Source: a virus
Taxonomy: Duplodnaviria > Caudoviricetes
Virus record (IMG/VR): IMGVR_UViG_3300029288_000057
Location: 128,001 to 192,000 of that record
DNA: 64,000 nucleotides
Strand: one strand, 5' to 3'
In this document: positions 1-64,000 of the stretch, piece by piece
Layout of the letters: each line of letters starts with the position of its first letter
Numbering within the stretch: position 1 is the stretch's first letter
Translations under genes and position numbers: made by a program
Notes under the pieces: model-generated
What the model saw: only the letters and a program-made list of their open reading frames with translations
Databases searched by the model: none
What the model was told of the DNA's origin: nothing

Positions 1-649
1 TGCCATATTGTTGAATAATTGCCCCGTCTTTCACATCTATTTCTATAGTTACATGCGGTTCATTTTTTTCGTCTCTTAAAGAAATAATTATAGACCTTTC
101 ATTCCTTACTTTTGCTTTATAACTTTCTCCCTTTACACAATTACTCATTCGCTTCCCTTCGTATGATAGGTCTTCAGGGTTTAATAAATATACAAAGTGT
201 TTTTTGTCAGAGCATCTATATAAAACCCTTTCGTTGCTTACCTGATATATTTTTAAATCTTCAATATCATATTTTTCGTACATCTCTTTGTGCCAAGCTT
301 CCTGGTGATTAAAGGCATCTTCAAATGAAGAAGTAAATATATTTGCTTTTGTTTCTACCGCCCAGTCAATAATGAGTCTAATCTTATTAAATTCATTTAA
401 CAGGTCAATGTTTTTCTTTATTTCTTTAGCAATCCAAACGTCGTATTTGTGTTTCCTTTTGGACGATTTATGAATGTCTTGATTTTCTTTGTCTCCGACA
501 AACCCATATCTTTCTCCTATTGCTGATATAGACTTAACGATTTTGTCAACTTCTTTCTCCGATAAATATTTTTTTTTGGGGCTTTTATTTTCTGGAAGAA
601 AAATTGATTTAATATACTGTTCTCTTTTCGTTAAACCTAAAGGGCTCAT
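1..649 (-). CDS. PcfJ-like domain protein (3' end runs off the window)
   Basis: Not in the ORF track. Translated by hand from the ATG at 649 (TAATG overlap with the upstream ORF): MSPLGLTKREQ...WHKE...LSYEGKRMSNCVKGESY...IISLRDEKNEPHVTIEI...IIQQYG, which fits the PcfJ pattern. Confidence 0.75.
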   Translation of the reverse strand, partial: MSPLGLTKREQYIKSIFLPENKSPKKKYLSEKEVDKIVKSISAIGERYGFVGDKENQDIHKSSKRKHKYDVWIAKEIKKNIDLLNEFNKIRLIIDWAVETKANIFTSSFEDAFNHQEAWHKEMYEKYDIEDLKIYQVSNERVLYRCSDKKHFVYLLNPEDLSYEGKRMSNCVKGESYKAKVRNERSIIISLRDEKNEPHVTIEIDVKDGAIIQQYG

Positions 650-909
650 TATATCATTAGTTTAAGAACAAGTTCTGATTCGTTTTCTGCATCCAGAACC
701 TCATAGGAACCATTGTACTCTTTCGAGTCTTGCATCTTGAGACCGTTTATTTTATGGGTTTTCTTGAACTTAATCGTGTAATTGACCTCATCAAGAACAA
801 GGTCTCTTATGGTATAACACTTCATTAAAACCCTTAGTTTGTGCTGAAATATGGTAATGGGTTTCTTTTCAAAATCATCCTTTTTGATTTTAAAACTTTT
901 AATCACCAT
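649..909 (-). CDS. hypothetical protein
   Basis: 86-aa ORF tightly coupled to its neighbours. Confidence 0.6.
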   Translation of the reverse strand: MVIKSFKIKKDDFEKKPITIFQHKLRVLMKCYTIRDLVLDEVNYTIKFKKTHKINGLKMQDSKEYNGSYEVLDAENESELVLKLMI

Positions 910-912
910 AAA

Positions 913-1422
913 TTATTCCTCCATTTTTTTCCTTTTGGAACCCTTTTTAGGACCTCTTTTCTTTGGTCTGCCTGGGCGCTTCTTGCTTTTAGCACGAGGT
1001 TTTGAAGAGTATTTTGAAGCGTTTTCTATCGCTTTGTCTACAATAGTCTTTTTTTCTTTTGATACTTTAACTTCATCAACACTGATGTGTTCTGGTTCTG
1101 CAACTGTGGTATCACCATCTTCTTTTAAAGATTTTTGTAAATTAAATATAAAACAACTGTTTTCAATATCCTCCTGTTTATACCCAACATAATATTTCAA
1201 AAAACTTGGCTTTATCTCTTCATCGACCTTTATGATTCCCTTTTTTGAGTAAATTATTAATGCCTTGGAAAGCTTGTTGGTTTGTGAGTAAACCACTTCT
1301 CCAGGGCGTAAATCAATTTGTACGTCGTTGTTAAAAATGTCTTTAAAAAAGACTCTTATTTTTTCTCCGCCAAACTTTGTGGGGGTTAAAAATGTTACTT
1401 TAATGTCTATTACGTGGTTCAT
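913..1422 (-). CDS. hypothetical protein with basic AT-hook-like C-terminus
   Basis: C-terminus KKRPGRPKKRGPKKGSKRKK. Confidence 0.6.
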   Translation of the reverse strand: MNHVIDIKVTFLTPTKFGGEKIRVFFKDIFNNDVQIDLRPGEVVYSQTNKLSKALIIYSKKGIIKVDEEIKPSFLKYYVGYKQEDIENSCFIFNLQKSLKEDGDTTVAEPEHISVDEVKVSKEKKTIVDKAIENASKYSSKPRAKSKKRPGRPKKRGPKKGSKRKKMEE

Positions 1423-1470
1423 AATTTCTTTTTAGTTTAAATATAATTTAAACAAAAATTAAAATCAACA

Positions 1471-1498
1471 AAAAATCCATCAAATTGATGGACTTTTT
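1471..1498. terminator. intrinsic terminator
   Basis: tccatcaa/ttgatgga inverted repeat flanked by A and T tracts, downstream of 1521..3200. Confidence 0.6.
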
Positions 1499-1520
1499 AT
1501 AATTTATTTAAATTTTTTAA

Positions 1521-3200
1521 CTAAACTTGTGGTTTGAAAAGTGGATTAAGAACAAGTTTGTTTGTAAAATGGTCTATCAAATACATTTGATTTCTTCTTA
1601 CATCAGATTCTGAGAGTCTAAATATAATCATACTTCCTCTTGCTTTAGGGACATCCAAATAACCCTTTTCTTCTCCAGAATATGGAGTGTTGCTCAAACT
1701 AGATTCTAAAGACTTATTATTCGCTTCAAATTCTTTATTTGCCATACTTTCATATTGTTCTCCAGAAACTACATCTTTAGTGTCCTTTACGTTACAAAAA
1801 CAATCGTTTTCATATAAAGTTTTCCACCTTTTGCTCTCTTCTTCTTTTGACATCTTTTCTGTAATAATATACCTTTTGTTGATGCCTTTTTCTTCGTTTT
1901 CTTTTAAGGAAGAGAATTTTCTTTTGAGCATCTGTTCTTTGTCTGTTGTCTTTTCTATCTCTTTAACAATTGCGTTTAAATCACCATGGCCAGTTTTGTC
2001 CAACTCTTCTTTGCTATTTAATTCGGTTCCATGCATTCCCATAGCATATGGGTGATTCATTCCCTTTGGCATATTTAATGTGCCAGGTTCCATTTCAACT
2101 TTTTCAGTGTATGGAAATGAGCCTTCTGAAATAACTTTATAACTTCCATCGTTTTGTCTCGTCAAATGAGCCCTTGGGGTTCTCATCTGTCCATAAGTTG
2201 TGTCTTTCACAGCTTCGTTTACTGGTGTGTAATCTTTGTTTGCTTTTAAATCAGGGGTTTTCCCATCTTTTGAGAATCCGTAAGGGGTTGGGTATTTAAA
2301 TCCGCTTGGCTCGGTTGCCCCACCGATTCCAGGACCCGATGTTGTTATTTCTTCTAAAGGGTTTTCAGACTCCTCTTCGCTTCCAATAACTAATTTTTTA
2401 TCAGTTGGTTCTCCAGTTGGAGTATCTGGTGTTTTAGCACCATCGGTCTTGTCATCATCTTCAAATGAACTAGGAGAATCTCCTGTGACGAATGCTTCTT
2501 TTACAAGATTATCTATTTTATCTCCAACTTCTTCGAAAGAGCTTGAGAAAAGGTCTGTTAATTTCATATTATATTTATTTTCTTTTACAATTGAGTCGTT
2601 CATGTCTTTTTCGGTTTTATCATCAACAGCTATCTTGGTACCAATTAAGTATGAAGCTTCAGCTTGAGCAATTGGTTGAAAGAATTTTTTGAAGTCCTTT
2701 TTAAAAGATGCCTCGTTGTCAATGTTTGAGATGGTTCCGCTTTTGCTTAACTCTTGCGGAGCATAAGTGTCTTTTTCTGATGATTGGTGGAATGCTGCGG
2801 CTTCAGTGTTTTTATATTCTATGTGAACATTTTTTTGCTTAATTTCTAAATAAATTTCGCTCACTATTCTTTTCCCACCAAAGGTTGTAACCTTTTGCAT
2901 ATATGAAACTGGTTTTACAGCTCCCATATTAAGCATTTTTGGAATAGAAACGGTTACGTTTAATTTGCCTTCTGCGGTTCCTTTACCTATTTCTTTTTCC
3001 TCATTGTCTTTTCCGCCAGCAGCTATAACAAATAAGTATCCGTCTTTTTCCTCGTATCCAAGTTCTTTAAAGGCGTCTATCGTTTCATCTTTGATAATCT
3101 GTTCAACATTTTCGCCTACAATCTTTTTTATTTTTTGACGAAACGCAAAGTCGTCTGTTTGTTGTACTGTTCCTTCTGGATATAATTCTTCTTTTTCCAT
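1521..3200 (-). CDS. acidic late protein, candidate head-internal protein
   Basis: ATG at 3200 lies 17 nt below TATTTATA; many [ILV]-x-E motifs (VKE, LEE, VNE, ISE, LKE, ITE, LYE, LSE); low-complexity middle. Confidence 0.55.
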   Translation of the reverse strand: MEKEELYPEGTVQQTDDFAFRQKIKKIVGENVEQIIKDETIDAFKELGYEEKDGYLFVIAAGGKDNEEKEIGKGTAEGKLNVTVSIPKMLNMGAVKPVSYMQKVTTFGGKRIVSEIYLEIKQKNVHIEYKNTEAAAFHQSSEKDTYAPQELSKSGTISNIDNEASFKKDFKKFFQPIAQAEASYLIGTKIAVDDKTEKDMNDSIVKENKYNMKLTDLFSSSFEEVGDKIDNLVKEAFVTGDSPSSFEDDDKTDGAKTPDTPTGEPTDKKLVIGSEEESENPLEEITTSGPGIGGATEPSGFKYPTPYGFSKDGKTPDLKANKDYTPVNEAVKDTTYGQMRTPRAHLTRQNDGSYKVISEGSFPYTEKVEMEPGTLNMPKGMNHPYAMGMHGTELNSKEELDKTGHGDLNAIVKEIEKTTDKEQMLKRKFSSLKENEEKGINKRYIITEKMSKEEESKRWKTLYENDCFCNVKDTKDVVSGEQYESMANKEFEANNKSLESSLSNTPYSGEEKGYLDVPKARGSMIIFRLSESDVRRNQMYLIDHFTNKLVLNPLFKPQV

Positions 3201-3217
3201 TTGCAAATAGATTTTTT

Positions 3218-3225
3218 TATAAATA
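3218..3225 (-). promoter_or_regulatory. late promoter motif TATTTATA
   Basis: exact motif 17 nt upstream of ATG. Confidence 0.65.
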
Positions 3226-3259
3226 TTAAAAAAAAACCTTTTTGCGTTATATAAAACAA

Positions 3260-3283
3260 AAAAGCTGTGTTTCCACAGCTTTT
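3260..3283. terminator. intrinsic terminator
   Basis: aaaagctgtg-tttc-cacagctttt hairpin. Confidence 0.7.
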
Positions 3284-3584
3284 ATTTTACCAGTCCCTTC
3301 TTCTTCCAAGCCTCCCATGTCTCACGGTCATCAATTTTTATTCCTGGATTATCTAAATATATGTTGTTTTCAAAAAAATAGCCAATAAACCTTTTTTTGT
3401 AAACTGTCTTTTTGTTTCTTTTTAATTTATAATCAAAATCCATGTCATAATCACCTTCTTCAATTTGATATGATACGGTTTTGTGCATTTTTTTTGCAAA
3501 TAACCAAAACTTATAGTTCCATTTTGCGTTTAAAATATAGAATCTAAGTCTTGAGTGCTTCCATGTATTTTTAAAGAGTTTCAT
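3282..3584 (-). CDS. hypothetical protein
   Basis: 100-aa ORF, ATGA-coupled to the upstream gene. Confidence 0.6.
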   Translation of the reverse strand: MKLFKNTWKHSRLRFYILNAKWNYKFWLFAKKMHKTVSYQIEEGDYDMDFDYKLKRNKKTVYKKRFIGYFFENNIYLDNPGIKIDDRETWEAWKKKGLVK

Positions 3585-3973
3585 TTTTTAACGCTTCTGA
3601 CATTAACTCTTTCATGCATTGTGTGTCTATCCCCACAGTCACTACATATACAAAGGTTTAAGTCTTTATAATCTTCCTTCTTGTCAGCATAAAACACATA
3701 ATCAACAAGTGTTGTACTATGTGATTTTGAGCCGCACTTTGGACAAACTTCATGATTTTTTTTATATTGCTTCATGAATTTTGTATATTCTTTGCTTGGT
3801 TTACAATCTTCGGTTGTTATTAAAATGTATGGGGCATATATAATCCCTTGCATTCCACCCTCGAACTCTTCTTGGGTTAATGCTTTGTGCTCCCCTAAAT
3901 TTTCTGTATTAATTTTTTCATAAAATTTGGGATTAATCTCTGTTAGCTTATAGCGGGATTTTCTCTTTTTCAT
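3581..3973 (-). CDS. Zn-ribbon protein
   Basis: CPKC...CSDC. Confidence 0.6.
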   Translation of the reverse strand: MKKRKSRYKLTEINPKFYEKINTENLGEHKALTQEEFEGGMQGIIYAPYILITTEDCKPSKEYTKFMKQYKKNHEVCPKCGSKSHSTTLVDYVFYADKKEDYKDLNLCICSDCGDRHTMHERVNVRSVKK

Positions 3974-3974
3974 A

Positions 3975-4214
3975 TTACCAGAACCATGTTATTTGCATAG
4001 GAATAATTACATAATACAAAAGGAGCAGGCAAAAGGAACATATTGCAATCAAAGAAAAATATAGTAATGATTTTATTTTGATTTTGTCCGCAATGGTACT
4101 GTCTTCATATGCCTCAGATTTTTCAGTTAGTTTAAAGTCTTTATACAGCGTCTTAATTATAAGGGCGCCCAGTGCTATAAATAGCAAAAGTATAATTTTA
4201 AGAATTATTATCAT
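3975..4214 (-). CDS. small two-TM membrane protein
   Basis: two hydrophobic segments; probable start MIIILK at 4214. Confidence 0.6.
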   Translation of the reverse strand: MIIILKIILLLFIALGALIIKTLYKDFKLTEKSEAYEDSTIADKIKIKSLLYFSLIAICSFCLLLLYYVIIPMQITWFW

Positions 4215-4443
4215 TTTCTTCTTTTGGAGTTGGGAAATGTTTTGCATAATATACTGATATGGACTCTATTGTTAATTCTGCCTGTGAGAATTTTTCAAAT
4301 TCATCCTTCAGTCTTGGAACGTTTTCGTTAATATCTGGCAATCCGCCATCTAAAATTAAAGAGATGTTGGAGGCGGCCTTATCTCTATCTGCTACGCATT
4401 GAGATAGTGCGGCCAATAACATTTTTTGTTTGGTATTTTCCAT
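4198..4443 (-). CDS. hypothetical protein
   Basis: probable start MENTKQ at 4443, directly after the upstream stop. Confidence 0.55.
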   Translation of the reverse strand: MENTKQKMLLAALSQCVADRDKAASNISLILDGGLPDINENVPRLKDEFEKFSQAELTIESISVYYAKHFPTPKEENDNNS

Positions 4444-4444
4444 T

Positions 4445-5023
4445 TTATTCGTCATCTTCTTGACCTTTTTTATCTTTTTTATTCTTTCTTTCTTCCTTTT
4501 CCTCACTGATAATTCTATCAATAGCCATATCGATTATTTCTGAACTATTAAGTGATTTCTCTACACCATAGCACTTTAAATTACTATCATATTCTTTAAC
4601 GTCAACAGCTTGCTTTTTAACTTTATTGTTTAAATCAACATCAACACCACAAAGAATTTTATCAAGCAAAATGACTTTATTTTCAATATCCAATTCTTTC
4701 CATGATTTATAATGAACAGAAAGGATGTAATCATATTCATCATTTATCATTCTTTCTTCTTCTGAACGTGGTTTAAGTCCCCCCAAAACATATCTTCCAC
4801 CATCTTTTTTAACAAGTGTGGTATAGAGATATTTTATTCTTTCTGGATTAATATCTGAATTGTGGTCGGTATTTTCTTTAATAAAATTTGCAATGGCCAG
4901 AAGCTCATCATCTGCATCCATGTATTGTAGGTTGCCTTCGAATACAACAGATTTTTCTAAAGTTTTAACTAAAATTTGTGGCGTGGAAACATTGTTAAGT
5001 TCCGAATAATCCAATTTTTTCAT
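4445..5023 (-). CDS. putative phage metallopeptidase-family protein, degenerate active site
   Basis: RIKYLY...LG...YDYILSV...W..L...K..LLD pattern; the expected HExxH reads KILCG. Confidence 0.55.
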   Translation of the reverse strand: MKKLDYSELNNVSTPQILVKTLEKSVVFEGNLQYMDADDELLAIANFIKENTDHNSDINPERIKYLYTTLVKKDGGRYVLGGLKPRSEEERMINDEYDYILSVHYKSWKELDIENKVILLDKILCGVDVDLNNKVKKQAVDVKEYDSNLKCYGVEKSLNSSEIIDMAIDRIISEEKEERKNKKDKKGQEDDE

Positions 5024-5048
5024 ATGATTATATTTTTAAATTAATAAT

Positions 5049-5079
5049 CAAATATAGGAAAAAAAACTAAAAAAACAAA
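5049..5079 (-). promoter_or_regulatory. Bacteroidota sigmaA-type promoter (-33 TTTG / -7 TATATTTG)
   Basis: TTTG (5076-5079), 19-nt spacer, TATATTTG (5049-5056). Confidence 0.65.
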
Positions 5080-5080
5080 A

Positions 5081-5644
5081 TTATCTATTTATTCTTTGTT
5101 GTGTGGGGTCATGTTGTGTTTGAAAAACGCCCATGCCATTGTTTTTATAGGCTCCGCCCGCCTGACGCAACCTATCTTTCTTTCTGTTTCCCTGCTCGTG
5201 TGTATCTGCCAACTTTTCTGTTACCCATTTTTTACCAGCGTCACCACCATGTAAGTTCCAAACTAACAACACATTGGATTTAATCATTTCTTCAATTGTA
5301 CCTCTTTTTTGCTGAATTATTCCTATGTTTTTTCTTTCAGACTCTACTTTTTCGGAATTAGATTCAAAGAATGACTTTAATCTTTTCATCTCAGAAAAGC
5401 TTTGTTTTGCTCTTTGAGAGAGCTGTTTTGCCTTCAGCCTTCCGCTGCCCTGATTTCCGTTTTGGTCAAGACTGGAAAGTTGAATTCCTTTTTGTTGTGC
5501 TATGCTTATTGATTCTAGTGCTGTTTGTGCTGTTTTGGCAACTTCATTGGTCGGGGTATAATTTTTATTGCTGTTATCCATATCAAACGATTCGAACAAC
5601 AAATCAATTTGTTCTCTTATTATTTTTCTAACAGCATTTTTCAT
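5081..5644 (-). CDS. conserved phage head-associated domain protein (LxGGDAG type)
   Basis: YTPT..VAKTA..AL...GSG..KA.QL...MKRLKSFF...WNLHGGDAGKKW; N-terminus VRKIIREQIDLLFES. Confidence 0.5.
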   Translation of the reverse strand: MKNAVRKIIREQIDLLFESFDMDNSNKNYTPTNEVAKTAQTALESISIAQQKGIQLSSLDQNGNQGSGRLKAKQLSQRAKQSFSEMKRLKSFFESNSEKVESERKNIGIIQQKRGTIEEMIKSNVLLVWNLHGGDAGKKWVTEKLADTHEQGNRKKDRLRQAGGAYKNNGMGVFQTQHDPTQQRINR

Positions 5645-6114
5645 TATTCACCCACCATTAACAATATGGCGTTTTTTATGTCGATTTCATTTACAGCTGG
5701 GAACCCTAAATTCATCATGTTCCAATTTATTTCATCATAAAATGAAATGTTGTTTATTGGAGTACCTGATTTTAGAACTCTCTTAATACAAACTTCAAGG
5801 GCTTCGTCTGGTTTGAGATTGGATGGCGCTACTTTTGGGGTCTTTACAATTGGATTGTTTTGATAATCGTCCAAGATTGAATTGACGGTTTTTCCCCTTC
5901 CGCCAGTACCAAAGTTGCCAGCTATATAATAGTTTTCTTTAATATCTGAGTTTGTTTCCTTAGAAATAAGACTCTTTAACCTTTCGTTCTCTTCTGTAAT
6001 CTTTTCCTGGTTTACTTCTTTTGTACTATCTTTATAAATCTCATGAGATTCTTCTAATGATTTCATAACCTCAAGCATTCTTTCTTCGTTAATGTTTTTT
6101 TCCATTTTTTTCAT
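5644..6114 (-). CDS. hypothetical late protein
   Basis: INE/LEE/ITE/IKE motifs; in a late operon. Confidence 0.55.
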   Translation of the reverse strand: MKKMEKNINEERMLEVMKSLEESHEIYKDSTKEVNQEKITEENERLKSLISKETNSDIKENYYIAGNFGTGGRGKTVNSILDDYQNNPIVKTPKVAPSNLKPDEALEVCIKRVLKSGTPINNISFYDEINWNMMNLGFPAVNEIDIKNAILLMVGE

Positions 6115-6126
6115 TTTTTATATACG

Positions 6127-6603
6127 TTACCAAACTACTGTTCCTAATCCTAAGTTGCCAGAATAGTTTCTAACTGACTTTGGCATTGACCTTTTAAATA
6201 TTTTTTCCAAATCCATCGTGTGGTCTCCACCCACCATTCTGTTTGTTGCATTTGATGGCATGTCCTGGTCTGGCATGATTTCGTTAGTGTCATCTATAAT
6301 TTCGTCCAATTCCTTAACTTTAACCTCTTCCGAAGAACTAAAAAAATCTTTAAGGTAATCTTTGAATAGCGTCGACGCTTTTTCCTGCCCTTTTTGGTTT
6401 AACCATTTTTTAAAATCAGTTAATTTAGCTAAAAAAGAATATTTTTTATTATAAGTTGTAAGAAAATCAATTTTTATATAATCATCATTCTTTTCGAAAT
6501 CTATATCTAGCACTTTGGATATTGTGTCTGCCTTGATATAGGTGAAGTTTTCATCTTTTTCGCTCTCAGATTCTAACAAAAAGTTTTTTATACTGTTCTT
6601 CAT
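6127..6603 (-). CDS. hypothetical late protein
   Basis: N-terminal FLLESE; TATTTATT variant at 6618-6625. Confidence 0.55.
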   Translation of the reverse strand: MKNSIKNFLLESESEKDENFTYIKADTISKVLDIDFEKNDDYIKIDFLTTYNKKYSFLAKLTDFKKWLNQKGQEKASTLFKDYLKDFFSSSEEVKVKELDEIIDDTNEIMPDQDMPSNATNRMVGGDHTMDLEKIFKRSMPKSVRNYSGNLGLGTVVW

Positions 6604-6663
6604 TATAAATGTTTTATAATAAATAGCATAAAATTCTTTTTTTTGGGTAAAAACTAATTGCAG

Positions 6664-8745
6664 TTACTCGTTTTGTAACTTTAAATCCTTGATGGGTCTG
6701 TAAGATATGTCCTTGGTTGTAAGAAATTCCATTAATAATCTTTTAAACCTATCGGAACCAGGTTTGTTGGCAAATCCTTTTACTTGATGAAATTCTAACC
6801 CATTAATACTATCGAATGTGAATCCGATTGTAAATCTTATAAGCTCGTCTGCTGGTAAGTTTTTTGTTCTGTCAAATACCTGCCCAATAACATAAGACTC
6901 GGTAATAACCTTTTTTGAGTAAGACGATGCGCTGTGTTTCATTTGCACACCTTCTGTTATAAGCATTGCAGGAGTAGCTATTAGTTTAAATTCAAGAGGT
7001 CCGTCGTAATCTTCTCTACTTTCTAAGAATTTAAATCTTTCTGCAAAGCTTTTAAATTTAGCATTCTTTTCCTTATCGGCCACAACGTTAAAATATTTAA
7101 CCAGATTGTCGTGATAGTCTCTAAGCTCGTTGAATGTTTTGATTTTATTAAATTCTCTTCTGGGGTCAAACTCTAAAACCTCCATCATCATTACGCTATC
7201 ATCATAATAAACAAATTCAAACTTATTCACGTATGAATAGTCTATTACAAGATTTTCAACATTAAGTGTTGGTTTATAATTTAAAGTTTCACGCATTGCG
7301 TAATCTTTTATTATCGTTATAATTCTTTCAAACTCTTTAAAGTCGACTGTATCTCTGAAGTAAATTAAATCGATGACTCTGATTAACAATTCTAAATCAT
7401 ATTTTTGCAGCAATGTTATTATTTGATGCTTATCGTAAAATTTAAAATATTTTAACAGCTGTTTATAGTCTGAGAAATTATTAATGCTTTTGTATATGAA
7501 TTTTGAAGCGTTCGCATCGTTTGATATTTCCATTACCTTAAATTTGTTGGCGCTGGAATCATGTAAAACTTTGCTTTTATAGTCATCGTTTTCTTTATAT
7601 TTAATTTTCATTTCTTTCTCTTCACCAGTATCTATAACCTCAAACGCTTTTGCTTCCTGCATTTTATCAGAATCGTCAGTTTCTATCTTTATCATTTGAC
7701 TAGATTTGAAAAGGAATTCATGGACTTCTCTGTTGTCTTCATTCACCTCTTCGTTTATCTTTTTGATATAATTGCTGACAAGATAATTAAATATTGGGAT
7801 TGGAGATGTTAAACTTTCTTCTTTAAGCTTATTACAGCTAGGAATATCACACTCTTTCATTAAATCATATAAAAACTTACACCCCTTAGTCAATGCTATT
7901 GTAGATAGATTAGAATATTTTATGATACCAAAAAATATAGAAACAACCTTTTTGATAGAGTCAAGGCCAGCATGATTAAATCTATTTCTCACCTCATTCA
8001 ACAGCTCTTGTACGACATTTGTGTTGTTTACGTCTATGACATATTTTGCAAGCTTGCTGATATACACTTGAAGATAGTAAAGATTATATATATTAGAGAT
8101 TTCTTCTGAAAATATGTTATCTGTTGCTTTTGTAATCATATCCAAATCAATCTCGACCTCATCGACATCAATGTCTTTGAAATATATTGTATTCGTTTTT
8201 ATGTTGTATTTTATATATTTTTGAAGGGTCTCAAAGTCAAGAGTGTAATCGTTGGCTTCTTTTTTTATATTTGGCTTTACTTTTTCATAATACAGGAATA
8301 GTTCATCGTCTGTTTCAAAAAAGTTATACCCTGATATAAAAAAAGAATTATCTATAACCATTTTCTTCTGATTTTCTAATGTTGCAAAGTTTTTATCACA
8401 TGCACAACACCTAATGCCAAAATCTTCTTCTGATAATTTTATGCTTTTAATTAAATCCGCAAAATCATCTTCACCTTCGGGTAAAGGCAACAGTTTGTTG
8501 GTAGCATCTTCTTCAGCTGCGAGAAGCCCAATTGATGTCGGGTCTTTTTTTGGAAACAAATACTCTACTTTCTCATGTTCTGGTGCCTCTTTTAATTCTT
8601 TTTGTACGGCGATTTCATTTTCGAGTTTTTTTTCAGTTTCTGTTATACCACCACAGTTGCAAAAATACACTTCTTTTCCTTCTTTTTGGTCTTCAAACAA
8701 AAATGAATATTCTTTTTTAATTTCTTCTATATTTAAAACCTGCAT
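6664..8745 (-). CDS. PcfJ-domain protein with N-terminal Zn finger
   Basis: CNCG...CCAC at N-terminus; C-terminal YYDD..M...L..YHD.L...LITEGVQMKHSASSY...FTIG...FHQVKGFAN. Confidence 0.75.
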   Translation of the reverse strand: MQVLNIEEIKKEYSFLFEDQKEGKEVYFCNCGGITETEKKLENEIAVQKELKEAPEHEKVEYLFPKKDPTSIGLLAAEEDATNKLLPLPEGEDDFADLIKSIKLSEEDFGIRCCACDKNFATLENQKKMVIDNSFFISGYNFFETDDELFLYYEKVKPNIKKEANDYTLDFETLQKYIKYNIKTNTIYFKDIDVDEVEIDLDMITKATDNIFSEEISNIYNLYYLQVYISKLAKYVIDVNNTNVVQELLNEVRNRFNHAGLDSIKKVVSIFFGIIKYSNLSTIALTKGCKFLYDLMKECDIPSCNKLKEESLTSPIPIFNYLVSNYIKKINEEVNEDNREVHEFLFKSSQMIKIETDDSDKMQEAKAFEVIDTGEEKEMKIKYKENDDYKSKVLHDSSANKFKVMEISNDANASKFIYKSINNFSDYKQLLKYFKFYDKHQIITLLQKYDLELLIRVIDLIYFRDTVDFKEFERIITIIKDYAMRETLNYKPTLNVENLVIDYSYVNKFEFVYYDDSVMMMEVLEFDPRREFNKIKTFNELRDYHDNLVKYFNVVADKEKNAKFKSFAERFKFLESREDYDGPLEFKLIATPAMLITEGVQMKHSASSYSKKVITESYVIGQVFDRTKNLPADELIRFTIGFTFDSINGLEFHQVKGFANKPGSDRFKRLLMEFLTTKDISYRPIKDLKLQNE

Positions 8746-8758
8746 TTTGTTTTTGTTT

Positions 8759-8766
8759 CAAATATA
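8759..8766 (-). promoter_or_regulatory. Bacteroidota -7 promoter element TATATTTG
   Basis: 13 nt upstream of the ATG at 8745. Confidence 0.6.
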
Positions 8767-8776
8767 GTAAAACAAA

Positions 8777-8810
8777 AAAAAAGAGTCAAGATTAAACCTG
8801 ACTCTTTTTT
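8777..8810. terminator. intrinsic terminator
   Basis: aaaaaagagtca...tgactctttttt inverted repeat. Confidence 0.7.
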
Positions 8811-8826
8811 GTTTATTTGGGTGTAA

Positions 8827-9549
8827 TTAAATAATCTTTGATATTCTCAGAGCTTCTTTTTTGATGAACTCCAACATTTCTGTTTTGTTTTTAAAGCTTT
8901 CTGGAAGTTGTATTGTTTTTATAGAATCTCTTAGTTTTTGTTCAACTTCATCTTTTTCATTTTCAGCTGCTTTATTAACATCTTTATCAACTTGGCCTTT
9001 GGAAAATCCATCTTTTGAGATTTCTCCCTGTCCAAGAACTTGTGTCATTGGCTTTTCTGTCTTATCTTCTTTGTCCTCTTTGTTCATTTCTACATCATTG
9101 TCTTTTTTACCAGGAACTCCGCCTTCTTTAGTTGGGTCTGCTTCTTTTGAAACATTGGGCTGAGTCTTCTTGCTAGTAACATCAGGCTTTACTTGTCCTT
9201 TAACATAAGGGTTGGTTTCAGTTTCACCCTTTTCTGTCTTTGTGCCTTCTATTTTAGCTGCTGTGGCAATTTCCTCATCATGACCGTCGTCTCTTTCTTC
9301 CATTTTCACATCAATCGGGTCTTTTGATGTTTTAAATTCTTTAGGAACATCAACTGGGGCTGCTGTTTTTGTTTTTCCAGTTGCTTCAACCTGCGCTCCA
9401 GTAGAGTCTTTGGAACCGTCATTCTTGTTCATTTTCAAATCAGTTGGGATTCCAAGATTTTGTATTTTTTCTTCTTTAAGAACTTTACGAGCTTCAGTTT
9501 CTACGTATTTCGCAAATTCTGCTTTGTTTTTGAATTTAATAGTGTTCAT
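8827..9549 (-). CDS. disordered charged late protein with terminal repeat (scaffold or head-internal candidate)
   Basis: FKNKAEFAKYVETEA at N-terminus and FKNKTEMLEFIKKEA at C-terminus; late motif upstream. Confidence 0.55.
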   Translation of the reverse strand: MNTIKFKNKAEFAKYVETEARKVLKEEKIQNLGIPTDLKMNKNDGSKDSTGAQVEATGKTKTAAPVDVPKEFKTSKDPIDVKMEERDDGHDEEIATAAKIEGTKTEKGETETNPYVKGQVKPDVTSKKTQPNVSKEADPTKEGGVPGKKDNDVEMNKEDKEDKTEKPMTQVLGQGEISKDGFSKGQVDKDVNKAAENEKDEVEQKLRDSIKTIQLPESFKNKTEMLEFIKKEALRISKII

Positions 9550-9564
9550 ATAAGTTAATTTTTA

Positions 9565-9572
9565 TATAAATA
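9565..9572 (-). promoter_or_regulatory. late promoter motif TATTTATA
   Basis: 15 nt upstream of the ATG at 9549. Confidence 0.65.
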
Positions 9573-9643
9573 GATAATAAAACAAAAAAATCGAAGAACA
9601 TAAAAAAAATTTTTAAAAAATACATAAAATAATGCCAAACTCT

Positions 9644-9673
9644 TTTGAAATTGGTAAAAAAATGCTATATTTG
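9644..9673 (+). promoter_or_regulatory. Bacteroidota sigmaA-type promoter
   Basis: TTTG 9644-9647, TATATTTG 9666-9673, ATG at 9678. Confidence 0.6.
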
Positions 9674-9677
9674 CAGT

Positions 9678-10187
9678 ATGAAAGAAAATGATAGAATATA
9701 CAATTTGTTTGTGTCTAATAATTTGCCAGAAGAGTTTTTTATTTCTCAATATGGACAAAAATTATTTGATTCTCTTAAAAACGAAGCTTTTGCAACTGAT
9801 AAAGGAAAGTGCGCTGCATGTGGACACGAGCCCCCAGAACATAGAAAAAAAGATTGTTTGTTCTTTCACTTGTATGAAGTACACAAGAAAAACCCAGGAA
9901 CTTCTAAGGGGGTAACGCTATGTAAGGCGTGTCACGCAACACAACATATCGAAGATTCCATAGGAAAAAAGTGGGTTGTATTTGCCAATTCCATTCATGA
10001 CCAAAACAATATAATACGATTAACCAGAGCAAATCAAATATATGGTGCATTGGCTCAAAGAGAAATAGTGCAATTAAAAAAGACTCCAGAGCAATTCTTA
10101 AAGGAGTGGTTTGCTGGAGAAGTTAAGTTTACCCCTACATTAAAGGTAATTTTTACAAACAACTTTATGATTGATGACTTGTATTAG
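9678..10187 (+). CDS. HNH-like Zn-binding protein
   Basis: CAACG...H...VTLCKACHATQH; start MKENDR placed from the promoter position. Confidence 0.6.
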   Translation: MKENDRIYNLFVSNNLPEEFFISQYGQKLFDSLKNEAFATDKGKCAACGHEPPEHRKKDCLFFHLYEVHKKNPGTSKGVTLCKACHATQHIEDSIGKKWVVFANSIHDQNNIIRLTRANQIYGALAQREIVQLKKTPEQFLKEWFAGEVKFTPTLKVIFTNNFMIDDLY

Positions 10188-11193
10188 TCTTAATGTTTAC
10201 TTTTTTTAGTTGAAAGAATTCATTATCGATTTTTACAACATTTTGTTTTGCACTGACTACTTCAAAAACCTTTTTCTTTTTCTGAGACTCAACATATTCT
10301 TTTAATACTTTTCTAATGGTGTCTTCAGCTATTCTTTTAGCAATAGCCTCTATTGTTGGTTTTAAAGTCGACAAATCATATCCACTGGGCTTCTGTTGAT
10401 TTTTCATCATAGTTTCCATCATCAACATCATTTGTTGCATTTGGCCTGAATTGTCAGTTTGAAAAACTTGTGGTGTTTGTTGTCTTTGGGGAAGTTCTAA
10501 GTTTACTCCTTTTTCTGCTGCTTTTGCTTTTAAGTGAGCAACTGGGTCAAATGTTGGACCTATGTTTGAATAATTTTCATCAGTTTGAATTAAATCTCCT
10601 TGTGGAACACCATTTCCAGAAGAGCGCATGCTTATTCCTGGAGCTCTATCTGTAAACATACTTTCAAGAGCATCTGCTTCTGGGTTTTTAGGAGCATTAT
10701 ATTGTTGTACTGGTACTGCAGTTTTCGACCTTTCTTGTGGCTGTCCAGGTCTTACTGGTTTTCTTCCGACCTTTGGTACTGGGATTTGGTTACCATTTGA
10801 CCCGTGTGATTCTGCTTTTATAAAAGTTTTAAACTCTTGTTTTTTTGCGCCTTTTCTGATTGCGTCTAAAGCATTAAATTTATCTCTTGGTGCCGTGTAT
10901 AAAGCATTTTGTCTCATTGCTCTTTCTTCTGCCAATTGAATTTGGATTTGCTGCGCAACGTTGGATTCATTTGGTATTTCAACATTTGTTGGCTTTTGTG
11001 GAGCTTCATTCTGTGGCTCGTAAGACTCTTCAACAACCTGGACTGGCGCTTTATAAACCCTTTGTGTTGGCATATTTTCTACGGGGATATCTACTATTTG
11101 CCCTGCGGCTGCAGGAAGTCCCATTGCCTGAAAGCGTAGAGCCTTTTGCTGTTTCAGTCTCTCAAGTTGAGCTGGTGTTAATTCTTGTCCCAT
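10165..11193 (-). CDS. Q/P-rich hypothetical protein
   Basis: 342-aa ORF, low complexity. Confidence 0.6.
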   Translation of the reverse strand: MGQELTPAQLERLKQQKALRFQAMGLPAAAGQIVDIPVENMPTQRVYKAPVQVVEESYEPQNEAPQKPTNVEIPNESNVAQQIQIQLAEERAMRQNALYTAPRDKFNALDAIRKGAKKQEFKTFIKAESHGSNGNQIPVPKVGRKPVRPGQPQERSKTAVPVQQYNAPKNPEADALESMFTDRAPGISMRSSGNGVPQGDLIQTDENYSNIGPTFDPVAHLKAKAAEKGVNLELPQRQQTPQVFQTDNSGQMQQMMLMMETMMKNQQKPSGYDLSTLKPTIEAIAKRIAEDTIRKVLKEYVESQKKKKVFEVVSAKQNVVKIDNEFFQLKKVNIKTNTSHQS

Positions 11194-11206
11194 AATTTAT
11201 TTCTTT

Positions 11207-11527
11207 TTATAGTTTTCTGATATCACTAATTTCATAATCATGGAGAAATTTTATCTTCTTCTCTTTTATTAAATATTTCAATTTTTCTAATTCTTCTTCT
11301 AACATTTCAACTTTAAGTGTTAAAATCATTTTGTTCCTTTCAAATTTCCTAAATTTTATCTTTTCGCTAACCATTTCTGCAACCATTTTTTTTAAATCTA
11401 TATAGCTTTCTTGCTCTATAAAAGAATAACTTACACTTTCTCCATAATATTCTTCAAAACGATTCATTGAATGGCTATACTTAATGTCTAGCAAGTAAAT
11501 CTGTGTGTCTTTCCTATTTTTTATCAT
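11207..11527 (-). CDS. hypothetical protein
   Basis: probable start MIKNRK at 11527. Confidence 0.5.
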   Translation of the reverse strand: MIKNRKDTQIYLLDIKYSHSMNRFEEYYGESVSYSFIEQESYIDLKKMVAEMVSEKIKFRKFERNKMILTLKVEMLEEELEKLKYLIKEKKIKFLHDYEISDIRKL

Positions 11528-11804
11528 ATTTAAAAATTTTAGCTTCTTTTTCTTCTTTATCCCACCAAACATAGAAGGTTGTGTTTCTACAAGAGTTTAA
11601 AAAAAACAAACGCTCTATATATTTTTTTTGTTTAATTTTTTTAAACCTACCTTCAAGCTTGTTTTTTTCTTTAACAATATATTCATCCTCTGACTTAATG
11701 TTGTTAAGAATCTTTTTTGCATCTTCACATTCCTTAGAAAAAAAGTGAAAAATCTCTTCTTTAAAAAGGGCTTGATTGTCTATTATTTGTTGAGTTGTAT
11801 GCAT
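11514..11804 (-). CDS. hypothetical protein
   Basis: 96-aa ORF. Confidence 0.5.
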   Translation of the reverse strand: MHTTQQIIDNQALFKEEIFHFFSKECEDAKKILNNIKSEDEYIVKEKNKLEGRFKKIKQKKYIERLFFLNSCRNTTFYVWWDKEEKEAKIFKYDKK

Positions 11805-11858
11805 ATAAAGAAAATATAGTCCTTAAAAAGAACAAATTAAATAGTTATTTGATTTATG

Positions 11859-12533
11859 TTAAACCGCAGGAGTTGCTGGAGCGGGAGCAGCAGGTGGCGG
11901 AGTGGACGCCGCCATAGGTGCAACTTCTGGAGTCGTTGGGGCTACATCGGTGGCATCTTGTGTTGGATTTATAATCTCATTAAATTTTTTCTTAAAAATT
12001 TCTTCGTATAGATTTAAAATTTTGTCAAAAGTGTCCTTCGATTCTTTGCTAATCTCAAAGCCTTTTAACTTTCCGCCTTGAATAGCGCTTTTTATTATAA
12101 CCCCATTTAATAATGACATTGAGAATTTTATGGAGTCTTTTCCAACAGTTATAGTGCCAGAAGTGACTGCATCCTTTTGTCCATTTTTTACGGGAAAATC
12201 TACAATTTGGCCATTTTGTCCAGGTCCAATTTGTTTATCAAAAGATATTCCAGGAAAACGGTTTTTGAATTCTTTTTGAAACTGGTCGAGTTCGTTGGTT
12301 GTTATTTTGGGATTTTCAGAAGATTCATGTAGTCTTAATTTATAACTCATTTCATCTTCATCTCTGCCAAACAAAGCATCATGGGCGTCTTGAGCTCTCT
12401 GAGATTTAGTTTTTGTAAGCTCTTCTTGCTTCGCTTGCAATCTTGCTGGCATTTGTCTTATCTCATCATAAACTACTTCGTCTATGGATTGTTTTATTAC
12501 TTCTAATACTTTTTTTCTTTCGATTTCGTCCAT
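11859..12533 (-). CDS. hypothetical late protein with Pro/Ala tail
   Basis: second gene of a late operon; VLEVIKQSIDE N-terminus, LHES motif. Confidence 0.55.
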   Translation of the reverse strand: MDEIERKKVLEVIKQSIDEVVYDEIRQMPARLQAKQEELTKTKSQRAQDAHDALFGRDEDEMSYKLRLHESSENPKITTNELDQFQKEFKNRFPGISFDKQIGPGQNGQIVDFPVKNGQKDAVTSGTITVGKDSIKFSMSLLNGVIIKSAIQGGKLKGFEISKESKDTFDKILNLYEEIFKKKFNEIINPTQDATDVAPTTPEVAPMAASTPPPAAPAPATPAV

Positions 12534-12535
12534 AA

Positions 12536-12829
12536 TTATAATTCGTTAAAATAAGATGTTAAAAATTTCGATTTTTCCCAATTAAACCTATTTTGTCTAA
12601 CAAAAGCTTTAATCATTAAATCCTTTACCTGCTGTTTTGTCATGGATTTTTCATTCAAGGCATCAATCTCCTTTTTTAAAGATGTTAAAAACTCTTGCTT
12701 TTGAGTCTTCTCGCTGTCTCTAATAGCTTTAAGAATTTGTTTTTCAAAATCATCCCTTTGTTTCTTAAGCTCTTTATCAATAGTATCTTTTATCATACTT
12801 CGAACTTTTGACTCATCATCCTTTGTCAT
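12536..12829 (-). CDS. hypothetical late protein
   Basis: KVRSMIKDTIDKEL; late motif upstream. Confidence 0.55.
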   Translation of the reverse strand: MTKDDESKVRSMIKDTIDKELKKQRDDFEKQILKAIRDSEKTQKQEFLTSLKKEIDALNEKSMTKQQVKDLMIKAFVRQNRFNWEKSKFLTSYFNEL

Positions 12830-12845
12830 AAAAAATTCATTTCTT

Positions 12846-12853
12846 TATAAATA
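12846..12853 (-). promoter_or_regulatory. late promoter motif TATTTATA
   Basis: 16 nt upstream of the ATG at 12829. Confidence 0.65.
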
Positions 12854-12952
12854 TGTATTTTTTTCTAATGTTTCAAAGTAAAAAGTGTTTTTTTGTAACT
12901 TTTTTGCAAAAATTTCGTATACTACACATAGAAACACATAAAAGAAATTATT

Positions 12953-13276
12953 ATGAAAACGAAAGACAAAATTTTTTGGAGAACTGTTCAGGTTATTTTA
13001 ATCGCAGTTAGAATTCTATTTAGTACGGGGGCTGCATTTTTTTGCAACTTCATTATTTTTATGTACCCCGTAATGTATACGGTGAACTTCTCAATTAAAG
13101 ACAACTTACTGTTTGTTGCAATTATGCTTATTGCTTATCCAATATTCTTTTTTTTAATGCACAAATATCTTCTAAAACACAAACTTCAGTCTTTGCATAA
13201 AATTATAGATGACCTTAGACGTGGTGTTAGGGAGAATTTTGAAATTGACAAAGAAAATCGTGAAAATCAAGAATAA
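12953..13276 (+). CDS. membrane protein (2 TM)
   Basis: two hydrophobic stretches and a charged C-terminal tail. Confidence 0.6.
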   Translation: MKTKDKIFWRTVQVILIAVRILFSTGAAFFCNFIIFMYPVMYTVNFSIKDNLLFVAIMLIAYPIFFFLMHKYLLKHKLQSLHKIIDDLRRGVRENFEIDKENRENQE

Positions 13277-13297
13277 CTTTCCTATAAAGAAATAATA

Positions 13298-13329
13298 AAA
13301 AAAGGCCATATACACATATGGCCTTTTTT
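13298..13329. terminator. bidirectional intrinsic terminator
   Basis: aaaaaaggccatat-acac-atatggcctttttt between convergent genes. Confidence 0.8.
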
Positions 13330-13345
13330 ATATAAAATACTAAGT

Positions 13346-14074
13346 TTATCTTTGAGCTTGCCAGTGAGCAATAACATAAATAATACCAGCAATAAGAGCG
13401 CCCACCAAAGCTGCTGCTGCATAACCAGCTATTACTGTTGGAAGTCCAAATCCGCTTCCTGTTATAACTATCATAGCGCCAGCAGCAATAAATGCTCCGA
13501 CACCACCGATTCCAAGTAAGTTAGCAGCAAGATTGGCTGCCTTTTCAGCGCCAACGGCAAGTTGTTGTTTAGACAACCCTTTTCCCATAATTCCTTCTTC
13601 TGTAACTCCAGGAGCAGGGGTTGTGGTTCCAAAAGCTGATTTTACTGTGTTTTTTATATCATTATAAATTTCAGCATATGATTTATTTCCAAACTTTTGA
13701 GAAAGGGTTTGTACCGCTTGGTTAAATCCTTGTGGGTCTTTCGCTTGAACCTGTGATGCTATTGCCTGTTTTATTTTATTAAGGATATCTCCTACCCCTT
13801 CTTCGAGTGTTGTTGGTGCTGCGGCTGGTGCTGGAGCTATTTGAACTGCCGCCTGTGCCTGAATAGCTGCTTGTTTGTCTTGTGGGTCTGGAATTATGTT
13901 CATTATGTCATCTTCTTGCATAACAGAAACAACTTCATCTTCTTCTGCATATAACTCATTAAGTTGTTTAAGTATATTCTTTTTTTCTTCGTTTAAAGTA
14001 ATAAGTTTTTTAACTTTTACAGACTCTTCTTTAACTATCTGTTCGAATAAAGATTTTTTAATTATAATTTCCAT
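13346..14074 (-). CDS. late protein with C-terminal Gly/Ala hydrophobic hairpin
   Basis: IVKEE/LNEE/LEEG/VTEEG motifs, then two apolar helices. Confidence 0.55.
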   Translation of the reverse strand: MEIIIKKSLFEQIVKEESVKVKKLITLNEEKKNILKQLNELYAEEDEVVSVMQEDDIMNIIPDPQDKQAAIQAQAAVQIAPAPAAAPTTLEEGVGDILNKIKQAIASQVQAKDPQGFNQAVQTLSQKFGNKSYAEIYNDIKNTVKSAFGTTTPAPGVTEEGIMGKGLSKQQLAVGAEKAANLAANLLGIGGVGAFIAAGAMIVITGSGFGLPTVIAGYAAAALVGALIAGIIYVIAHWQAQR

Positions 14075-14094
14075 GGCAATTTTTTTTAGTTTCC

Positions 14095-14102
14095 TATAAA
14101 TA
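14095..14102 (-). promoter_or_regulatory. late promoter motif TATTTATA
   Basis: 20 nt upstream of the ATG at 14074. Confidence 0.65.
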
Positions 14103-14133
14103 TAGAAAAAAATAAAAAAATTGAGTATGCTTT

Positions 14134-16077
14134 CTATTTTTCTCTTATTCTTTTAAGAAGGTCTTTAAAAACACCCTCATCTATTGTTGTGCTTTCTTTC
14201 TTGTACTCTTTATTATCTAACGTTTTGGTTACAATGTACGCTTTATCATTTAACAATTCGCTTATATCCTCATCAATAGTATCTTGACAAATAAATGTTA
14301 TAATTTCTATTTTATCAGCTGTGGCACTTGCTCTATGGATTCTATCTTCTATTTGCTCTTCATCTGCTGGGCTCCATGCAAACCCTAATTTAATAAGCTT
14401 ACTTGCAGCGGTTAGTGTATTTCCGACCCCAGATGCTATAATCATCCCAGAGAATATTTTTATTTTTTTATCTTCCTGGAACCTGTCCACAGATTCTTGC
14501 TTGTCTTCGTTTGACATTTCCCCAGTATGTAATACTGCTATATCTCCAAAATATCGCACTATTTCTTCTGCCATTTCCATATAATCAGAAATAACTACCA
14601 CCTTTTCCCCACTGTCAATTATATCTTGTATCATCTCTTTGGCTCTGTCTATTTTAATCTTTCCAGTAAACATTTTGAGTTTATGAACTTTGGCCAAATA
14701 GGAATCTTTCTTTTCAATTTCCTTTCCATCAACTATTTCTTTTTTTACTTCATTTAAAAGCTTCTGGTATTCTGAATATTCTTTATCATCAAGCTCAATT
14801 GGTATTTCTAGATATGTTTTTTCTGGAAGCTCTTTTAAAACGTCTCGTTTTAATCTTCTGAGAAAATAAGAAGAAACTCTTGTAAACAGCTCTTCAAGAT
14901 TAGATGCTCCACTGTAATCCCAACCAAAATTATCCTGATATCCTGCCCCATATCTAACTCCAAATTCGTGGGAATTTTTCCATTCTTCTGGGAAAATAAA
15001 ATTTAGAGTGGAAAAAAACTCGAACGGCCTGCTTTTTATAACGGTACCAGATAATAAAATTTTCTTTGGAATGCATGAAAATGCTTTGTGAATAATTTTT
15101 GTCCATGTGGTCTTTAACTCCTTCATTCTATGACATTCATCAATAATTATTAAGTCATATTCTGAGGGGTCTATTGACTGGGAAAATCCATCTTGAAATG
15201 ATACCAGGCTGACGGCTCTTGATTTGACTTTTCCAGTGTTTTCGCAAATAGGACACTTTTTGTATTGTTTTGTAAGGTCAGTTTGTTCCCACGTACACTT
15301 TCCCATTCCACCTTTTGCCTGAAGCATATTTCCGCTGCACTTGTGATGATATTCAATTTTTATATATGATTCAATTGATTCATAGTTTGTGATGTGAAAT
15401 AAAGATTCTTCTTTCGAATATGCTATGGTTTTACTTTTCTTTTTAGGTTTAAATTTAAAAACAAATGCTTTTTCATTAGTGAATTTTAATATTTCTTTTC
15501 TCCACATCAGCTTTAATGACGCTGGACAAATTACCAAAGTTCTTAGTTTATATTTCACTGCATAAGCAAACGCTGGACACGTTTTCCCCACTCCAGGCTG
15601 GTCTCCAAGTATTGATACTCCGTTGTTTATTTCGAAAAACTTTACAGCCTTTTTTTGATATCCATAAGGCGGTATTTTCATGAAGGAATAGTCTTCTCCA
15701 GAAACGTCAAGCAATTCAGCTTTTAGTTTTAAAACTTCTGATATTTTCCTTTGTCTCTCAAGATATTCGTTTCTTAGTCTCTCTAAGACATCTTGGGTAA
15801 TGTTTTCAAAAGCAAAGTCTATTTTGTTGTCAATCATAAAAGTTAAAATCTCGCCCATTTTAGCTTCGCTTATGGTTCTTACCCACTCGTCTTTGGGGTT
15901 ACCATCCATTCCAACAACACTATCCTTTCTGGTGCGTCTATGCTCCTTTGGTAAACGTTTTATGTATTCGGTAAGAACTTTTAAATAGTTATACCTCAGC
16001 TCGAAGTTAACTATTAATTTTCTTATTTTTACAACATTAACTTCTTCAGTGTCCTTGTTTTTTTTTGTTTTTGCCAT
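14134..16077 (-). CDS. SNF2-family (HARP/SMARCAL1-like) helicase with Zn-ribbon insert
   Basis: GDQPGVGKT, ICPASLK..W, DECH, LSGT, RRLKRDVLKELP, GVGNTLTAA, QIEDRIHR. Confidence 0.9.
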   Translation of the reverse strand: MAKTKKNKDTEEVNVVKIRKLIVNFELRYNYLKVLTEYIKRLPKEHRRTRKDSVVGMDGNPKDEWVRTISEAKMGEILTFMIDNKIDFAFENITQDVLERLRNEYLERQRKISEVLKLKAELLDVSGEDYSFMKIPPYGYQKKAVKFFEINNGVSILGDQPGVGKTCPAFAYAVKYKLRTLVICPASLKLMWRKEILKFTNEKAFVFKFKPKKKSKTIAYSKEESLFHITNYESIESYIKIEYHHKCSGNMLQAKGGMGKCTWEQTDLTKQYKKCPICENTGKVKSRAVSLVSFQDGFSQSIDPSEYDLIIIDECHRMKELKTTWTKIIHKAFSCIPKKILLSGTVIKSRPFEFFSTLNFIFPEEWKNSHEFGVRYGAGYQDNFGWDYSGASNLEELFTRVSSYFLRRLKRDVLKELPEKTYLEIPIELDDKEYSEYQKLLNEVKKEIVDGKEIEKKDSYLAKVHKLKMFTGKIKIDRAKEMIQDIIDSGEKVVVISDYMEMAEEIVRYFGDIAVLHTGEMSNEDKQESVDRFQEDKKIKIFSGMIIASGVGNTLTAASKLIKLGFAWSPADEEQIEDRIHRASATADKIEIITFICQDTIDEDISELLNDKAYIVTKTLDNKEYKKESTTIDEGVFKDLLKRIREK

Positions 16078-16080
16078 ATT

Positions 16081-16416
16081 TTATTGTGTGAGTCTGGCTA
16101 TCCTTTCTCGTTTTTTCTTTTCAATTAATTCTCTGCCTTTTATTTGTTTTCTTTGTGCTTCTCTTATTGCTTTATCTAATGCAGAGACTCTTTTTGGTCC
16201 CCACTCCATACCCTTCCTGATTTGTATTTTGTCTCTTATAATTTCACACAGCATTTTAACATCCTGTAAACTATCTCGCACCCTGATTCCAGCAGCCTTC
16301 TCTCCTCTAAGTACTTTTTCTGTGTCTTTTTTGTTTGACCCAGCAACTTCTATTAGTTTGTAAAGCAAATCCAATTCATTTAAATCTGCAAGCCCATTTA
16401 ACTCTTCTAAGTTCAT
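16081..16416 (-). CDS. histone H1-like (Hc1-type) DNA-binding protein
   Basis: GEKAAGIRVRDSLQDVK resembles the GNKAAGTRAR core of Bacteroidota Hc1-like proteins. Confidence 0.6.
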   Translation of the reverse strand: MNLEELNGLADLNELDLLYKLIEVAGSNKKDTEKVLRGEKAAGIRVRDSLQDVKMLCEIIRDKIQIRKGMEWGPKRVSALDKAIREAQRKQIKGRELIEKKKRERIARLTQ

Positions 16417-16419
16417 ATA

Positions 16420-16821
16420 CTACTCTTTTTTTAATAACTTCTCAGAGACACCATTCTCTAAGTTCTCTTTGTTTTCTTTTACAGATTTTTTTGCTCTTTC
16501 CTGGTCTATTTGCCTCTCTTTTATTATCTGTGAAACAGTCTTTCTTTCAATTTGTGATTGATATAAATCAATTGCAAACCTATCATCTGTATACAAATTG
16601 AAGTCGATTCTGAAAAATGTTTTTCCCAACAACCCAACCTTTGCTCCGCTACCCGACTCTTCATTAATATCCATCCAGAAAAATCCAACAATTTCCTCTT
16701 CATTATCAAGTTGCATTATTGATTTTTCTATTGGAGTGACAGATTTGTGCCCCTTACTCTCAATCTTTTCGTTGTTTTCGTTGATGTATTTTCTTACACC
16801 TTCTTTGTTATAATATGCCAT
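16420..16821 (-). CDS. hypothetical protein
   Basis: 133-aa ORF in the operon. Confidence 0.6.
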   Translation of the reverse strand: MAYYNKEGVRKYINENNEKIESKGHKSVTPIEKSIMQLDNEEEIVGFFWMDINEESGSGAKVGLLGKTFFRIDFNLYTDDRFAIDLYQSQIERKTVSQIIKERQIDQERAKKSVKENKENLENGVSEKLLKKE

Positions 16822-16825
16822 GGTC

Positions 16826-17743
16826 TTATTTATTATTTTCTCGTAATAGTTCTACATATTGGTTGTATTTTGAATTGCACAAAGGATGAATTCCTCCTTT
16901 ATATTTACAAAACATACAATGATATCTTTCATTTCCTGTGATTTTTATCTTGGGAAAAATTCTTTCCACATGAATGTTTTTCAATGTTTCTCCAAGCTTT
17001 AACAAAGAGTCAAACACTTCTTCTTCGGTAGAATTTACATCAACTATTTGTATATCACCAAATCCACCAGATGCGTTTTTTTTGTTTATTAATCTATTTA
17101 AAACCACATATTTACAATCTATTTTATCGAGGGGGGTTTTATTTTTTCTTCCCCAAAAGTATTTATAAAATCTCATTTGACATAAGAATATCGGGTCTCT
17201 TTTTTTCTTATCAATATCCCACTCTTCACCAGATGTTTTCCAATCAATTATTAAATATCTACCAGTTATTGGATTGTAGGCAATAAGGTCAATAAATCCC
17301 TTAAAATGAAATTTTTTGTATATTATTTCATATAGAGGCTCTTCTACACTAACAATTTGATACCCTTTTAAAATAACCTCTGTATCTAAAATTAACAGTA
17401 TATGTTTCCCTTGTTCAACAAAATCATCAACATCTTTAAATTGTTTATCATGAAGCATGTTGTCCATCATATCTTTTTTAAATTTGTCTGCAAAGTATTT
17501 TGCTCGTTGTTCCTTGTCTAACCCATTTTTTACTCCCATTTCTATTGCCTCGTGTATGGCATTTCCAAAAAAAAGATGAATGGATTGTTCCTGAGTGTCT
17601 AAGGAAAGATATTTAAAAATTAGATGCTTATGCCCACATTCGTTATAAAGAGAAAATTCGCTGAAGCTAATGTGAATTTTATTATCGTCTTTGCCCAGGC
17701 TTGTGTGAATTTCGCTTTTAATTATGTTTTCGTTTACTGTCAT
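16826..17743 (-). CDS. Cas4/AddB-like PD-(D/E)XK exonuclease
   Basis: ISFSEF..Y.EC, FGNAIHEAIE, E..L, GFIDLI, IIDWKT, Q.RFY, CMFC..C (1+3 Cys); start MTVNEN placed from the promoter. Confidence 0.85.
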   Translation of the reverse strand: MTVNENIIKSEIHTSLGKDDNKIHISFSEFSLYNECGHKHLIFKYLSLDTQEQSIHLFFGNAIHEAIEMGVKNGLDKEQRAKYFADKFKKDMMDNMLHDKQFKDVDDFVEQGKHILLILDTEVILKGYQIVSVEEPLYEIIYKKFHFKGFIDLIAYNPITGRYLIIDWKTSGEEWDIDKKKRDPIFLCQMRFYKYFWGRKNKTPLDKIDCKYVVLNRLINKKNASGGFGDIQIVDVNSTEEEVFDSLLKLGETLKNIHVERIFPKIKITGNERYHCMFCKYKGGIHPLCNSKYNQYVELLRENNK

Positions 17744-17756
17744 ATAATGCTTTTTA

Positions 17757-17764
17757 CAAATATA
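17757..17764 (-). promoter_or_regulatory. Bacteroidota -7 promoter element TATATTTG
   Basis: 13 nt upstream of the ATG at 17743. Confidence 0.6.
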
Positions 17765-17810
17765 ATAAAAAAAAACTAAAAAATTAAGTTTATTTTCATA
17801 TTTATTACAT

Positions 17811-18953
17811 ATGGGATTTTTATCAGAATCATACAAAATCAGGATACAGGAACTTTCGGGAATAGTTCCTAAAAAAATATATTACAATTCCCATGGCCAC
17901 TCAATTCCATTTTACGAATTTGTTGAAATAGAGGTGGAAGACAGAGGAAACTATAAGCTAAAAGAGGTTAATAGGTGGAAAGCTAAATATAAGATTGCAG
18001 ACGACGCTCCTGTAATTTGGGTTACTCCAAGTAAAATAATGGCTCAATCATATATGGCTTCTGCCGATAAGTATTATGATTTAATAAGTGCTAAATCTGA
18101 GGAAGAAGCAGAAAAAATATTAAGACAAGATTTGGGAGCAGACGCAAATATTGAGCCTGTTGTTTTTACTGAGGATGATGGTATTATAATACCAGAGTCT
18201 GACGACGGTCAAAATGGTTTTTTGATGGTTTTGCATAAACGTGGAATCGAAAAGCAGAGTCTTTTTGAAGCTATTCAATTCACTACGCAAGATTTGTCAC
18301 AAGCGTATGACAAAAGTTGGCAAAGAATGCAGGGGTTTGACTTGGGTTTGATTAAACAGGCAATCCGAGAAGGAAGAGCAATTGGAATATCTTATAAGAG
18401 CACCGACATGCCAGTAACAAAATTTAGATTGATATTGCCTGTTACGGTGGGAACTTATAAAACAAAAAGTGGAGTTCCATTAAAATTAAGCGCATTCCAC
18501 TTGGCAGGCCAATCAGAAAGGGCAGCACAAAAGACGGGAAAGAGAAGCGAAGAACCTCAATACGTTTGGAGACTATTCGATTTAGACCCCAAAAGCTTTA
18601 AAAGCATGTGGTTTTCAGAAAAGTTTTTTTATGAATATCCGCCTGGATATAAAAAGGGAGACAAAAGGTTTTCTTCTATTGCAACACAATATGACGTAAA
18701 AACAGCAGAAGTCGAAAGGGACGCTAGAGAAGGTAGAGGAGAAAAGCCTGGTGAACCAATTGATTTAAGAGGCATTAAGCCAACAGGACAGGTTCCTGCT
18801 GAAGCTCCAGAAAATCAAAAAACCCCAGAAACACCAGAAACACAAGCTCCAGAGGCTGGGGTCGAACAACCGTTGACTGAAAAAGAGAGAAAAGCTTTAT
18901 ATCTTAGAAAGCCCTGGAACAAGTTTCTCAGGGACGGGTTTAAATTTGAGTAA
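17811..18953 (+). CDS. WYL-like domain protein, late
   Basis: AIREGRAIGISY...RLILPVTVG...LSAF...WRLFDL...PPGY..GD; TATTTATT at 17799-17806. Confidence 0.6.
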   Translation: MGFLSESYKIRIQELSGIVPKKIYYNSHGHSIPFYEFVEIEVEDRGNYKLKEVNRWKAKYKIADDAPVIWVTPSKIMAQSYMASADKYYDLISAKSEEEAEKILRQDLGADANIEPVVFTEDDGIIIPESDDGQNGFLMVLHKRGIEKQSLFEAIQFTTQDLSQAYDKSWQRMQGFDLGLIKQAIREGRAIGISYKSTDMPVTKFRLILPVTVGTYKTKSGVPLKLSAFHLAGQSERAAQKTGKRSEEPQYVWRLFDLDPKSFKSMWFSEKFFYEYPPGYKKGDKRFSSIATQYDVKTAEVERDAREGRGEKPGEPIDLRGIKPTGQVPAEAPENQKTPETPETQAPEAGVEQPLTEKERKALYLRKPWNKFLRDGFKFE

Positions 18954-19403
18954 AAATTCTGGATTATTCCAAAGAATTTTATTTGCTTTTTCCTGAAGCT
19001 TAAACAACTCTGTTGAATTGTTGTTTCTTGTATCCACGTTAATCTCTTTGTGAATTGTTTTTAAAGAAAACATAAGTACACCTCTTTTTATTTCAAAGCA
19101 TTTTTCTTTTCCAAAACTTCCCTCATAAACACTTCCGTTTTTATTTTTATCGACCCAAACAATTAAGTTGTTTTTTATACGTGGTTCTAACAATGCTTTT
19201 TGGAATAATTCTTTTGCTTTTGCCTTGTCTTGCTTAATCTTTTCTTTTTTAAGGTTCCATTGTTTGGTTGTTTCTTCATCCAGCTTTTTTCTTTCCTGGA
19301 GCCTTTTCTCTCGGTCTGTCATGTTATCCTTCGAGTGTTGACGTAGGGCATCCTCTTTGACGTCTTCTTTAATGATTTTTTTGTCGTCTTTTTGTGTTTC
19401 CAT
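18897..19403 (-). CDS. hypothetical protein
   Basis: 168-aa ORF directly after the Mre11-Rad50 fusion. Confidence 0.6.
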   Translation of the reverse strand: METQKDDKKIIKEDVKEDALRQHSKDNMTDREKRLQERKKLDEETTKQWNLKKEKIKQDKAKAKELFQKALLEPRIKNNLIVWVDKNKNGSVYEGSFGKEKCFEIKRGVLMFSLKTIHKEINVDTRNNNSTELFKLQEKANKILWNNPEFLLKFKPVPEKLVPGLSKI

Positions 19404-19404
19404 T

Positions 19405-22400
19405 TTATGATATGTTTATTTGTGTTATGCCTACATGCTCGGTTACATCCAGAACTTCTTGTGGAATTCCCTCATACGTACTGTAAACTTCTATAATATT
19501 GTTTACACTATCTTTTATCTCATTCCTATGTGTAATTACAAGAACATTCTTATATTTATTCTTTAAATATTGTAATACGGTTATAATACCAGAAATTAAA
19601 TCATCATCCAAGGTACCAAACCCTTCATCAATAATATTTAAGGAAGGTTTGATTAAACTGCTCATATAATGAAGAGCATCTTTGATGACGACGCTGGAAA
19701 TGAATTTCTGAGCCCCAGAGGCAGACGATAATGGCAGCGAATACTTTTTGTTGTTTCCGTAATAAAACTCTTCTATAACGTCTCCCTTTGCGTTTACGCT
19801 CATTTCTATCTTGAAGTTTACAATCGTACTTAAGATGCTATTGATTTTATTATTAATGATTGGCAGCTTCTTTCTGATTATTTTTGCTGGTATCCCATCT
19901 CTATGAACTGCTTGGAGATATAATGAATATTTTTTATATATCTTTTCTGCAGCTTTTACCTCATCAAGTTTGTTGTTATAATTTTCAAGATTGTTTTTTT
20001 CGACTCGAATGTCTCCGTTTTTATTGGTTATTTGCTGGGAAAGTCCATAAATAGAAAATTTATATGCCTTACTTTTTTCTTCTAGTTGAGATATTTCTAC
20101 TTCAATTGAAGAGTTGTGTGTCAAGCACATTGCAATTTCTTTTATTTTATTTAGGTTGGTGTTTAAATTTTCCAAAAACCTAACGTTTCCGTCAATATTA
20201 GATTTGGCTGAGTTCATTAAAGAGATTTTTTCATCAACAAGTTTGTTAGATGAAATAATGGCTTGCGACTGCAACAACAAATTAAGTCGTTCTATTGTTT
20301 TAACGTTATAATCTATTGCGTTTTTTGTTTGTTGCAGTTGTTGGTTTTTTGACTCAACCTCTTCATTGTGTTTAATAATATCTTGTGATTGTGATATTAA
20401 TTTGATTTTTTGAACTAACGCTTCTTTTTTTGCTTTTCCCGATGTTAGAGTAAGACGAAGCGTTTGTAAATTAGTGCTGTAAATTTCACAGTCATGATTA
20501 TGCTTTGTGTCTGTGTAGTATTGATTAATAGAACTATTATAAGTGTTAACAAGTTGAGTTTTTATTGTAATTTCATTTACACACTGGTTATACAACTCTA
20601 CGTTCGGCTCAGCTGTAACGTGGCCACAAGTGGGACATGTCTCCCCCCTGTGTGTTGGTAATTTGGAATTTAAATTCGCTATGTCAAAATTTAAATTCTG
20701 AATCTCCAAATCAAGCCCTTCTATACTATAAATCTGCCTAATTGGATTTTCTTTAATCCACTTCTCTGTTTCAACATATTTTGCCTTGTTTTTATCAAAC
20801 AGTCGACTTTCTTCTACAAGTTGTTGGTTTAACGACTCAACCGTTTCGCCTTCGTTAAAAGGAAGTTCTTTTTTAAAATTAGTAGAAACCCAATTAAACA
20901 ATTCACTATAATTTCGATTGTTAATTTCTAATTGAGCTTGGATATTTGATATGTTTGCAGATGCATTTTCTACTATGGACAACTCTGGTCCTAATTTCTC
21001 AAGCAAATCATTTTCATCAAATGGTAGTTCTTTTTTTAGATTTGATGATGTCCATAATAGCAACTCTTGATATATTTTTTCATTCTCTTCTATGAGTTTT
21101 TTTGACTCATCTATTCTAACCAAAACAAATTCTTCATTTGTTATTTCACAACTTGTAAGTGGAGTGAATTGTTTGAGAGTTTTGGTCAATTCAATTATTT
21201 TAGCGTCAACTGCTTCTTTTTTCTTTTCAGACTCATCTTTTTCCTTAACAAAAGAATCATATTCTCCTTGCAGTATGGAAATTTTATTTTCTATTTCCAA
21301 TACACTTTGCTGGATTGATGCTGTGTCTCCAAGTTCTTTTTGTTTTTTCTTTACATCATTAAATTTTTTGTTTCCATATTCGTATCTATCTCTAAAAGAT
21401 TCAAGGCCTATGTATTTGTTCACTAAATCATTTTTAGGCTGTTGTTCTTGATTTATATAATCATCCTTTCCTCCTTGAGCTTGCAGACAAACCTTTGTAA
21501 AGTCATCAACTGTACCAATTGCTTTTAAAACAATGTTCTTAACTTCTTTTTTGTCATTGGCTTTTTTGTCTGATATTTCACTTACCCATTTTTGTTTTCC
21601 GTCATCGTCAATGATTAATTTTTTGTATTCTATCGGGTATGTGTTAGATGATTCTCCGTGTTTATCAACTTTTGTAATTACCTCTCTTTTTATATAATAT
21701 TTTTCTGCCTCTATTGTAAGATTAATTTTTACATATGCCTTGTTGGATGATGTATAAATGTTCACAACTTTTTTGGCACTTCCACCACCAAGAATGTGCT
21801 GATATAGTCCCCACACGATTGCCTTTACAACATTTGACTTCCCAGAATAATTTTTACCAAATATTCCCGTGGCGCCCCTTAACTTTTCCAGGTTGATGAC
21901 AATTGGTTTTTCGGGGAATGAAAAAATGTTAGAAATTTCTACACAATCGACATCCCAAAGTTTTACATCTTCAACCTTTTCTGAAATTTCAAGTTCTTTA
22001 TCTATGAATTTTGCCAACTCCAAAACTTCTTTAACCACATCTTCTTCTTCGTCTGGATTGATTTCTTTTAGATAATCAGTCAATTGCTGCAGAAAAGTTT
22101 CCTTGTTTAAAGAGTCTGCTACTTCTGTATTGTCTTGCTGTATCTTTTTTATATCAGAGAATTCAACCTTTACAACATCACACCCATATTTTTGTTTTAC
22201 AAGTTTGGCTATTTGATTTTCCTTTTCTGTTGAGTAGTTTTCTTCATAGTCCTCCCAAATGATATAGACTTTTGTTTGCTTTTTGTTATTGCTGAATTGT
22301 ATGTTTTCAATCCTTTCCTCAATAAGCTCACCCTTGGCAATCGTTATCTTGGCAAACCCATAATCGTTAAGGATGTATCTCCTCTGGAATGAATTTGTTT

Positions 22401-23157
22401 CCAAATCCCACATAAGATAACCCTTATCTATTGATTCACCGTAATCCTGCTGTATCAACGAACCTGCATATGCCATACTTTCATCATCTCTAAAAGATTG
22501 ATGTTCATGAATGTCTCCCATTAATACAGCATCAAAATTATTAAATGTAGTAACATTTAATAAATCATCTCCCACCAACTCATAACCATTATCTCCCCTT
22601 GCCCCCTTCAGCTGTCCATGATACAAGGCTATATATTTGACACCAGCATCTTTTTGAGTTAATGTGAGAATTTTGTTGTCCTTACAAGAATAAATTCCAT
22701 AAACCAACTCATCAGATATTTTATAAAAATTGCTATCTGGGAAAAAGTAAATTCCTTTTTTTGAAAAATCTATTGTGTTGACATTTTCCTTGTTGATGAT
22801 GAAGGCTCTTTTAATGCTTTTTTTGCCCGTTTCTGCGGCAAGGTCAGAGAATCTATCTGCCACCTTAAAAATCGGCGTTATAGTGTCTCCCTGTTCTTTT
22901 TGTTGTAAATTTAAGTCATGGTTCCCCAGCATAATGTCAACGGGGGCTATTTTTGCTAAATTTATTAAAAATTCAGAGGTCAAATCCAAAGACCCTGGAG
23001 ACATATTTACTTTTAAGTGATTTAAATCCCCAGTGATTACTATTCTATCTGGTTTTTGTTTTTTCAAATCATCATACAGACGTTTAAAAACTTCTCTATA
23101 TTCGTCATGTCTGCTTGCAAATTTAATGTGGATATCTGATAGATGGGCTATTTTCAT
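19405..23157 (-). CDS. Mre11-Rad50 (SbcD-SbcC) fusion nuclease/ATPase
   Basis: Phosphoesterase motifs HLSDIH, TGDL, GNHD, YHG, GDIHEHQ; then Walker A GKNYSGKS, Q-loop, coiled coil with CPTC hook, signature ASGAQ, Walker B IIDEGFGTLD, ITH. Confidence 0.92.
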   Translation of the reverse strand: MKIAHLSDIHIKFASRHDEYREVFKRLYDDLKKQKPDRIVITGDLNHLKVNMSPGSLDLTSEFLINLAKIAPVDIMLGNHDLNLQQKEQGDTITPIFKVADRFSDLAAETGKKSIKRAFIINKENVNTIDFSKKGIYFFPDSNFYKISDELVYGIYSCKDNKILTLTQKDAGVKYIALYHGQLKGARGDNGYELVGDDLLNVTTFNNFDAVLMGDIHEHQSFRDDESMAYAGSLIQQDYGESIDKGYLMWDLETNSFQRRYILNDYGFAKITIAKGELIEERIENIQFSNNKKQTKVYIIWEDYEENYSTEKENQIAKLVKQKYGCDVVKVEFSDIKKIQQDNTEVADSLNKETFLQQLTDYLKEINPDEEEDVVKEVLELAKFIDKELEISEKVEDVKLWDVDCVEISNIFSFPEKPIVINLEKLRGATGIFGKNYSGKSNVVKAIVWGLYQHILGGGSAKKVVNIYTSSNKAYVKINLTIEAEKYYIKREVITKVDKHGESSNTYPIEYKKLIIDDDGKQKWVSEISDKKANDKKEVKNIVLKAIGTVDDFTKVCLQAQGGKDDYINQEQQPKNDLVNKYIGLESFRDRYEYGNKKFNDVKKKQKELGDTASIQQSVLEIENKISILQGEYDSFVKEKDESEKKKEAVDAKIIELTKTLKQFTPLTSCEITNEEFVLVRIDESKKLIEENEKIYQELLLWTSSNLKKELPFDENDLLEKLGPELSIVENASANISNIQAQLEINNRNYSELFNWVSTNFKKELPFNEGETVESLNQQLVEESRLFDKNKAKYVETEKWIKENPIRQIYSIEGLDLEIQNLNFDIANLNSKLPTHRGETCPTCGHVTAEPNVELYNQCVNEITIKTQLVNTYNSSINQYYTDTKHNHDCEIYSTNLQTLRLTLTSGKAKKEALVQKIKLISQSQDIIKHNEEVESKNQQLQQTKNAIDYNVKTIERLNLLLQSQAIISSNKLVDEKISLMNSAKSNIDGNVRFLENLNTNLNKIKEIAMCLTHNSSIEVEISQLEEKSKAYKFSIYGLSQQITNKNGDIRVEKNNLENYNNKLDEVKAAEKIYKKYSLYLQAVHRDGIPAKIIRKKLPIINNKINSILSTIVNFKIEMSVNAKGDVIEEFYYGNNKKYSLPLSSASGAQKFISSVVIKDALHYMSSLIKPSLNIIDEGFGTLDDDLISGIITVLQYLKNKYKNVLVITHRNEIKDSVNNIIEVYSTYEGIPQEVLDVTEHVGITQINIS

Positions 23158-23164
23158 ATATTTC

Positions 23165-23632
23165 TTATTTCCTACGTTTTGAATCTTTAAAGCTTAGTTT
23201 CATATCATTTTCAGTAATAATAAATTTCGGGTTTTTATTGTCCTTTAAATTTATTGAATACTTTCTTTTGTCTAAAAAAGTTGATTTTGTTTTTGTCTTT
23301 CCCGCCCATTCAACTTTCATTTTTAACCTGGGTCCTTTGGGGGATTTTATTCTATGGATTTGAACGTCACCCTCCATCTCTCCAAACCATATTTCACACC
23401 AATGATGATTTATACTCTTCCTGTACTCAACCTTTTCTTTCTCATTAAGCTTATTAAAATCTTCATCAAAAAACAAATTGGATATTCCAAATACTTCGCA
23501 ATTTCCACCAACGGTAGCCGTTATTAAATCCTCGTTGTATTGACCACCAGAACGTCCACATTCACAAATTCTCCACCGTGTGTGAATTAATCTTACAACG
23601 TCATTGCAATGTTTACATCTAATTAGTTTCAT
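23165..23632 (-). CDS. Zn-binding conserved phage protein
   Basis: CKHCNDVV...CECG. Confidence 0.6.
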   Translation of the reverse strand: MKLIRCKHCNDVVRLIHTRWRICECGRSGGQYNEDLITATVGGNCEVFGISNLFFDEDFNKLNEKEKVEYRKSINHHWCEIWFGEMEGDVQIHRIKSPKGPRLKMKVEWAGKTKTKSTFLDKRKYSINLKDNKNPKFIITENDMKLSFKDSKRRK

Positions 23633-23814
23633 TTCACTTTTTTATAAAAACCTACTTTATACTTTTTTTGACAATCTAAACAATAATTATCTCCATTAAT
23701 TATACACCAACAATCTATTGCGCATGCAAGTTGTGTCTCTTTTAAACATTTGTCACATTTTATATAATCAATTACAATAGTTGTAGTTATTTTTTTTTTA
23801 TATATATTGCTCAT
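23629..23814 (-). CDS. small Zn-finger protein
   Basis: CDKC...CLDC, ATGA-coupled on both sides. Confidence 0.55.
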   Translation of the reverse strand: MSNIYKKKITTTIVIDYIKCDKCLKETQLACAIDCWCIINGDNYCLDCQKKYKVGFYKKVK

Positions 23815-24809
23815 GTTAATATTCTTGACATTTTATAAATAAAATCTATTTTTTTTCTTTTCTTTAAAAGCTCTGTTATTGCTTGTGAACCATTTTGCTC
23901 ATAATAGTGAGAAATATCCCCCAAACCTTTTAAATCTACGAAATAAACATCCAATTCTAAAGAAGAAAGTTGCTCATATATTTCATAACTATCTTTAAAC
24001 GCATCTTCATCCAGGCAAATGATAACAGTTGCATTGTGCTCAATGAGTTTAGAAATCAACAACCATGATGGGGTTTTTCCAAGCATGGGGATTGAATTCG
24101 GTATTCTAAACATATCAAAGACGCCTTCAACTAAGTAGATTGGCAAGTCCCAGTTTATGTTTTTTTCATTAAAAATTATATCATATTTTTCTGGAACATT
24201 TTTATCTGGAAATGCCTTTTGGTCTGGTTTATAATATGGGGGCTTTACTTTTTTTAAGAAAGCTCTGGCCTCAAAATAATTAATGCTACTATGTTCATTG
24301 AAGGATGGGATTATTATTCTGTTCCGATAAGCCCCCACCTCTGTATATCCTATTTTATGTTCTATAAGTTGATTTGATGATAGTTTTCTTTCTTTCGTGA
24401 CATAATCATACGCCAATTTGTGCATTGGGGTTTTTATGGACGATGTAATCGGTACATATCCGTCTGGAAGAGGACATGTTATAAGATTGTGATTTACTGT
24501 GTTTCTGCGGAAAACATTGATGAAATTGCCAGTATACGTTGGCATTATAAGCTTCAGTCTTTTATTATCTTCTGATGAACCATATTTATAAACCAACTTG
24601 TGAATAATACCGCTATCTTTACACTTCCAACATTTGTATATATTTTCCTCAGAATTAAAAGCTAGATTAAATTTATTCACATCATTCTTACAGTCATGGC
24701 TTGGACAGTTGAATTCCCACTGTTTCCTTGACTCCAAATCGCTTGAAGTCTTTGGTTCGCCAAGGAAATTTTTAAGAATAGATAATATTATAAATTTTTC
24801 ATCTTCCAT
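23811..24809 (-). CDS. DNA primase (DnaG-like)
   Basis: CPSHDC...CWKC Zn domain; RIIIP, ARAF, LVEGVFD, CLDEDA TOPRIM; start MEDEKF. Confidence 0.88.
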   Translation of the reverse strand: MEDEKFIILSILKNFLGEPKTSSDLESRKQWEFNCPSHDCKNDVNKFNLAFNSEENIYKCWKCKDSGIIHKLVYKYGSSEDNKRLKLIMPTYTGNFINVFRRNTVNHNLITCPLPDGYVPITSSIKTPMHKLAYDYVTKERKLSSNQLIEHKIGYTEVGAYRNRIIIPSFNEHSSINYFEARAFLKKVKPPYYKPDQKAFPDKNVPEKYDIIFNEKNINWDLPIYLVEGVFDMFRIPNSIPMLGKTPSWLLISKLIEHNATVIICLDEDAFKDSYEIYEQLSSLELDVYFVDLKGLGDISHYYEQNGSQAITELLKKRKKIDFIYKMSRILT

Positions 24810-24814
24810 ATGTG

Positions 24815-24845
24815 CAAATATAACATTAATTAGGGATATATCAAA
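24815..24845 (-). promoter_or_regulatory. Bacteroidota sigmaA-type promoter
   Basis: TTTG (24842-24845), 19 nt, TATATTTG (24815-24822); 5 nt to ATG. Confidence 0.65.
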
Positions 24846-24861
24846 GAAAATGTGTAAAAAC

Positions 24862-24893
24862 AAAAAACTCCCAAAATATATCTGGGAGTTTTT
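24862..24893. terminator. intrinsic terminator
   Basis: aaaaactccca...tgggagttttt. Confidence 0.7.
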
Positions 24894-24914
24894 CAAATTA
24901 GTCGTGTGATTTCC

Positions 24915-25121
24915 TTATTTTTTTACAACAGGAGTTTTGACATCTTTCACTTCTTTCACCTTTGGGCAAGTAGTATCCATTTTACATGTATCTACTTTTG
25001 CTGTACTGTCAGCACAAACCGTTGTTGAATCTGTTTTAGCGTCTTTTTTTGTTTCTCCTGAATTACAAGAAACCAATGCAATTGCTGCGATTGCGAACAA
25101 TAATGTAATCAATTTTTTCAT
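24915..25121 (-). CDS. small lipoprotein
   Basis: MKK + hydrophobic core + LVS-C lipobox; DST, DST, DTT motifs. Confidence 0.8.
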   Translation of the reverse strand: MKKLITLLFAIAAIALVSCNSGETKKDAKTDSTTVCADSTAKVDTCKMDTTCPKVKEVKDVKTPVVKK

Positions 25122-25191
25122 TTTGTGTATAATTTTTTTAAGTTAAGTTGACCATAAATATAATAAAAAAAAACAAATAAACAAAAATAAA

Positions 25192-25734
25192 TTAAGAAAT
25201 TTTATTTTTTTGTATTTCCATCATTTTAATGAAACACCTGCCAACTATGTATGAATCAGCCATATCGTAATTTTCCACCAAAAGTTTCCTACTCTTTACT
25301 CCGTATTTCCAATTAATCTGAGGCTCCATTTCTACAACCTTTTCCCAAATTTGATGCTTCGTAGATGCTCCATCCTTTGTGATTTTCATTCCTGGAAGTA
25401 CCGTGGACCTTGCGTTGTTTACGTTATAGTAAATTGGCTCTATTTTAAAGTGCCCATATAAAAAAGAACTAACCATTCCATTGAAAAAATTCAAGACGGC
25501 AATTGTGTGGGCACTTGAATATTTTCCCTTAAATTTTTGTAAAGGTTCTTCTATGGCTATAGATGTGACTTCAAATTTTAACAAATGAGAAATTTTTTCT
25601 TTGAATTCTCCGAGCTTTTCAAACAAACTGTGCTTATCGTTAAAACTTACGTAATCCAACTCTATCAAAGTGTTTTTTTCATTAAACACCGAGTATCCTA
25701 TACAACTGCTGCTTATATCCAGGGACAATAACAT
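25192..25734 (-). CDS. RuvC-like Holliday junction resolvase
   Basis: LSLDIS..CIGYS, IAIEEP, DMADS. Confidence 0.85.
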   Translation of the reverse strand: MLLSLDISSSCIGYSVFNEKNTLIELDYVSFNDKHSLFEKLGEFKEKISHLLKFEVTSIAIEEPLQKFKGKYSSAHTIAVLNFFNGMVSSFLYGHFKIEPIYYNVNNARSTVLPGMKITKDGASTKHQIWEKVVEMEPQINWKYGVKSRKLLVENYDMADSYIVGRCFIKMMEIQKNKIS

Positions 25735-25796
25735 TTTTTTATTTTTAGTTTAACTGAAATATATAAAAATTAAAAACATAAATCAATAGATAAAAC

Positions 25797-25822
25797 AAAA
25801 GGGGGCTTTTAATCCCCCCTTT
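25797..25822. terminator. intrinsic terminator
   Basis: aaaaggggg...cccccctttt-type hairpin ending the tail operon. Confidence 0.65.
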
Positions 25823-25841
25823 AAACATTTCTTTTTAAAAA

Positions 25842-27017
25842 TTAAATATCAATTTCCAAATTAAAAGTTATAAGTCCATCGTATGTTTTTTCTACTGGTC
25901 TGTCTAATTTTGCCACCGCAATTAATTGTGCGTGGACGTTGTATAAACCAACTTGTGTAACAAAAATTGAGTCAAAATTTGTTGTGTGATTGGTAATTTC
26001 AGCCAAGTTCCTTGACAATGGCCATGATGGATTCTTAGATATAAAGAATTGTCCTGGCATAGCAATACAAACAACAGAAGTTAAATATCTTATGCTAATA
26101 TCATCATAAGTTAAAGTTGATGCTGGTGTTGTGCCTGTAAACACAATTCTTGATGTTCCGCTTGTTGCTCCTGCGTTTGACCCGTTTATAATATTTTCTC
26201 CAGCATTCGTGGCCCCATAACCACCTTCATAGATTGTACTTCCAGAAACCCATGGGATACTGTTGACAATTGACGGATGTGTTAAAATGATAAATCCTTT
26301 ATCCAAGCAGACAAATCCAACTGGTATATCATAATTATATCCAAGTGACACATCTAGGCTGGTTGCCTTTGGATATGCCTGATTTACTGATACGGCTAGA
26401 TTTACCGTAGACCAAGGTCTAAGGTCTGTGTTATAATCTACGGTTTTTATTTCTGGATATGCAACCGCAGAAGGCCTATCTCTAAAATCAACAGTTGGTT
26501 CCCATGTTGTAATGCTACTACGGTTTACATGTGCATATTCTGTGGTTCCACTGTATGGTTTGTTTACATCGTCAGAAAACAAAAATGCCACATTGTTAGG
26601 ACCAAAATATTGGATGGGGGAGTCTGATATTTTCGAAGTTCTTAATCTATCAGAATAAAAACTAGAAACTATTGTTTTCCCGCTATTTCCCCATTGAGGA
26701 ACGACAATTTTAATTGACCTTCCATCGATATATTCACTATAATCATTTTCACTAATTGAAATCACCACGATTCTGTTAACGTTCAGTTGAAATAATTGTG
26801 GATTGGCTTTTGTAATAGTATCTCCACTATAAAAAACTGTGTTTGATGCCTTATGGGGCATGTTAAACGATGAAAAATAGTGCGCATATTTAGAATTGGT
26901 GTCCGTTCTATCTGCTAAAGTATATGCTATTTCTGACCCCGATAAGCTTTTCCTCGTCGTAACTTCTTTTCTTATAGCGGTTGATGAGTTTACTTGTACT
27001 TTGTTAATTTCTGCCAT
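25842..27017 (-). CDS. tail/baseplate structural protein (tail-collar-like C-terminal motif)
   Basis: C-terminal VTQVGLYNVHAQLIAVAKLDRPVEK. Confidence 0.65.
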   Translation of the reverse strand: MAEINKVQVNSSTAIRKEVTTRKSLSGSEIAYTLADRTDTNSKYAHYFSSFNMPHKASNTVFYSGDTITKANPQLFQLNVNRIVVISISENDYSEYIDGRSIKIVVPQWGNSGKTIVSSFYSDRLRTSKISDSPIQYFGPNNVAFLFSDDVNKPYSGTTEYAHVNRSSITTWEPTVDFRDRPSAVAYPEIKTVDYNTDLRPWSTVNLAVSVNQAYPKATSLDVSLGYNYDIPVGFVCLDKGFIILTHPSIVNSIPWVSGSTIYEGGYGATNAGENIINGSNAGATSGTSRIVFTGTTPASTLTYDDISIRYLTSVVCIAMPGQFFISKNPSWPLSRNLAEITNHTTNFDSIFVTQVGLYNVHAQLIAVAKLDRPVEKTYDGLITFNLEIDI

Positions 27018-27065
27018 TATATTATATTTTTATTTATTATAAAAGTTTTTTCTATGTAGCCTTTA

Positions 27066-27791
27066 TTACGTTGTCTTTCCACCAATACCAGTTGGGCTTT
27101 CTCTACTTAACGAAGGTTGCGAAGGTGCCTGGCCTGGATAAAAGTTAAAATTAAATGAAAAAGTAGATGCTTTACTTACAGTTCCACTTACACTTCCCCA
27201 ATAACTAAAAGTATAATCAACTTTTTGAATTGCTTCGGTAGATGAAAAGGTTTTTGTCATATTTGTATTTGGCACTGCACTGGGAACTTTAGGGGTGTTG
27301 TTGTTTGGTAGTGTACTTGCATATGAAACAAAAGCATCAATAAATTCCTGTGGAACACCAGTAAGATAATCTTTATATCCTGTAAAATAAGTAGCATCAG
27401 CTTTACATGGCACACAATATACCATGTTATAATATTGTGGGCTTCCATCGTCTGGCGCATAAAATTTAAGTGCATATACGCTATTGGGAATTGGAAGGTA
27501 ATAAATTCCAGATTGTGGACCATCACACTCCTGCAAGCCAACAAAATTTGGTTTTATATAATATTTTTCAACAATTATATTGTTGTTATTTATAACCCCA
27601 CCATAAGTTATAAGTTTTATTTTCCCAGCAATTGTTGACTTGCTTGGATGCTGGTTCTCTACTTTAGATGTAGACGTTCTGTTCCCACTATCTATTTGAA
27701 TTTTGTCCAAAGTAGTTCCAAGTGTTGATGCTATTTTTTCTGCATTTACCTTGCCAAGTGCGTCCGTTGTTATTTTGGTTGTTGCTGCCAT
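27066..27791 (-). CDS. putative virion protein
   Basis: T/S/G-rich, inside the tail operon. Confidence 0.5.
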   Translation of the reverse strand: MAATTKITTDALGKVNAEKIASTLGTTLDKIQIDSGNRTSTSKVENQHPSKSTIAGKIKLITYGGVINNNNIIVEKYYIKPNFVGLQECDGPQSGIYYLPIPNSVYALKFYAPDDGSPQYYNMVYCVPCKADATYFTGYKDYLTGVPQEFIDAFVSYASTLPNNNTPKVPSAVPNTNMTKTFSSTEAIQKVDYTFSYWGSVSGTVSKASTFSFNFNFYPGQAPSQPSLSRESPTGIGGKTT

Positions 27792-27815
27792 GTTTTTATT
27801 TAATTAAATTAAAGT

Positions 27816-28244
27816 TTATTCAGTAGATGTAGGTATGGTAGTTAAATCTATTGTAGATATATCTTCTGCTGCGTCTGTTCCTAAAATAATAGGTGAATCT
27901 ATAACTATAGGACCCGAAGGTGTTAGCCCACCAATTCCATCAATTTGGCCATTGGCAGAAATTAGATTATCTTCTTCTTTTACTATTGTGCCTTTTATAC
28001 AGTCATCATTTTTTCCAGAAACATTTGAAATGTCTCCTGTTTGAAATGGGTAAGAAGAGCTTATATCGTAATTATAATCTGGGTCAGACATGGAGAAATA
28101 TACTATTTTAAAAGCATCTATTGTTCCTCCAAGCCCATCTGATGTAAACCTGTTATTTGTAATTGGGTCAAACAAATATTTTCTTCCTAAATCCGTTAAA
28201 TATGCCACTGCATAAATTGTATCTGATGATAAAACGTGTCCCAT
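27816..28244 (-). CDS. tail/baseplate protein (tail-collar-like N-terminal motif)
   Basis: AYLTDLGRKYL...FKIVYFSMSDPDYNY. Confidence 0.6.
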   Translation of the reverse strand: MGHVLSSDTIYAVAYLTDLGRKYLFDPITNNRFTSDGLGGTIDAFKIVYFSMSDPDYNYDISSSYPFQTGDISNVSGKNDDCIKGTIVKEEDNLISANGQIDGIGGLTPSGPIVIDSPIILGTDAAEDISTIDLTTIPTSTE

Positions 28245-28255
28245 AATTTTTTTTT

Positions 28256-28263
28256 TATAAATA
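28256..28263 (-). promoter_or_regulatory. late promoter motif TATTTATA
   Basis: 11 nt upstream of the ATG at 28244. Confidence 0.65.
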
Positions 28264-28278
28264 TATTAAAAATCTTTT

Positions 28279-30315
28279 TTAAAAATCTAACTCTAATTGA
28301 AATGCTAAATATCTTGATTCATTCTTTTTTATTGGGTATGCTGGTTTTGCAACTGCCACAAGTTCATTGTTTGAATTTAGCACACCTATTTCTGTGATAA
28401 AAGTACTGTCATCATACAACTCGTCAAAAGATTCATTGTTTGATGAGTTATATTCATCATTTCTTGCATATATTGTAATTATAGTTTTATACACACTTGC
28501 TTTTATCCCTGTCGTTAAATTCCCGTAGAAGAAAGATTCGTCTCCAAAAGTTAAACCACTAGAAAATAAAGAGTCTACATTAGATGTGAATGCTGAAAAC
28601 CTTCCGCTTAGTGCGTAAGTTGTTCCTGAATCATAATCTGCCTGTGTAATGCTGAAAACATGACTTTGTAAATCTGATGGACTTATTGTTCCCGTGCCAC
28701 CAGTATATATTCCATTTCCAACTCCATTAGAAATTAATTTCCAATTATATGTTGGCAAATCTCCAACCAAAGTGCTTGCGGATGTAACAATCTCTTGAAC
28801 AAGTATTTGTACTGAATTTGCGTTCCAACCAGTTCCTGTAAGCCCAGACAAGTTTGTATCGCTTCTTAAGTATGGGAAAGAAAGCGCTGGGAAACTAGCT
28901 CTTAAGATGGATGGCAATCCAGTAACAGAGTCTGTTTGTCCATCTATTCTCGTTACGTATCCACACGGAGAGCTTTGTGGATATCCATAACTAACCCCTT
29001 CTTGATATAGTGAACTAGAAGTTACATATGTTACATAATAAGAATAATCACTTTTACAAAGACCAGTTGAAGCGCCTATTGTTGATGGCATTAAATTAAG
29101 CGATAGTTCTGGTATTGTATAATTTCTATTAGATTTATATGTTAAAGCGGTTAATAATTCTTGGTCTGTTATAATAATTATTTTAAGTTTATGATAAACT
29201 CTTCCGACAATCAAAGATGTGCTTGAAATTCCGTCCCTTAAATCTCTGTAATAAGTTTCAGAAACAGTGTCAAAAGTATCATCTCCATATAAATCATATA
29301 GAGTAATTCCATAATTCATTTCTTCTCCCAATGTTGTTGTGAAATTTTTATGCCACATTATATTTGGAATCTCTAATTTAACCGTTCCAGGCACAAACTG
29401 CTCTGCATATGTATTTCCAGAATATTTATTAGTATAGTGAATTACTCCAAAAGTTTTTGTTTCGTTATAGAATCCCAAATATTGTTTGGTGCCATTAAAC
29501 TCAATAGAGCCATATGTTGTATAACCACTATCTGAAATTGCAGTCCCTTCTATCGAAGATGTTCTTATTATATTCATGTTCCAGACTCCACAATTGACCG
29601 TGGCCGCAGACCCGTAGTAAGTTTCTATTCCATTGTATGGGTAAAAATAAGCTTGGATTTTTTGTTGAGAGGCTGCTATAAAAGGATATCCAAAAAATGG
29701 AACACTTCTGTCTAAGTCCAAAGTAAAACCAGTTCTACCTTGTACTCTGTACCACAATGAAACATTTGGTCTTCCGCTGTATACAAACGCCGTACTATTT
29801 GTTATTGCACTATATTGTGGTGGTTCCCAAGGAATATACACCAAATCTCCTGTTTTCGCAGAGTAGCCTCCAGCTGAAAAAGTAATTTCCGTAGTTCCAA
29901 ATGGAGCTCTTTGTGAGTAATCTATTTGTGCGACCCCAATACATGGACCGTCACTGATAGTAGCTCCAGTTTTTATTGACCAATTGTTAGAACTTCCAGA
30001 AAAAAAGCCAGCCGAACTTGTCATTGCAGAAACAATCTGTCTTGCACTGGTTAAACTTTGTGTGCTTATTACAAGACCATCAGCACCATTAAAGCTTGTG
30101 TTGCCGCTATAGGGAAAAATTGGGTGGTCATCCTTTGGTGCTAGAATCCTATTTTGACAAATATCATAATAATTTCTAGCTATTCCATAATTAACTTCCC
30201 TATCAGAAAAAACTATTTTATTAAAAGTTAATGCTCCCAATGATAACAATCTTCTTCCTGTATCGGTAAGCTTAATGTTTATAAAATTTGAAGGTTCTTG
30301 AACTATATAACTCAT
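28279..30315 (-). CDS. tail/baseplate structural protein
   Basis: N-terminal IKLTDTGRRLL...FSDREVNY; C-terminal ITEIGVLNSNNELVAVAKPAYPIKK; start MSYIVQ placed from the promoter. Confidence 0.7.
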   Translation of the reverse strand: MSYIVQEPSNFINIKLTDTGRRLLSLGALTFNKIVFSDREVNYGIARNYYDICQNRILAPKDDHPIFPYSGNTSFNGADGLVISTQSLTSARQIVSAMTSSAGFFSGSSNNWSIKTGATISDGPCIGVAQIDYSQRAPFGTTEITFSAGGYSAKTGDLVYIPWEPPQYSAITNSTAFVYSGRPNVSLWYRVQGRTGFTLDLDRSVPFFGYPFIAASQQKIQAYFYPYNGIETYYGSAATVNCGVWNMNIIRTSSIEGTAISDSGYTTYGSIEFNGTKQYLGFYNETKTFGVIHYTNKYSGNTYAEQFVPGTVKLEIPNIMWHKNFTTTLGEEMNYGITLYDLYGDDTFDTVSETYYRDLRDGISSTSLIVGRVYHKLKIIIITDQELLTALTYKSNRNYTIPELSLNLMPSTIGASTGLCKSDYSYYVTYVTSSSLYQEGVSYGYPQSSPCGYVTRIDGQTDSVTGLPSILRASFPALSFPYLRSDTNLSGLTGTGWNANSVQILVQEIVTSASTLVGDLPTYNWKLISNGVGNGIYTGGTGTISPSDLQSHVFSITQADYDSGTTYALSGRFSAFTSNVDSLFSSGLTFGDESFFYGNLTTGIKASVYKTIITIYARNDEYNSSNNESFDELYDDSTFITEIGVLNSNNELVAVAKPAYPIKKNESRYLAFQLELDF

Positions 30316-30329
30316 TTTTCTTATTTTCC

Positions 30330-30337
30330 TATAAATA
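30330..30337 (-). promoter_or_regulatory. late promoter motif TATTTATA
   Basis: 14 nt upstream of the ATG at 30315; divergent with 30428. Confidence 0.65.
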
Positions 30338-30427
30338 ATCAATAAAAAAATATTTAAACTTTTTGAAAAAATAAATAGTTAACCATTAAAAACCTTTTTT
30401 GATTTGTTTTTAAATCTTTTTTGTTAA

Positions 30428-30435
30428 TATTTATA
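30428..30435 (+). promoter_or_regulatory. late promoter motif TATTTATA
   Basis: 15 nt upstream of the ATG at 30451. Confidence 0.65.
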
Positions 30436-30450
30436 AAAAACAAATTTTAA

Positions 30451-32961
30451 ATGCCTATTTTTGACACAATACCGAATTCTGCAACTACACTATCTGTAAA
30501 TTATAGACCAGGACAAAACAAAAGACTGTTTTCCTCAAAGTCTGAGGCCATATTTTCTTTTGGTGATTTTACAATAGAAAACAACTATACTTTAAATCAG
30601 TTAACGGGGTATACACGTAGTTCTCAGTTTGGTACTTTTGACAATTTACAAACCTTAAGTGCCGCAAATTTTTCTAATGACAGCTTTACGTTTTCCGTAC
30701 AACACAATGAATTAAACTTACCAAAAAGGAATCCAAAATCGCATGCTTATTTTTCTTCCTTTTATACAAATGTGGCAACATCAATCAATACTATAATAGA
30801 AAACTTCCCATATGCTATTTTATCACATAATGGTGGGAACACAAATATATTTGATTATACGGAATATTTTAATGGAATAACATTACAAAAAACTTCTTCT
30901 TTTAAAATACCAGTATCTGGATTAACGAACCAGGGAAATATTGCATTAGCTTCTGGGAACACAGAGGAAACATATAGTTTATCTTATGAATACGATGAGT
31001 TTTGTATACAATTAAGTGCAACAACAAGTGCAAAAACAGAGGTTTTTACAATAAAAGACTATTCGTTTTCTGGAACATATCTGTATTTTGAAGTTTATGG
31101 GTTTTTAATGAGTAGTGGTACTGCTACCTATGAAAACGCTCTCTATATAAGACCTACTAAAGAGAGAATGTTTAACTACAATGACTCTATAACTGCGCTA
31201 GAGACACAATTGTTAAATGAAGGAATATTTTTAATTCCAGCAATTGATACCACGGCAGACGACTCTTTTGAGAAAACATTTACATGGCCTAGAACCATAG
31301 ATGGGTTTTCTCCAGACTCATATGGAACTGATTTCGAGGATTATAAAGAAAATATATTGGCTGCAGCTGAAAAGGTTGACCAAGAAAAGACAGATATTTT
31401 TATAAAAACAGTAATTCCAGAAAATTATACGGAATTAGATTCTGATAATGAAATTTATAGAACTATAATACAAACATATGCTTATGAATTTGATAAGCTT
31501 AAGAATTATATAGATGCAATGGCGTATGCTCATAGCATTGAATATAATAATGAAGAAACAGTGCCAAAAAAATTCTTAACGAAATTAGGTTCTCTCTTGG
31601 GGTGGAAATTGTCGGAAGGATTCAGTGAACTAGACTTGTTTGATTATTTAACATCTGACTTAGACGAAAACTCTAATTCATTTTCCTATTTTAATCTTGA
31701 AATTTGGAGGAGAATTTTAATCAACCTCGTTTGGTTATATAAGAAAAAGGGAACAAGAGATGCTATAATGTTTATTTTTAGACTTATTGGAGCTCCAGAT
31801 TCTTTAATAAAGTTTGATGAGTTTGTATATGATATTGCTAAAACCACACCAATATTAACAGGGAAAGTAGACACTGATGGTTATATTAATTATGCGACCA
31901 GTGATTTTATATTTCAAGAGGGTGGAGATGGTAGAGGAAATGGGGATGCGTATATTAATCAGTGGAGACCAGAGTTTGACCCAGTTATGAGGGTTGATAA
32001 TAATAAAATACAAACTGGAGATACCACTGGTGGGACAAGAAGTATTGTAAACACAAAAGAAATAGACCTTGCCTTTTCTCCAGCACAAGCAATAGAAACA
32101 GATGTTTGGGAATTCTATCAACAAAGCGGTGCGTGTTGCCAAGGACAAGTTGGATGTACTCCAGCTCTTTCTTTAAGTTGTTTAACGGTGCCATCTGAAT
32201 ATCTTTCCTTTACTTGTGATGATGCATGCCCAGTAAACATAACTGCTATGACTTTAAATCAGTATATAGATTATGTTTATACTAATTCTATTGACCCAAC
32301 AAATAGGAAAACCAACGCACAATGTCATACAACATGGAGTTATCCAGAATTAAAAAATATATATTTAACCTATTATTATGCAACATGTCCTCCAGACAAT
32401 CACCATTTGACTATGTGCAGACTGGAGTCATATCTTCAATTGCTTGAAATGCAAATGGGAGATTATATATTACAATTAATACCTGCTACTACAATCTTTG
32501 ACGATTCCGTCGCTTCTCTATATAAGAATACAGTTTTTCACAGGCAAAGATTTGTTTATAAAGAAGGAGTCGATAAGGGGTCTATGTTTAGAAGAAATTT
32601 TCCTGATGAAATTCAACCAGGGGTTGGATATTCTTTTGTGAATACAGCTACAATATGTGTTTTTGCTGGGCACAGCAACCTGTCTAGCGGAGCTTTAGAT
32701 ATAACGGGCAATTCCTGGAGGGTCGAAAAGAATATTCCAGCGGGAAATATTTGTCCTTCTGCAAAAAACATTGCCAACAAAACTTCTGGTAGAAAAATTG
32801 ACACTATCACAACAAAGAGTGGTGCATTGAGCCCAATTAAAGTGACCTGCAGCATAAATAAAAACAAGTTATCGACAGGAATTGATGCTGTAAATATATC
32901 TAATGTTGAGGTAAACGAAATGTCGCAAAATTTAATAAGTGAAGAAATATTTGATTTTTAA
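30451..32961 (+). CDS. baseplate wedge protein (P2 gpI / T4 gp7-like core)
   Basis: VPKKFL..LG..LGW...IWRRILINLVWLYKKKGTRDAI.F..RLIG; QLIPATT. Confidence 0.7.
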   Translation: MPIFDTIPNSATTLSVNYRPGQNKRLFSSKSEAIFSFGDFTIENNYTLNQLTGYTRSSQFGTFDNLQTLSAANFSNDSFTFSVQHNELNLPKRNPKSHAYFSSFYTNVATSINTIIENFPYAILSHNGGNTNIFDYTEYFNGITLQKTSSFKIPVSGLTNQGNIALASGNTEETYSLSYEYDEFCIQLSATTSAKTEVFTIKDYSFSGTYLYFEVYGFLMSSGTATYENALYIRPTKERMFNYNDSITALETQLLNEGIFLIPAIDTTADDSFEKTFTWPRTIDGFSPDSYGTDFEDYKENILAAAEKVDQEKTDIFIKTVIPENYTELDSDNEIYRTIIQTYAYEFDKLKNYIDAMAYAHSIEYNNEETVPKKFLTKLGSLLGWKLSEGFSELDLFDYLTSDLDENSNSFSYFNLEIWRRILINLVWLYKKKGTRDAIMFIFRLIGAPDSLIKFDEFVYDIAKTTPILTGKVDTDGYINYATSDFIFQEGGDGRGNGDAYINQWRPEFDPVMRVDNNKIQTGDTTGGTRSIVNTKEIDLAFSPAQAIETDVWEFYQQSGACCQGQVGCTPALSLSCLTVPSEYLSFTCDDACPVNITAMTLNQYIDYVYTNSIDPTNRKTNAQCHTTWSYPELKNIYLTYYYATCPPDNHHLTMCRLESYLQLLEMQMGDYILQLIPATTIFDDSVASLYKNTVFHRQRFVYKEGVDKGSMFRRNFPDEIQPGVGYSFVNTATICVFAGHSNLSSGALDITGNSWRVEKNIPAGNICPSAKNIANKTSGRKIDTITTKSGALSPIKVTCSINKNKLSTGIDAVNISNVEVNEMSQNLISEEIFDF

Positions 32962-32971
32962 AATTTAGAAG

Positions 32972-34672
32972 ATGCCATTAATATATGACTCAAATAGTAG
33001 AATTTTTATAAAACAGGACTATCAAAAGCATTCTGGGAAAGCATCATGTAGTTCGGAAAGTGCAGTAGAAGCATTTCACACAAATCATTTTGTTAGTGCT
33101 GAACAATTTAATGCAACGCTTTTTGCATTCGATACTCCTTCATACTATACAAAGGGAGGTACCTTAAATTATTATAGCCAAGATTATTGGTCTGTTTACA
33201 CAAACATATCTCGTCCATATATTAAATTTGTATTTACAGCCAATACAAAAAGTTTTGGAACTGGAACAACAATAAAGCATGATGTTTATAAAATCCCTTA
33301 TAAAGATTACAAAAAATATACAGATGAATTAAATAAAAAAGCTGAACAAAACAGTGAGGATTGTAAAATTCAATCTATTGAAGAGGCTAGTGTTGTCGGT
33401 GATGCTGCTACTGCAACTACAAAAAGGATAACATTAACCAGCAATAGAGATAGTGTGGCATCCAAAGTTTTTCCACAAACAGTTTCTTGCGCTGATTCAC
33501 AAGTTTCAAAACAATATAGTGGAATAGAAAGTTTATTAATCAATCCCATTTTAACAGTTACAGCAACTACTTCTGGAATTTCAACTAGTGTTTATGATTT
33601 GTTTTTAGAAGAATATCAAAAAAAGTTTGGAGGATACCAATATCAATTATTTGAGGATTATGCTCAATATTTTATAACAACACAGTTTGAATTTAGCAGA
33701 GAACAGGCGGTGGGATTAGATGAGTTTTATCAATTGGATGATGATAAAAATCTGGTTTCAATTGAATACCAACAATACTATGAGGAGATTACTCCAACCA
33801 ATAGTCACACAATAACTGGTGGAACATTTTCTGGTATCACTGTCCATGGAAATTTCTTTACATATTTTTTAATTCCAAACAAGCCAAAATGGGAAAGTCC
33901 ATATGTAACAGGTTCTCTTAATACTTTTGCCCCAACATTCTTTTGGTCTAACACTGATGATGGAGATAGTTATTTGCTTCAGGTTGTTTATGAATCTGGA
34001 GATTGCCAATCATTTAGTGGCACCGTATATTCTTATCCAATAGAAAAGGACAAAACGAATTTAAGCACTAATGAAATATTAAACTCACCTTCTGGGGATT
34101 GGTCAATAACACAAGAAACAACAGATGTGGTAAGACAATATTCTGTGCCCTTAAAAGTTGGTAAAGACTTTTGGTATAGAATTGCAAACGTTAAAGAATT
34201 GGTAAATATATTTGGTGTAAAACAAAAGGTATACACATTTTCAGATATAAGTGCTGCCACGATTACCTCAACTTCATATAGGTCTAAAGTTTATGTTCAA
34301 GCAGATAGCTCACACATGGAGGATATTTCGGAAATGATTTATCCAGAATACCTAGATGATATTGTTCAGAGTCAATACACTTTAAGTGGAAGTGTTTCTG
34401 GAAGTGTCGTAACAGGAGCTACAATGCAATTGGTTTATCCAAATGGAAATTACGAAACCAAACTGACAGATTCTGTGGGTAATTTCTACTATACAGAATT
34501 GGAAGGAGGGATACATACATTAAACACATTCTATAGGGGCTATTTGCAAGACACTAGAACTATAAATATAACTGCGAATACTGTATGTGATGTAATTTAT
34601 CTTAAATTAATTTGGGGAAATAGATGGGATACATGGGGAGCAATGGGAGATAAAGTTTTTGGTATAGATTAA
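32972..34672 (+). CDS. virion structural protein with FN3-like and carboxypeptidase-regulatory-like beta domains
   Basis: PTFFWS...SYLLQV...WYRI; C-terminal LSGSV...GATMQL...TDSVGNFYY..L..G. Confidence 0.55.
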   Translation: MPLIYDSNSRIFIKQDYQKHSGKASCSSESAVEAFHTNHFVSAEQFNATLFAFDTPSYYTKGGTLNYYSQDYWSVYTNISRPYIKFVFTANTKSFGTGTTIKHDVYKIPYKDYKKYTDELNKKAEQNSEDCKIQSIEEASVVGDAATATTKRITLTSNRDSVASKVFPQTVSCADSQVSKQYSGIESLLINPILTVTATTSGISTSVYDLFLEEYQKKFGGYQYQLFEDYAQYFITTQFEFSREQAVGLDEFYQLDDDKNLVSIEYQQYYEEITPTNSHTITGGTFSGITVHGNFFTYFLIPNKPKWESPYVTGSLNTFAPTFFWSNTDDGDSYLLQVVYESGDCQSFSGTVYSYPIEKDKTNLSTNEILNSPSGDWSITQETTDVVRQYSVPLKVGKDFWYRIANVKELVNIFGVKQKVYTFSDISAATITSTSYRSKVYVQADSSHMEDISEMIYPEYLDDIVQSQYTLSGSVSGSVVTGATMQLVYPNGNYETKLTDSVGNFYYTELEGGIHTLNTFYRGYLQDTRTINITANTVCDVIYLKLIWGNRWDTWGAMGDKVFGID

Positions 34673-34683
34673 TTTTGTTTAAC

Positions 34684-34691
34684 TATTTATA
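34684..34691 (+). promoter_or_regulatory. late promoter motif TATTTATA
   Basis: 14 nt upstream of the ATG at 34706. Confidence 0.65.
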
Positions 34692-34705
34692 AAAAAAAAT
34701 AAAAA

Positions 34706-35599
34706 ATGAATGGAGAATTAATATTAAGTGCAAGTTCCTTAAATGTGGGAAGGGCAGCCATAAATTATGCATTTAGTGGTGAAGCATCTTTTAATACATT
34801 AAGTGCGCAAACAATGGTGTCTGGTTCCACAAATCTATATGATATATTTGATGTAAAGGGTAGTGAAGATGTAACAAGAGTTCAACCAGGAACAAATATA
34901 TATACTGCGGGAACAGACAACAATCCATCTGTGAATATGTCTGCGGCCACATTGGATTCACTAACAGTAAGTGGAGCAACGTCACTTGGAACATTAAGCG
35001 CTACTACTACCATTTATTCTGCCAACACAGACCTATCTAGCATCTTTGTTGGAGGAAGTGGTACAACAGATTATGTTGCAATATGGAAAGATTCAAAAAA
35101 CTTAAAAGGAGCTTCTGGTTTTACCGCAACAGTTCTTTCTGTACCTCCAGCAATGGCTGGGAAGACACTAGTTTATATAAATGGAGAGATAAGCGCTGGA
35201 ACAATTTATTCTGCAACTACAAATTTGTATGACATATTTGAGCCCAAATCAACCACAGCTCCAGAAACATTTCAAACTCTTACAGACGCTGCAACTATTG
35301 TTTGGGGATATGATTTAGGGCGTAATGCAAAAGTTACACTTGGCGGAGATAGAGATTTAAAAATAACAGGACTTACGGACGGGGCTTGTGGAACACTAAT
35401 AGTAGTTCAAAGCGTTACTGGAAACAATAAATTATTTTTAACTGGGACAACAGGTGTTACAAATAAATTTATAAGTGGCGGAGGTGGAGTTGTTATTTTG
35501 ACTTCTACTGGTTCAGCGGAAGATATACTTTCCTTTGTTTATCACAATTCGACAAATATTTTATATTGGAATATTGGTTACAATTATACTGGACCATAA
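34706..35599 (+). CDS. short tail-fibre-like protein
   Basis: three SAxT(T)(M/I)(V/Y)S(G/A)xT(N/D)LxxIF repeats; C-terminal TLTDAATIVW...VTLGGDR...LIVVQ...DILSFVY fibre-tip-type domain. Confidence 0.65.
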   Translation: MNGELILSASSLNVGRAAINYAFSGEASFNTLSAQTMVSGSTNLYDIFDVKGSEDVTRVQPGTNIYTAGTDNNPSVNMSAATLDSLTVSGATSLGTLSATTTIYSANTDLSSIFVGGSGTTDYVAIWKDSKNLKGASGFTATVLSVPPAMAGKTLVYINGEISAGTIYSATTNLYDIFEPKSTTAPETFQTLTDAATIVWGYDLGRNAKVTLGGDRDLKITGLTDGACGTLIVVQSVTGNNKLFLTGTTGVTNKFISGGGGVVILTSTGSAEDILSFVYHNSTNILYWNIGYNYTGP

Positions 35600-35634
35600 C
35601 TTATTAATTATTGATGTGTCTCTTTTACTATTAG

Positions 35635-35663
35635 AAAAAAGCCCCAAACTCTGGGGCTTTTTT
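35635..35663. terminator. bidirectional intrinsic terminator
   Basis: aaaaaagcccca...tggggctttttt between convergent genes. Confidence 0.8.
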
Positions 35664-36534
35664 ATTGTGATAAATCGTTGAAGTTTTGATTGTAGTTGAT
35701 AATTGCCCTTTCTTCTTTATAATCAACATTTCCATATTCAAATTGTTTCTTCCTTGTTAATAAATTATATTGTTTATAAAGATTATTATTTTCATCGAAT
35801 ATGGAAAATAGTCCAGTTTCCATATCTCTCGTAGAGTTTCCAAATACACCATAACTTAAAGTCTTAACTGTTTGGTCGACCATTTCTATTTCTAACATAA
35901 CTGGGTCAAAGAATGTGTTAGAAATAAGTATTTTTTGGCCAGCCTTTCCAAGGTCTGCCCTTGCAGTATTCGATATTAAACTAACTTCATCTGGAGTTAA
36001 AGTAAGAAATAATGAGGCGCCATTGTCATTTAAAGTATAACTTGTCGTTGAACCCTGAATTGATTGTGTTGTGTTTTGTGCTGGGCTCACAGGGTCACTA
36101 CCAGTAATGATTTTATGAAAGTTCTTTATTTTTATTCCATTGTCATCGAAATATTCCACTTGATATCCGATTAAGCTTCCAGTTCCCTGAAATTGTAATT
36201 TCGGGATAACGATTCCCTTTCTTGAAATTTGAATTTCTTCGCTTGTTTCTGTTACAATAAAAGAACAGTCTATAATATTTGTCTCAAATGTCTTTGGTTT
36301 TATCAAAACAACATAAAATCCAAGGTCGCTAAAAATTGATGCTGGTAGTTTTAATTTATATGCTCCATCCGCACCAAACATTTTTGTAAAATCACTGTTA
36401 GATATATTAGAAAACAATGGTCTTAATTGATTGTCGGTGACGGTTTCTCTGTTTGGGGAATATGCATAAAGCACATCAACATCATTGTAGTCACAATCGC
36501 AAAGCTTTTTTGTCCCGTATATTCCTATTGCCAT
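35662..36534 (-). CDS. putative baseplate/virion protein
   Basis: late motif at 36566-36573; located in the structural block. Confidence 0.55.
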   Translation of the reverse strand: MAIGIYGTKKLCDCDYNDVDVLYAYSPNRETVTDNQLRPLFSNISNSDFTKMFGADGAYKLKLPASIFSDLGFYVVLIKPKTFETNIIDCSFIVTETSEEIQISRKGIVIPKLQFQGTGSLIGYQVEYFDDNGIKIKNFHKIITGSDPVSPAQNTTQSIQGSTTSYTLNDNGASLFLTLTPDEVSLISNTARADLGKAGQKILISNTFFDPVMLEIEMVDQTVKTLSYGVFGNSTRDMETGLFSIFDENNNLYKQYNLLTRKKQFEYGNVDYKEERAIINYNQNFNDLSQ

Positions 36535-36565
36535 AATTGAAATTTTTTTAAATATATAACTTTTT

Positions 36566-36573
36566 TATAAATA
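36566..36573 (-). promoter_or_regulatory. late promoter motif TATTTATA
   Basis: 31 nt upstream of the ATG at 36534. Confidence 0.55.
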
Positions 36574-36589
36574 ATTTGAAATTTTAATA

Positions 36590-37630
36590 TCACATTTCTC
36601 CTATTATTACATCAGGTAACGCCACATCAATTGTGTCTCCAGTTAATAAATGAGACACATTGAAGTTTATTGCTATAGCATTAAAATGAGTATCTGACCA
36701 ATATGTATTTTCATTTGTTACAAAATTGGGGTCAATAAAGCACTGAATTAATGAAGGTGTTGCTGCCGATAAAGTAGTTGACGTGGGGGTTGAAGGTGTT
36801 GTGTCGCTTCCTATAACTTTTACAAAAGAGCTGTCAACACTTTTTATATTTGTCTGAGTTGCCGTTTTCAAAAAGTCATAATTTGTTATTAAATCTGCTG
36901 GGTTTTGAGAAAATATTACCCCACTATTAATGGTTTTATAAATAACATTTTCACATGCGTCAAAAGCCATTCTGGCTGTTTGTGTAAATCTTTTCATCAA
37001 AAGAACGTTTATAAAATAATATTCACCTTTTGTTGGAACGTCTACATATCTTTCTTCTGTGTTGTTATTTCTTTCTCCTCTATATATATCTAAAGTTGCA
37101 GCAGTAAAGGGAGCTTTTGCTGGAGAATATGCTGCAATACTCGGAGTCATGCTTGACCAAAAGTAATAATTATGAAAAATGTTTTGTGTGATATATTCAT
37201 ACCCACTTCCATCCATTAATTGATTTCTAACAGCATTGTTAAAAACATCTGGGTTGACTGAATATTCAGAGTTAATTCCTCTTAAGATTGAGGTATTATA
37301 AAAATTATTAAAAGAGTCTGCTAGTTTTTCATCGTCATAATAAATCGCCTTAAATTGTGCTGTGGGAATAAAGTCGTTTGATAATGGGTTGAGCATTAAT
37401 GCATAATTCATTATTGAGGAAGATGATAAAAACGAATAATAAGCTTTGACAACCTTTTGGTTGTTTTCGTTTGAGAGGAAAGACCTTATATTCGAAAAAT
37501 CGACTATTTTATCCTGCTGGCCAGACTCATTTAAATAATAATTGTTCACATATTGCAAATCACTCTGAACTGAAGATGTTGTGCTTCCAGTAAAGAATCT
37601 GTTTTTTAATATGTCGTGAGTTTGTTCCAT
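36590..37630 (-). CDS. putative virion protein
   Basis: structural operon; shares a YxINVxLxKxx motif with the next gene. Confidence 0.5.
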   Translation of the reverse strand: MEQTHDILKNRFFTGSTTSSVQSDLQYVNNYYLNESGQQDKIVDFSNIRSFLSNENNQKVVKAYYSFLSSSSIMNYALMLNPLSNDFIPTAQFKAIYYDDEKLADSFNNFYNTSILRGINSEYSVNPDVFNNAVRNQLMDGSGYEYITQNIFHNYYFWSSMTPSIAAYSPAKAPFTAATLDIYRGERNNNTEERYVDVPTKGEYYFINVLLMKRFTQTARMAFDACENVIYKTINSGVIFSQNPADLITNYDFLKTATQTNIKSVDSSFVKVIGSDTTPSTPTSTTLSAATPSLIQCFIDPNFVTNENTYWSDTHFNAIAINFNVSHLLTGDTIDVALPDVIIGEM

Positions 37631-37632
37631 TG

Positions 37633-38139
37633 TTATTTATTTATAGATATTGGGAAAAAATAAGCTTTTGAAACTGCGCTCTCTTTTTTGGGTTGTAATT
37701 TTTCCAATTTTTCCAGTCCATTTTCTTGTTTTTTTTCTCCTGTGATTTCATTTACAGTGGTAGTTACGTCATTTATAAGCACATTGTATCCTAATTCATT
37801 AAACCATGATTTTACGTCCGCAGTTGACGCTGTTGATAAATAACTGTATTGATTTTTTAAATAATTTATCATGACAGGAGTTAAGTCATTTTCATTATTA
37901 ACTTTAATTCTTTTAACCGTGTCAAAAAACCCGAAGTCAATATAATATGGATTAATTGTCTGATTTTTGATTTTGAATATTTTTTCATCCCTTTTTACAT
38001 CAACGTATTCAAAAATTTCACATGTTTTTGTTAAAAAAACATTTATATAATACGCTTCTTCAAGGTGAAGTATATCAACATCTTCAAATTCACGCTTGAG
38101 GAATATTTGTTTTTTTATGTAGTTTTGATTTAAGTTCAT
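37633..38139 (-). CDS. putative virion protein
   Basis: structural operon. Confidence 0.5.
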   Translation of the reverse strand: MNLNQNYIKKQIFLKREFEDVDILHLEEAYYINVFLTKTCEIFEYVDVKRDEKIFKIKNQTINPYYIDFGFFDTVKRIKVNNENDLTPVMINYLKNQYSYLSTASTADVKSWFNELGYNVLINDVTTTVNEITGEKKQENGLEKLEKLQPKKESAVSKAYFFPISINK

Positions 38140-38143
38140 GATT

Positions 38144-39631
38144 TTATATATAAACTATTCCTGAATAATATGCGTATATTGTCATATCTGATGTTATGTT
38201 AAAATTGGCTGTTGATGGGTCGTATATTGGTGTCGCTCCTGGGTCTACAGATGTTCCAACATTAACAGTTAAGTGACTGAAATAATAATCGCCCATAAAT
38301 CCATTGTTATTTCCATTAAAGGCAGGCGGCAATGCATCAAAGCTTATTAAAGAGTTTTTATCAACCAATAAATCTATAGAAGAACTCTGTACTGCTCCGT
38401 TGTTTATTTGTACTCCATAAGAAGATGGTGGAGAAAAGACGACACTGTTAAAAGACGAATAGATTTGTGATGAGCTTTGTCCTTGACTATTTTCTGCGAA
38501 CGCTTCAATTTCAAACACTATTTTTAATTTCATTTTCCTCTCAAATCCCGCAATTATAGTTTTTGGAATATCCATCAGTACATCTATGCTTGTATCTGGG
38601 TTTCCATTAACTATTGCTCCATTATATGTAAATCCTGTAAAATTATAATCAGGTATTGGTGTTGCTTTAATGTTAACAATTTGTGTTTGGAAATACATAT
38701 TTCCTACAGATTGTGGATTTAGATTTACTACCCCACAACTGTCTGGAACAATTTCTATGGTGAGCTTATTTACTGGTGTTGGTAATGGACATGAAAATAT
38801 ATCATAAATATCAGGAACTTCATTTGTTCCTGAGTTTGATTGAATATTTCCAGTTGGGGCTCCATTTTGTTCATATACTTCTATTATTGTATTATAATGT
38901 AAAACCCCAGTGTTCTCAATGGCACCAGTGTTTCCATTAAATCCCTGTATACAAGTTGTATCACTTGGATTACCAATCCATTTGGTGTTTAAATTTATAA
39001 AATACAAATTCTTTTTAACCCAATGTTTGTTATAAAAGAAATCAAAATCATTATTAATTTGAGCAACATTTCCATCACAATCTGTTACTGCTTCATTTAA
39101 TCCATATTTTAACTGCTCTACTATCTTCTCCCCAGTTTGACTTATAGTTAAAGTTGTAAAAATTAATTGTTGACTGTCCGTGTATTCGTAACCACTATTG
39201 GAATCTCTCATTTTTAAATATACTGAGCATCCAGTAAATGTGGTGGGGATATTGTCGATGGTATATTTTCCTCTAATTTTATTATATATATTTCTGAATT
39301 GCATATTATTATTAACTATATGTTGAGAATATGCAGTACACAGATAGTCTTCAGAAGATAAAGTTTGTGCGCTTGATATCTGAGATTGATAAACGTCTAT
39401 TCTTATATTGTCACAGTCAAACATATATGAATCTATTATTCCATATATAACAAAGCTTCTACTTTCATTTCTTTGTTTATCATAAAATTTAGTTAAATCA
39501 AAAATGTTATCGTATTTATACGGAATAATCTCCTTGTTGTCTTTTGATAGATTTATGTCAATATAAAAATCTTCGACAGTCCTTGATAAGATGTCCTCGC
39601 TACCTAATAATATTTTTTTTCTTTCGTCCAT
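38144..39631 (-). CDS. virion protein with InlB B-repeat-like (divergent) domain
   Basis: LTIEIVP..CGVV...VNIKATPIPDYNFTGF...VLMD.PKTIIAGF. Confidence 0.55.
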   Translation of the reverse strand: MDERKKILLGSEDILSRTVEDFYIDINLSKDNKEIIPYKYDNIFDLTKFYDKQRNESRSFVIYGIIDSYMFDCDNIRIDVYQSQISSAQTLSSEDYLCTAYSQHIVNNNMQFRNIYNKIRGKYTIDNIPTTFTGCSVYLKMRDSNSGYEYTDSQQLIFTTLTISQTGEKIVEQLKYGLNEAVTDCDGNVAQINNDFDFFYNKHWVKKNLYFINLNTKWIGNPSDTTCIQGFNGNTGAIENTGVLHYNTIIEVYEQNGAPTGNIQSNSGTNEVPDIYDIFSCPLPTPVNKLTIEIVPDSCGVVNLNPQSVGNMYFQTQIVNIKATPIPDYNFTGFTYNGAIVNGNPDTSIDVLMDIPKTIIAGFERKMKLKIVFEIEAFAENSQGQSSSQIYSSFNSVVFSPPSSYGVQINNGAVQSSSIDLLVDKNSLISFDALPPAFNGNNNGFMGDYYFSHLTVNVGTSVDPGATPIYDPSTANFNITSDMTIYAYYSGIVYI

Positions 39632-39643
39632 GTCTAAATATTA

Positions 39644-42600
39644 TTAATATCCACAACTTGCCATCTGACACGCTCTAGTACTCCAGAATGGGTCCCAATT
39701 TGTTGCTGCCGCAACTGTTGCTAGTGGCGTATAAGCATATCCGTTATTTGGGTTAAGTCGAGGAGTCTTTGACCAATAAAACTCCATCGCTCCACCAGAA
39801 TTTAATCTATTCGTTGCACCAACAGTTCCCCAAGAAAATGTACTTCCATCTGGATTTTGTCTCATTTCAAGCCTATCTCCAGGATTAAAATACATACCAT
39901 TAATGCTTGGACAATCTCCGTCGTAATGTTCAATATCGTTACTTATTGGGTATCCATTATTTCCATCCCTTTCATAGTATTTAATATTGGCTGCTTTCCA
40001 TATTGTATTAGCATAAAATGTATTTCCATATTGGTAGTCGGAAGCATCAAACAAACAATTTGTATTGCATTTGTCGTTAATGGTTAAATTAACAACCTTT
40101 TGTCCGCTAGAGAATCCATGCCAGGATGCACTTGTGGTAAACTTCAAAGATGTTTTTAAATATTTGTTTGTATTTTGGTCCCACGTATGGTTTCCTTGTG
40201 CTATGAACTCAAATGATGCAAAATTAGTTCGTATTGCACCAGCAGTGTTTATTACACCATATTCAAATTGTATACTTTCACCAACATCTAAGCTACTTGA
40301 TATTAAATTACTGTGAGAATAATCTCTGGCCTGAAATTTCATAACCTCGACACCAGTGTTTTCAACAGTTAATGTTACATGAGAGTCTCCAAAAGAAGGA
40401 AATTGGTCTGGTATCCAAAAGTTTAGTAATTTAACTGGACTTCCAGAGCTGTTTCCAGAATCGTCACTTGTAAAATACATTTCCTCTATGACAAATTTTG
40501 TGTATGTAGGTATAATTGGCTGAGGTATATCATAAGGAACTCTTCCTGAACCTTCTATTATTCTATATATATTTAATTTGTCATTAATTAAAAAGTTTGT
40601 GGTAAGCTTTCCCCCCAAGTCCATTGAAATACTCTTACTATTATTTAAAACGGAGTATGAGTTATATTGTGGAACTTTTGCTTTTAAATGCCACCAAGGT
40701 AACTCTGTTTGTTCTGCAATTGTTGAGAGACCATTTTGCCCAACGTTTGGGTGTGCATTTATATCAACCTGCTTCGGAGAAAACCCAATTAAGCCAGATG
40801 GAATTGGAACTATTCTTGGCATACTTGAGGGAAATAGATAATATCCATATCCAGCCTCTATGCGTTGAAACTCTTCCGCATTTGGTACAGTTGACGTGGC
40901 GCCCACCCCTGTTCCATTGTCTAAATTGTTACAATATCCATTTGTATAACATCCAAAATATTGGTTTTGTCCACCTAAAGTTCCTGCCCCAATTGGTTCG
41001 TATCTATACATGTCAGAATTTTGTACTCCACCAATAACATCCGTTGCAAAATCTGTATATTGTTCTACTGAATACCATGATAATCCCCAACCATTCCATC
41101 CATAATAACCATTGTTTAACCATGAACTTCCAGGCACCAAATCTCCATCTGCAAATCTTGGGGTTTCTATATATTCTCTATTTGGGTCATTATAATAATC
41201 AACGAAATTTTCAATCTTGGGTGGTTTTGGAATAGAATATGATTTTGGATAGTCTTTCGTCCAAGCCTTTTCGTAAGGAAATATGCCCAGTCCAGTGCCT
41301 TTTGCATTATATGAACTAATTGCTGGCTCGTTTATGCTTAAATCAGAAATTTTATCATATAATGAACAATGAAAATGGTCTCTATCATACCACTTCACCC
41401 CTCCTTGATTTTCTAGGGCAAGCCCAGTAGTTCTATAAAAAGACCGTTCTTTTGTCAAAAAAATCTTAAGTTGATATCCACACAACCAAGTTCCTTTTAA
41501 AAAAGTGTTTCCACTTTGTGGCTCTGCAAATTTATCTGTTTTGTAACCGTTGTTATCATATATGTTTGCAGGTAATTTAATTGCATGAAATGCATATGTA
41601 TGGAACAATGCTTTATCTTTAATTTGAGAAAATTCATTTGCCCACTCCCATTGTTGTCCAGAATTTTTATCAACTATATCCTGTATCTCCACCATTTGAA
41701 TTCCTTTTGATGGGTAAACCTCCAATTGTTCTTCAACAGTTAATGCAGACAACTTTTTTTTGTTGTATTTACTCATATCCCTCACTTGAACAGTTAACGG
41801 TGCTCTAGAGATTTTTCTATATGCTGCATCGTCTATGGCATATCCTTGATATGTAATTGGAGGGAATATATAGGTTGCCCATTTTCTTAAATCCAAATTA
41901 ATAGATATATCAACTTCTGTATATCCTGTTTGATATGATTCTCCCCAACTTGGAACTACATCTATTGGAATTGCTCTATAAAAATAATGTGGAATAGTAT
42001 CAATTGATGCGTTCTCAAAATTCGGCGGATAAGGAAAAAAGTTTAATGCAACCTCGTCCTTTGTCAATCCTTGTTTTAACAAGTCAACTTCAAAGAATAA
42101 AATCTGTGGACCGACTTCTATGTTGTGCAATATAAATTCACCGTTTTCATTAGTGTATACGACATTTGTAAATGTTGGATGAAGATTTAATCCGTCTAAT
42201 GGAACTTGTGTTAAAAACTCATTGTCAAATGATGCAGATTCTGAGTTAAAATAATATGTTGCACAATCTGATGGATAAGACTCTTCAGTTGACGTAAGGG
42301 GCCTGTAGTTTAACTTCAATCTATTTCCATCTTTATCTACATCATTAGGGGTTTCAAAATCTGGAGAAGAAACAAAAATTCCAACTGGAACATTCCTTAA
42401 AGGAATTCTCAACCTGTTACCATTTTCGTCTGATATTTTTTGTATAGCTTCTAATTTTCCGAAAACAACTCCAGTTGTAGATTCTCTAATTGTATATTCA
42501 CCAGATACTTTATTATATATGTTTAAAGTATCCAGAATGTCAAATGTTCTTTCGAGCTTAACGCTTGCATACAAATCGTCCAACTCAGTATCTTCAAAGA

Positions 42601-43009
42601 AAACATAAGATGTGGTTCCAGCTGTAAACTGAGCATCCATGGCTTCAACGAAATTACTTGTTATAGTGTCAATTGATGCTTGTGTTAGTTGTGAATCGGA
42701 AACCTGGGAGAATGTCCTTCCTGAAATATAATCAGAATCTGGGAAAAAAGACCCAAACACATAATTCATTTTTATTTCTGAATTATACCAATTCGATTGG
42801 GTGTTTCTTTTCCATAAAATAGTAGAAGGGTCACCAGTCAAAGTCACCCCATCAAAAGTGTTAAGCTCTAGGGGAACTTTTTCTGTGGAACTAATTCTCA
42901 TAACAGCAGGAACTGTCGAAACAGAATAATTGTTTTCGTTAATGTCTGTATTAAAAAAATAAATAGTAGTTCCAGTTCTACTTGCTTTTATTAGAATTTC
43001 CTCTTGCAT
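39644..43009 (-). CDS. large baseplate/tail virion protein
   Basis: 1121 aa, GVVFGKL...IPLRNVPVGIF...TNENGEFIL beta-sandwich segment; downstream of the gp6-like gene. Confidence 0.6.
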   Translation of the reverse strand: MQEEILIKASRTGTTIYFFNTDINENNYSVSTVPAVMRISSTEKVPLELNTFDGVTLTGDPSTILWKRNTQSNWYNSEIKMNYVFGSFFPDSDYISGRTFSQVSDSQLTQASIDTITSNFVEAMDAQFTAGTTSYVFFEDTELDDLYASVKLERTFDILDTLNIYNKVSGEYTIRESTTGVVFGKLEAIQKISDENGNRLRIPLRNVPVGIFVSSPDFETPNDVDKDGNRLKLNYRPLTSTEESYPSDCATYYFNSESASFDNEFLTQVPLDGLNLHPTFTNVVYTNENGEFILHNIEVGPQILFFEVDLLKQGLTKDEVALNFFPYPPNFENASIDTIPHYFYRAIPIDVVPSWGESYQTGYTEVDISINLDLRKWATYIFPPITYQGYAIDDAAYRKISRAPLTVQVRDMSKYNKKKLSALTVEEQLEVYPSKGIQMVEIQDIVDKNSGQQWEWANEFSQIKDKALFHTYAFHAIKLPANIYDNNGYKTDKFAEPQSGNTFLKGTWLCGYQLKIFLTKERSFYRTTGLALENQGGVKWYDRDHFHCSLYDKISDLSINEPAISSYNAKGTGLGIFPYEKAWTKDYPKSYSIPKPPKIENFVDYYNDPNREYIETPRFADGDLVPGSSWLNNGYYGWNGWGLSWYSVEQYTDFATDVIGGVQNSDMYRYEPIGAGTLGGQNQYFGCYTNGYCNNLDNGTGVGATSTVPNAEEFQRIEAGYGYYLFPSSMPRIVPIPSGLIGFSPKQVDINAHPNVGQNGLSTIAEQTELPWWHLKAKVPQYNSYSVLNNSKSISMDLGGKLTTNFLINDKLNIYRIIEGSGRVPYDIPQPIIPTYTKFVIEEMYFTSDDSGNSSGSPVKLLNFWIPDQFPSFGDSHVTLTVENTGVEVMKFQARDYSHSNLISSSLDVGESIQFEYGVINTAGAIRTNFASFEFIAQGNHTWDQNTNKYLKTSLKFTTSASWHGFSSGQKVVNLTINDKCNTNCLFDASDYQYGNTFYANTIWKAANIKYYERDGNNGYPISNDIEHYDGDCPSINGMYFNPGDRLEMRQNPDGSTFSWGTVGATNRLNSGGAMEFYWSKTPRLNPNNGYAYTPLATVAAATNWDPFWSTRACQMASCGY

Positions 43010-43010
43010 G

Positions 43011-43916
43011 TTATTTGCTGTTATATTCTTTTAATAAATTTTCTAATGAAATAGAACAATTTAAACTTTTAGTTAAATTTTCTTTCCAAGGTATCATTTC
43101 TAAATTACATATATTTCCAATTATTTTTGGGCAAACATTGTTTCTAAAACCAGAAGTTATAGAATATTTGTGGTCTAAATGATATGCGTTTTTATTTTTT
43201 GCGCCGCCTCTTTTTTCGTAGTTTTTTAACTCTGACAATGGTTGTTTATTAGTTTCACATCTTACTTTTTTACAATATTTTTTAAATTCTGGCAATGTTT
43301 TTTGAAACTCCTCATATGTATATCCTGTTTTTTTTAAATATATGTGGTCATATAATCCGTTTTCTTTTCTTTTTTTTCTTGTTGTCCTTACTTTTTCTTT
43401 TGTTTCTTTAGATTGTTGTATGCCAATCATTCCCTTATTTTTATTTTCAGTCCTTACAATACTAAGATTTCTTAAAATTCTTCCAATACCACTATAGGAC
43501 ATATTTGTTAATTTTCTCACTTGGTTTATTGATTTTCCTTCTTTATATAATTTAACAATTTCTTCTTGTAGTGGATTAATATAATTGAAGTGTCCTGCTG
43601 GTCTGATATTAATTTTGTTAGAGTGTAGAATGTTTAAAACACTTCTATGTGTACATTGTGTTATATCAGCAATTTTACGTGATGTAAGTCCTTCTTTATA
43701 TAATTTTATAATTTCATCAATAGGCAATAAGGTGCCCCTTAATTTACCTTTCTTTGATTCGCTTAAATTTCTTCTTTTAAATCCGTTTCTTTTAAGAATA
43801 TTTGAAATAGCAGTAGAGCTTAAATTAAATTTTAACCCAACATCTGTTGTGCTTAATTTTTGATTTAAATATAAATCTAAAATTTTGTTTTCTATATCTT
43901 TTGATGTTTTTACCAT
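43011..43916 (-). mobile_element. free-standing HNH homing endonuclease with HTH repeats and NUMOD3-like motif
   Basis: three I..LY..G.S HTH-like repeats; QSKETKEK; YHLDHKYSI...NLEMIPWKENLTK; probable start MVKTSK. Confidence 0.75.
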
Positions 43917-43932
43917 GTTAACAACTTGAATA

Positions 43933-45840
43933 TTAAGCAATTCTACAGCGTATGTCCTTCTCAGGGTAACGCACCTCAAACATTGACACTGGCGTACTAA
44001 ATATAGTATTGTCTATAAATTCTATTTGTGTTTTATAAACACCTTGTACCAAATCTTCTGTTCCTTGTCCAGTGGCTTGTGAGCACAAAATTGAAGAATA
44101 TAATCCTCCTTCCATATTGTAAAACCTAATATCTACAACATTAATAACCCCAGGCACCTCTCTTAAAATATCTGTTAATTGTGAAACATATATATGTTGA
44201 TTCATTTGCCAGTTATCAATATTAAAAAAATCTTTAATTTTTAAAATTGCATTCAACTTTATTTCACTTCCATTATATGTCTTATCTGTAAGTAAATCTG
44301 CTTGTATTTCCAGATTCACAAATTTTCCATCATTAATTTCTACAAAATCATTAATCATTCTATATGGAAGAAGATACTCGGCCAAATTTCTTTTTACCTC
44401 TCCAGTGGAGACCGTGTTAAGCTTGTCGTTTGCATCTTTCGTTAAAAAATATAAAATAACCTTATTGTCATTTACCTCTCCGTGGATTCTGAATGGAGCC
44501 CCAAACTTTCCAGGGATTTGATATGCTCTCGAAATATAATCCTCAAGTGTTACACATCTATCTTGAGACGCAAAATTTGATGCTATAAAATTCTTTATTT
44601 CACTAACCGTTGGCAATCCCCTGCCTCCTATTGCTGGTATTGGGTTAGTTGCTCTAATAGATGATAATACTGTTTGGTTTATGTTTGCATCTGAACCTAA
44701 GATTACTCCAGTTACATTTCCAACAGATTGTAACACATTTGAACCGACATTACTTAAAGAGCCGCCACCAATTCTATATTTTATATATATTGTTGAATTC
44801 CCTGGAACCATTACTCCCAATGCTGGGTTTAACAGTAGTGAAGACACATTTAGGCTTGTGTTTAGATTGCAACAACTAACGTTTGTAAGTCCTTGTAAAT
44901 ATTCTTCATATGAATCGTAATTTTCAGACCCCCCACCAAAAGTTAGTTTACAAGTTCCATCAGACATAAACTCTTTAATAAATCTTTTAGAAACTTGCAA
45001 ATATTTTCCTATTTTTACTCCATTAACACTTGGTTCATTATCGTCTTCCACAAAAATTCTATCCGTTGCCAAATAATCAACTTCCCAATATCTTTTGTCG
45101 TTATCGTGATAATCTTCATAAGTTGGGGTTTTGCTTAATCCAACTCCAGTTTCTACTATTACATCAACTATTTCCAACACATTGTTTTCTGGTAACGTAA
45201 CCTGCATAAATGGTTTTTCATTTCCAGATACAACTTCTACTTTTAAAACTCTAGTAATTCCTGCTTTTACTAATTCTCTTTTAAGAATTCTATATTTTAT
45301 AAGGTCTTGATTTCCGTTTAATACTGGCTGAACGGTTCTGTTTGCTTTCCCGTCCTCACTGAAATCACTTGAAAAGTCCACTTCATTGACGGTCTCAAAA
45401 GTTTGACCACCCCCTCCAATTTGAAGTCCTGGCCTTAAAACTGGTGTATAATTATAATCTGGACCATCTGTGGTTGTTGGAACTTCTACAATTATATCTA
45501 CAATGGTGAGTGCTGGTCTAACTCCAGGGACTTTAAAACCCATGGTTTTCGCCATTCTATATACAGCACTTCTTTGCTGCACCCCGTCTAAGAAAAGTTC
45601 GTTATATTTCTTGTCAATGGAGTATGAAAGTAAATCTCCAACATAAGCATTTAAATCTAAGAGAGCCATACCTGGTGATGCAACGTTAAAATCTTGCCAT
45701 TGCTCTGGGTAAAAAGCTTTTAGATAATTAATTAAATCTGTTCTTATAGTTTGGAAATCACTACTTAAATAGTTAACCTGTTGGGTACCTACTGCTGATT
45801 GAGTAAATTGTGAGTCTAAATTTAAACTGGTATTTGGCAT
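43933..45840 (-). CDS. baseplate wedge subunit (T4 gp6 / baseplate-J-like)
   Basis: DFQTIRTDLINYLK...DFN..SPG..LLDL.AYVGD.LSY; YRIGGG..SNV; FASQDRCVTLEDY. Confidence 0.88.
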   Translation of the reverse strand: MPNTSLNLDSQFTQSAVGTQQVNYLSSDFQTIRTDLINYLKAFYPEQWQDFNVASPGMALLDLNAYVGDLLSYSIDKKYNELFLDGVQQRSAVYRMAKTMGFKVPGVRPALTIVDIIVEVPTTTDGPDYNYTPVLRPGLQIGGGGQTFETVNEVDFSSDFSEDGKANRTVQPVLNGNQDLIKYRILKRELVKAGITRVLKVEVVSGNEKPFMQVTLPENNVLEIVDVIVETGVGLSKTPTYEDYHDNDKRYWEVDYLATDRIFVEDDNEPSVNGVKIGKYLQVSKRFIKEFMSDGTCKLTFGGGSENYDSYEEYLQGLTNVSCCNLNTSLNVSSLLLNPALGVMVPGNSTIYIKYRIGGGSLSNVGSNVLQSVGNVTGVILGSDANINQTVLSSIRATNPIPAIGGRGLPTVSEIKNFIASNFASQDRCVTLEDYISRAYQIPGKFGAPFRIHGEVNDNKVILYFLTKDANDKLNTVSTGEVKRNLAEYLLPYRMINDFVEINDGKFVNLEIQADLLTDKTYNGSEIKLNAILKIKDFFNIDNWQMNQHIYVSQLTDILREVPGVINVVDIRFYNMEGGLYSSILCSQATGQGTEDLVQGVYKTQIEFIDNTIFSTPVSMFEVRYPEKDIRCRIA

Positions 45841-45851
45841 TTTTTATTTTT

Positions 45852-46232
45852 TTAAGGTTGTATAACAAAACTTACTGAAACATTATCTTCTACTTTTAAA
45901 TCAATTATATAATAATAAAGAGTTAAATGTAAAAGGTGCGTCTCTTCTTCAAAAACAAATTTTATTTTTCTCACATCTATTTCTGGAAAAAAATCAGCGA
46001 GCTTTTGTTTTAACTCATCTGTTAATGACGCTTCACTCAACTCATCCCACACTTCCATAATATAATCATATAACGGGGAATATAGTGCATTATTCATGAC
46101 TCTTTGACCTCGTTTCATGGTTAGGAAAGAAGTTAAATTAGATTTTATAGCTTCGGTGTCTAATTGTGTATATCCAATTACACCGCCGTTATACGTTTCT
46201 TCAAATGGAAATTTTATACCTAATGATTGCAT
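45852..46232 (-). CDS. baseplate gp25-like protein
   Basis: GIKFPF...AIKSNL..FL.M.RGQRV.N. Confidence 0.8.
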   Translation of the reverse strand: MQSLGIKFPFEETYNGGVIGYTQLDTEAIKSNLTSFLTMKRGQRVMNNALYSPLYDYIMEVWDELSEASLTDELKQKLADFFPEIDVRKIKFVFEEETHLLHLTLYYYIIDLKVEDNVSVSFVIQP

Positions 46233-46249
46233 AATTTACTTTGTTTAAA

Positions 46250-46257
46250 TATAAATA
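46250..46257 (-). promoter_or_regulatory. late promoter motif TATTTATA
   Basis: 17 nt upstream of the ATG at 46232. Confidence 0.65.
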
Positions 46258-46322
46258 TTCCTTAAAAAAAAATAAACGTTTATATTTATGAGTAAGCATT
46301 TTGAAAAAACAATAAAATAGGA

Positions 46323-46330
46323 TATTTATA
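46323..46330 (+). promoter_or_regulatory. late promoter motif TATTTATA
   Basis: 11 nt upstream of the ATG at 46342. Confidence 0.65.
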
Positions 46331-46341
46331 ATAAAAATAAA

Positions 46342-47757
46342 ATGTCAGTTTTTAGAATATACCCATCAAAAAGCAATACAATTGCTGGAGGTTCATATGT
46401 CGCTTTAAATTCTGGGCAAAACGCCGTAACAGACTTGTGGTACGGCGGCGGCGGAACGGACACCGCCCCAGAAAAAAGAAACTCATACAGCAGATTTTTA
46501 TGTAAATTTGATTTATCTGATTTACAAAGTAAATTTAATTGTAAAGAAATTAACGAATCTTTAGTTTCATCATATAATTTAAGGCTAACTAATTCAAAAC
46601 CATCAGATTTAGCGCTTGAGGATGAATATGAATATGATGTCTTACACAAAAAGGTCGCATCCTCATTTGATTTAATTTGTTTCCCAATAAATAAAGATTG
46701 GGACGAAGGAAGAGGATATGATTTAATAAGAGAAATTTATATAGTAAAACAAAAGGGGGATTATTTAATTTCAGCAGTGTCAAATTGGAATTATGCAACA
46801 ACCACAACTGCATGGGATGAATCAGGTGTATATACAAACCCAACAGCATCTACATCTTTCTATTCTACACAACATTTTGACATAGGCAATGAAGATATAA
46901 ATATGGATATAACCAACATTGTAAAAAATTGGTTAAGTGGTGGGTCAGAAAACTATGGTCTCGGAATAGCTTATAGGAGAGATTATGAGCTATTAAGTAC
47001 CGACACAAGATATATCTCTTCATTTTTTACAGAAAAGACGAACACGGCCTTTAAACCATGTTTAGAGGTGATTTATAACCAGGTAATACAAGACGATAGG
47101 AAACAGGTCTCAAACAATAGACCATGTAATCTGTTTTTATATACTTTTAGTGGACATAATTTCGCCAACATAACCCTTTCCGCCGTAACGGTTGATATTA
47201 AAAGGGGAAATACCAATATATATACTGGTTTGACGCCAACACAATTGTGCACTGGAACATATTATGTTAACGTTTGGATGTCTGGGGCAACAGCTGGAGA
47301 AAAGTACACAGACGTTTGGAACAATGTAAGTTTTAGCAATTATGATAATCAGAACATAGAACAAACTTTCCAAGTACAAAAGAACTATTATACAACAACC
47401 AAACCAAGTATTAATGAATATGTTCTTGAAGTGTATGGTGTTGAGCAAGGTATGATTGTGAATCAAAATGAAAAAATAAGAGTTTATTGTGATTTAAGGG
47501 TTAATTATAGCACATCACAGCCTTCCACTTCTTATTCTTTGCAGTACAGGCTGATTATGAATAGCCAATCCGAAATAATTCCGTGGACTGAAGTTAATCA
47601 GGCTGTAATTGATGATTGCAAGACAAATTATTTTGATATAGATGCCTCATGGTTGTTAAGCAATCAAACATATCAAATAAATTTTAAAATAAACGAAATG
47701 GGCACCAGCAGAGTTATGCCAGAAAGATTAGACTTAAAAATTATAAAACCATTTTAA
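46342..47757 (+). CDS. virion structural protein (DNRLRE-like N-terminal domain)
   Basis: IYPSKSNTI...N.G...SRFL.KFDLS...WDEG.G...MDITNIVKNWLSG..NYGL...FFTE.T...P.LEV. Confidence 0.55.
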   Translation: MSVFRIYPSKSNTIAGGSYVALNSGQNAVTDLWYGGGGTDTAPEKRNSYSRFLCKFDLSDLQSKFNCKEINESLVSSYNLRLTNSKPSDLALEDEYEYDVLHKKVASSFDLICFPINKDWDEGRGYDLIREIYIVKQKGDYLISAVSNWNYATTTTAWDESGVYTNPTASTSFYSTQHFDIGNEDINMDITNIVKNWLSGGSENYGLGIAYRRDYELLSTDTRYISSFFTEKTNTAFKPCLEVIYNQVIQDDRKQVSNNRPCNLFLYTFSGHNFANITLSAVTVDIKRGNTNIYTGLTPTQLCTGTYYVNVWMSGATAGEKYTDVWNNVSFSNYDNQNIEQTFQVQKNYYTTTKPSINEYVLEVYGVEQGMIVNQNEKIRVYCDLRVNYSTSQPSTSYSLQYRLIMNSQSEIIPWTEVNQAVIDDCKTNYFDIDASWLLSNQTYQINFKINEMGTSRVMPERLDLKIIKPF

Positions 47758-49067
47758 TTAATTCTGACATGATTTGATAGGATATTCTGTAGAAATCCGT
47801 CTACGGTATATTTCTTTAACTCATCCGATATTGCTGTTGACAACAAAGGTGTTGCAGGGTTATGAATATGTTCTAATAATAATCTAATTATTAAATCAAG
47901 AACCCTAACTGCCTCATCTCCAAAAACAGCTGGGTGAAGTGAATCTGAAAATGCACCAAAAGATTTTAAATCTTTGTTTATTTCAAAAGTTTTTAAATCG
48001 TCTCCCCTAAACTTTCCCCTGGGAGAGTAAATGTTAATATTTGTTGATGTCAGTGTTGCTTGTGAATATCTTTGCAACAATTGTTCATTATTGGTTGGCG
48101 GCGTTGTTGCCGATGGAGTTTTTTTTGTGTCAAAAGTTGCTGGTAAATTTTTAAACTCATCTTCGGTAGATGTAAAAACCCAAAGCTTATATTTTTGCTT
48201 TGCTTCTTTAATTTTTTCATTTAACCAATCAACAGTTTGTTTTCTTTCCACGAAAGTATTCAACTCATTTTTTAACTCAAAATTGTTTTTTAATTCTGTA
48301 ACAATTATTTTACCGACAAATCGATTATTAACATCTAAACTTATGCTAACATTAATGTTGTGGGTTGGGTCTGGAGAAATTGTAGATTCCTGTGTTTGTT
48401 GGCTTGCTCTTATTTGTTTTAAATTTAAATAGGAAGGCGTCTCTTCATTTATTGTAAAATTATTTTCGTTAAGTTTCCCAGAAATTAACAAAGCCTCTCT
48501 GTTTTTTAATATCAAATCTGCATCATTTCTCCCTTGTACTGCCACGTCTGATTCTGCTGGGAAAACACTGGCGAGGTCTAAAGAGCTATTAATCTTTTTG
48601 CTTGACAAAAAATCTGTTTTGTTAAAAATTTTAGCAGAATCTTCATAGGATTGAAACTTTAACTTTAACTTTGACGAAATGATAGGTCCAATCCAATATC
48701 TAACACTAGCACTGTTTTTTGCGTTTTCCATAATCACAAAAACCATTTCCCCCACCTGTGGTCTTACGTGAAAGAACTCTGGTAAAAGCGGAATGCATAA
48801 AACCAAACTATCGTCTGATATACCCCTATCCTTCCCAGCATAATTATTAAAGTTTTCCTGATTGTTTGATGTAGATTTTCCTTGTATTTTTCCGTCATCA
48901 TCAAGAGTTACAATTCTTGCCCTTATTCTGTTTTGCTCTGAATTATCATTGGTGCCATATGGAACAACAATCGCTGGATATATTGCTCTATCATTTTCTA
49001 TGCTAGCGCTATAATCTCCTTGCCCAGAATTTTGAAGTGCTCTTTGTGCTAAAACATCATCTTTCAT
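47754..49067 (-). CDS. baseplate central spike (gp5/gpV-like)
   Basis: OB-fold RIRARI...PLLP.FFHVRPQVGEMVFV...RYWIG; C-terminal HPAVFGD...EHIH (HxH apex). Confidence 0.75.
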   Translation of the reverse strand: MKDDVLAQRALQNSGQGDYSASIENDRAIYPAIVVPYGTNDNSEQNRIRARIVTLDDDGKIQGKSTSNNQENFNNYAGKDRGISDDSLVLCIPLLPEFFHVRPQVGEMVFVIMENAKNSASVRYWIGPIISSKLKLKFQSYEDSAKIFNKTDFLSSKKINSSLDLASVFPAESDVAVQGRNDADLILKNREALLISGKLNENNFTINEETPSYLNLKQIRASQQTQESTISPDPTHNINVSISLDVNNRFVGKIIVTELKNNFELKNELNTFVERKQTVDWLNEKIKEAKQKYKLWVFTSTEDEFKNLPATFDTKKTPSATTPPTNNEQLLQRYSQATLTSTNINIYSPRGKFRGDDLKTFEINKDLKSFGAFSDSLHPAVFGDEAVRVLDLIIRLLLEHIHNPATPLLSTAISDELKKYTVDGFLQNILSNHVRIN

Positions 49068-49069
49068 AA

Positions 49070-49228
49070 TTAACTCTTTTTTATTTCTTCGAGAACTTTA
49101 ATATATTCCATTTCAATTGCATCCATTTCCTTCAACATATCTTCAATCACTAGCTTTAGCTCAGCATGTTTATCTGCCAACTTTTGTGCACATTCTAACA
49201 ATTCTTGTTTGCTTTTTTTGTTTTCCAT
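49070..49228 (-). CDS. small coiled-coil hypothetical protein (52 aa, below track cutoff)
   Basis: MENKKSKQELLECAQKLADKHAELKLVIEDMLKEMDAIEMEYIKVLEEIKKS fills the gap exactly. Confidence 0.6.
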   Translation of the reverse strand: MENKKSKQELLECAQKLADKHAELKLVIEDMLKEMDAIEMEYIKVLEEIKKS

Positions 49229-49229
49229 A

Positions 49230-49646
49230 TTAATTAGCAATCCCCACTCCTTCTTGGGCGTTTACAGTTGTTCCAATAGACACAACAGGCCCACCAGCAT
49301 TTGCCCCATTTGCATTAACGGTACCTCCTGGAAATATACCTATATCAACCCTCATGTCATTTTGTATAGCATCAACAATTTCTTCACATAAAACAATAAC
49401 AAATGCTTCCATTACATTTTGTGCCCCGTTTACAAGAGGACCACTTGGTAGGCCAATTTCTTTAAATCTTGATAAAATGGAATTTGCCAACACTTCTGGA
49501 CTTAACCCTGGCCTTGTCTTTTGTGCTAAAATCTCATAAACAGTTAAGCTTCTGTTTATCTCAGACGTATCATTAATAAAAGTTAACAACAAATCTGCCG
49601 TTTCATCTGCCACGTTTAAATTGGGGTCTATATCTATAAATGCCAT
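49230..49646 (-). CDS. putative spike-associated protein
   Basis: Gly-rich C-terminus GANAGGPVVSIG; near the spike gene. Confidence 0.45.
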   Translation of the reverse strand: MAFIDIDPNLNVADETADLLLTFINDTSEINRSLTVYEILAQKTRPGLSPEVLANSILSRFKEIGLPSGPLVNGAQNVMEAFVIVLCEEIVDAIQNDMRVDIGIFPGGTVNANGANAGGPVVSIGTTVNAQEGVGIAN

Positions 49647-49655
49647 ACTAAGAAA

Positions 49656-51131
49656 TTAAATCATTGGAATACCAGATGTGTTGTTTTTAAACTGAAGCGC
49701 TTTCGTAACCTTAGACATTAGTGCAACTTGTTGTGCCGCTTTATCAATCTTCTTTTGTGCTTTTCCAGTAGGACTTGTGTTGTATTTGTCTTTCATTTTT
49801 TCAATTTTTCGTTTGGCTCTTTCTTGTGCTCTGGAAGTTATATATTTTATAATCATCTTTTTCACTTTTTCAAGAACATATGCTAAAAGAAATCCTATTA
49901 CCATGTTTAAAATTAGGTTACATAGTATTGTCATTAATGTCACTTTCTTTTTTTGTGCAGTTGTTAAGCTGTCTTTTTTATATCCGCTTTGCATAATTTC
50001 GCAACTTGTGGCTGGTACATAATCCCCAACTCTTTTCCCACTAAACGGGTCAGTAGTAACCGAACCTGGGAAAACTGCATTTAACAACCCATCTGTCATC
50101 ATTTGCATTGCAGCTGGAGCCATCCCTTGTGCTTCTCCAGGAACAGCGCCAATTATGCCAACAAAAAACGGACTTAATAAACAAGTTATAGAAGAAATTA
50201 AAGTTTCTAAAAGTTTTTGAGCAAAGCTTTTTGAACCAGTTTTTGAATTTGATTGACTGCTTCCTCCAGAAGTTTGTTTTTGTATTTGATTGGCGACAAG
50301 ACTAAATACATTTACCATGGCCTCTTGTGGTGTTGTGGTAGTAGAGCTTGGGAATCCTGGTGGAGCATCTCTAAATAAATACATAGGGTCATCTGGTAGG
50401 CTAATTTCAACCCCTTGGCAGGTAACTTTAAATGATAAATTTCCATTTTTTATTTGCTCCATCTTTTGAAGCTTGTTATATGACAATTCTCCGTAAGTGT
50501 TGTTTGCTGGACTTGACACGCTAAAAATTTCGTCTCCTCCGCAGGAAGCTTCATCAATCAGCTCTGCCAATCTTGCATCATCATTTACTAATCCGTCTGG
50601 TCCAGAAGCTGCCTCTGGTTTTTTTGGCTTTCCAAAAAGCAGAATCATAAGCTCTTGTAGTATTCTTGTTCTTAATGCCTCTACAACCGTAGAGAGTGGT
50701 TGTCTGATATATGCATTGGAATTTAACCATGCATAGTTTGCATCTGTCAATGTCTGCTTATCTTCATCAGTTAACTCATAGTTTGGGTCAATTGTATGTG
50801 GGTCGAGCATTGGAACTGAAAGTGATGCAGATGAATCAAGTTTAGATTTTTGAGCGGTTGCCAACCGTGCGGTTGCGTTTAATATTAAGTCTACCAGCTT
50901 TTCTGTTCTAAAAAGGTCATTAAGAAATGCTGTTATTAATATTTGTGGGTCTATACCCATTGACCTTAAGACTTTAATTAAATAATCAAACATGGACATT
51001 CCATCTTCTTTTTTAAATTTAAATTTCTTTAAAAAAGAAAAATCTGCCAAATTTTTCATTGACCCCATTTGGGCAATTAACTTAGCTTGAGACTCGCTTA
51101 GAGGTTGGTCTAAAGGTATTACGTATGCCAT
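49656..51131 (-). CDS. putative virion protein
   Basis: 491 aa in a late operon with the spike. Confidence 0.5.
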   Translation of the reverse strand: MAYVIPLDQPLSESQAKLIAQMGSMKNLADFSFLKKFKFKKEDGMSMFDYLIKVLRSMGIDPQILITAFLNDLFRTEKLVDLILNATARLATAQKSKLDSSASLSVPMLDPHTIDPNYELTDEDKQTLTDANYAWLNSNAYIRQPLSTVVEALRTRILQELMILLFGKPKKPEAASGPDGLVNDDARLAELIDEASCGGDEIFSVSSPANNTYGELSYNKLQKMEQIKNGNLSFKVTCQGVEISLPDDPMYLFRDAPPGFPSSTTTTPQEAMVNVFSLVANQIQKQTSGGSSQSNSKTGSKSFAQKLLETLISSITCLLSPFFVGIIGAVPGEAQGMAPAAMQMMTDGLLNAVFPGSVTTDPFSGKRVGDYVPATSCEIMQSGYKKDSLTTAQKKKVTLMTILCNLILNMVIGFLLAYVLEKVKKMIIKYITSRAQERAKRKIEKMKDKYNTSPTGKAQKKIDKAAQQVALMSKVTKALQFKNNTSGIPMI

Positions 51132-51505
51132 TATTTATCTTCGTTATCAGGCTCTTCAAAAACTCTTGAGCTCCTGGTTTTTTCTACTTCATCTATTCTT
51201 TCTGCAATAGCATCTTTCCAAGAATCAGAAAGATTTAAATTGATGTCTCCGCTGACTTCATCTTTGTAAACAATACTTTTTATTTCTTTTGCTAAAGCAG
51301 CAAGGTCATTTGTTGAAACCGATGCTAAATTTAAGAATGCCACAGCATTTCTACCCATTAACGTGAATTGTTCTGGGTTTTCCATTTGTTCATCAGCTTT
51401 TCTATATCTATCTAGTGCAAGTTCTCTTTCTTCAAGTTTGTTCTCGAAAACTTTTTTTATTAGATTTAGATAGCCGTCTTTTGAGATTTCTACATTTTCA
51501 GCCAT
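51131..51505 (-). CDS. helical late protein (possibly small terminase-like)
   Basis: late motif upstream; size and helical pattern only. Confidence 0.3.
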   Translation of the reverse strand: MAENVEISKDGYLNLIKKVFENKLEERELALDRYRKADEQMENPEQFTLMGRNAVAFLNLASVSTNDLAALAKEIKSIVYKDEVSGDINLNLSDSWKDAIAERIDEVEKTRSSRVFEEPDNEDK

Positions 51506-51520
51506 AATTATTAATTTTAT

Positions 51521-51528
51521 TATAAATA
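51521..51528 (-). promoter_or_regulatory. late promoter motif TATTTATA
   Basis: 15 nt upstream of the ATG at 51505. Confidence 0.65.
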
Positions 51529-51544
51529 TATGACTAAAAAAAAA

Positions 51545-52561
51545 TTAATCTTCTCTTTTTTTTACAAATTCTTGCTTTAAAACTTTATAAGTACCTCTAA
51601 ACCTATGTAAGGAATAGGTTATGTCCTTTGTTTCAAGACCAGTGTTTTCTTTAATCAATTGATATACTTGATTTTTATTATAAACTCCTAAAATTTCATG
51701 ACTCCTAAATATTTGAATTATTGCGTCTCCAACCTTTTGGTCGTTTTTTGACAGGGTGCTTTTGTTTAATTCTTTTTCAATGGAGTTTATGATGAAATTG
51801 AAGAGTTCGAAAGATGTTTCTTCTTTCATATAAGGTTTGGGGTCCTCTATCTTTTTATTGTCTGCTTCTTCTTTATTGGCATCATAATCATAAAGAATTT
51901 TTGTGCTTTTTGAATATTCTTTTTTATTTCCTAGAAAATAATGTTTTGCTATAGTTCCAAAATAAGAGAAGGATTTTGTTTTTCTCCATGGATTAAAGTT
52001 GCAGAACTTAAGATATAAAAATGTAAAACAATCTTTTTGTTGTGTTTTCGAGTCCGTATCTGGTAAAAACAATTTATAATTAAACAAAATATTTTCTACC
52101 AATTTTTTGAGCGGTACTTCTATTTTCTCCCTAAAAATCTTTTCCCTTTGTTCGACACGGTTTGCTATTAATAAAACCTCCTCCATCCTTCTTTGCATTT
52201 CATTGCAATAGAATTTATTCACAACTCTTTTTTCTTTTTCTGCCTCTTCTTTTTCTTCTTTTATTCTGTTTTCATAAAAGAATTCGTTTAAATATAAAAA
52301 GTCAATAATTCCAGCTTCTGTATCATCAGTCCAGTATGTTTTAACACACTTTTCATCAAGGATTAATTCCTCAGACTCAATACTTAATTCAGATTTCTTT
52401 AAAATTTCCTCTTCTAGCTCATCTTGTAGCGCAACATCATTGCTTGACAAATCGTCTTGAAGTTTGACAATATCTGAGCACTCTTCGTAAAGAAAGCTTA
52501 TTACATCATCTTCGTTTTGCTCATCAAGAATTATTTTCTTTTTATTGTTTTGCTTTTTCAT
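51545..52561 (-). CDS. phage sigma factor (gp55-like late sigma)
   Basis: sigma region-2-like KLVENIL...DCFTFL..KF.NFNP...KSFSYFGTIAKHYF; acidic N-terminus; probable start MKKQNN. Confidence 0.7.
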   Translation of the reverse strand: MKKQNNKKKIILDEQNEDDVISFLYEECSDIVKLQDDLSSNDVALQDELEEEILKKSELSIESEELILDEKCVKTYWTDDTEAGIIDFLYLNEFFYENRIKEEKEEAEKEKRVVNKFYCNEMQRRMEEVLLIANRVEQREKIFREKIEVPLKKLVENILFNYKLFLPDTDSKTQQKDCFTFLYLKFCNFNPWRKTKSFSYFGTIAKHYFLGNKKEYSKSTKILYDYDANKEEADNKKIEDPKPYMKEETSFELFNFIINSIEKELNKSTLSKNDQKVGDAIIQIFRSHEILGVYNKNQVYQLIKENTGLETKDITYSLHRFRGTYKVLKQEFVKKRED

Positions 52562-53492
52562 AAACCTTATTTCTGTCAACATCAAAGAAATATTCTTTTT
52601 TGGCTAAATCCATCCAAAACTTACCTTCTTCTGGAATAACACCACCTTGTTCAACAGGAATTTGTGTAATATTCTGTGGAATTTTACAATATGTGTGTTT
52701 AAATGAACTATTGCTCTTTACCCTAAATTCATATCCTATTCTTGGAATGCACATCCCTTTCACATCATTATAAATCATTCTCATTAAAAATTCATAATAG
52801 TGACTTATTTTTATACTTTCTTTAAGTGGATAATATTTATCATCTTTTTGTTCACTGTATTCTTTGAGAGCATTTGTTCTAAACATGGCGCCTATTGGGA
52901 CGACACAATTAAATCTAGACAAAAGGTTTAAGTCTATTTTGCCAGCCTCTTCAGAAAGTCCTTCAGCCCATGGAGCTTCATTTACCAAACCGCTAAAAAC
53001 TCCATTTACTGTGTTTCTGACAATTGGGAAAAAGATTGAAATGTTTTCATTTTCAATTGCGTAAGAATTTGCACAATTATACCAGTTTAATCCAGCTACA
53101 TCATTTGGCTCTATTATTGAAATAAACTCATATTCATTTTTGAGTGCAATATTAAATGCCTCATTAAAGATTTTTGGGAAATTATCAATTGAACATGGTT
53201 TGATAAAATAATTGATTTTTTCCTCTGCTTTTATTTCTTCTTCTTCTAATATTCCCGTTTTATCATTTTTCTTTCTGATTGTTATTACGGGGCTCTTTAT
53301 TGCAGTCTCTAATAAGTGATAATTTTCGCTTGTTACGTCAGAAAAACTTTCTGGACATAACACCAATAAGTCCACTTTGTGTGATTGCTGAGCAACACTA
53401 TAAAACGTTTCGTTTAATGTCACCAAATTACTTAAATCGTCTACATATATAGCGACAAGTATATTACTGTTTTTTGAGTCCTTCAAGTTCAT
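52542..53492 (-). CDS. GT2-like glycosyltransferase (atypical DxD region)
   Basis: SVAQQS..VDLLV, FNEAF..A...EFISIIEPND, GAMFR, YEFLMR...IPRIGY. Confidence 0.6.
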   Translation of the reverse strand: MNLKDSKNSNILVAIYVDDLSNLVTLNETFYSVAQQSHKVDLLVLCPESFSDVTSENYHLLETAIKSPVITIRKKNDKTGILEEEEIKAEEKINYFIKPCSIDNFPKIFNEAFNIALKNEYEFISIIEPNDVAGLNWYNCANSYAIENENISIFFPIVRNTVNGVFSGLVNEAPWAEGLSEEAGKIDLNLLSRFNCVVPIGAMFRTNALKEYSEQKDDKYYPLKESIKISHYYEFLMRMIYNDVKGMCIPRIGYEFRVKSNSSFKHTYCKIPQNITQIPVEQGGVIPEEGKFWMDLAKKEYFFDVDRNKVYEKAKQ

Positions 53493-54717
53493 TGATTCTT
53501 TCTTGTTTATATTCGTTAATAATATTTAAAAAATTTTCCTTTTCTCCTTCTTCGGTGTATTTTTCAAGCACCTTTTCATAAGTTTGCTGAATTTCTGGCA
53601 CATCCATCTCTCCATTCAGCCACTTGTCAATAGCAACACCTAAAATTTCTGCTGTTTGGAAAATATCTCCATTAACAGTCCAAAATCCATTTTCTGCGGT
53701 TACATATTCTTTTCCTCCGTATGCATTCCAACCGACTACATGGGTGCCAGATGCCATAGCCTCAAGAGGCAATGTTCCAAATCCCGCAATGTCATCAGTA
53801 TATAAAACAAATGCACAACTTGACAGTCTTTCTGCAAATTCTTTTTTTGATAGTCCACCTAGTTGAATAAATCTTACCCATCTTAAATGCGGATAAAATG
53901 CTTGAAATGTTTTTATGATATTAAATGTTTTCATTTGGTTTTCTTGTCCCCTATTTCCCATAAAACCAACCATTGGATATTTGTTTGATTGTTTTCCAGG
54001 AACCTTAAATAAGTTTCGATTTATACCTTGTGAAAAGCTTTTTACATTTAAACCAGGCATAACAATGTTAAGATATTCAGTTATTGCATCTGAAACAGAA
54101 ATGACATCAGACACACCAAGCCCCTGCCACGTTTCTCCAGTGTTTAAAGAGTTGAGAATGTAAAACCAGCTTTGTGCCAAAATAATCTTTTTACAGGCCA
54201 CTTGCATGGTTTTTTTCATTACATTTGGAAATCCTTCTGGAATTATAAAAAAATCTTCTGGATTAACATTTAGCGCAGTACTATCTTGTTTAGTTCCATC
54301 ATTATAAAAAATAGTTTTCTTATCTGATAAAGGAAGAAATTCAATATCAGAAAAATCAAAATCTAACCACGTTGGATTAAATTTCTCAAAAATTACAGCC
54401 TCTTTCCCCTGCTTTCTTGATTCTTCATAAGACGCTCTCTGGTCTTGTCTTGGTTCAAAAACTATTTTGGACTTATATCCTGCATCTTTTAAAATCCTTG
54501 CAAGTTTGATTAAAACTCCAATTCCACCACTTGCACTATTTAGGGGAGGACAATAGAAATAATAGTTTGATTCGTTGTTTTTAACCTTTTCTTTTACCGA
54601 CTCAACCAGAGCGTTGTGGTCAACCTGTGCGGTATCTGGCATTTCGTTTTTTTCGACTACTGGCTCAACCACAACATTAGGATTGGCTTGTATATTATCA
54701 GTCATTTCTTTTTCCAT
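53464..54717 (-). CDS. GT4-family glycosyltransferase
   Basis: SGGIGVL; DDIAGFGTLPLEAMASGTHVVG. Confidence 0.8.
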   Translation of the reverse strand: MEKEMTDNIQANPNVVVEPVVEKNEMPDTAQVDHNALVESVKEKVKNNESNYYFYCPPLNSASGGIGVLIKLARILKDAGYKSKIVFEPRQDQRASYEESRKQGKEAVIFEKFNPTWLDFDFSDIEFLPLSDKKTIFYNDGTKQDSTALNVNPEDFFIIPEGFPNVMKKTMQVACKKIILAQSWFYILNSLNTGETWQGLGVSDVISVSDAITEYLNIVMPGLNVKSFSQGINRNLFKVPGKQSNKYPMVGFMGNRGQENQMKTFNIIKTFQAFYPHLRWVRFIQLGGLSKKEFAERLSSCAFVLYTDDIAGFGTLPLEAMASGTHVVGWNAYGGKEYVTAENGFWTVNGDIFQTAEILGVAIDKWLNGEMDVPEIQQTYEKVLEKYTEEGEKENFLNIINEYKQERINELEGLKKQ

Positions 54718-54780
54718 ATGAATTATTACATTTATTTAATTAAATTATACTTATTTATTAACGCAAAGTAAATAGTTGTT

Positions 54781-55821
54781 TTATTTTTTATGTCTTTTCG
54801 TAGCGACAACCTTCTTTTTTGCAACAACTTTTTTCTTTGCAACATTGTGTTTTCTTTTTTTAATTTCTAGCACTGTTTGAGACAAGGGTTTAATTGTTGT
54901 TTCAGAATAAACTTCCACCACTAAACTCAACAATCTTTCAACGTTTTGTGCACTAATAACACCTTCTGAAATGACTTTGCCATCCATTGTTACATTTCTT
55001 AAAGAAAGAAATTTTTGTTTCGTAACTTCGCTTGTTTTAACCTCTAATTCAAAAGAAAAATGCTTTGGGTTTATTTGTGTAAAAAAATTATTCCTTGGCA
55101 TACAATCATCTTGAAAATCTCTCTCTTCTTTATTACTTACATAGTAAGTTTCTATGGACTTGTTTTCAATATGTATTTGTTCATGTGTGGCCTGTAATTC
55201 AGATTTGTGCTCTTCAATATAGTTGAATAATTTTTCTAATACATCTTCTGTATATTGAATGTGGTGTTTATAGCCGCTGGTGGCTTGTTCTGCAAGTATA
55301 TCTCTTAGCATTGCGGCATTTTTTGCATTTGGCCGTGTGAAAATTAACTTGTTAGAATATTGCTCTCTGTTTGGGTTATTCTTGTCTAGAATTTTATAAT
55401 CGCATTCTTTTTCCCCAAATAATTTTTCCATTTGAGCCTCTGTCAACTCAACCTTTGTTCTGGGTGGCTGCGGGTTGTTAAGTTGAGTTCCTAACGAAAA
55501 TGGGAAATCATCAGATTCTTTTTTTCCATATTCTACAATTTTAGAAAAGTCATCCTTATACCTACCATTCATGATGTTGTTAATCACACCAAGTTTGTTT
55601 TTTTCCATTCCCCTAACCCTTTCTGCCCAAGATGTGTCCGTTTTAGTATCATTTGTAATGGGGGTTTCGTCTTCGTAAAAATCGCTTATTACATCTTGTA
55701 CCATTTCCTTAAAGAAATCTTCGTTAGAAATTTGTTTTGCCATGATTCTTGCTAGTTCTTTTTGAACCATGTTTTTCATTTCTGTTTTTACAGAATTTTT
55801 CATATTTTTATTTATTTTCAA
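54781..55821 (-). CDS. hypothetical protein with basic repeat tail
   Basis: C-terminal VAKKKVVAKKKVVATKRHKK. Confidence 0.55.
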   Translation of the reverse strand: MKINKNMKNSVKTEMKNMVQKELARIMAKQISNEDFFKEMVQDVISDFYEDETPITNDTKTDTSWAERVRGMEKNKLGVINNIMNGRYKDDFSKIVEYGKKESDDFPFSLGTQLNNPQPPRTKVELTEAQMEKLFGEKECDYKILDKNNPNREQYSNKLIFTRPNAKNAAMLRDILAEQATSGYKHHIQYTEDVLEKLFNYIEEHKSELQATHEQIHIENKSIETYYVSNKEERDFQDDCMPRNNFFTQINPKHFSFELEVKTSEVTKQKFLSLRNVTMDGKVISEGVISAQNVERLLSLVVEVYSETTIKPLSQTVLEIKKRKHNVAKKKVVAKKKVVATKRHKK

Positions 55822-56584
55822 AAAGTTTTTTTAACAGCATATCGTTATTCAAATCCTTCAATCCCTTAAGTGTATAATCAGCTTCATCATATTGATTGTA
55901 TAACCTATCAATTTTAATAGAAACTTTGTCTTCTGGTTTATTTTGAAACGCTAGTGGAGATGCATCAACAAGAACATCGCAATAATTCCACTTATCTGCA
56001 TCATCTTTTACAACCTGAACATTTCTTGCTCTACTTCCAGTCTTGTGAAGAAAGAAGTAGTTTGCAGAGATTGCTGTGGCTTTTAAGCCTGTAATGAGTA
56101 CGGTTTCGAACAAATTGTTTTGTAACCCATAAGCTTGAATTCTGTTAAAATGGCTCATTGCCCCTTGAAATTCTTCGGAGTCCCCAAATATCCTAAAAGG
56201 ATGCTGCTCATACATGAATTTATTCAATGCCTCCTGGGGTGTTAAGATTTTATTTTCAAAACTATCAAAATTTTGAAATATTATATTTTTTTCTTCTTCT
56301 TCTAATTTAAACGCATTATCATTTTCAAATTCTTTGATTTCTTTAAATTGATAGTGATTTAGCAAATCGGGAGAATCTACTGGGAGAGAAATTAATTCTT
56401 TTATTTTTTCTTCCAGCTTTTTCGTCTTTTCTTCATAATCTTGTTCGGTGGGCTCTTTGAGTTGAAACTCATCGTTCATTTCTACAATACTTTCATTAAT
56501 AATGAAAGTTTTTCTGTACTGTTTATCAAATGCGTCAAGATAATTTCTTATAACGCCATCAATTGAAATTCCTAGTTTTTTCAT
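55808..56584 (-). CDS. HAD-fold 5'(3')-deoxynucleotidase-like protein, degenerate
   Basis: MKKLGISIDGVIRN...DVLVDASP...IKIDRLYN; probable start MKKLG. Confidence 0.6.
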   Translation of the reverse strand: MKKLGISIDGVIRNYLDAFDKQYRKTFIINESIVEMNDEFQLKEPTEQDYEEKTKKLEEKIKELISLPVDSPDLLNHYQFKEIKEFENDNAFKLEEEEKNIIFQNFDSFENKILTPQEALNKFMYEQHPFRIFGDSEEFQGAMSHFNRIQAYGLQNNLFETVLITGLKATAISANYFFLHKTGSRARNVQVVKDDADKWNYCDVLVDASPLAFQNKPEDKVSIKIDRLYNQYDEADYTLKGLKDLNNDMLLKKLFENK

Positions 56585-56585
56585 A

Positions 56586-56975
56586 TTATATAGCTCTTTT
56601 ATTAAGTAAAACAAATTGTTCCAAACTATGGTTTACACACATTCTGAATAAGAAGTTTTTTTCCATCTTAGCTTCTCTGCATAAAATATTTCCATCCAAG
56701 TGGACTCCTCCTCCTGGAATTGGTATTTCTGAGAGCTTTCCTCTAATTCTTCCTAACATTTCTTTGCAAATTGCCAAAGTATATCTCTTTATCCAAGTGT
56801 TTTGTATTTTAAGGTTTAATTTGCGGTCATCCTCAGAAAGAATAGATGAAAAAAACTCAAAATCTTCTTTGGCAACTACAATTGCTTCATTAATTTGTTC
56901 ATCTGACAGTTCAATATCAATTACAGGACCACCAAGCATCATTTTAATTTGTCTAATAATTTCACTGTTTTCCAT
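56586..56975 (-). CDS. miniature T4 gp13-like neck protein
   Basis: LGGPVIDIELSDEQI..AI joined to WIKRYTLAICKEMLG..RGK...IPIPGG.V.LDG..L..EA. Confidence 0.7.
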   Translation of the reverse strand: MENSEIIRQIKMMLGGPVIDIELSDEQINEAIVVAKEDFEFFSSILSEDDRKLNLKIQNTWIKRYTLAICKEMLGRIRGKLSEIPIPGGGVHLDGNILCREAKMEKNFLFRMCVNHSLEQFVLLNKRAI

Positions 56976-57004
56976 AAGTTTTTTATTTGTTATGGTAGAA
57001 AAAT

Positions 57005-57037
57005 AAAAAAAGCCCTTACTAATGTAAAGGCTTTTTT
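57005..57037. terminator. intrinsic terminator
   Basis: aaaaaagcc.ttac...gtaa.ggctttttt. Confidence 0.65.
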
Positions 57038-57056
57038 AAAAATATTTAAACTTTAT

Positions 57057-58613
57057 TTATTCGAACGTTGTGAATTCAGCATCGGGTCCAATATACAATA
57101 TAGTCTGACACTTTCCATCATTATGGATTATTACGTCTGAGTGCACCCAATCAGATGCTGCATGATTGTATCCTTGTCTTAATTTGCAGTTACAACCAAC
57201 TTGGACGGCTCCGTCAAATCTTGCCACTCCGTGTGCATGCCCAGTTATTATTTTAGTGTTTAGTCTCTTAAATTGTTGAATATTACCTCTTGAACCGCAT
57301 GTTCCATCCATTCCGTGTTTGCTTAATTCCCATCCTTTTACCTTATATGAACCATCCCTTGGGAGAACTTTAATGCCAGGAAATCTTTGGTTTATTATAT
57401 ATCCCAGAAGTCCATTTGGCGCCTTATCTTCTAATAGCACCTTTGAATATTCGACAAATTCGAGTGCGTTTTTTATGTTTTTCTTTGGGTCTGAGTTGAT
57501 GATAAATCTGTCTAAAAAGTTATCGTGGTTTGAAAACACTACAACTAAATTATATTGTTTAATTGTATCCAAAAACTTCAATATTTTATCGATTTCTTTT
57601 TTTAAAGAACTCACATCTTCAACTTCATTTCTGTATTGTTGAATCCAGCTCTTTTCTTCGTGTGGATTAACACTTTTGAAATCTGCTAAATCGTGTAAAA
57701 AGATTTCATTTGGTTTTAATTTTGGTATTAATTCATTAAATGACCTTTTTATTACATTTTCATCATGAGCTCCATAGTGAATGTCTCCCTTAATCAATGC
57801 CGTTATCTCTTTGTTTCTTGTTACCTGTCCGTTGCTAACATTCCAGTATAAATCATTAAAATCACCGCTCGATTCTGCTGTAATTTGTCTTGCAAAAAAG
57901 ACATCATCATTCTTTATTTCAACAATTACTGCGCCATATGTTAAGTGGAATTCTGAAATCTTTCCTATTTTACTGTCTGTGAAATTTGGTGCTGTTAAAT
58001 TACCAGTAGTAAACATAATTCTTGGGTTATCGTCTAAAACTGGCAAAGATTTCATTTGTATTCTTGGATGTCCTACTACACAGGACTCTTTACAAAGTGA
58101 CTCTAGGCTGGTTAGTGGAAGTATTGCCGTGGGCTGAATTTTAACATCACTTAAAATCGTTATTTTATTGTTTAAATCATGTCTGTTTAATGTAAGATAT
58201 GGTATGATTTTTTCATCCCACCACTCTTGTTTTTTGTCAGTTTCCAGAATAATACTTGTTGGATTGTGATATCTATAAGGAATTACAAGAATCTCCGCAT
58301 CAATAAATTCAGAATAGGCAAGTAAGTTGTTCCAAAACCCAGTGTTTATTTTTGTGGCGTTTTGCGCAGCGGTTATTAGGAATCTTTTCTTTTTTGTGTC
58401 ATGCTGCTTTTGTTTTGCAATTTCCAATTGTTCTGGAATTATTTCAGATTTTTCTTTAATCCCCATTCTTACCAACCAATATCTAACGGTTCTTTCTGAT
58501 TTATTAAAATATTTCATCAGAATTGCCATTCTGTCATCCCATGACAATGATTTGTCTGAATAAATTTTCTTAGTATAAGCAATGTCGGATTCAGTTAATT
58601 TTTTAAATTTCAT
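57057..58613 (-). CDS. calcineurin-like metallophosphoesterase with N-terminal HTH
   Basis: GDIHYG, HDLADF, SNHD, KHG, TGHAH; N-terminal KSERTVRYWL. Confidence 0.75.
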   Translation of the reverse strand: MKFKKLTESDIAYTKKIYSDKSLSWDDRMAILMKYFNKSERTVRYWLVRMGIKEKSEIIPEQLEIAKQKQHDTKKKRFLITAAQNATKINTGFWNNLLAYSEFIDAEILVIPYRYHNPTSIILETDKKQEWWDEKIIPYLTLNRHDLNNKITILSDVKIQPTAILPLTSLESLCKESCVVGHPRIQMKSLPVLDDNPRIMFTTGNLTAPNFTDSKIGKISEFHLTYGAVIVEIKNDDVFFARQITAESSGDFNDLYWNVSNGQVTRNKEITALIKGDIHYGAHDENVIKRSFNELIPKLKPNEIFLHDLADFKSVNPHEEKSWIQQYRNEVEDVSSLKKEIDKILKFLDTIKQYNLVVVFSNHDNFLDRFIINSDPKKNIKNALEFVEYSKVLLEDKAPNGLLGYIINQRFPGIKVLPRDGSYKVKGWELSKHGMDGTCGSRGNIQQFKRLNTKIITGHAHGVARFDGAVQVGCNCKLRQGYNHAASDWVHSDVIIHNDGKCQTILYIGPDAEFTTFE

Positions 58614-58633
58614 GTCTTTTGTCTTTTGTTGTG

Positions 58634-58665
58634 CAAATATATATAAAAAAAATTAGAAATACAAA
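58634..58665 (-). promoter_or_regulatory. Bacteroidota sigmaA-type promoter
   Basis: TTTG (58662-58665), 20 nt, TATATTTG (58634-58641). Confidence 0.65.
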
Positions 58666-58670
58666 AAAAA

Positions 58671-59699
58671 TTATTCTATTTTTCCTGTTTTTTGATATTG
58701 GTCAATATCGCCCTTTAATATATCTATAACTAGTTCATTAAAGTTAATCTTTGGTTCCCAACCCAATTTTTCTTTTGCTTTTGTTGCATCTCCCAATAGG
58801 AAATCAACCTCTGTTGGTCTAAAATATTTTGGGTCAATCTCAATTAATAGCTGCCCAGTTTTTTTATCATACCCCTTTTCTTCAACACCAACTCCTTCCC
58901 ACCCAATCTCAAAACCAAGGTAATCAGCTGCAAATTCTACAAATTGTCTTACAGAATAGGCTTTGCCAGTGGCTAAAATAAAATCATCAGGCTCATCAGT
59001 TTGAAGCATTCTCCACATTCCCTCAACATATTCTTTTGCGTGACCCCAATCTCTTTTTGCGTCCATATTCCCCAGGCGAACTGTTTTGTTTTCTCCATAT
59101 TTTATTCTCACCAATTCAGATGTAATTTTTCTAGTTACGAAAGTTAGCCCCCTACGTGGAGATTCGTGGTTAAACAAAATTCCGTTACAGGCAAACAGGT
59201 TATATGCCTCTCTATAGTTTTTTACAATCCAGAATCCATATATTTTAGCCACTCCATATGGGCTTCTTGGGTAGAAAGGCGTTGTTTCTTTTTGTGGAAT
59301 CTCCTGAACTTTTCCAAAAAGCTCGGATGTTGACGCCTGGTAAAACTTTGCTTTGGGACAATGATTTTTTACTGCCTCTAATATATTTAATGTTCCTATG
59401 GCATCTACCTGTCCTGTATAATAAGGAATTTCGAAAGATACTTGAACGTGGCTTTGAGCGGCAAGGTTGTAAATTTCATCTGGTTGTATCTTAGAAACCA
59501 AGTTTGATATGGCTGAGGAGTCTGTTACATCTCCAAAGTGTAATTTTAACTTATCATAGATGTGGTCTATTTTTCCTGTATTAAAAGAGCTACTTCTTCT
59601 AATTGTTCCATGTACTTCATATCCCTTGTCAAGCAGTAGCTCAGCTAGGTAGCTCCCATCTTGTCCGTTTATCCCTGTGCAAAATGCGACTTTTTTCAT
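58671..59699 (-). CDS. gmd: GDP-mannose 4,6-dehydratase
   Basis: [56 protein letters not shown]. Confidence 0.96.
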
Positions 59700-60589
59700 A
59701 ACTCTATTTTATATTTTTTATTTTTATTTTGTTTATTATAATTTTCCAATTTATAAACATATTGTCTTGGCATTTTGTTTTGTTCTAGAATCCAAAGTAA
59801 AAACATGTGCGAACTTTTTTTATCAAAAAACAATCTGCCTCTAGAATTTATTTTTGCTTTAAACCCTTGTGTTTTTAATTTTTTGATAAGAATTTGTTTG
59901 TCTTCAAAAGAAAAGCACTCTGTGCATAATATAACATTTGCATAATTACAATATCCGTCTCCAATAAACCACCAAAAACAAGATGTGGGTGTTATTCGCA
60001 CGTCGTGTGGAATTATTTTCTTATTTTTATACCACCTCGCTCTTTGTTTTAATAAATCAAAGTAAGAATTTGACTTAAGGAAAAACCCAGTATATTGTTT
60101 TTTGGTTATTTTATGTGGCTTTGATGTATACTCAAAAACATTCCCAAATTTTATAGATTTAAAAGAAGCAACAACTTCTTCTAATGTTTCCTTAAATTTG
60201 CAGCCATATGTTATTCTAGATGATACTTTCGATTTTCCATCTAATGAGGCATCTGCTAACAAAATGCCGTCTAACACTTCAATTTCTAAATTTGAAATGT
60301 TGCATGTTTTTGCTCTTTTTAAGCTAATTTTATATCTAGAGTCAACCATTTTATCTATTGATTCTTTAGAGTGTGTTTTTGCAAAAAAAGAATTTCCAAC
60401 TCCCATAGAACGAATAGATTGCCTTTTCTTTTGTTCTTCCGTCATTTTTCTCCCAAGATTCAATTTACCATTAAAAGACCTTGCACAATTTATACAACAA
60501 AATCTCTTTTTTAATCCTTTTTTTGTAGAATTAGTTAAAAAAATATTATTGCACTTTTCACATTTTTTTTCTATAACTTCTTTTTTCAT
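59696..60589 (-). mobile_element. free-standing LAGLIDADG homing endonuclease with NUMOD3
   Basis: CEKC..FCC..C, GNSFFAKTHSKESIDKM, LDGILLADASL, WWFIGDG. Confidence 0.8.
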
Positions 60590-60602
60590 TTTTGTTTTTT
60601 AT

Positions 60603-60610
60603 TATAAATA
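60603..60610 (-). promoter_or_regulatory. late promoter motif TATTTATA
   Basis: 13 nt upstream of the LAGLIDADG ATG. Confidence 0.6.
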
Positions 60611-60654
60611 GTATGAAATTTTCAAACCAGCTATTCCAAAAACTAAAGTCTTAT

Positions 60655-61818
60655 TCAAAATTCATTAACAATGGTTGCTATATAATTAATATCTCGCAAT
60701 GATAAATCCTGATGATTTGGCAAATAAAGACCAAACTCATCTATTTTATTTGCGTTTGGAAAATTCGTTTTGCCATATCTTTTTATCCAAAATGGTTTAT
60801 TCGCTATTGACCCTGCGATTAAAGGACGAACCTCTATGTTGTTCTTTCGAAGTGCTTCTGCTATTTCATTTCTTTTTTTGTGAACTATTGGATATCCAAG
60901 ATTGGAAATAAAAGATTCTTTCCTTTTTTCTATTTTTAATTCATTGTTTTTTATTAAAGATTCATAATAATAATAATTTTTATTACGAAGTGCACTGTAA
61001 TAATCAAGTTTTTCAATAGCTCTTAATCCAATAAACGCCTGAAAGTCGGTGGAACGAAGATTTAACCCTGGATAATAAAAGCAATATAGCTCATCGAAAT
61101 CCGAGGTGTTCCACTCTTTTTTTAACTTTTGCTTTGCCTCATCAGACAAATCTCTGTTCCAACCGTGACTTCTCATTGATAATAAAATGGTGTTTAACTC
61201 ATCATCACTAGTGCTTATAAAACCACCTTCTATTGTTGAAATATGGTGTCCAAAATACATGCTATATACAGATGCTAGCCCGAACGACCCAAGCATTTTA
61301 CCTTCATATCTGGAGCCCATACTCTCACAATTGTCTTCCAGCAGTTCCACATTATATTTCTTACACAACTTAAGAACTTCCTTCATTTTAGGAACTATTC
61401 CCAATGGTGAAACTGAAATAAACAACATGGGTTTTTCTTCTTGGTTGTCTTTAAATATTTGTTCCAAATTGTTTAAATCGCATGACAAATCTTCCATATT
61501 ACAGTCACACAATATCGGCTCAAATCCAAGAAGCATGGGAGAACTAACGTCGGTTATCCAACTAAGCGTGGGGCATACAATTTTATTGCTATACCTGCCT
61601 GTTGTTTTTAATGCTGCCAAAAGTAATAAAATAGCAGATGAGCCAGAATTAACGAACACTGAATGTTTGGTGCCAACTTTTTTTGCCCATCTTTCCTCCA
61701 ATAAAACAGTAAGGTCTCCTTTCGTAAGCCTTGGGATGGGGTCTTGTTGTAACCATTTTATAAGCGCATCAATATCATCTCTATTGATTGTGTCGCTTAC
61801 TAAAGAAATTTTGTCCAT
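60655..61818 (-). CDS. colD: ColD-like GDP-4-keto-6-deoxymannose 3-dehydratase (DegT/DnrJ PLP family)
   Basis: VNSGSSA, EDNCESMG, SMYFGHHISTIEGG (His at the PLP-Lys position), RSHGW; no E1-type Cys cluster. Confidence 0.75.
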   Translation of the reverse strand: MDKISLVSDTINRDDIDALIKWLQQDPIPRLTKGDLTVLLEERWAKKVGTKHSVFVNSGSSAILLLLAALKTTGRYSNKIVCPTLSWITDVSSPMLLGFEPILCDCNMEDLSCDLNNLEQIFKDNQEEKPMLFISVSPLGIVPKMKEVLKLCKKYNVELLEDNCESMGSRYEGKMLGSFGLASVYSMYFGHHISTIEGGFISTSDDELNTILLSMRSHGWNRDLSDEAKQKLKKEWNTSDFDELYCFYYPGLNLRSTDFQAFIGLRAIEKLDYYSALRNKNYYYYESLIKNNELKIEKRKESFISNLGYPIVHKKRNEIAEALRKNNIEVRPLIAGSIANKPFWIKRYGKTNFPNANKIDEFGLYLPNHQDLSLRDINYIATIVNEF

Positions 61819-61846
61819 ATTTTGTCTTTGTTTCTAATTTTATGAT

Positions 61847-62767
61847 TTATTTTCTAATAATATCTTTATTTTCTAAATACCAATCTATTGTCTTATTAAT
61901 ACCTTCTTCAAGTGTTGTAAATTGAAAATCTTTCGGCACATCAGATTTTGCTGGCTTTCTAAATTGTCCTTTTGGTTTTGTTATATCATATTTAATTCGT
62001 TCCTGGTTTATTTTAAAGCGATTTGCGATGATATCTACAACTTCTTTAATAGAATACTCAGTTTCATTGATTGTCATCATTGGAACGTCTGATTTCCAAT
62101 TGTCGATAGCCCATAGTATAATCTTGGCCAAGTCGTCAGCATAGATAAACTGTCTTAGTGAAGTTCCATCCCCCCATACAACAAAATCCTTTTCATACAC
62201 AGAGGCTTCGTATCCCTTCCTTATTAACGCTGGAACTAAGTGTCCATTTTCTAAATTAAAATTGTCATTTTCTCCATATACATTGTTTGGGATGATAGAA
62301 ATCCAATTGTTTCCAGTTACCTCCCTTGAATATTTCGTTGAGTAATACAAAAGTCTCTTTGCATAAGAATATCCATGATTCGATGGGTGGGGAGCTCCGT
62401 TGTCAATTTGGTCTGCGGTCAGTGGATAAATCGCTTTATCTGGGAAAACGCAGGTCGACAATATCGTTACAACATTTTTTAAATTGTGTATAATAGCACA
62501 TCTGGCTACGTTACTGTCCATTGTGATGTTCTTAAGAAAAAATCCGCTGTTATCATTCATATTGGCTTGGACTCCACCAACTTTGGCTGCACAATGTATA
62601 AGTGTATCTGGATTCCGAATTGCATTTAAAGATGAGAAATACCAATTTACCTCTTGTGTGTCTAATAAATCGCAATGGCTCCTTTGATGATATATGTGTC
62701 CTTTTCCAAGATTGTTTCTTAATGCTGACCCCAAAAGTCCATTCGAGCCTGTTATTAATGCTTTCAT
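61847..62767 (-). CDS. fcl: GDP-L-fucose synthase / ColC-like epimerase-reductase
   Basis: ITGSNGLLG, HCAAKVGG, LSTCVFP, YSYAKR, DNFNLENGH, VWGDG..LRQFIY. Confidence 0.88.
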   Translation of the reverse strand: MKALITGSNGLLGSALRNNLGKGHIYHQRSHCDLLDTQEVNWYFSSLNAIRNPDTLIHCAAKVGGVQANMNDNSGFFLKNITMDSNVARCAIIHNLKNVVTILSTCVFPDKAIYPLTADQIDNGAPHPSNHGYSYAKRLLYYSTKYSREVTGNNWISIIPNNVYGENDNFNLENGHLVPALIRKGYEASVYEKDFVVWGDGTSLRQFIYADDLAKIILWAIDNWKSDVPMMTINETEYSIKEVVDIIANRFKINQERIKYDITKPKGQFRKPAKSDVPKDFQFTTLEEGINKTIDWYLENKDIIRK

Positions 62768-62770
62768 ATT

Positions 62771-63562
62771 TTATATTTTTATCCAATTGTTACAATATAA
62801 ATCATTAGTGTTATAATTTGTATATTGAAAATTAAACCACTTTTTTGGTGCTACAACAATTTTGTTGTTGTTTTCATTTAACCAGGCACCCCACCAGGAA
62901 AAAGAAGAGTTTGCAATAATGTTGTTTTTACACAAAGACATAAGAAGTAGGTCCTCATAGTCTAGTTGTTTTTCAACAAAAATAAATTTTTCTGGCATAT
63001 CTGGAAAATTTTCTTTACACCACTGTATGTCATCTGAAAAAACAAGAAAAACACTATCTTCAGGCATTTGTTTTGATGCTTTTAAATAATAATCTATTCC
63101 TGGTATTATGTAAGCGTCTTGATATTTAAGATAATCACATCGTCTCACATGCATGGAGCAAGTTTCTTTATTAAGCAAATGTTTCCATTTTTCCACAATT
63201 TTATTTTTCACATCTTCTGGATATGAAAAAAGTTCTCTTATTTCTTTTTCGTGTTCGGAAAAGTGTTTTTCACTTTGAAAGTCTCCATCTAAATGAACAT
63301 CTGTGTCAATCGTTGGAATTTGACTAAAATGAAAATGTGGTTCATTGTATTTAAAGAAAGAGCTAAAATCATAGCTTTCTAAAAAAACCACCTTGTTAAA
63401 AACATTATCTTTATAATTGTCTACATGTCTATGTCTAACAACAGAATCTGTTGTTGTAAAAAAACATTCTTTATTGTTTTTTAGCGCATAAGAATATGCA
63501 CAGGCCACTTGAAACATGTAGTTGCACAATCCCCCTTTTAACTTTGCTGATACCTTGCTCAT
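62771..63562 (-). CDS. GT11 alpha-1,2-fucosyl/colitosyl-transferase
   Basis: GGLCNYMFQ, FQSEK.F, HVRRCDY, FSDDIQWC, IIANSSFSWWGAWL. Confidence 0.88.
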   Translation of the reverse strand: MSKVSAKLKGGLCNYMFQVACAYSYALKNNKECFFTTTDSVVRHRHVDNYKDNVFNKVVFLESYDFSSFFKYNEPHFHFSQIPTIDTDVHLDGDFQSEKHFSEHEKEIRELFSYPEDVKNKIVEKWKHLLNKETCSMHVRRCDYLKYQDAYIIPGIDYYLKASKQMPEDSVFLVFSDDIQWCKENFPDMPEKFIFVEKQLDYEDLLLMSLCKNNIIANSSFSWWGAWLNENNNKIVVAPKKWFNFQYTNYNTNDLYCNNWIKI

Positions 63563-64000
63563 ATTAAAACTTCTTCTAAAAGTATTTTCCTAACGTTTTC
63601 AACAGAATCTACATAATTTTTTGATAAAAGTAAATTGTTTTCTATTCCTGGGAGTAATTTTTCATAACTTTCTGGGGTTAAGCTGTTACAAACACCTAAA
63701 ATTTCCTTTAAATCATTGACAACAATGATTGAACTAATGTCAAAAAAATCCTCAATGTTTGGGCATCCCCAATAAATAGGAACCGTTTTAGTGACAAAGC
63801 AATCCATTATTTTTTCTGTAAAGCAATTCTTCTGTCTTGAGTTTTCAATGCAAATATGAAATTGTGAATCAAAAACTGGGTCTTTTTTTTCACCAAGTAT
63901 TTTGTTGTTGTTAAAATTTTCCACCCCAAGAAACTTGCTAATATAAAAGTCTATTGGATTGTTTATTTTTTCTTGTTTGTAATGTACCTTCTTTCTTAAC
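63559..64000 (-). CDS. GT10 fucosyltransferase-like (5' end beyond the window)
   Basis: FHICIENS...FTEKIMDCF...TVPIYWG; the frame stays open to the window edge. Confidence 0.75.
   Translation of the reverse strand, partial: LRKKVHYKQEKINNPIDFYISKFLGVENFNNNKILGEKKDPVFDSQFHICIENSRQKNCFTEKIMDCFVTKTVPIYWGCPNIEDFFDISSIIVVNDLKEILGVCNSLTPESYEKLLPGIENNLLLSKNYVDSVENVRKILLEEVLI

Follow-up and report, generated by a model that had tools for sequence, protein, structure and literature searches.

The window analysed here is a stretch of 64,000 nt (positions 128,001 to 192,000 of IMGVR_UViG_3300029288_000057) from the 291 kb genome of an uncultured phage (G000), and the region of interest covers its positions 25842-64000. 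Tail, fibre and baseplate genes are followed there by sugar and glycosyltransferase (GT) genes (Table 1). Many of the tail-module proteins carry a short pattern, referred to below as the tag, whose core is [ST][GA]xT and whose full form is hydrophobic-[S/T]-[G/A]-x-T. The original prediction had counted [ST][GA]x[ST] by hand in these proteins, and its counts were exact on recount. Nine of the sites in the 297-aa fibre lie in a module common to three other fibre proteins of the genome. The 635-aa protein, in which the recount gave no [ST][GA]x[ST] at all, served as an internal negative control; its earlier name, gp6, is backed by no match in Pfam or PHROG, and the same searches placed the 391-aa protein in no family. 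Two other comparison proteins, of 1250 and 647 aa, contained two [ST][GA]x[ST] each.

Table 1. Tag-carrying proteins and sugar or glycosyltransferase genes (window positions unless stated otherwise; expected numbers from shuffled proteins)
Product	Position	Strand	[ST][GA]xT (expected)	[ST][GA]x[ST]	Remarks
391-aa tail-module protein	25842..27017	-	5 (0.9)	6	Homologue in G001, 72% identity
687-aa tail protein (678 aa from ATG at 30315)	28279..30342	-	16 (2.0)	18	Richest non-repeat carrier
836-aa tail protein	30451..32961	+	9 (1.6)	10	Late-promoter-like TATTTAT upstream; core gene, weak homologues in all relatives
566-aa tail protein	32972..34672	+	9 (1.3)	10	Weak CarboxypepD_reg-like domain
297-aa fibre	34706..35599	+	14 (2.0)	15	
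346-aa tail/baseplate-periphery protein	36590..37630	-	4 (0.6)	4	
495-aa protein	38144..39631	-	2	4	InlB-B-repeat-like domain
1121-aa baseplate/tail protein	39644..43009	-	6 (1.7)	7	
635-aa conserved baseplate-module protein	43933..45840	-	0		
471-aa core late protein	46342..47757	+	4 (0.6)	6	TATTTAT upstream
GT4-family glycosyltransferase	53464..54717	-			PF00534, 32.5 bits
GDP-mannose 4,6-dehydratase (Gmd)	58671..59699	-			PF16363, E 4e-145
DegT/PseC/ColD-type PLP sugar aminotransferase or dehydratase	60655..61818	-			PF01041, E 2e-55; NCBIfam PseC- and RfbH-like, under cut-off
NAD-dependent sugar epimerase/reductase (Fcl-like)	61847..62767	-			PF01370, E 2e-38
GT11 (alpha-1,2-fucosyltransferase family)	62771..63562	-			PF01531, E 4e-26
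457-aa GT4-fold glycosyltransferase	214059-215432 of genome				About 22 kb past the window's end

Genome-wide, 226 [ST][GA]xT were observed against 78-80 expected. When 19 tail, sheath, fibre and baseplate-periphery proteins (hereafter the carriers, which are rich in Ser, Thr and Gly) were pooled, 180 sites were found against 32 expected (z ~25, about five times chance), which confirmed the predicted enrichment; the remaining 379 proteins of the proteome were at chance (46 versus 47). Against 1000 composition-preserving shuffles of each protein, z in the four richest window proteins was 10.6, 9.2, 7.3 and 5.8. The composition of the carriers invites the simple reading that the tag is an artefact of proteins rich in S, T, G and A, or of chance. 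This reading is already refuted. First, the excess stands against whole-protein shuffles and also against shuffling within 8-residue windows, which gave an expectation of only 41. Secondly, z did not exceed 5.8 for 10 of 11 other orders of the same residue classes, and T[GA]x[ST], a pattern that overlaps with the motif, reached 9.2 compared with 24.8 for the motif. Thirdly, sister clades have homologues just as rich in S/T, and these are at chance. When all 8000 'abxc' patterns were scanned without bias, SAxT, TGxT, SGxT and TAxT came out as the top four.

In the 19 carriers the full tag, with a hydrophobic residue at −1, was enriched 11.6-fold (123 versus 10.6 expected), and Ser at position 4 showed no enrichment (34 versus 28.8); Thr at position 4 is a strict requirement of the tag. 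Codons at the motif positions follow background usage and both Ser codon families are present, so the tag is not a DNA repeat, as had been predicted; in addition, 129 of 178 sites have unique contexts with no similar flank elsewhere, and the other 49 lie within periodic fibre repeats such as L-SATT-L-SANT-II-SAGT. It was also claimed that the motif differs from the host-type Bacteroidota sequon, and indeed D-[ST]-[AILVMT] was not enriched in the carriers (49 versus 44.8 expected); nor was the N-x-S/T sequon of cytoplasmic N-glycosyltransferases of HMW1C/NGT type on the targets (131 versus 141.6). Two observations count against a sequon: non-virion proteins do not avoid the tag, and the capsid protein is not enriched in it (2 versus 1.0 expected).

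A search with one carrier protein returned over 400 homologues. In 118 homologues of the 687-aa protein there were 13.4 sites each against 2.2 expected, and at a conserved site position 1 was Thr in 78 and Ser in 40, position 2 Ala in 113 and Gly in 5, position 3 free, and position 4 Thr in 117 and Ser in one. The tag occurred in 66 alignment columns, 41 of them in less than 10% of sequences; thus sites turn over rapidly while their number stays at 10-17 per protein. Likewise, in 37 sheaths the pattern is conserved, its residues interchange and its sites turn over. These alignments indicate that the tag is under purifying selection at the level of the pattern. As regards placement, 336 of 348 sheath sites fall within the variable outer domains (residues 1-500) and only 12 in the conserved core; the 162-aa tube-like protein of the tail tube has none.

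Alternatively, the tag may be a structural motif that no enzyme reads, a strand-exit or turn element (buried hydrophobic followed by S/T-G/A-x-T) of beta-rich tail folds. The predicted model of the 687-aa protein (pLDDT 70) gives this some weight: about 12 of 16 sites lie in loops that stand directly before or after beta-strands. The 49 sites in periodic repeats point the same way, together with an analogous F-T-[GA]-S-[FYL] repeat in the fibre of a relative (36 versus 2.6 expected), and because of these two observations part of the fibre signal may be structural. However, in the sister clades G010/G014 and G004/Mel-JY01 the homologous sheath and tail proteins fold in the absence of the tag, and the tag stands in unrelated sequence contexts restricted to outer proteins and outer domains. 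Furthermore, 10-17 sites are maintained per protein in spite of the turnover, and S/T interchange at position 1 but not at position 4 is an odd asymmetry for a turn motif. We therefore regard a purely structural origin as unlikely, though still a serious contender.

The distribution of the tag among relatives was uneven. Genome-wide observed/expected ratios were 2.8 in G000, 2.4 in G001 and 2.9 in G005, and about 1.85 in G008 and G007 with collagen-like runs masked; before masking, the two largest counts of G008 were collagen-like (GPT)n runs, a further point for a structural origin. The ratios were 1.17 for G010 and 1.12 for G014, two complete sister genomes, and the tail proteins of Microcystis phage Mel-JY01 were at chance. 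By these counts the tag is lineage-specific, being absent in sister phages despite homologous proteins. Taken together, the genome comparisons show selection on the tag at the level of the pattern, confined to certain lineages and, within them, to the tail, sheath, fibre and baseplate-periphery proteins that face outwards.

The phage genome carries a large sugar-nucleotide and glycosyltransferase island, and the genome as a whole encodes GT4, GT11, several GT2s, a GT10-like gene and a 457-aa GT-B enzyme. Among the enzymes attributed to the window, GT4, GT11, Gmd and the ColD-like and Fcl-like genes were recovered, whereas GT2 and GT10 were not detected within it; the GT2s and the GT10-like gene lie past its end, as do NeuB and a Maf-like gene. 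For the adjacent GT4, together with GT2, co-occurrence with the motif across relatives had been put forward as a check. The GT4 gene has homologues in G010, G014, G011 and G013 and is core in tag-bearing and tag-free relatives alike, and the genes around it (46342-56614) are also core, present in the complete tag-free G010 and G014; it was rejected as the tag-defining enzyme, and neither it nor its neighbours can explain the tag. Gmd was found among relatives only in G001 and G005, and GT11 in G001, G005 and G008 but not in G010 or G014. The tag-bearing G008 and G007 lack any homologue of Gmd or of the DegT/ColD-like gene, and their matches to the Fcl-like gene are only weak or partial. Therefore, the fucose- or colitose-containing glycan that had been proposed is not a conserved part of the system. 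PF01973 (Maf) matches G000 at 47 bits but none of the tag-bearing G001, G002 and G003; NeuB has no homologue in any relative, and the NeuB/Maf block as a whole is missing from G001 to G004, even though G001 is a close relative.

Nine of 398 genes are common to the tag-bearing genomes but occur in neither G010 nor G014, and among these nine only the 457-aa GT has full-length matches in all four. In six-frame searches it was absent from G010, G014, LR756508.1 and Mel-JY01. The co-varying enzyme is encoded outside the window and not in the adjacent cluster to which it had been assigned. A homologue at 36% identity is present in the 735 kb LR756501.1, whose sheath region is tag-rich (66 versus 27.5 expected overall, 10 versus 2.2 in the sheath); by these counts the 457-aa GT correctly predicted the tag out of sample. 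G009 has the gene and a tag ratio of 1.8. Against the link, G013 has the gene with a weak excess (67 versus 44) and no single significant protein, and LR756508.1 lacks it, yet its sheath has 5 sites where 1.1 are expected. Two incomplete genomes also run against it, since the gene was not found in the contigs of the tag-bearing G002 (87% complete) or in those of G006 (57% complete), whose locus L121 is tag-rich. On the sheath tree the association comes down to two sister-clade contrasts and one distant genome, that is 2-3 independent contrasts, so that it is not significant alone and could be shared history.

The model of the 457-aa GT (pLDDT 88) has a two-Rossmann GT-B fold closest to GT4 structures, with GlgM, HepE, BshA, PglA, MshA and PimA as top Foldseek matches (E 2e-14 to 1e-10, TM 0.5-0.68). 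By sequence it reaches 23.0 bits against PF00534 (cut-off 26.4), over the C-terminal 60 residues only, and E 0.0014 against PDB 5i45. It stands immediately behind a gene with the TATTTAT motif that is found upstream of sheath, capsid and fibre genes, and belongs to a late-type transcription unit that also contains head and tail genes. An ADP-ribosylglycohydrolase gene directly follows it.

Since a GT4-like fold does not reveal the acceptor, that of the 457-aa GT may be DNA or a small molecule. The tag might then have another reader (a kinase, an acyl- or ADP-ribosyl-transferase, an assembly chaperone or a host factor), with the GT co-varying through shared ancestry. The small number of contrasts and the adjoining ADP-ribosylglycohydrolase are in keeping with this, and the profile of the GT is shared by a P-loop AAA_33 kinase-like protein, ThyA, PhoH and a PolA-like protein. 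Phage GT-B enzymes are moreover known as DNA glucosyltransferases (roles on DNA and on protein are both cited in the review PMC12619734). However, the ThyA-like gene encodes thymidylate synthase proper and not a hydroxymethylase (TIGR03284, 298 bits), no base pathway for DNA hypermodification was seen beside the GT, and the kinase-like gene is absent from G007 with weak matches elsewhere. The late-type unit and the tag of LR756501.1, predicted by the GT alone, also speak against another reader, which seems improbable to us.

We prefer to read the tag as a sequon at which a phage-encoded enzyme modifies exposed tail proteins, most likely by O-glycosylation, and give this whole explanation a probability of roughly 55%. 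The enrichment in the carriers, and the presence and absence shared across relatives with the one phage GT gene that tracks the tag, suggest that the tag is probably a hitherto undescribed label that directs sugars to the virus particle. From the self-glycosylation originally proposed, the sequon-like nature of the motif is retained (exposed proteins, conserved pattern, turnover, lineages), while the enzymes and glycan as named are not. O-glycosylation would take place in the host cytoplasm late in infection, where the soluble 457-aa GT4-fold enzyme might add the first sugar to a Ser or Thr within the tag; the likeliest acceptor would be the Thr at position 4, because no swap to Ser is seen there. 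The variable GTs and sugar-nucleotide genes of the island may then lengthen the glycan in a way that differs between phages (Gmd, DegT, Fcl-like and GT11 in the window; GT2s, GT10-like, NeuB and Maf-like beyond), and one might speculate that the coat shields the tail, stabilises it or serves in adhesion.

Stated in full, the proposal is more tentative and falls a little short of even odds: that in a large uncultured jumbo-phage clade a Thr-specific cytoplasmic GT4-type O-glycosyltransferase reads hydrophobic-[S/T]-[G/A]-x-T and coats exposed tail parts only (sheath outer domains, baseplate periphery, fibres), with outer sugars freely exchanged from phage to phage via a variable 28-40 kb glycan island, giving a programmable glycocalyx with its own sequon unlike every described bacterial one. 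If true, glycosylated virion proteins could be found in metagenomes by a simple sequence rule, and sheaths and fibres, which come into contact with the host surface, would be sugar-coated in a very widespread group. It would also explain tens of kilobases of phage sugar genes without export machinery, and single out one soluble enzyme whose acceptor tag of four residues could serve in glyco-engineering.

The general O-glycosylation of Bacteroidota, periplasmic and using a lipid-linked glycan, likewise places a short Ser/Thr sequon, D-[S/T]-[A/I/L/V/M/T], on many unrelated proteins. That sequon is not the enriched one here, however; six-frame searches of the phage genome gave no initiating phosphoglycosyl transferase (PF02397, PF00953), and tailed-phage tails assemble in the cytoplasm. 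Flagellin glycosylation of Maf type, with nonulosonic acids (in Campylobacter, Helicobacter and Aeromonas), is a direct cytoplasmic transfer to many Ser/Thr in exposed domains of a polymerising structural protein, and G000 itself encodes NeuB and a Maf/MptE-like protein. To our knowledge Maf systems have no strict sequon, and the Maf-like gene and NeuB cannot define the tag, being absent from tag-bearing relatives. GtfA/GtfB and SdgA/SdgB of Gram-positive adhesins are similar as soluble GT-B, GT4-fold enzymes that glycosylate Ser/Thr of a surface protein in the cytoplasm, but their targets are long Ser-rich or Ser-Asp repeats rather than a dispersed tag of four residues; SdgA matched the core GT4 of the window at only E 1e-4 and did not match the 457-aa GT. 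As far as we know, protein glycosylation of phage particles has been described for a handful of mycobacteriophages, and a short sequon has been defined for no phage. In the part of PMC12619734 that describes the virion O-glycosylation of mycobacteriophages by phage-encoded GTs (Freeman et al. 2023), the glycans are on C-terminal extensions of capsid and tail-tube subunits, the very proteins without enrichment here, whereas the candidate tag described here is four residues long and scattered over sheath outer domains, baseplate-periphery proteins and fibres. Common to both, on that description, is the proposal that in the cytoplasm phage GTs attach sugars to the structural proteins of their own phage and so provide the particle with a glycan coat.

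The [ST][GA]xT tag was counted over 398 ORFs, crude calls from a simple greedy caller, and occurred 226 times genome-wide against 78-80 expected, the analytic expectation being some 10-20% too low (tag-free genomes score 1.1-1.2). Nineteen proteins held 180 tags (32 expected), while the remaining 379 held 46 (47 expected). The hand counts in the original prediction were exact on recount, and the four richest window proteins reached z = 10.6, 9.2, 7.3 and 5.8 against composition-preserving shuffles. A second tag-rich cluster was found outside the window, at genome 225-243 kb, comprising the 933-aa repeat protein that follows the capsid gene (30 sites), the sheath (11 sites) and fibre-like proteins of 166, 881, 569 and 235 aa (10, 20, 10 and 13 sites), the 166-aa one being encoded at genome 235317-235817. 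When all 8000 two-plus-one patterns were scanned without bias, SAxT, TGxT, SGxT and TAxT took places 1 to 4. For ten of the 11 other orders of the same residue classes, z did not exceed 5.8; the overlapping pattern T[GA]x[ST] gave 9.2 versus 24.8 for the motif itself. Shuffles confined to 8-residue windows yielded just 41 sites where 180 are observed in the 19 proteins. Serine at position 4 was not enriched (34 vs 28.8 expected), and a hydrophobic residue at −1 raised the excess to 11.6-fold (123 vs 10.6 expected). As had been predicted, the motif is written in varied codons, matching background usage with both serine codon families present, and it is distinct from the host-type sequon D-[ST]-[AILVMT], which occurs at chance. 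N-x-S/T was likewise at chance level, and a DGY tag showed no enrichment in any genome analysed. The enrichment is real and very strong.

The tag is neither a repeat nor a shared domain. A periodic module, L-SATT-L-SANT-II-SAGT, is present in five copies in the 933-aa protein, and another is common to the window fibre and three other fibres, but these periodic modules hold only 49 of 178 sites, and 129 of the 178 have no similar flank anywhere (32 expected). The 933-aa protein, encoded directly 3' of the capsid gene, contains five ~77-aa repeats with three or four tags apiece. Its match to 'phage tail repeat like' is weak, and it may form a fibre of the head or neck. In an 806-aa fibre of the tag-free relative G004, T-[GA]-S occurs 36 times (2.6 expected), arranged as a periodic F-T-G-S-[FYL] / T-A-S-Y repeat. 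The F-T-[GA]-S-[FYL] motif may be a distinct structural repeat of fibres or a distinct tag, and it indicates that S/T-G/A repeats can be structural in fibres. The fibre genes of another relative, G005, repeat S-H-A-E-G besides the tag (HxEG 31 vs 0.7 expected).

Coordinates of the features discussed
Feature	Window or locus position	Genome or record position	Strand
Large late genes	25842-47757		
687-aa protein	28279-30342		-
836-aa protein	30451-32961		
Window fibre	34706-35599		+
635-aa baseplate protein	43933-45840		
471-aa protein	46342-47757		
GT4 and neighbours	46342-56614		
Window GT4, start of sugar island	53464-54717		-
LAGLIDADG/NUMOD3 homing endonuclease	59696-60589		-
Thymidylate synthase, 439 aa	L286:1731-3050	121731-123050	-
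Candidate GT, 457 aa		214059-215432	
ADP-ribosylglycohydrolase	L285:3475-4254	215475-216254	+
933-aa repeat protein	L001:1397-4198	225397-228198	+
806-aa fibre of G004	L116:12423-14843	G004:52423-54843	-
Collagen-like proteins of G008	L194:1080-4103; L210:9122-12193		
Fibre genes of G005	L249-L268	~61-83 kb	
phi92 gp163-166	L346:2200-5376	FR775895.2 102200-105376	

How individual sites behave was followed in the 687-aa protein, which has more than 400 database homologues; the analysis took the 118 full-length sequences out of the best 120 (identity at least 50%). Each carries 10-17 tags (mean 13.4, vs 2.2 expected). Where a site is conserved, the pattern is retained and the residues interchange within the allowed sets: one such site reads T in 78 and S in 40 homologues, then A in 113 and G in 5, then S, M, A or Q freely, then T in 117 and S in 1. 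In the family alignment, 41 of the 66 site-bearing columns are occupied in fewer than 10% of the members. Thirty-seven sheaths of the same clade behave alike, a single site reading LSGTT, ISAST, ISAAT or LSATT, and 19 of their 62 site columns are singletons. Among the 348 sheath sites, 336 fall in residues 1-500, the variable outer domains, and 12 in the conserved C-terminal core that matches the sheath Pfam families. Neither the tube-like protein nor the 635-aa baseplate protein, which is conserved, has a single site. When the 687-aa protein was modelled with moderate confidence (pLDDT 70), about 12 of 16 sites fell in loops at strand ends, several being in low-confidence flexible segments. 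In the alignments the tag evolves as a sequon does.

At the 79 loci surveyed around sheath homologues, enrichment was 3-5-fold, sheath included, wherever the sheath was at least 50% identical, whereas the tag was at chance in loci with sheaths 30-47% identical. Over whole genomes, the observed/expected ratio was 2.8 for this phage, 2.9 for G005, 2.4 for G001, 2.0 for G002 (87% complete), 1.86 and 1.85 for G007 and G008 with collagen-like runs masked, 1.8 for G009, 1.5 for G013, 1.24 for G004 (a fragment), and 1.17 and 1.12 for G010 and G014, both complete with terminal repeats. G008 had appeared strongly tag-rich, but the (GPT)n runs of two proteins match TGPT, and masking of G-x-y repeats (~900 residues in G008, 1560 in G007) lowered its ratio from 2.68 to 1.85; these two proteins, of ~1000 aa each, contain long collagen-like G-P-T / G-E-T runs. 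Locus classes drawn from 20-kb flanks of the baseplate gene were discarded, having misjudged G013. The tail proteins of Microcystis phage Mel-JY01 carry the tag at chance. On the sheath tree, tag-bearing sets interleave with tag-free sister clades, G008/G007 pairing with G010/G014, and the G000 clade (this phage) with the clade of G004, Mel-JY01 and LR756508.1. Given this interleaving, the tag state switched at least two or three times; the tag is lineage-specific.

The window spans bases 128001-192000 of a single contig of 290,886 bp (G+C 33%) of an uncultured phage, whose major capsid protein is of T4 type and whose sheath is contractile. Its large late genes have almost no Pfam or PHROG matches. 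Searches of Pfam and PHROGs with the tail proteins and the genes between baseplate and Gmd gave nearly none, NCBIfam added nothing further for the same proteins, and the tail-region DNA had no match among GenBank phages. The sugar island runs ~20 kb past the window end. Its window part encodes the GT4, Gmd, a LAGLIDADG homing endonuclease, a DegT-type enzyme, an Fcl-like epimerase/reductase and a GT11; beyond the window are two B12-radical-SAM enzymes, one SPASM radical-SAM enzyme, a methyltransferase-like gene, several GT2s, a GT10-like gene, NeuB, a class-IV aminotransferase and a Maf/MptE-like protein. Gmd and the DegT-type gene flank the homing endonuclease gene, whose sole relative in G001 is 32% identical over 152 aa and occupies a different place in that genome. 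No initiating transferase (PF02397 or PF00953) was found in the phage genome, so that direct cytoplasmic transfer to protein fits better than synthesis of a cell-surface polymer.

The original prediction had the phage attach a fucose- or colitose-containing glycan, with an adjacent cluster of sugar and GT genes. The window GT4 was considered as the sequon enzyme and rejected: it and its neighbours have homologues in tag-free G010 and G014, and therefore fail to account for the tag. Gmd and DegT are without homologues in tag-bearing G008 and G007, where the Fcl-like gene has weak or partial matches only; judged by this distribution, the fucose/colitose genes are variable accessories. NeuB and the Maf-like gene occur in this phage alone, and Maf was rejected as determinant of the tag because it is missing from close tag-bearing relatives. 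Of the 398 genes, nine occur in G001, G005 and G008 or G007 yet are missing from both G010 and G014. The 457-aa protein, the candidate GT, is the only one with near-full-length matches in all four genomes (79, 57, 37 and 36% identity). The other profile genes were an ordinary thymidylate synthase, PhoH, a PolA-like protein, a small P-loop kinase-like protein, a GT11 and two epimerases. A DNA-hypermodification module of ThyA plus GT was dismissed, ThyA being that ordinary thymidylate synthase; its family match is split into several stretches, indicating insertions of ~100 or more residues. The best candidate enzyme lies outside the window.

The candidate has a weak Glycos_transf_1 match, and its confident model (pLDDT 88) matches the GT4 GT-B enzymes GlgM, HepE, BshA, PglA, MshA and PimA, a fold that does not reveal the acceptor. 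A six-frame search, even at E 0.1, found no homologue in G010, G014, LR756508.1 or Mel-JY01. Among GenBank phage genomes, the only close homologue (33-36% identity) is in a 735-kb uncultured phage deposited twice (LR756501.1 and LR756503.1). Tag richness was predicted from this GT before the sheath region was examined; the region contained 66 tags (27.5 expected), of which the sheath had 10 (2.2 expected) and a further three large proteins 16, 10 and 8. The link between GT and tag is based on two sister contrasts and this one distant genome. G009 has both GT and tag; G013 has the GT, with a weak tag excess; LR756508.1 is without the GT, yet its sheath has 5 sites (1.1 expected). In the incomplete contigs of tag-bearing G002 and G006 no GT was seen. 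The four samples that gave the G002-type sheath contigs also yielded short contigs with a GT variant of 27-29% identity, which is no more than suggestive. GT-gene flanks in 31 contigs held mostly non-structural genes and were uninformative, L306 and L307 excepted. An ADP-ribosylglycohydrolase gene begins 42 bases after the candidate GT; G001 retains it (80%), and tag-free G010 has a 45% homologue of it.

A 257-aa gene, with TATTTAT 25 nt upstream, has its stop one base before the start of the GT gene. This heptamer also stands ahead of the sheath, capsid, 687-aa, 836-aa, fibre and 471-aa genes, about 20-35 nt from the start codon in structural genes, and 73 of 398 genes have it no more than 60 nt upstream (~10 expected, a rough estimate from base composition). 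It often takes the form TATTTATA, reverse complement of T4's late promoter TATAAATA. TATTTAT is likely a late promoter. Since the GT follows a TATTTAT-bearing gene, as the structural genes follow the heptamer, it is probably expressed late, alongside its proposed substrates.

Taken together, a sequon is the best explanation of the tag, at odds we put somewhat above even (about 0.55). This part of the original prediction stands, while the enzyme and glycan it proposed are not the conserved parts. Literature searches found no paper describing the [S/T]-[G/A]-x-T tag. In cultured coliphage phi92, a four-gene cluster, gp163-166, is annotated with trehalose-synthase-like, GT-B, ppGalNAc-transferase-like and GT folds, and its gp164 is 25% identical to the candidate GT.
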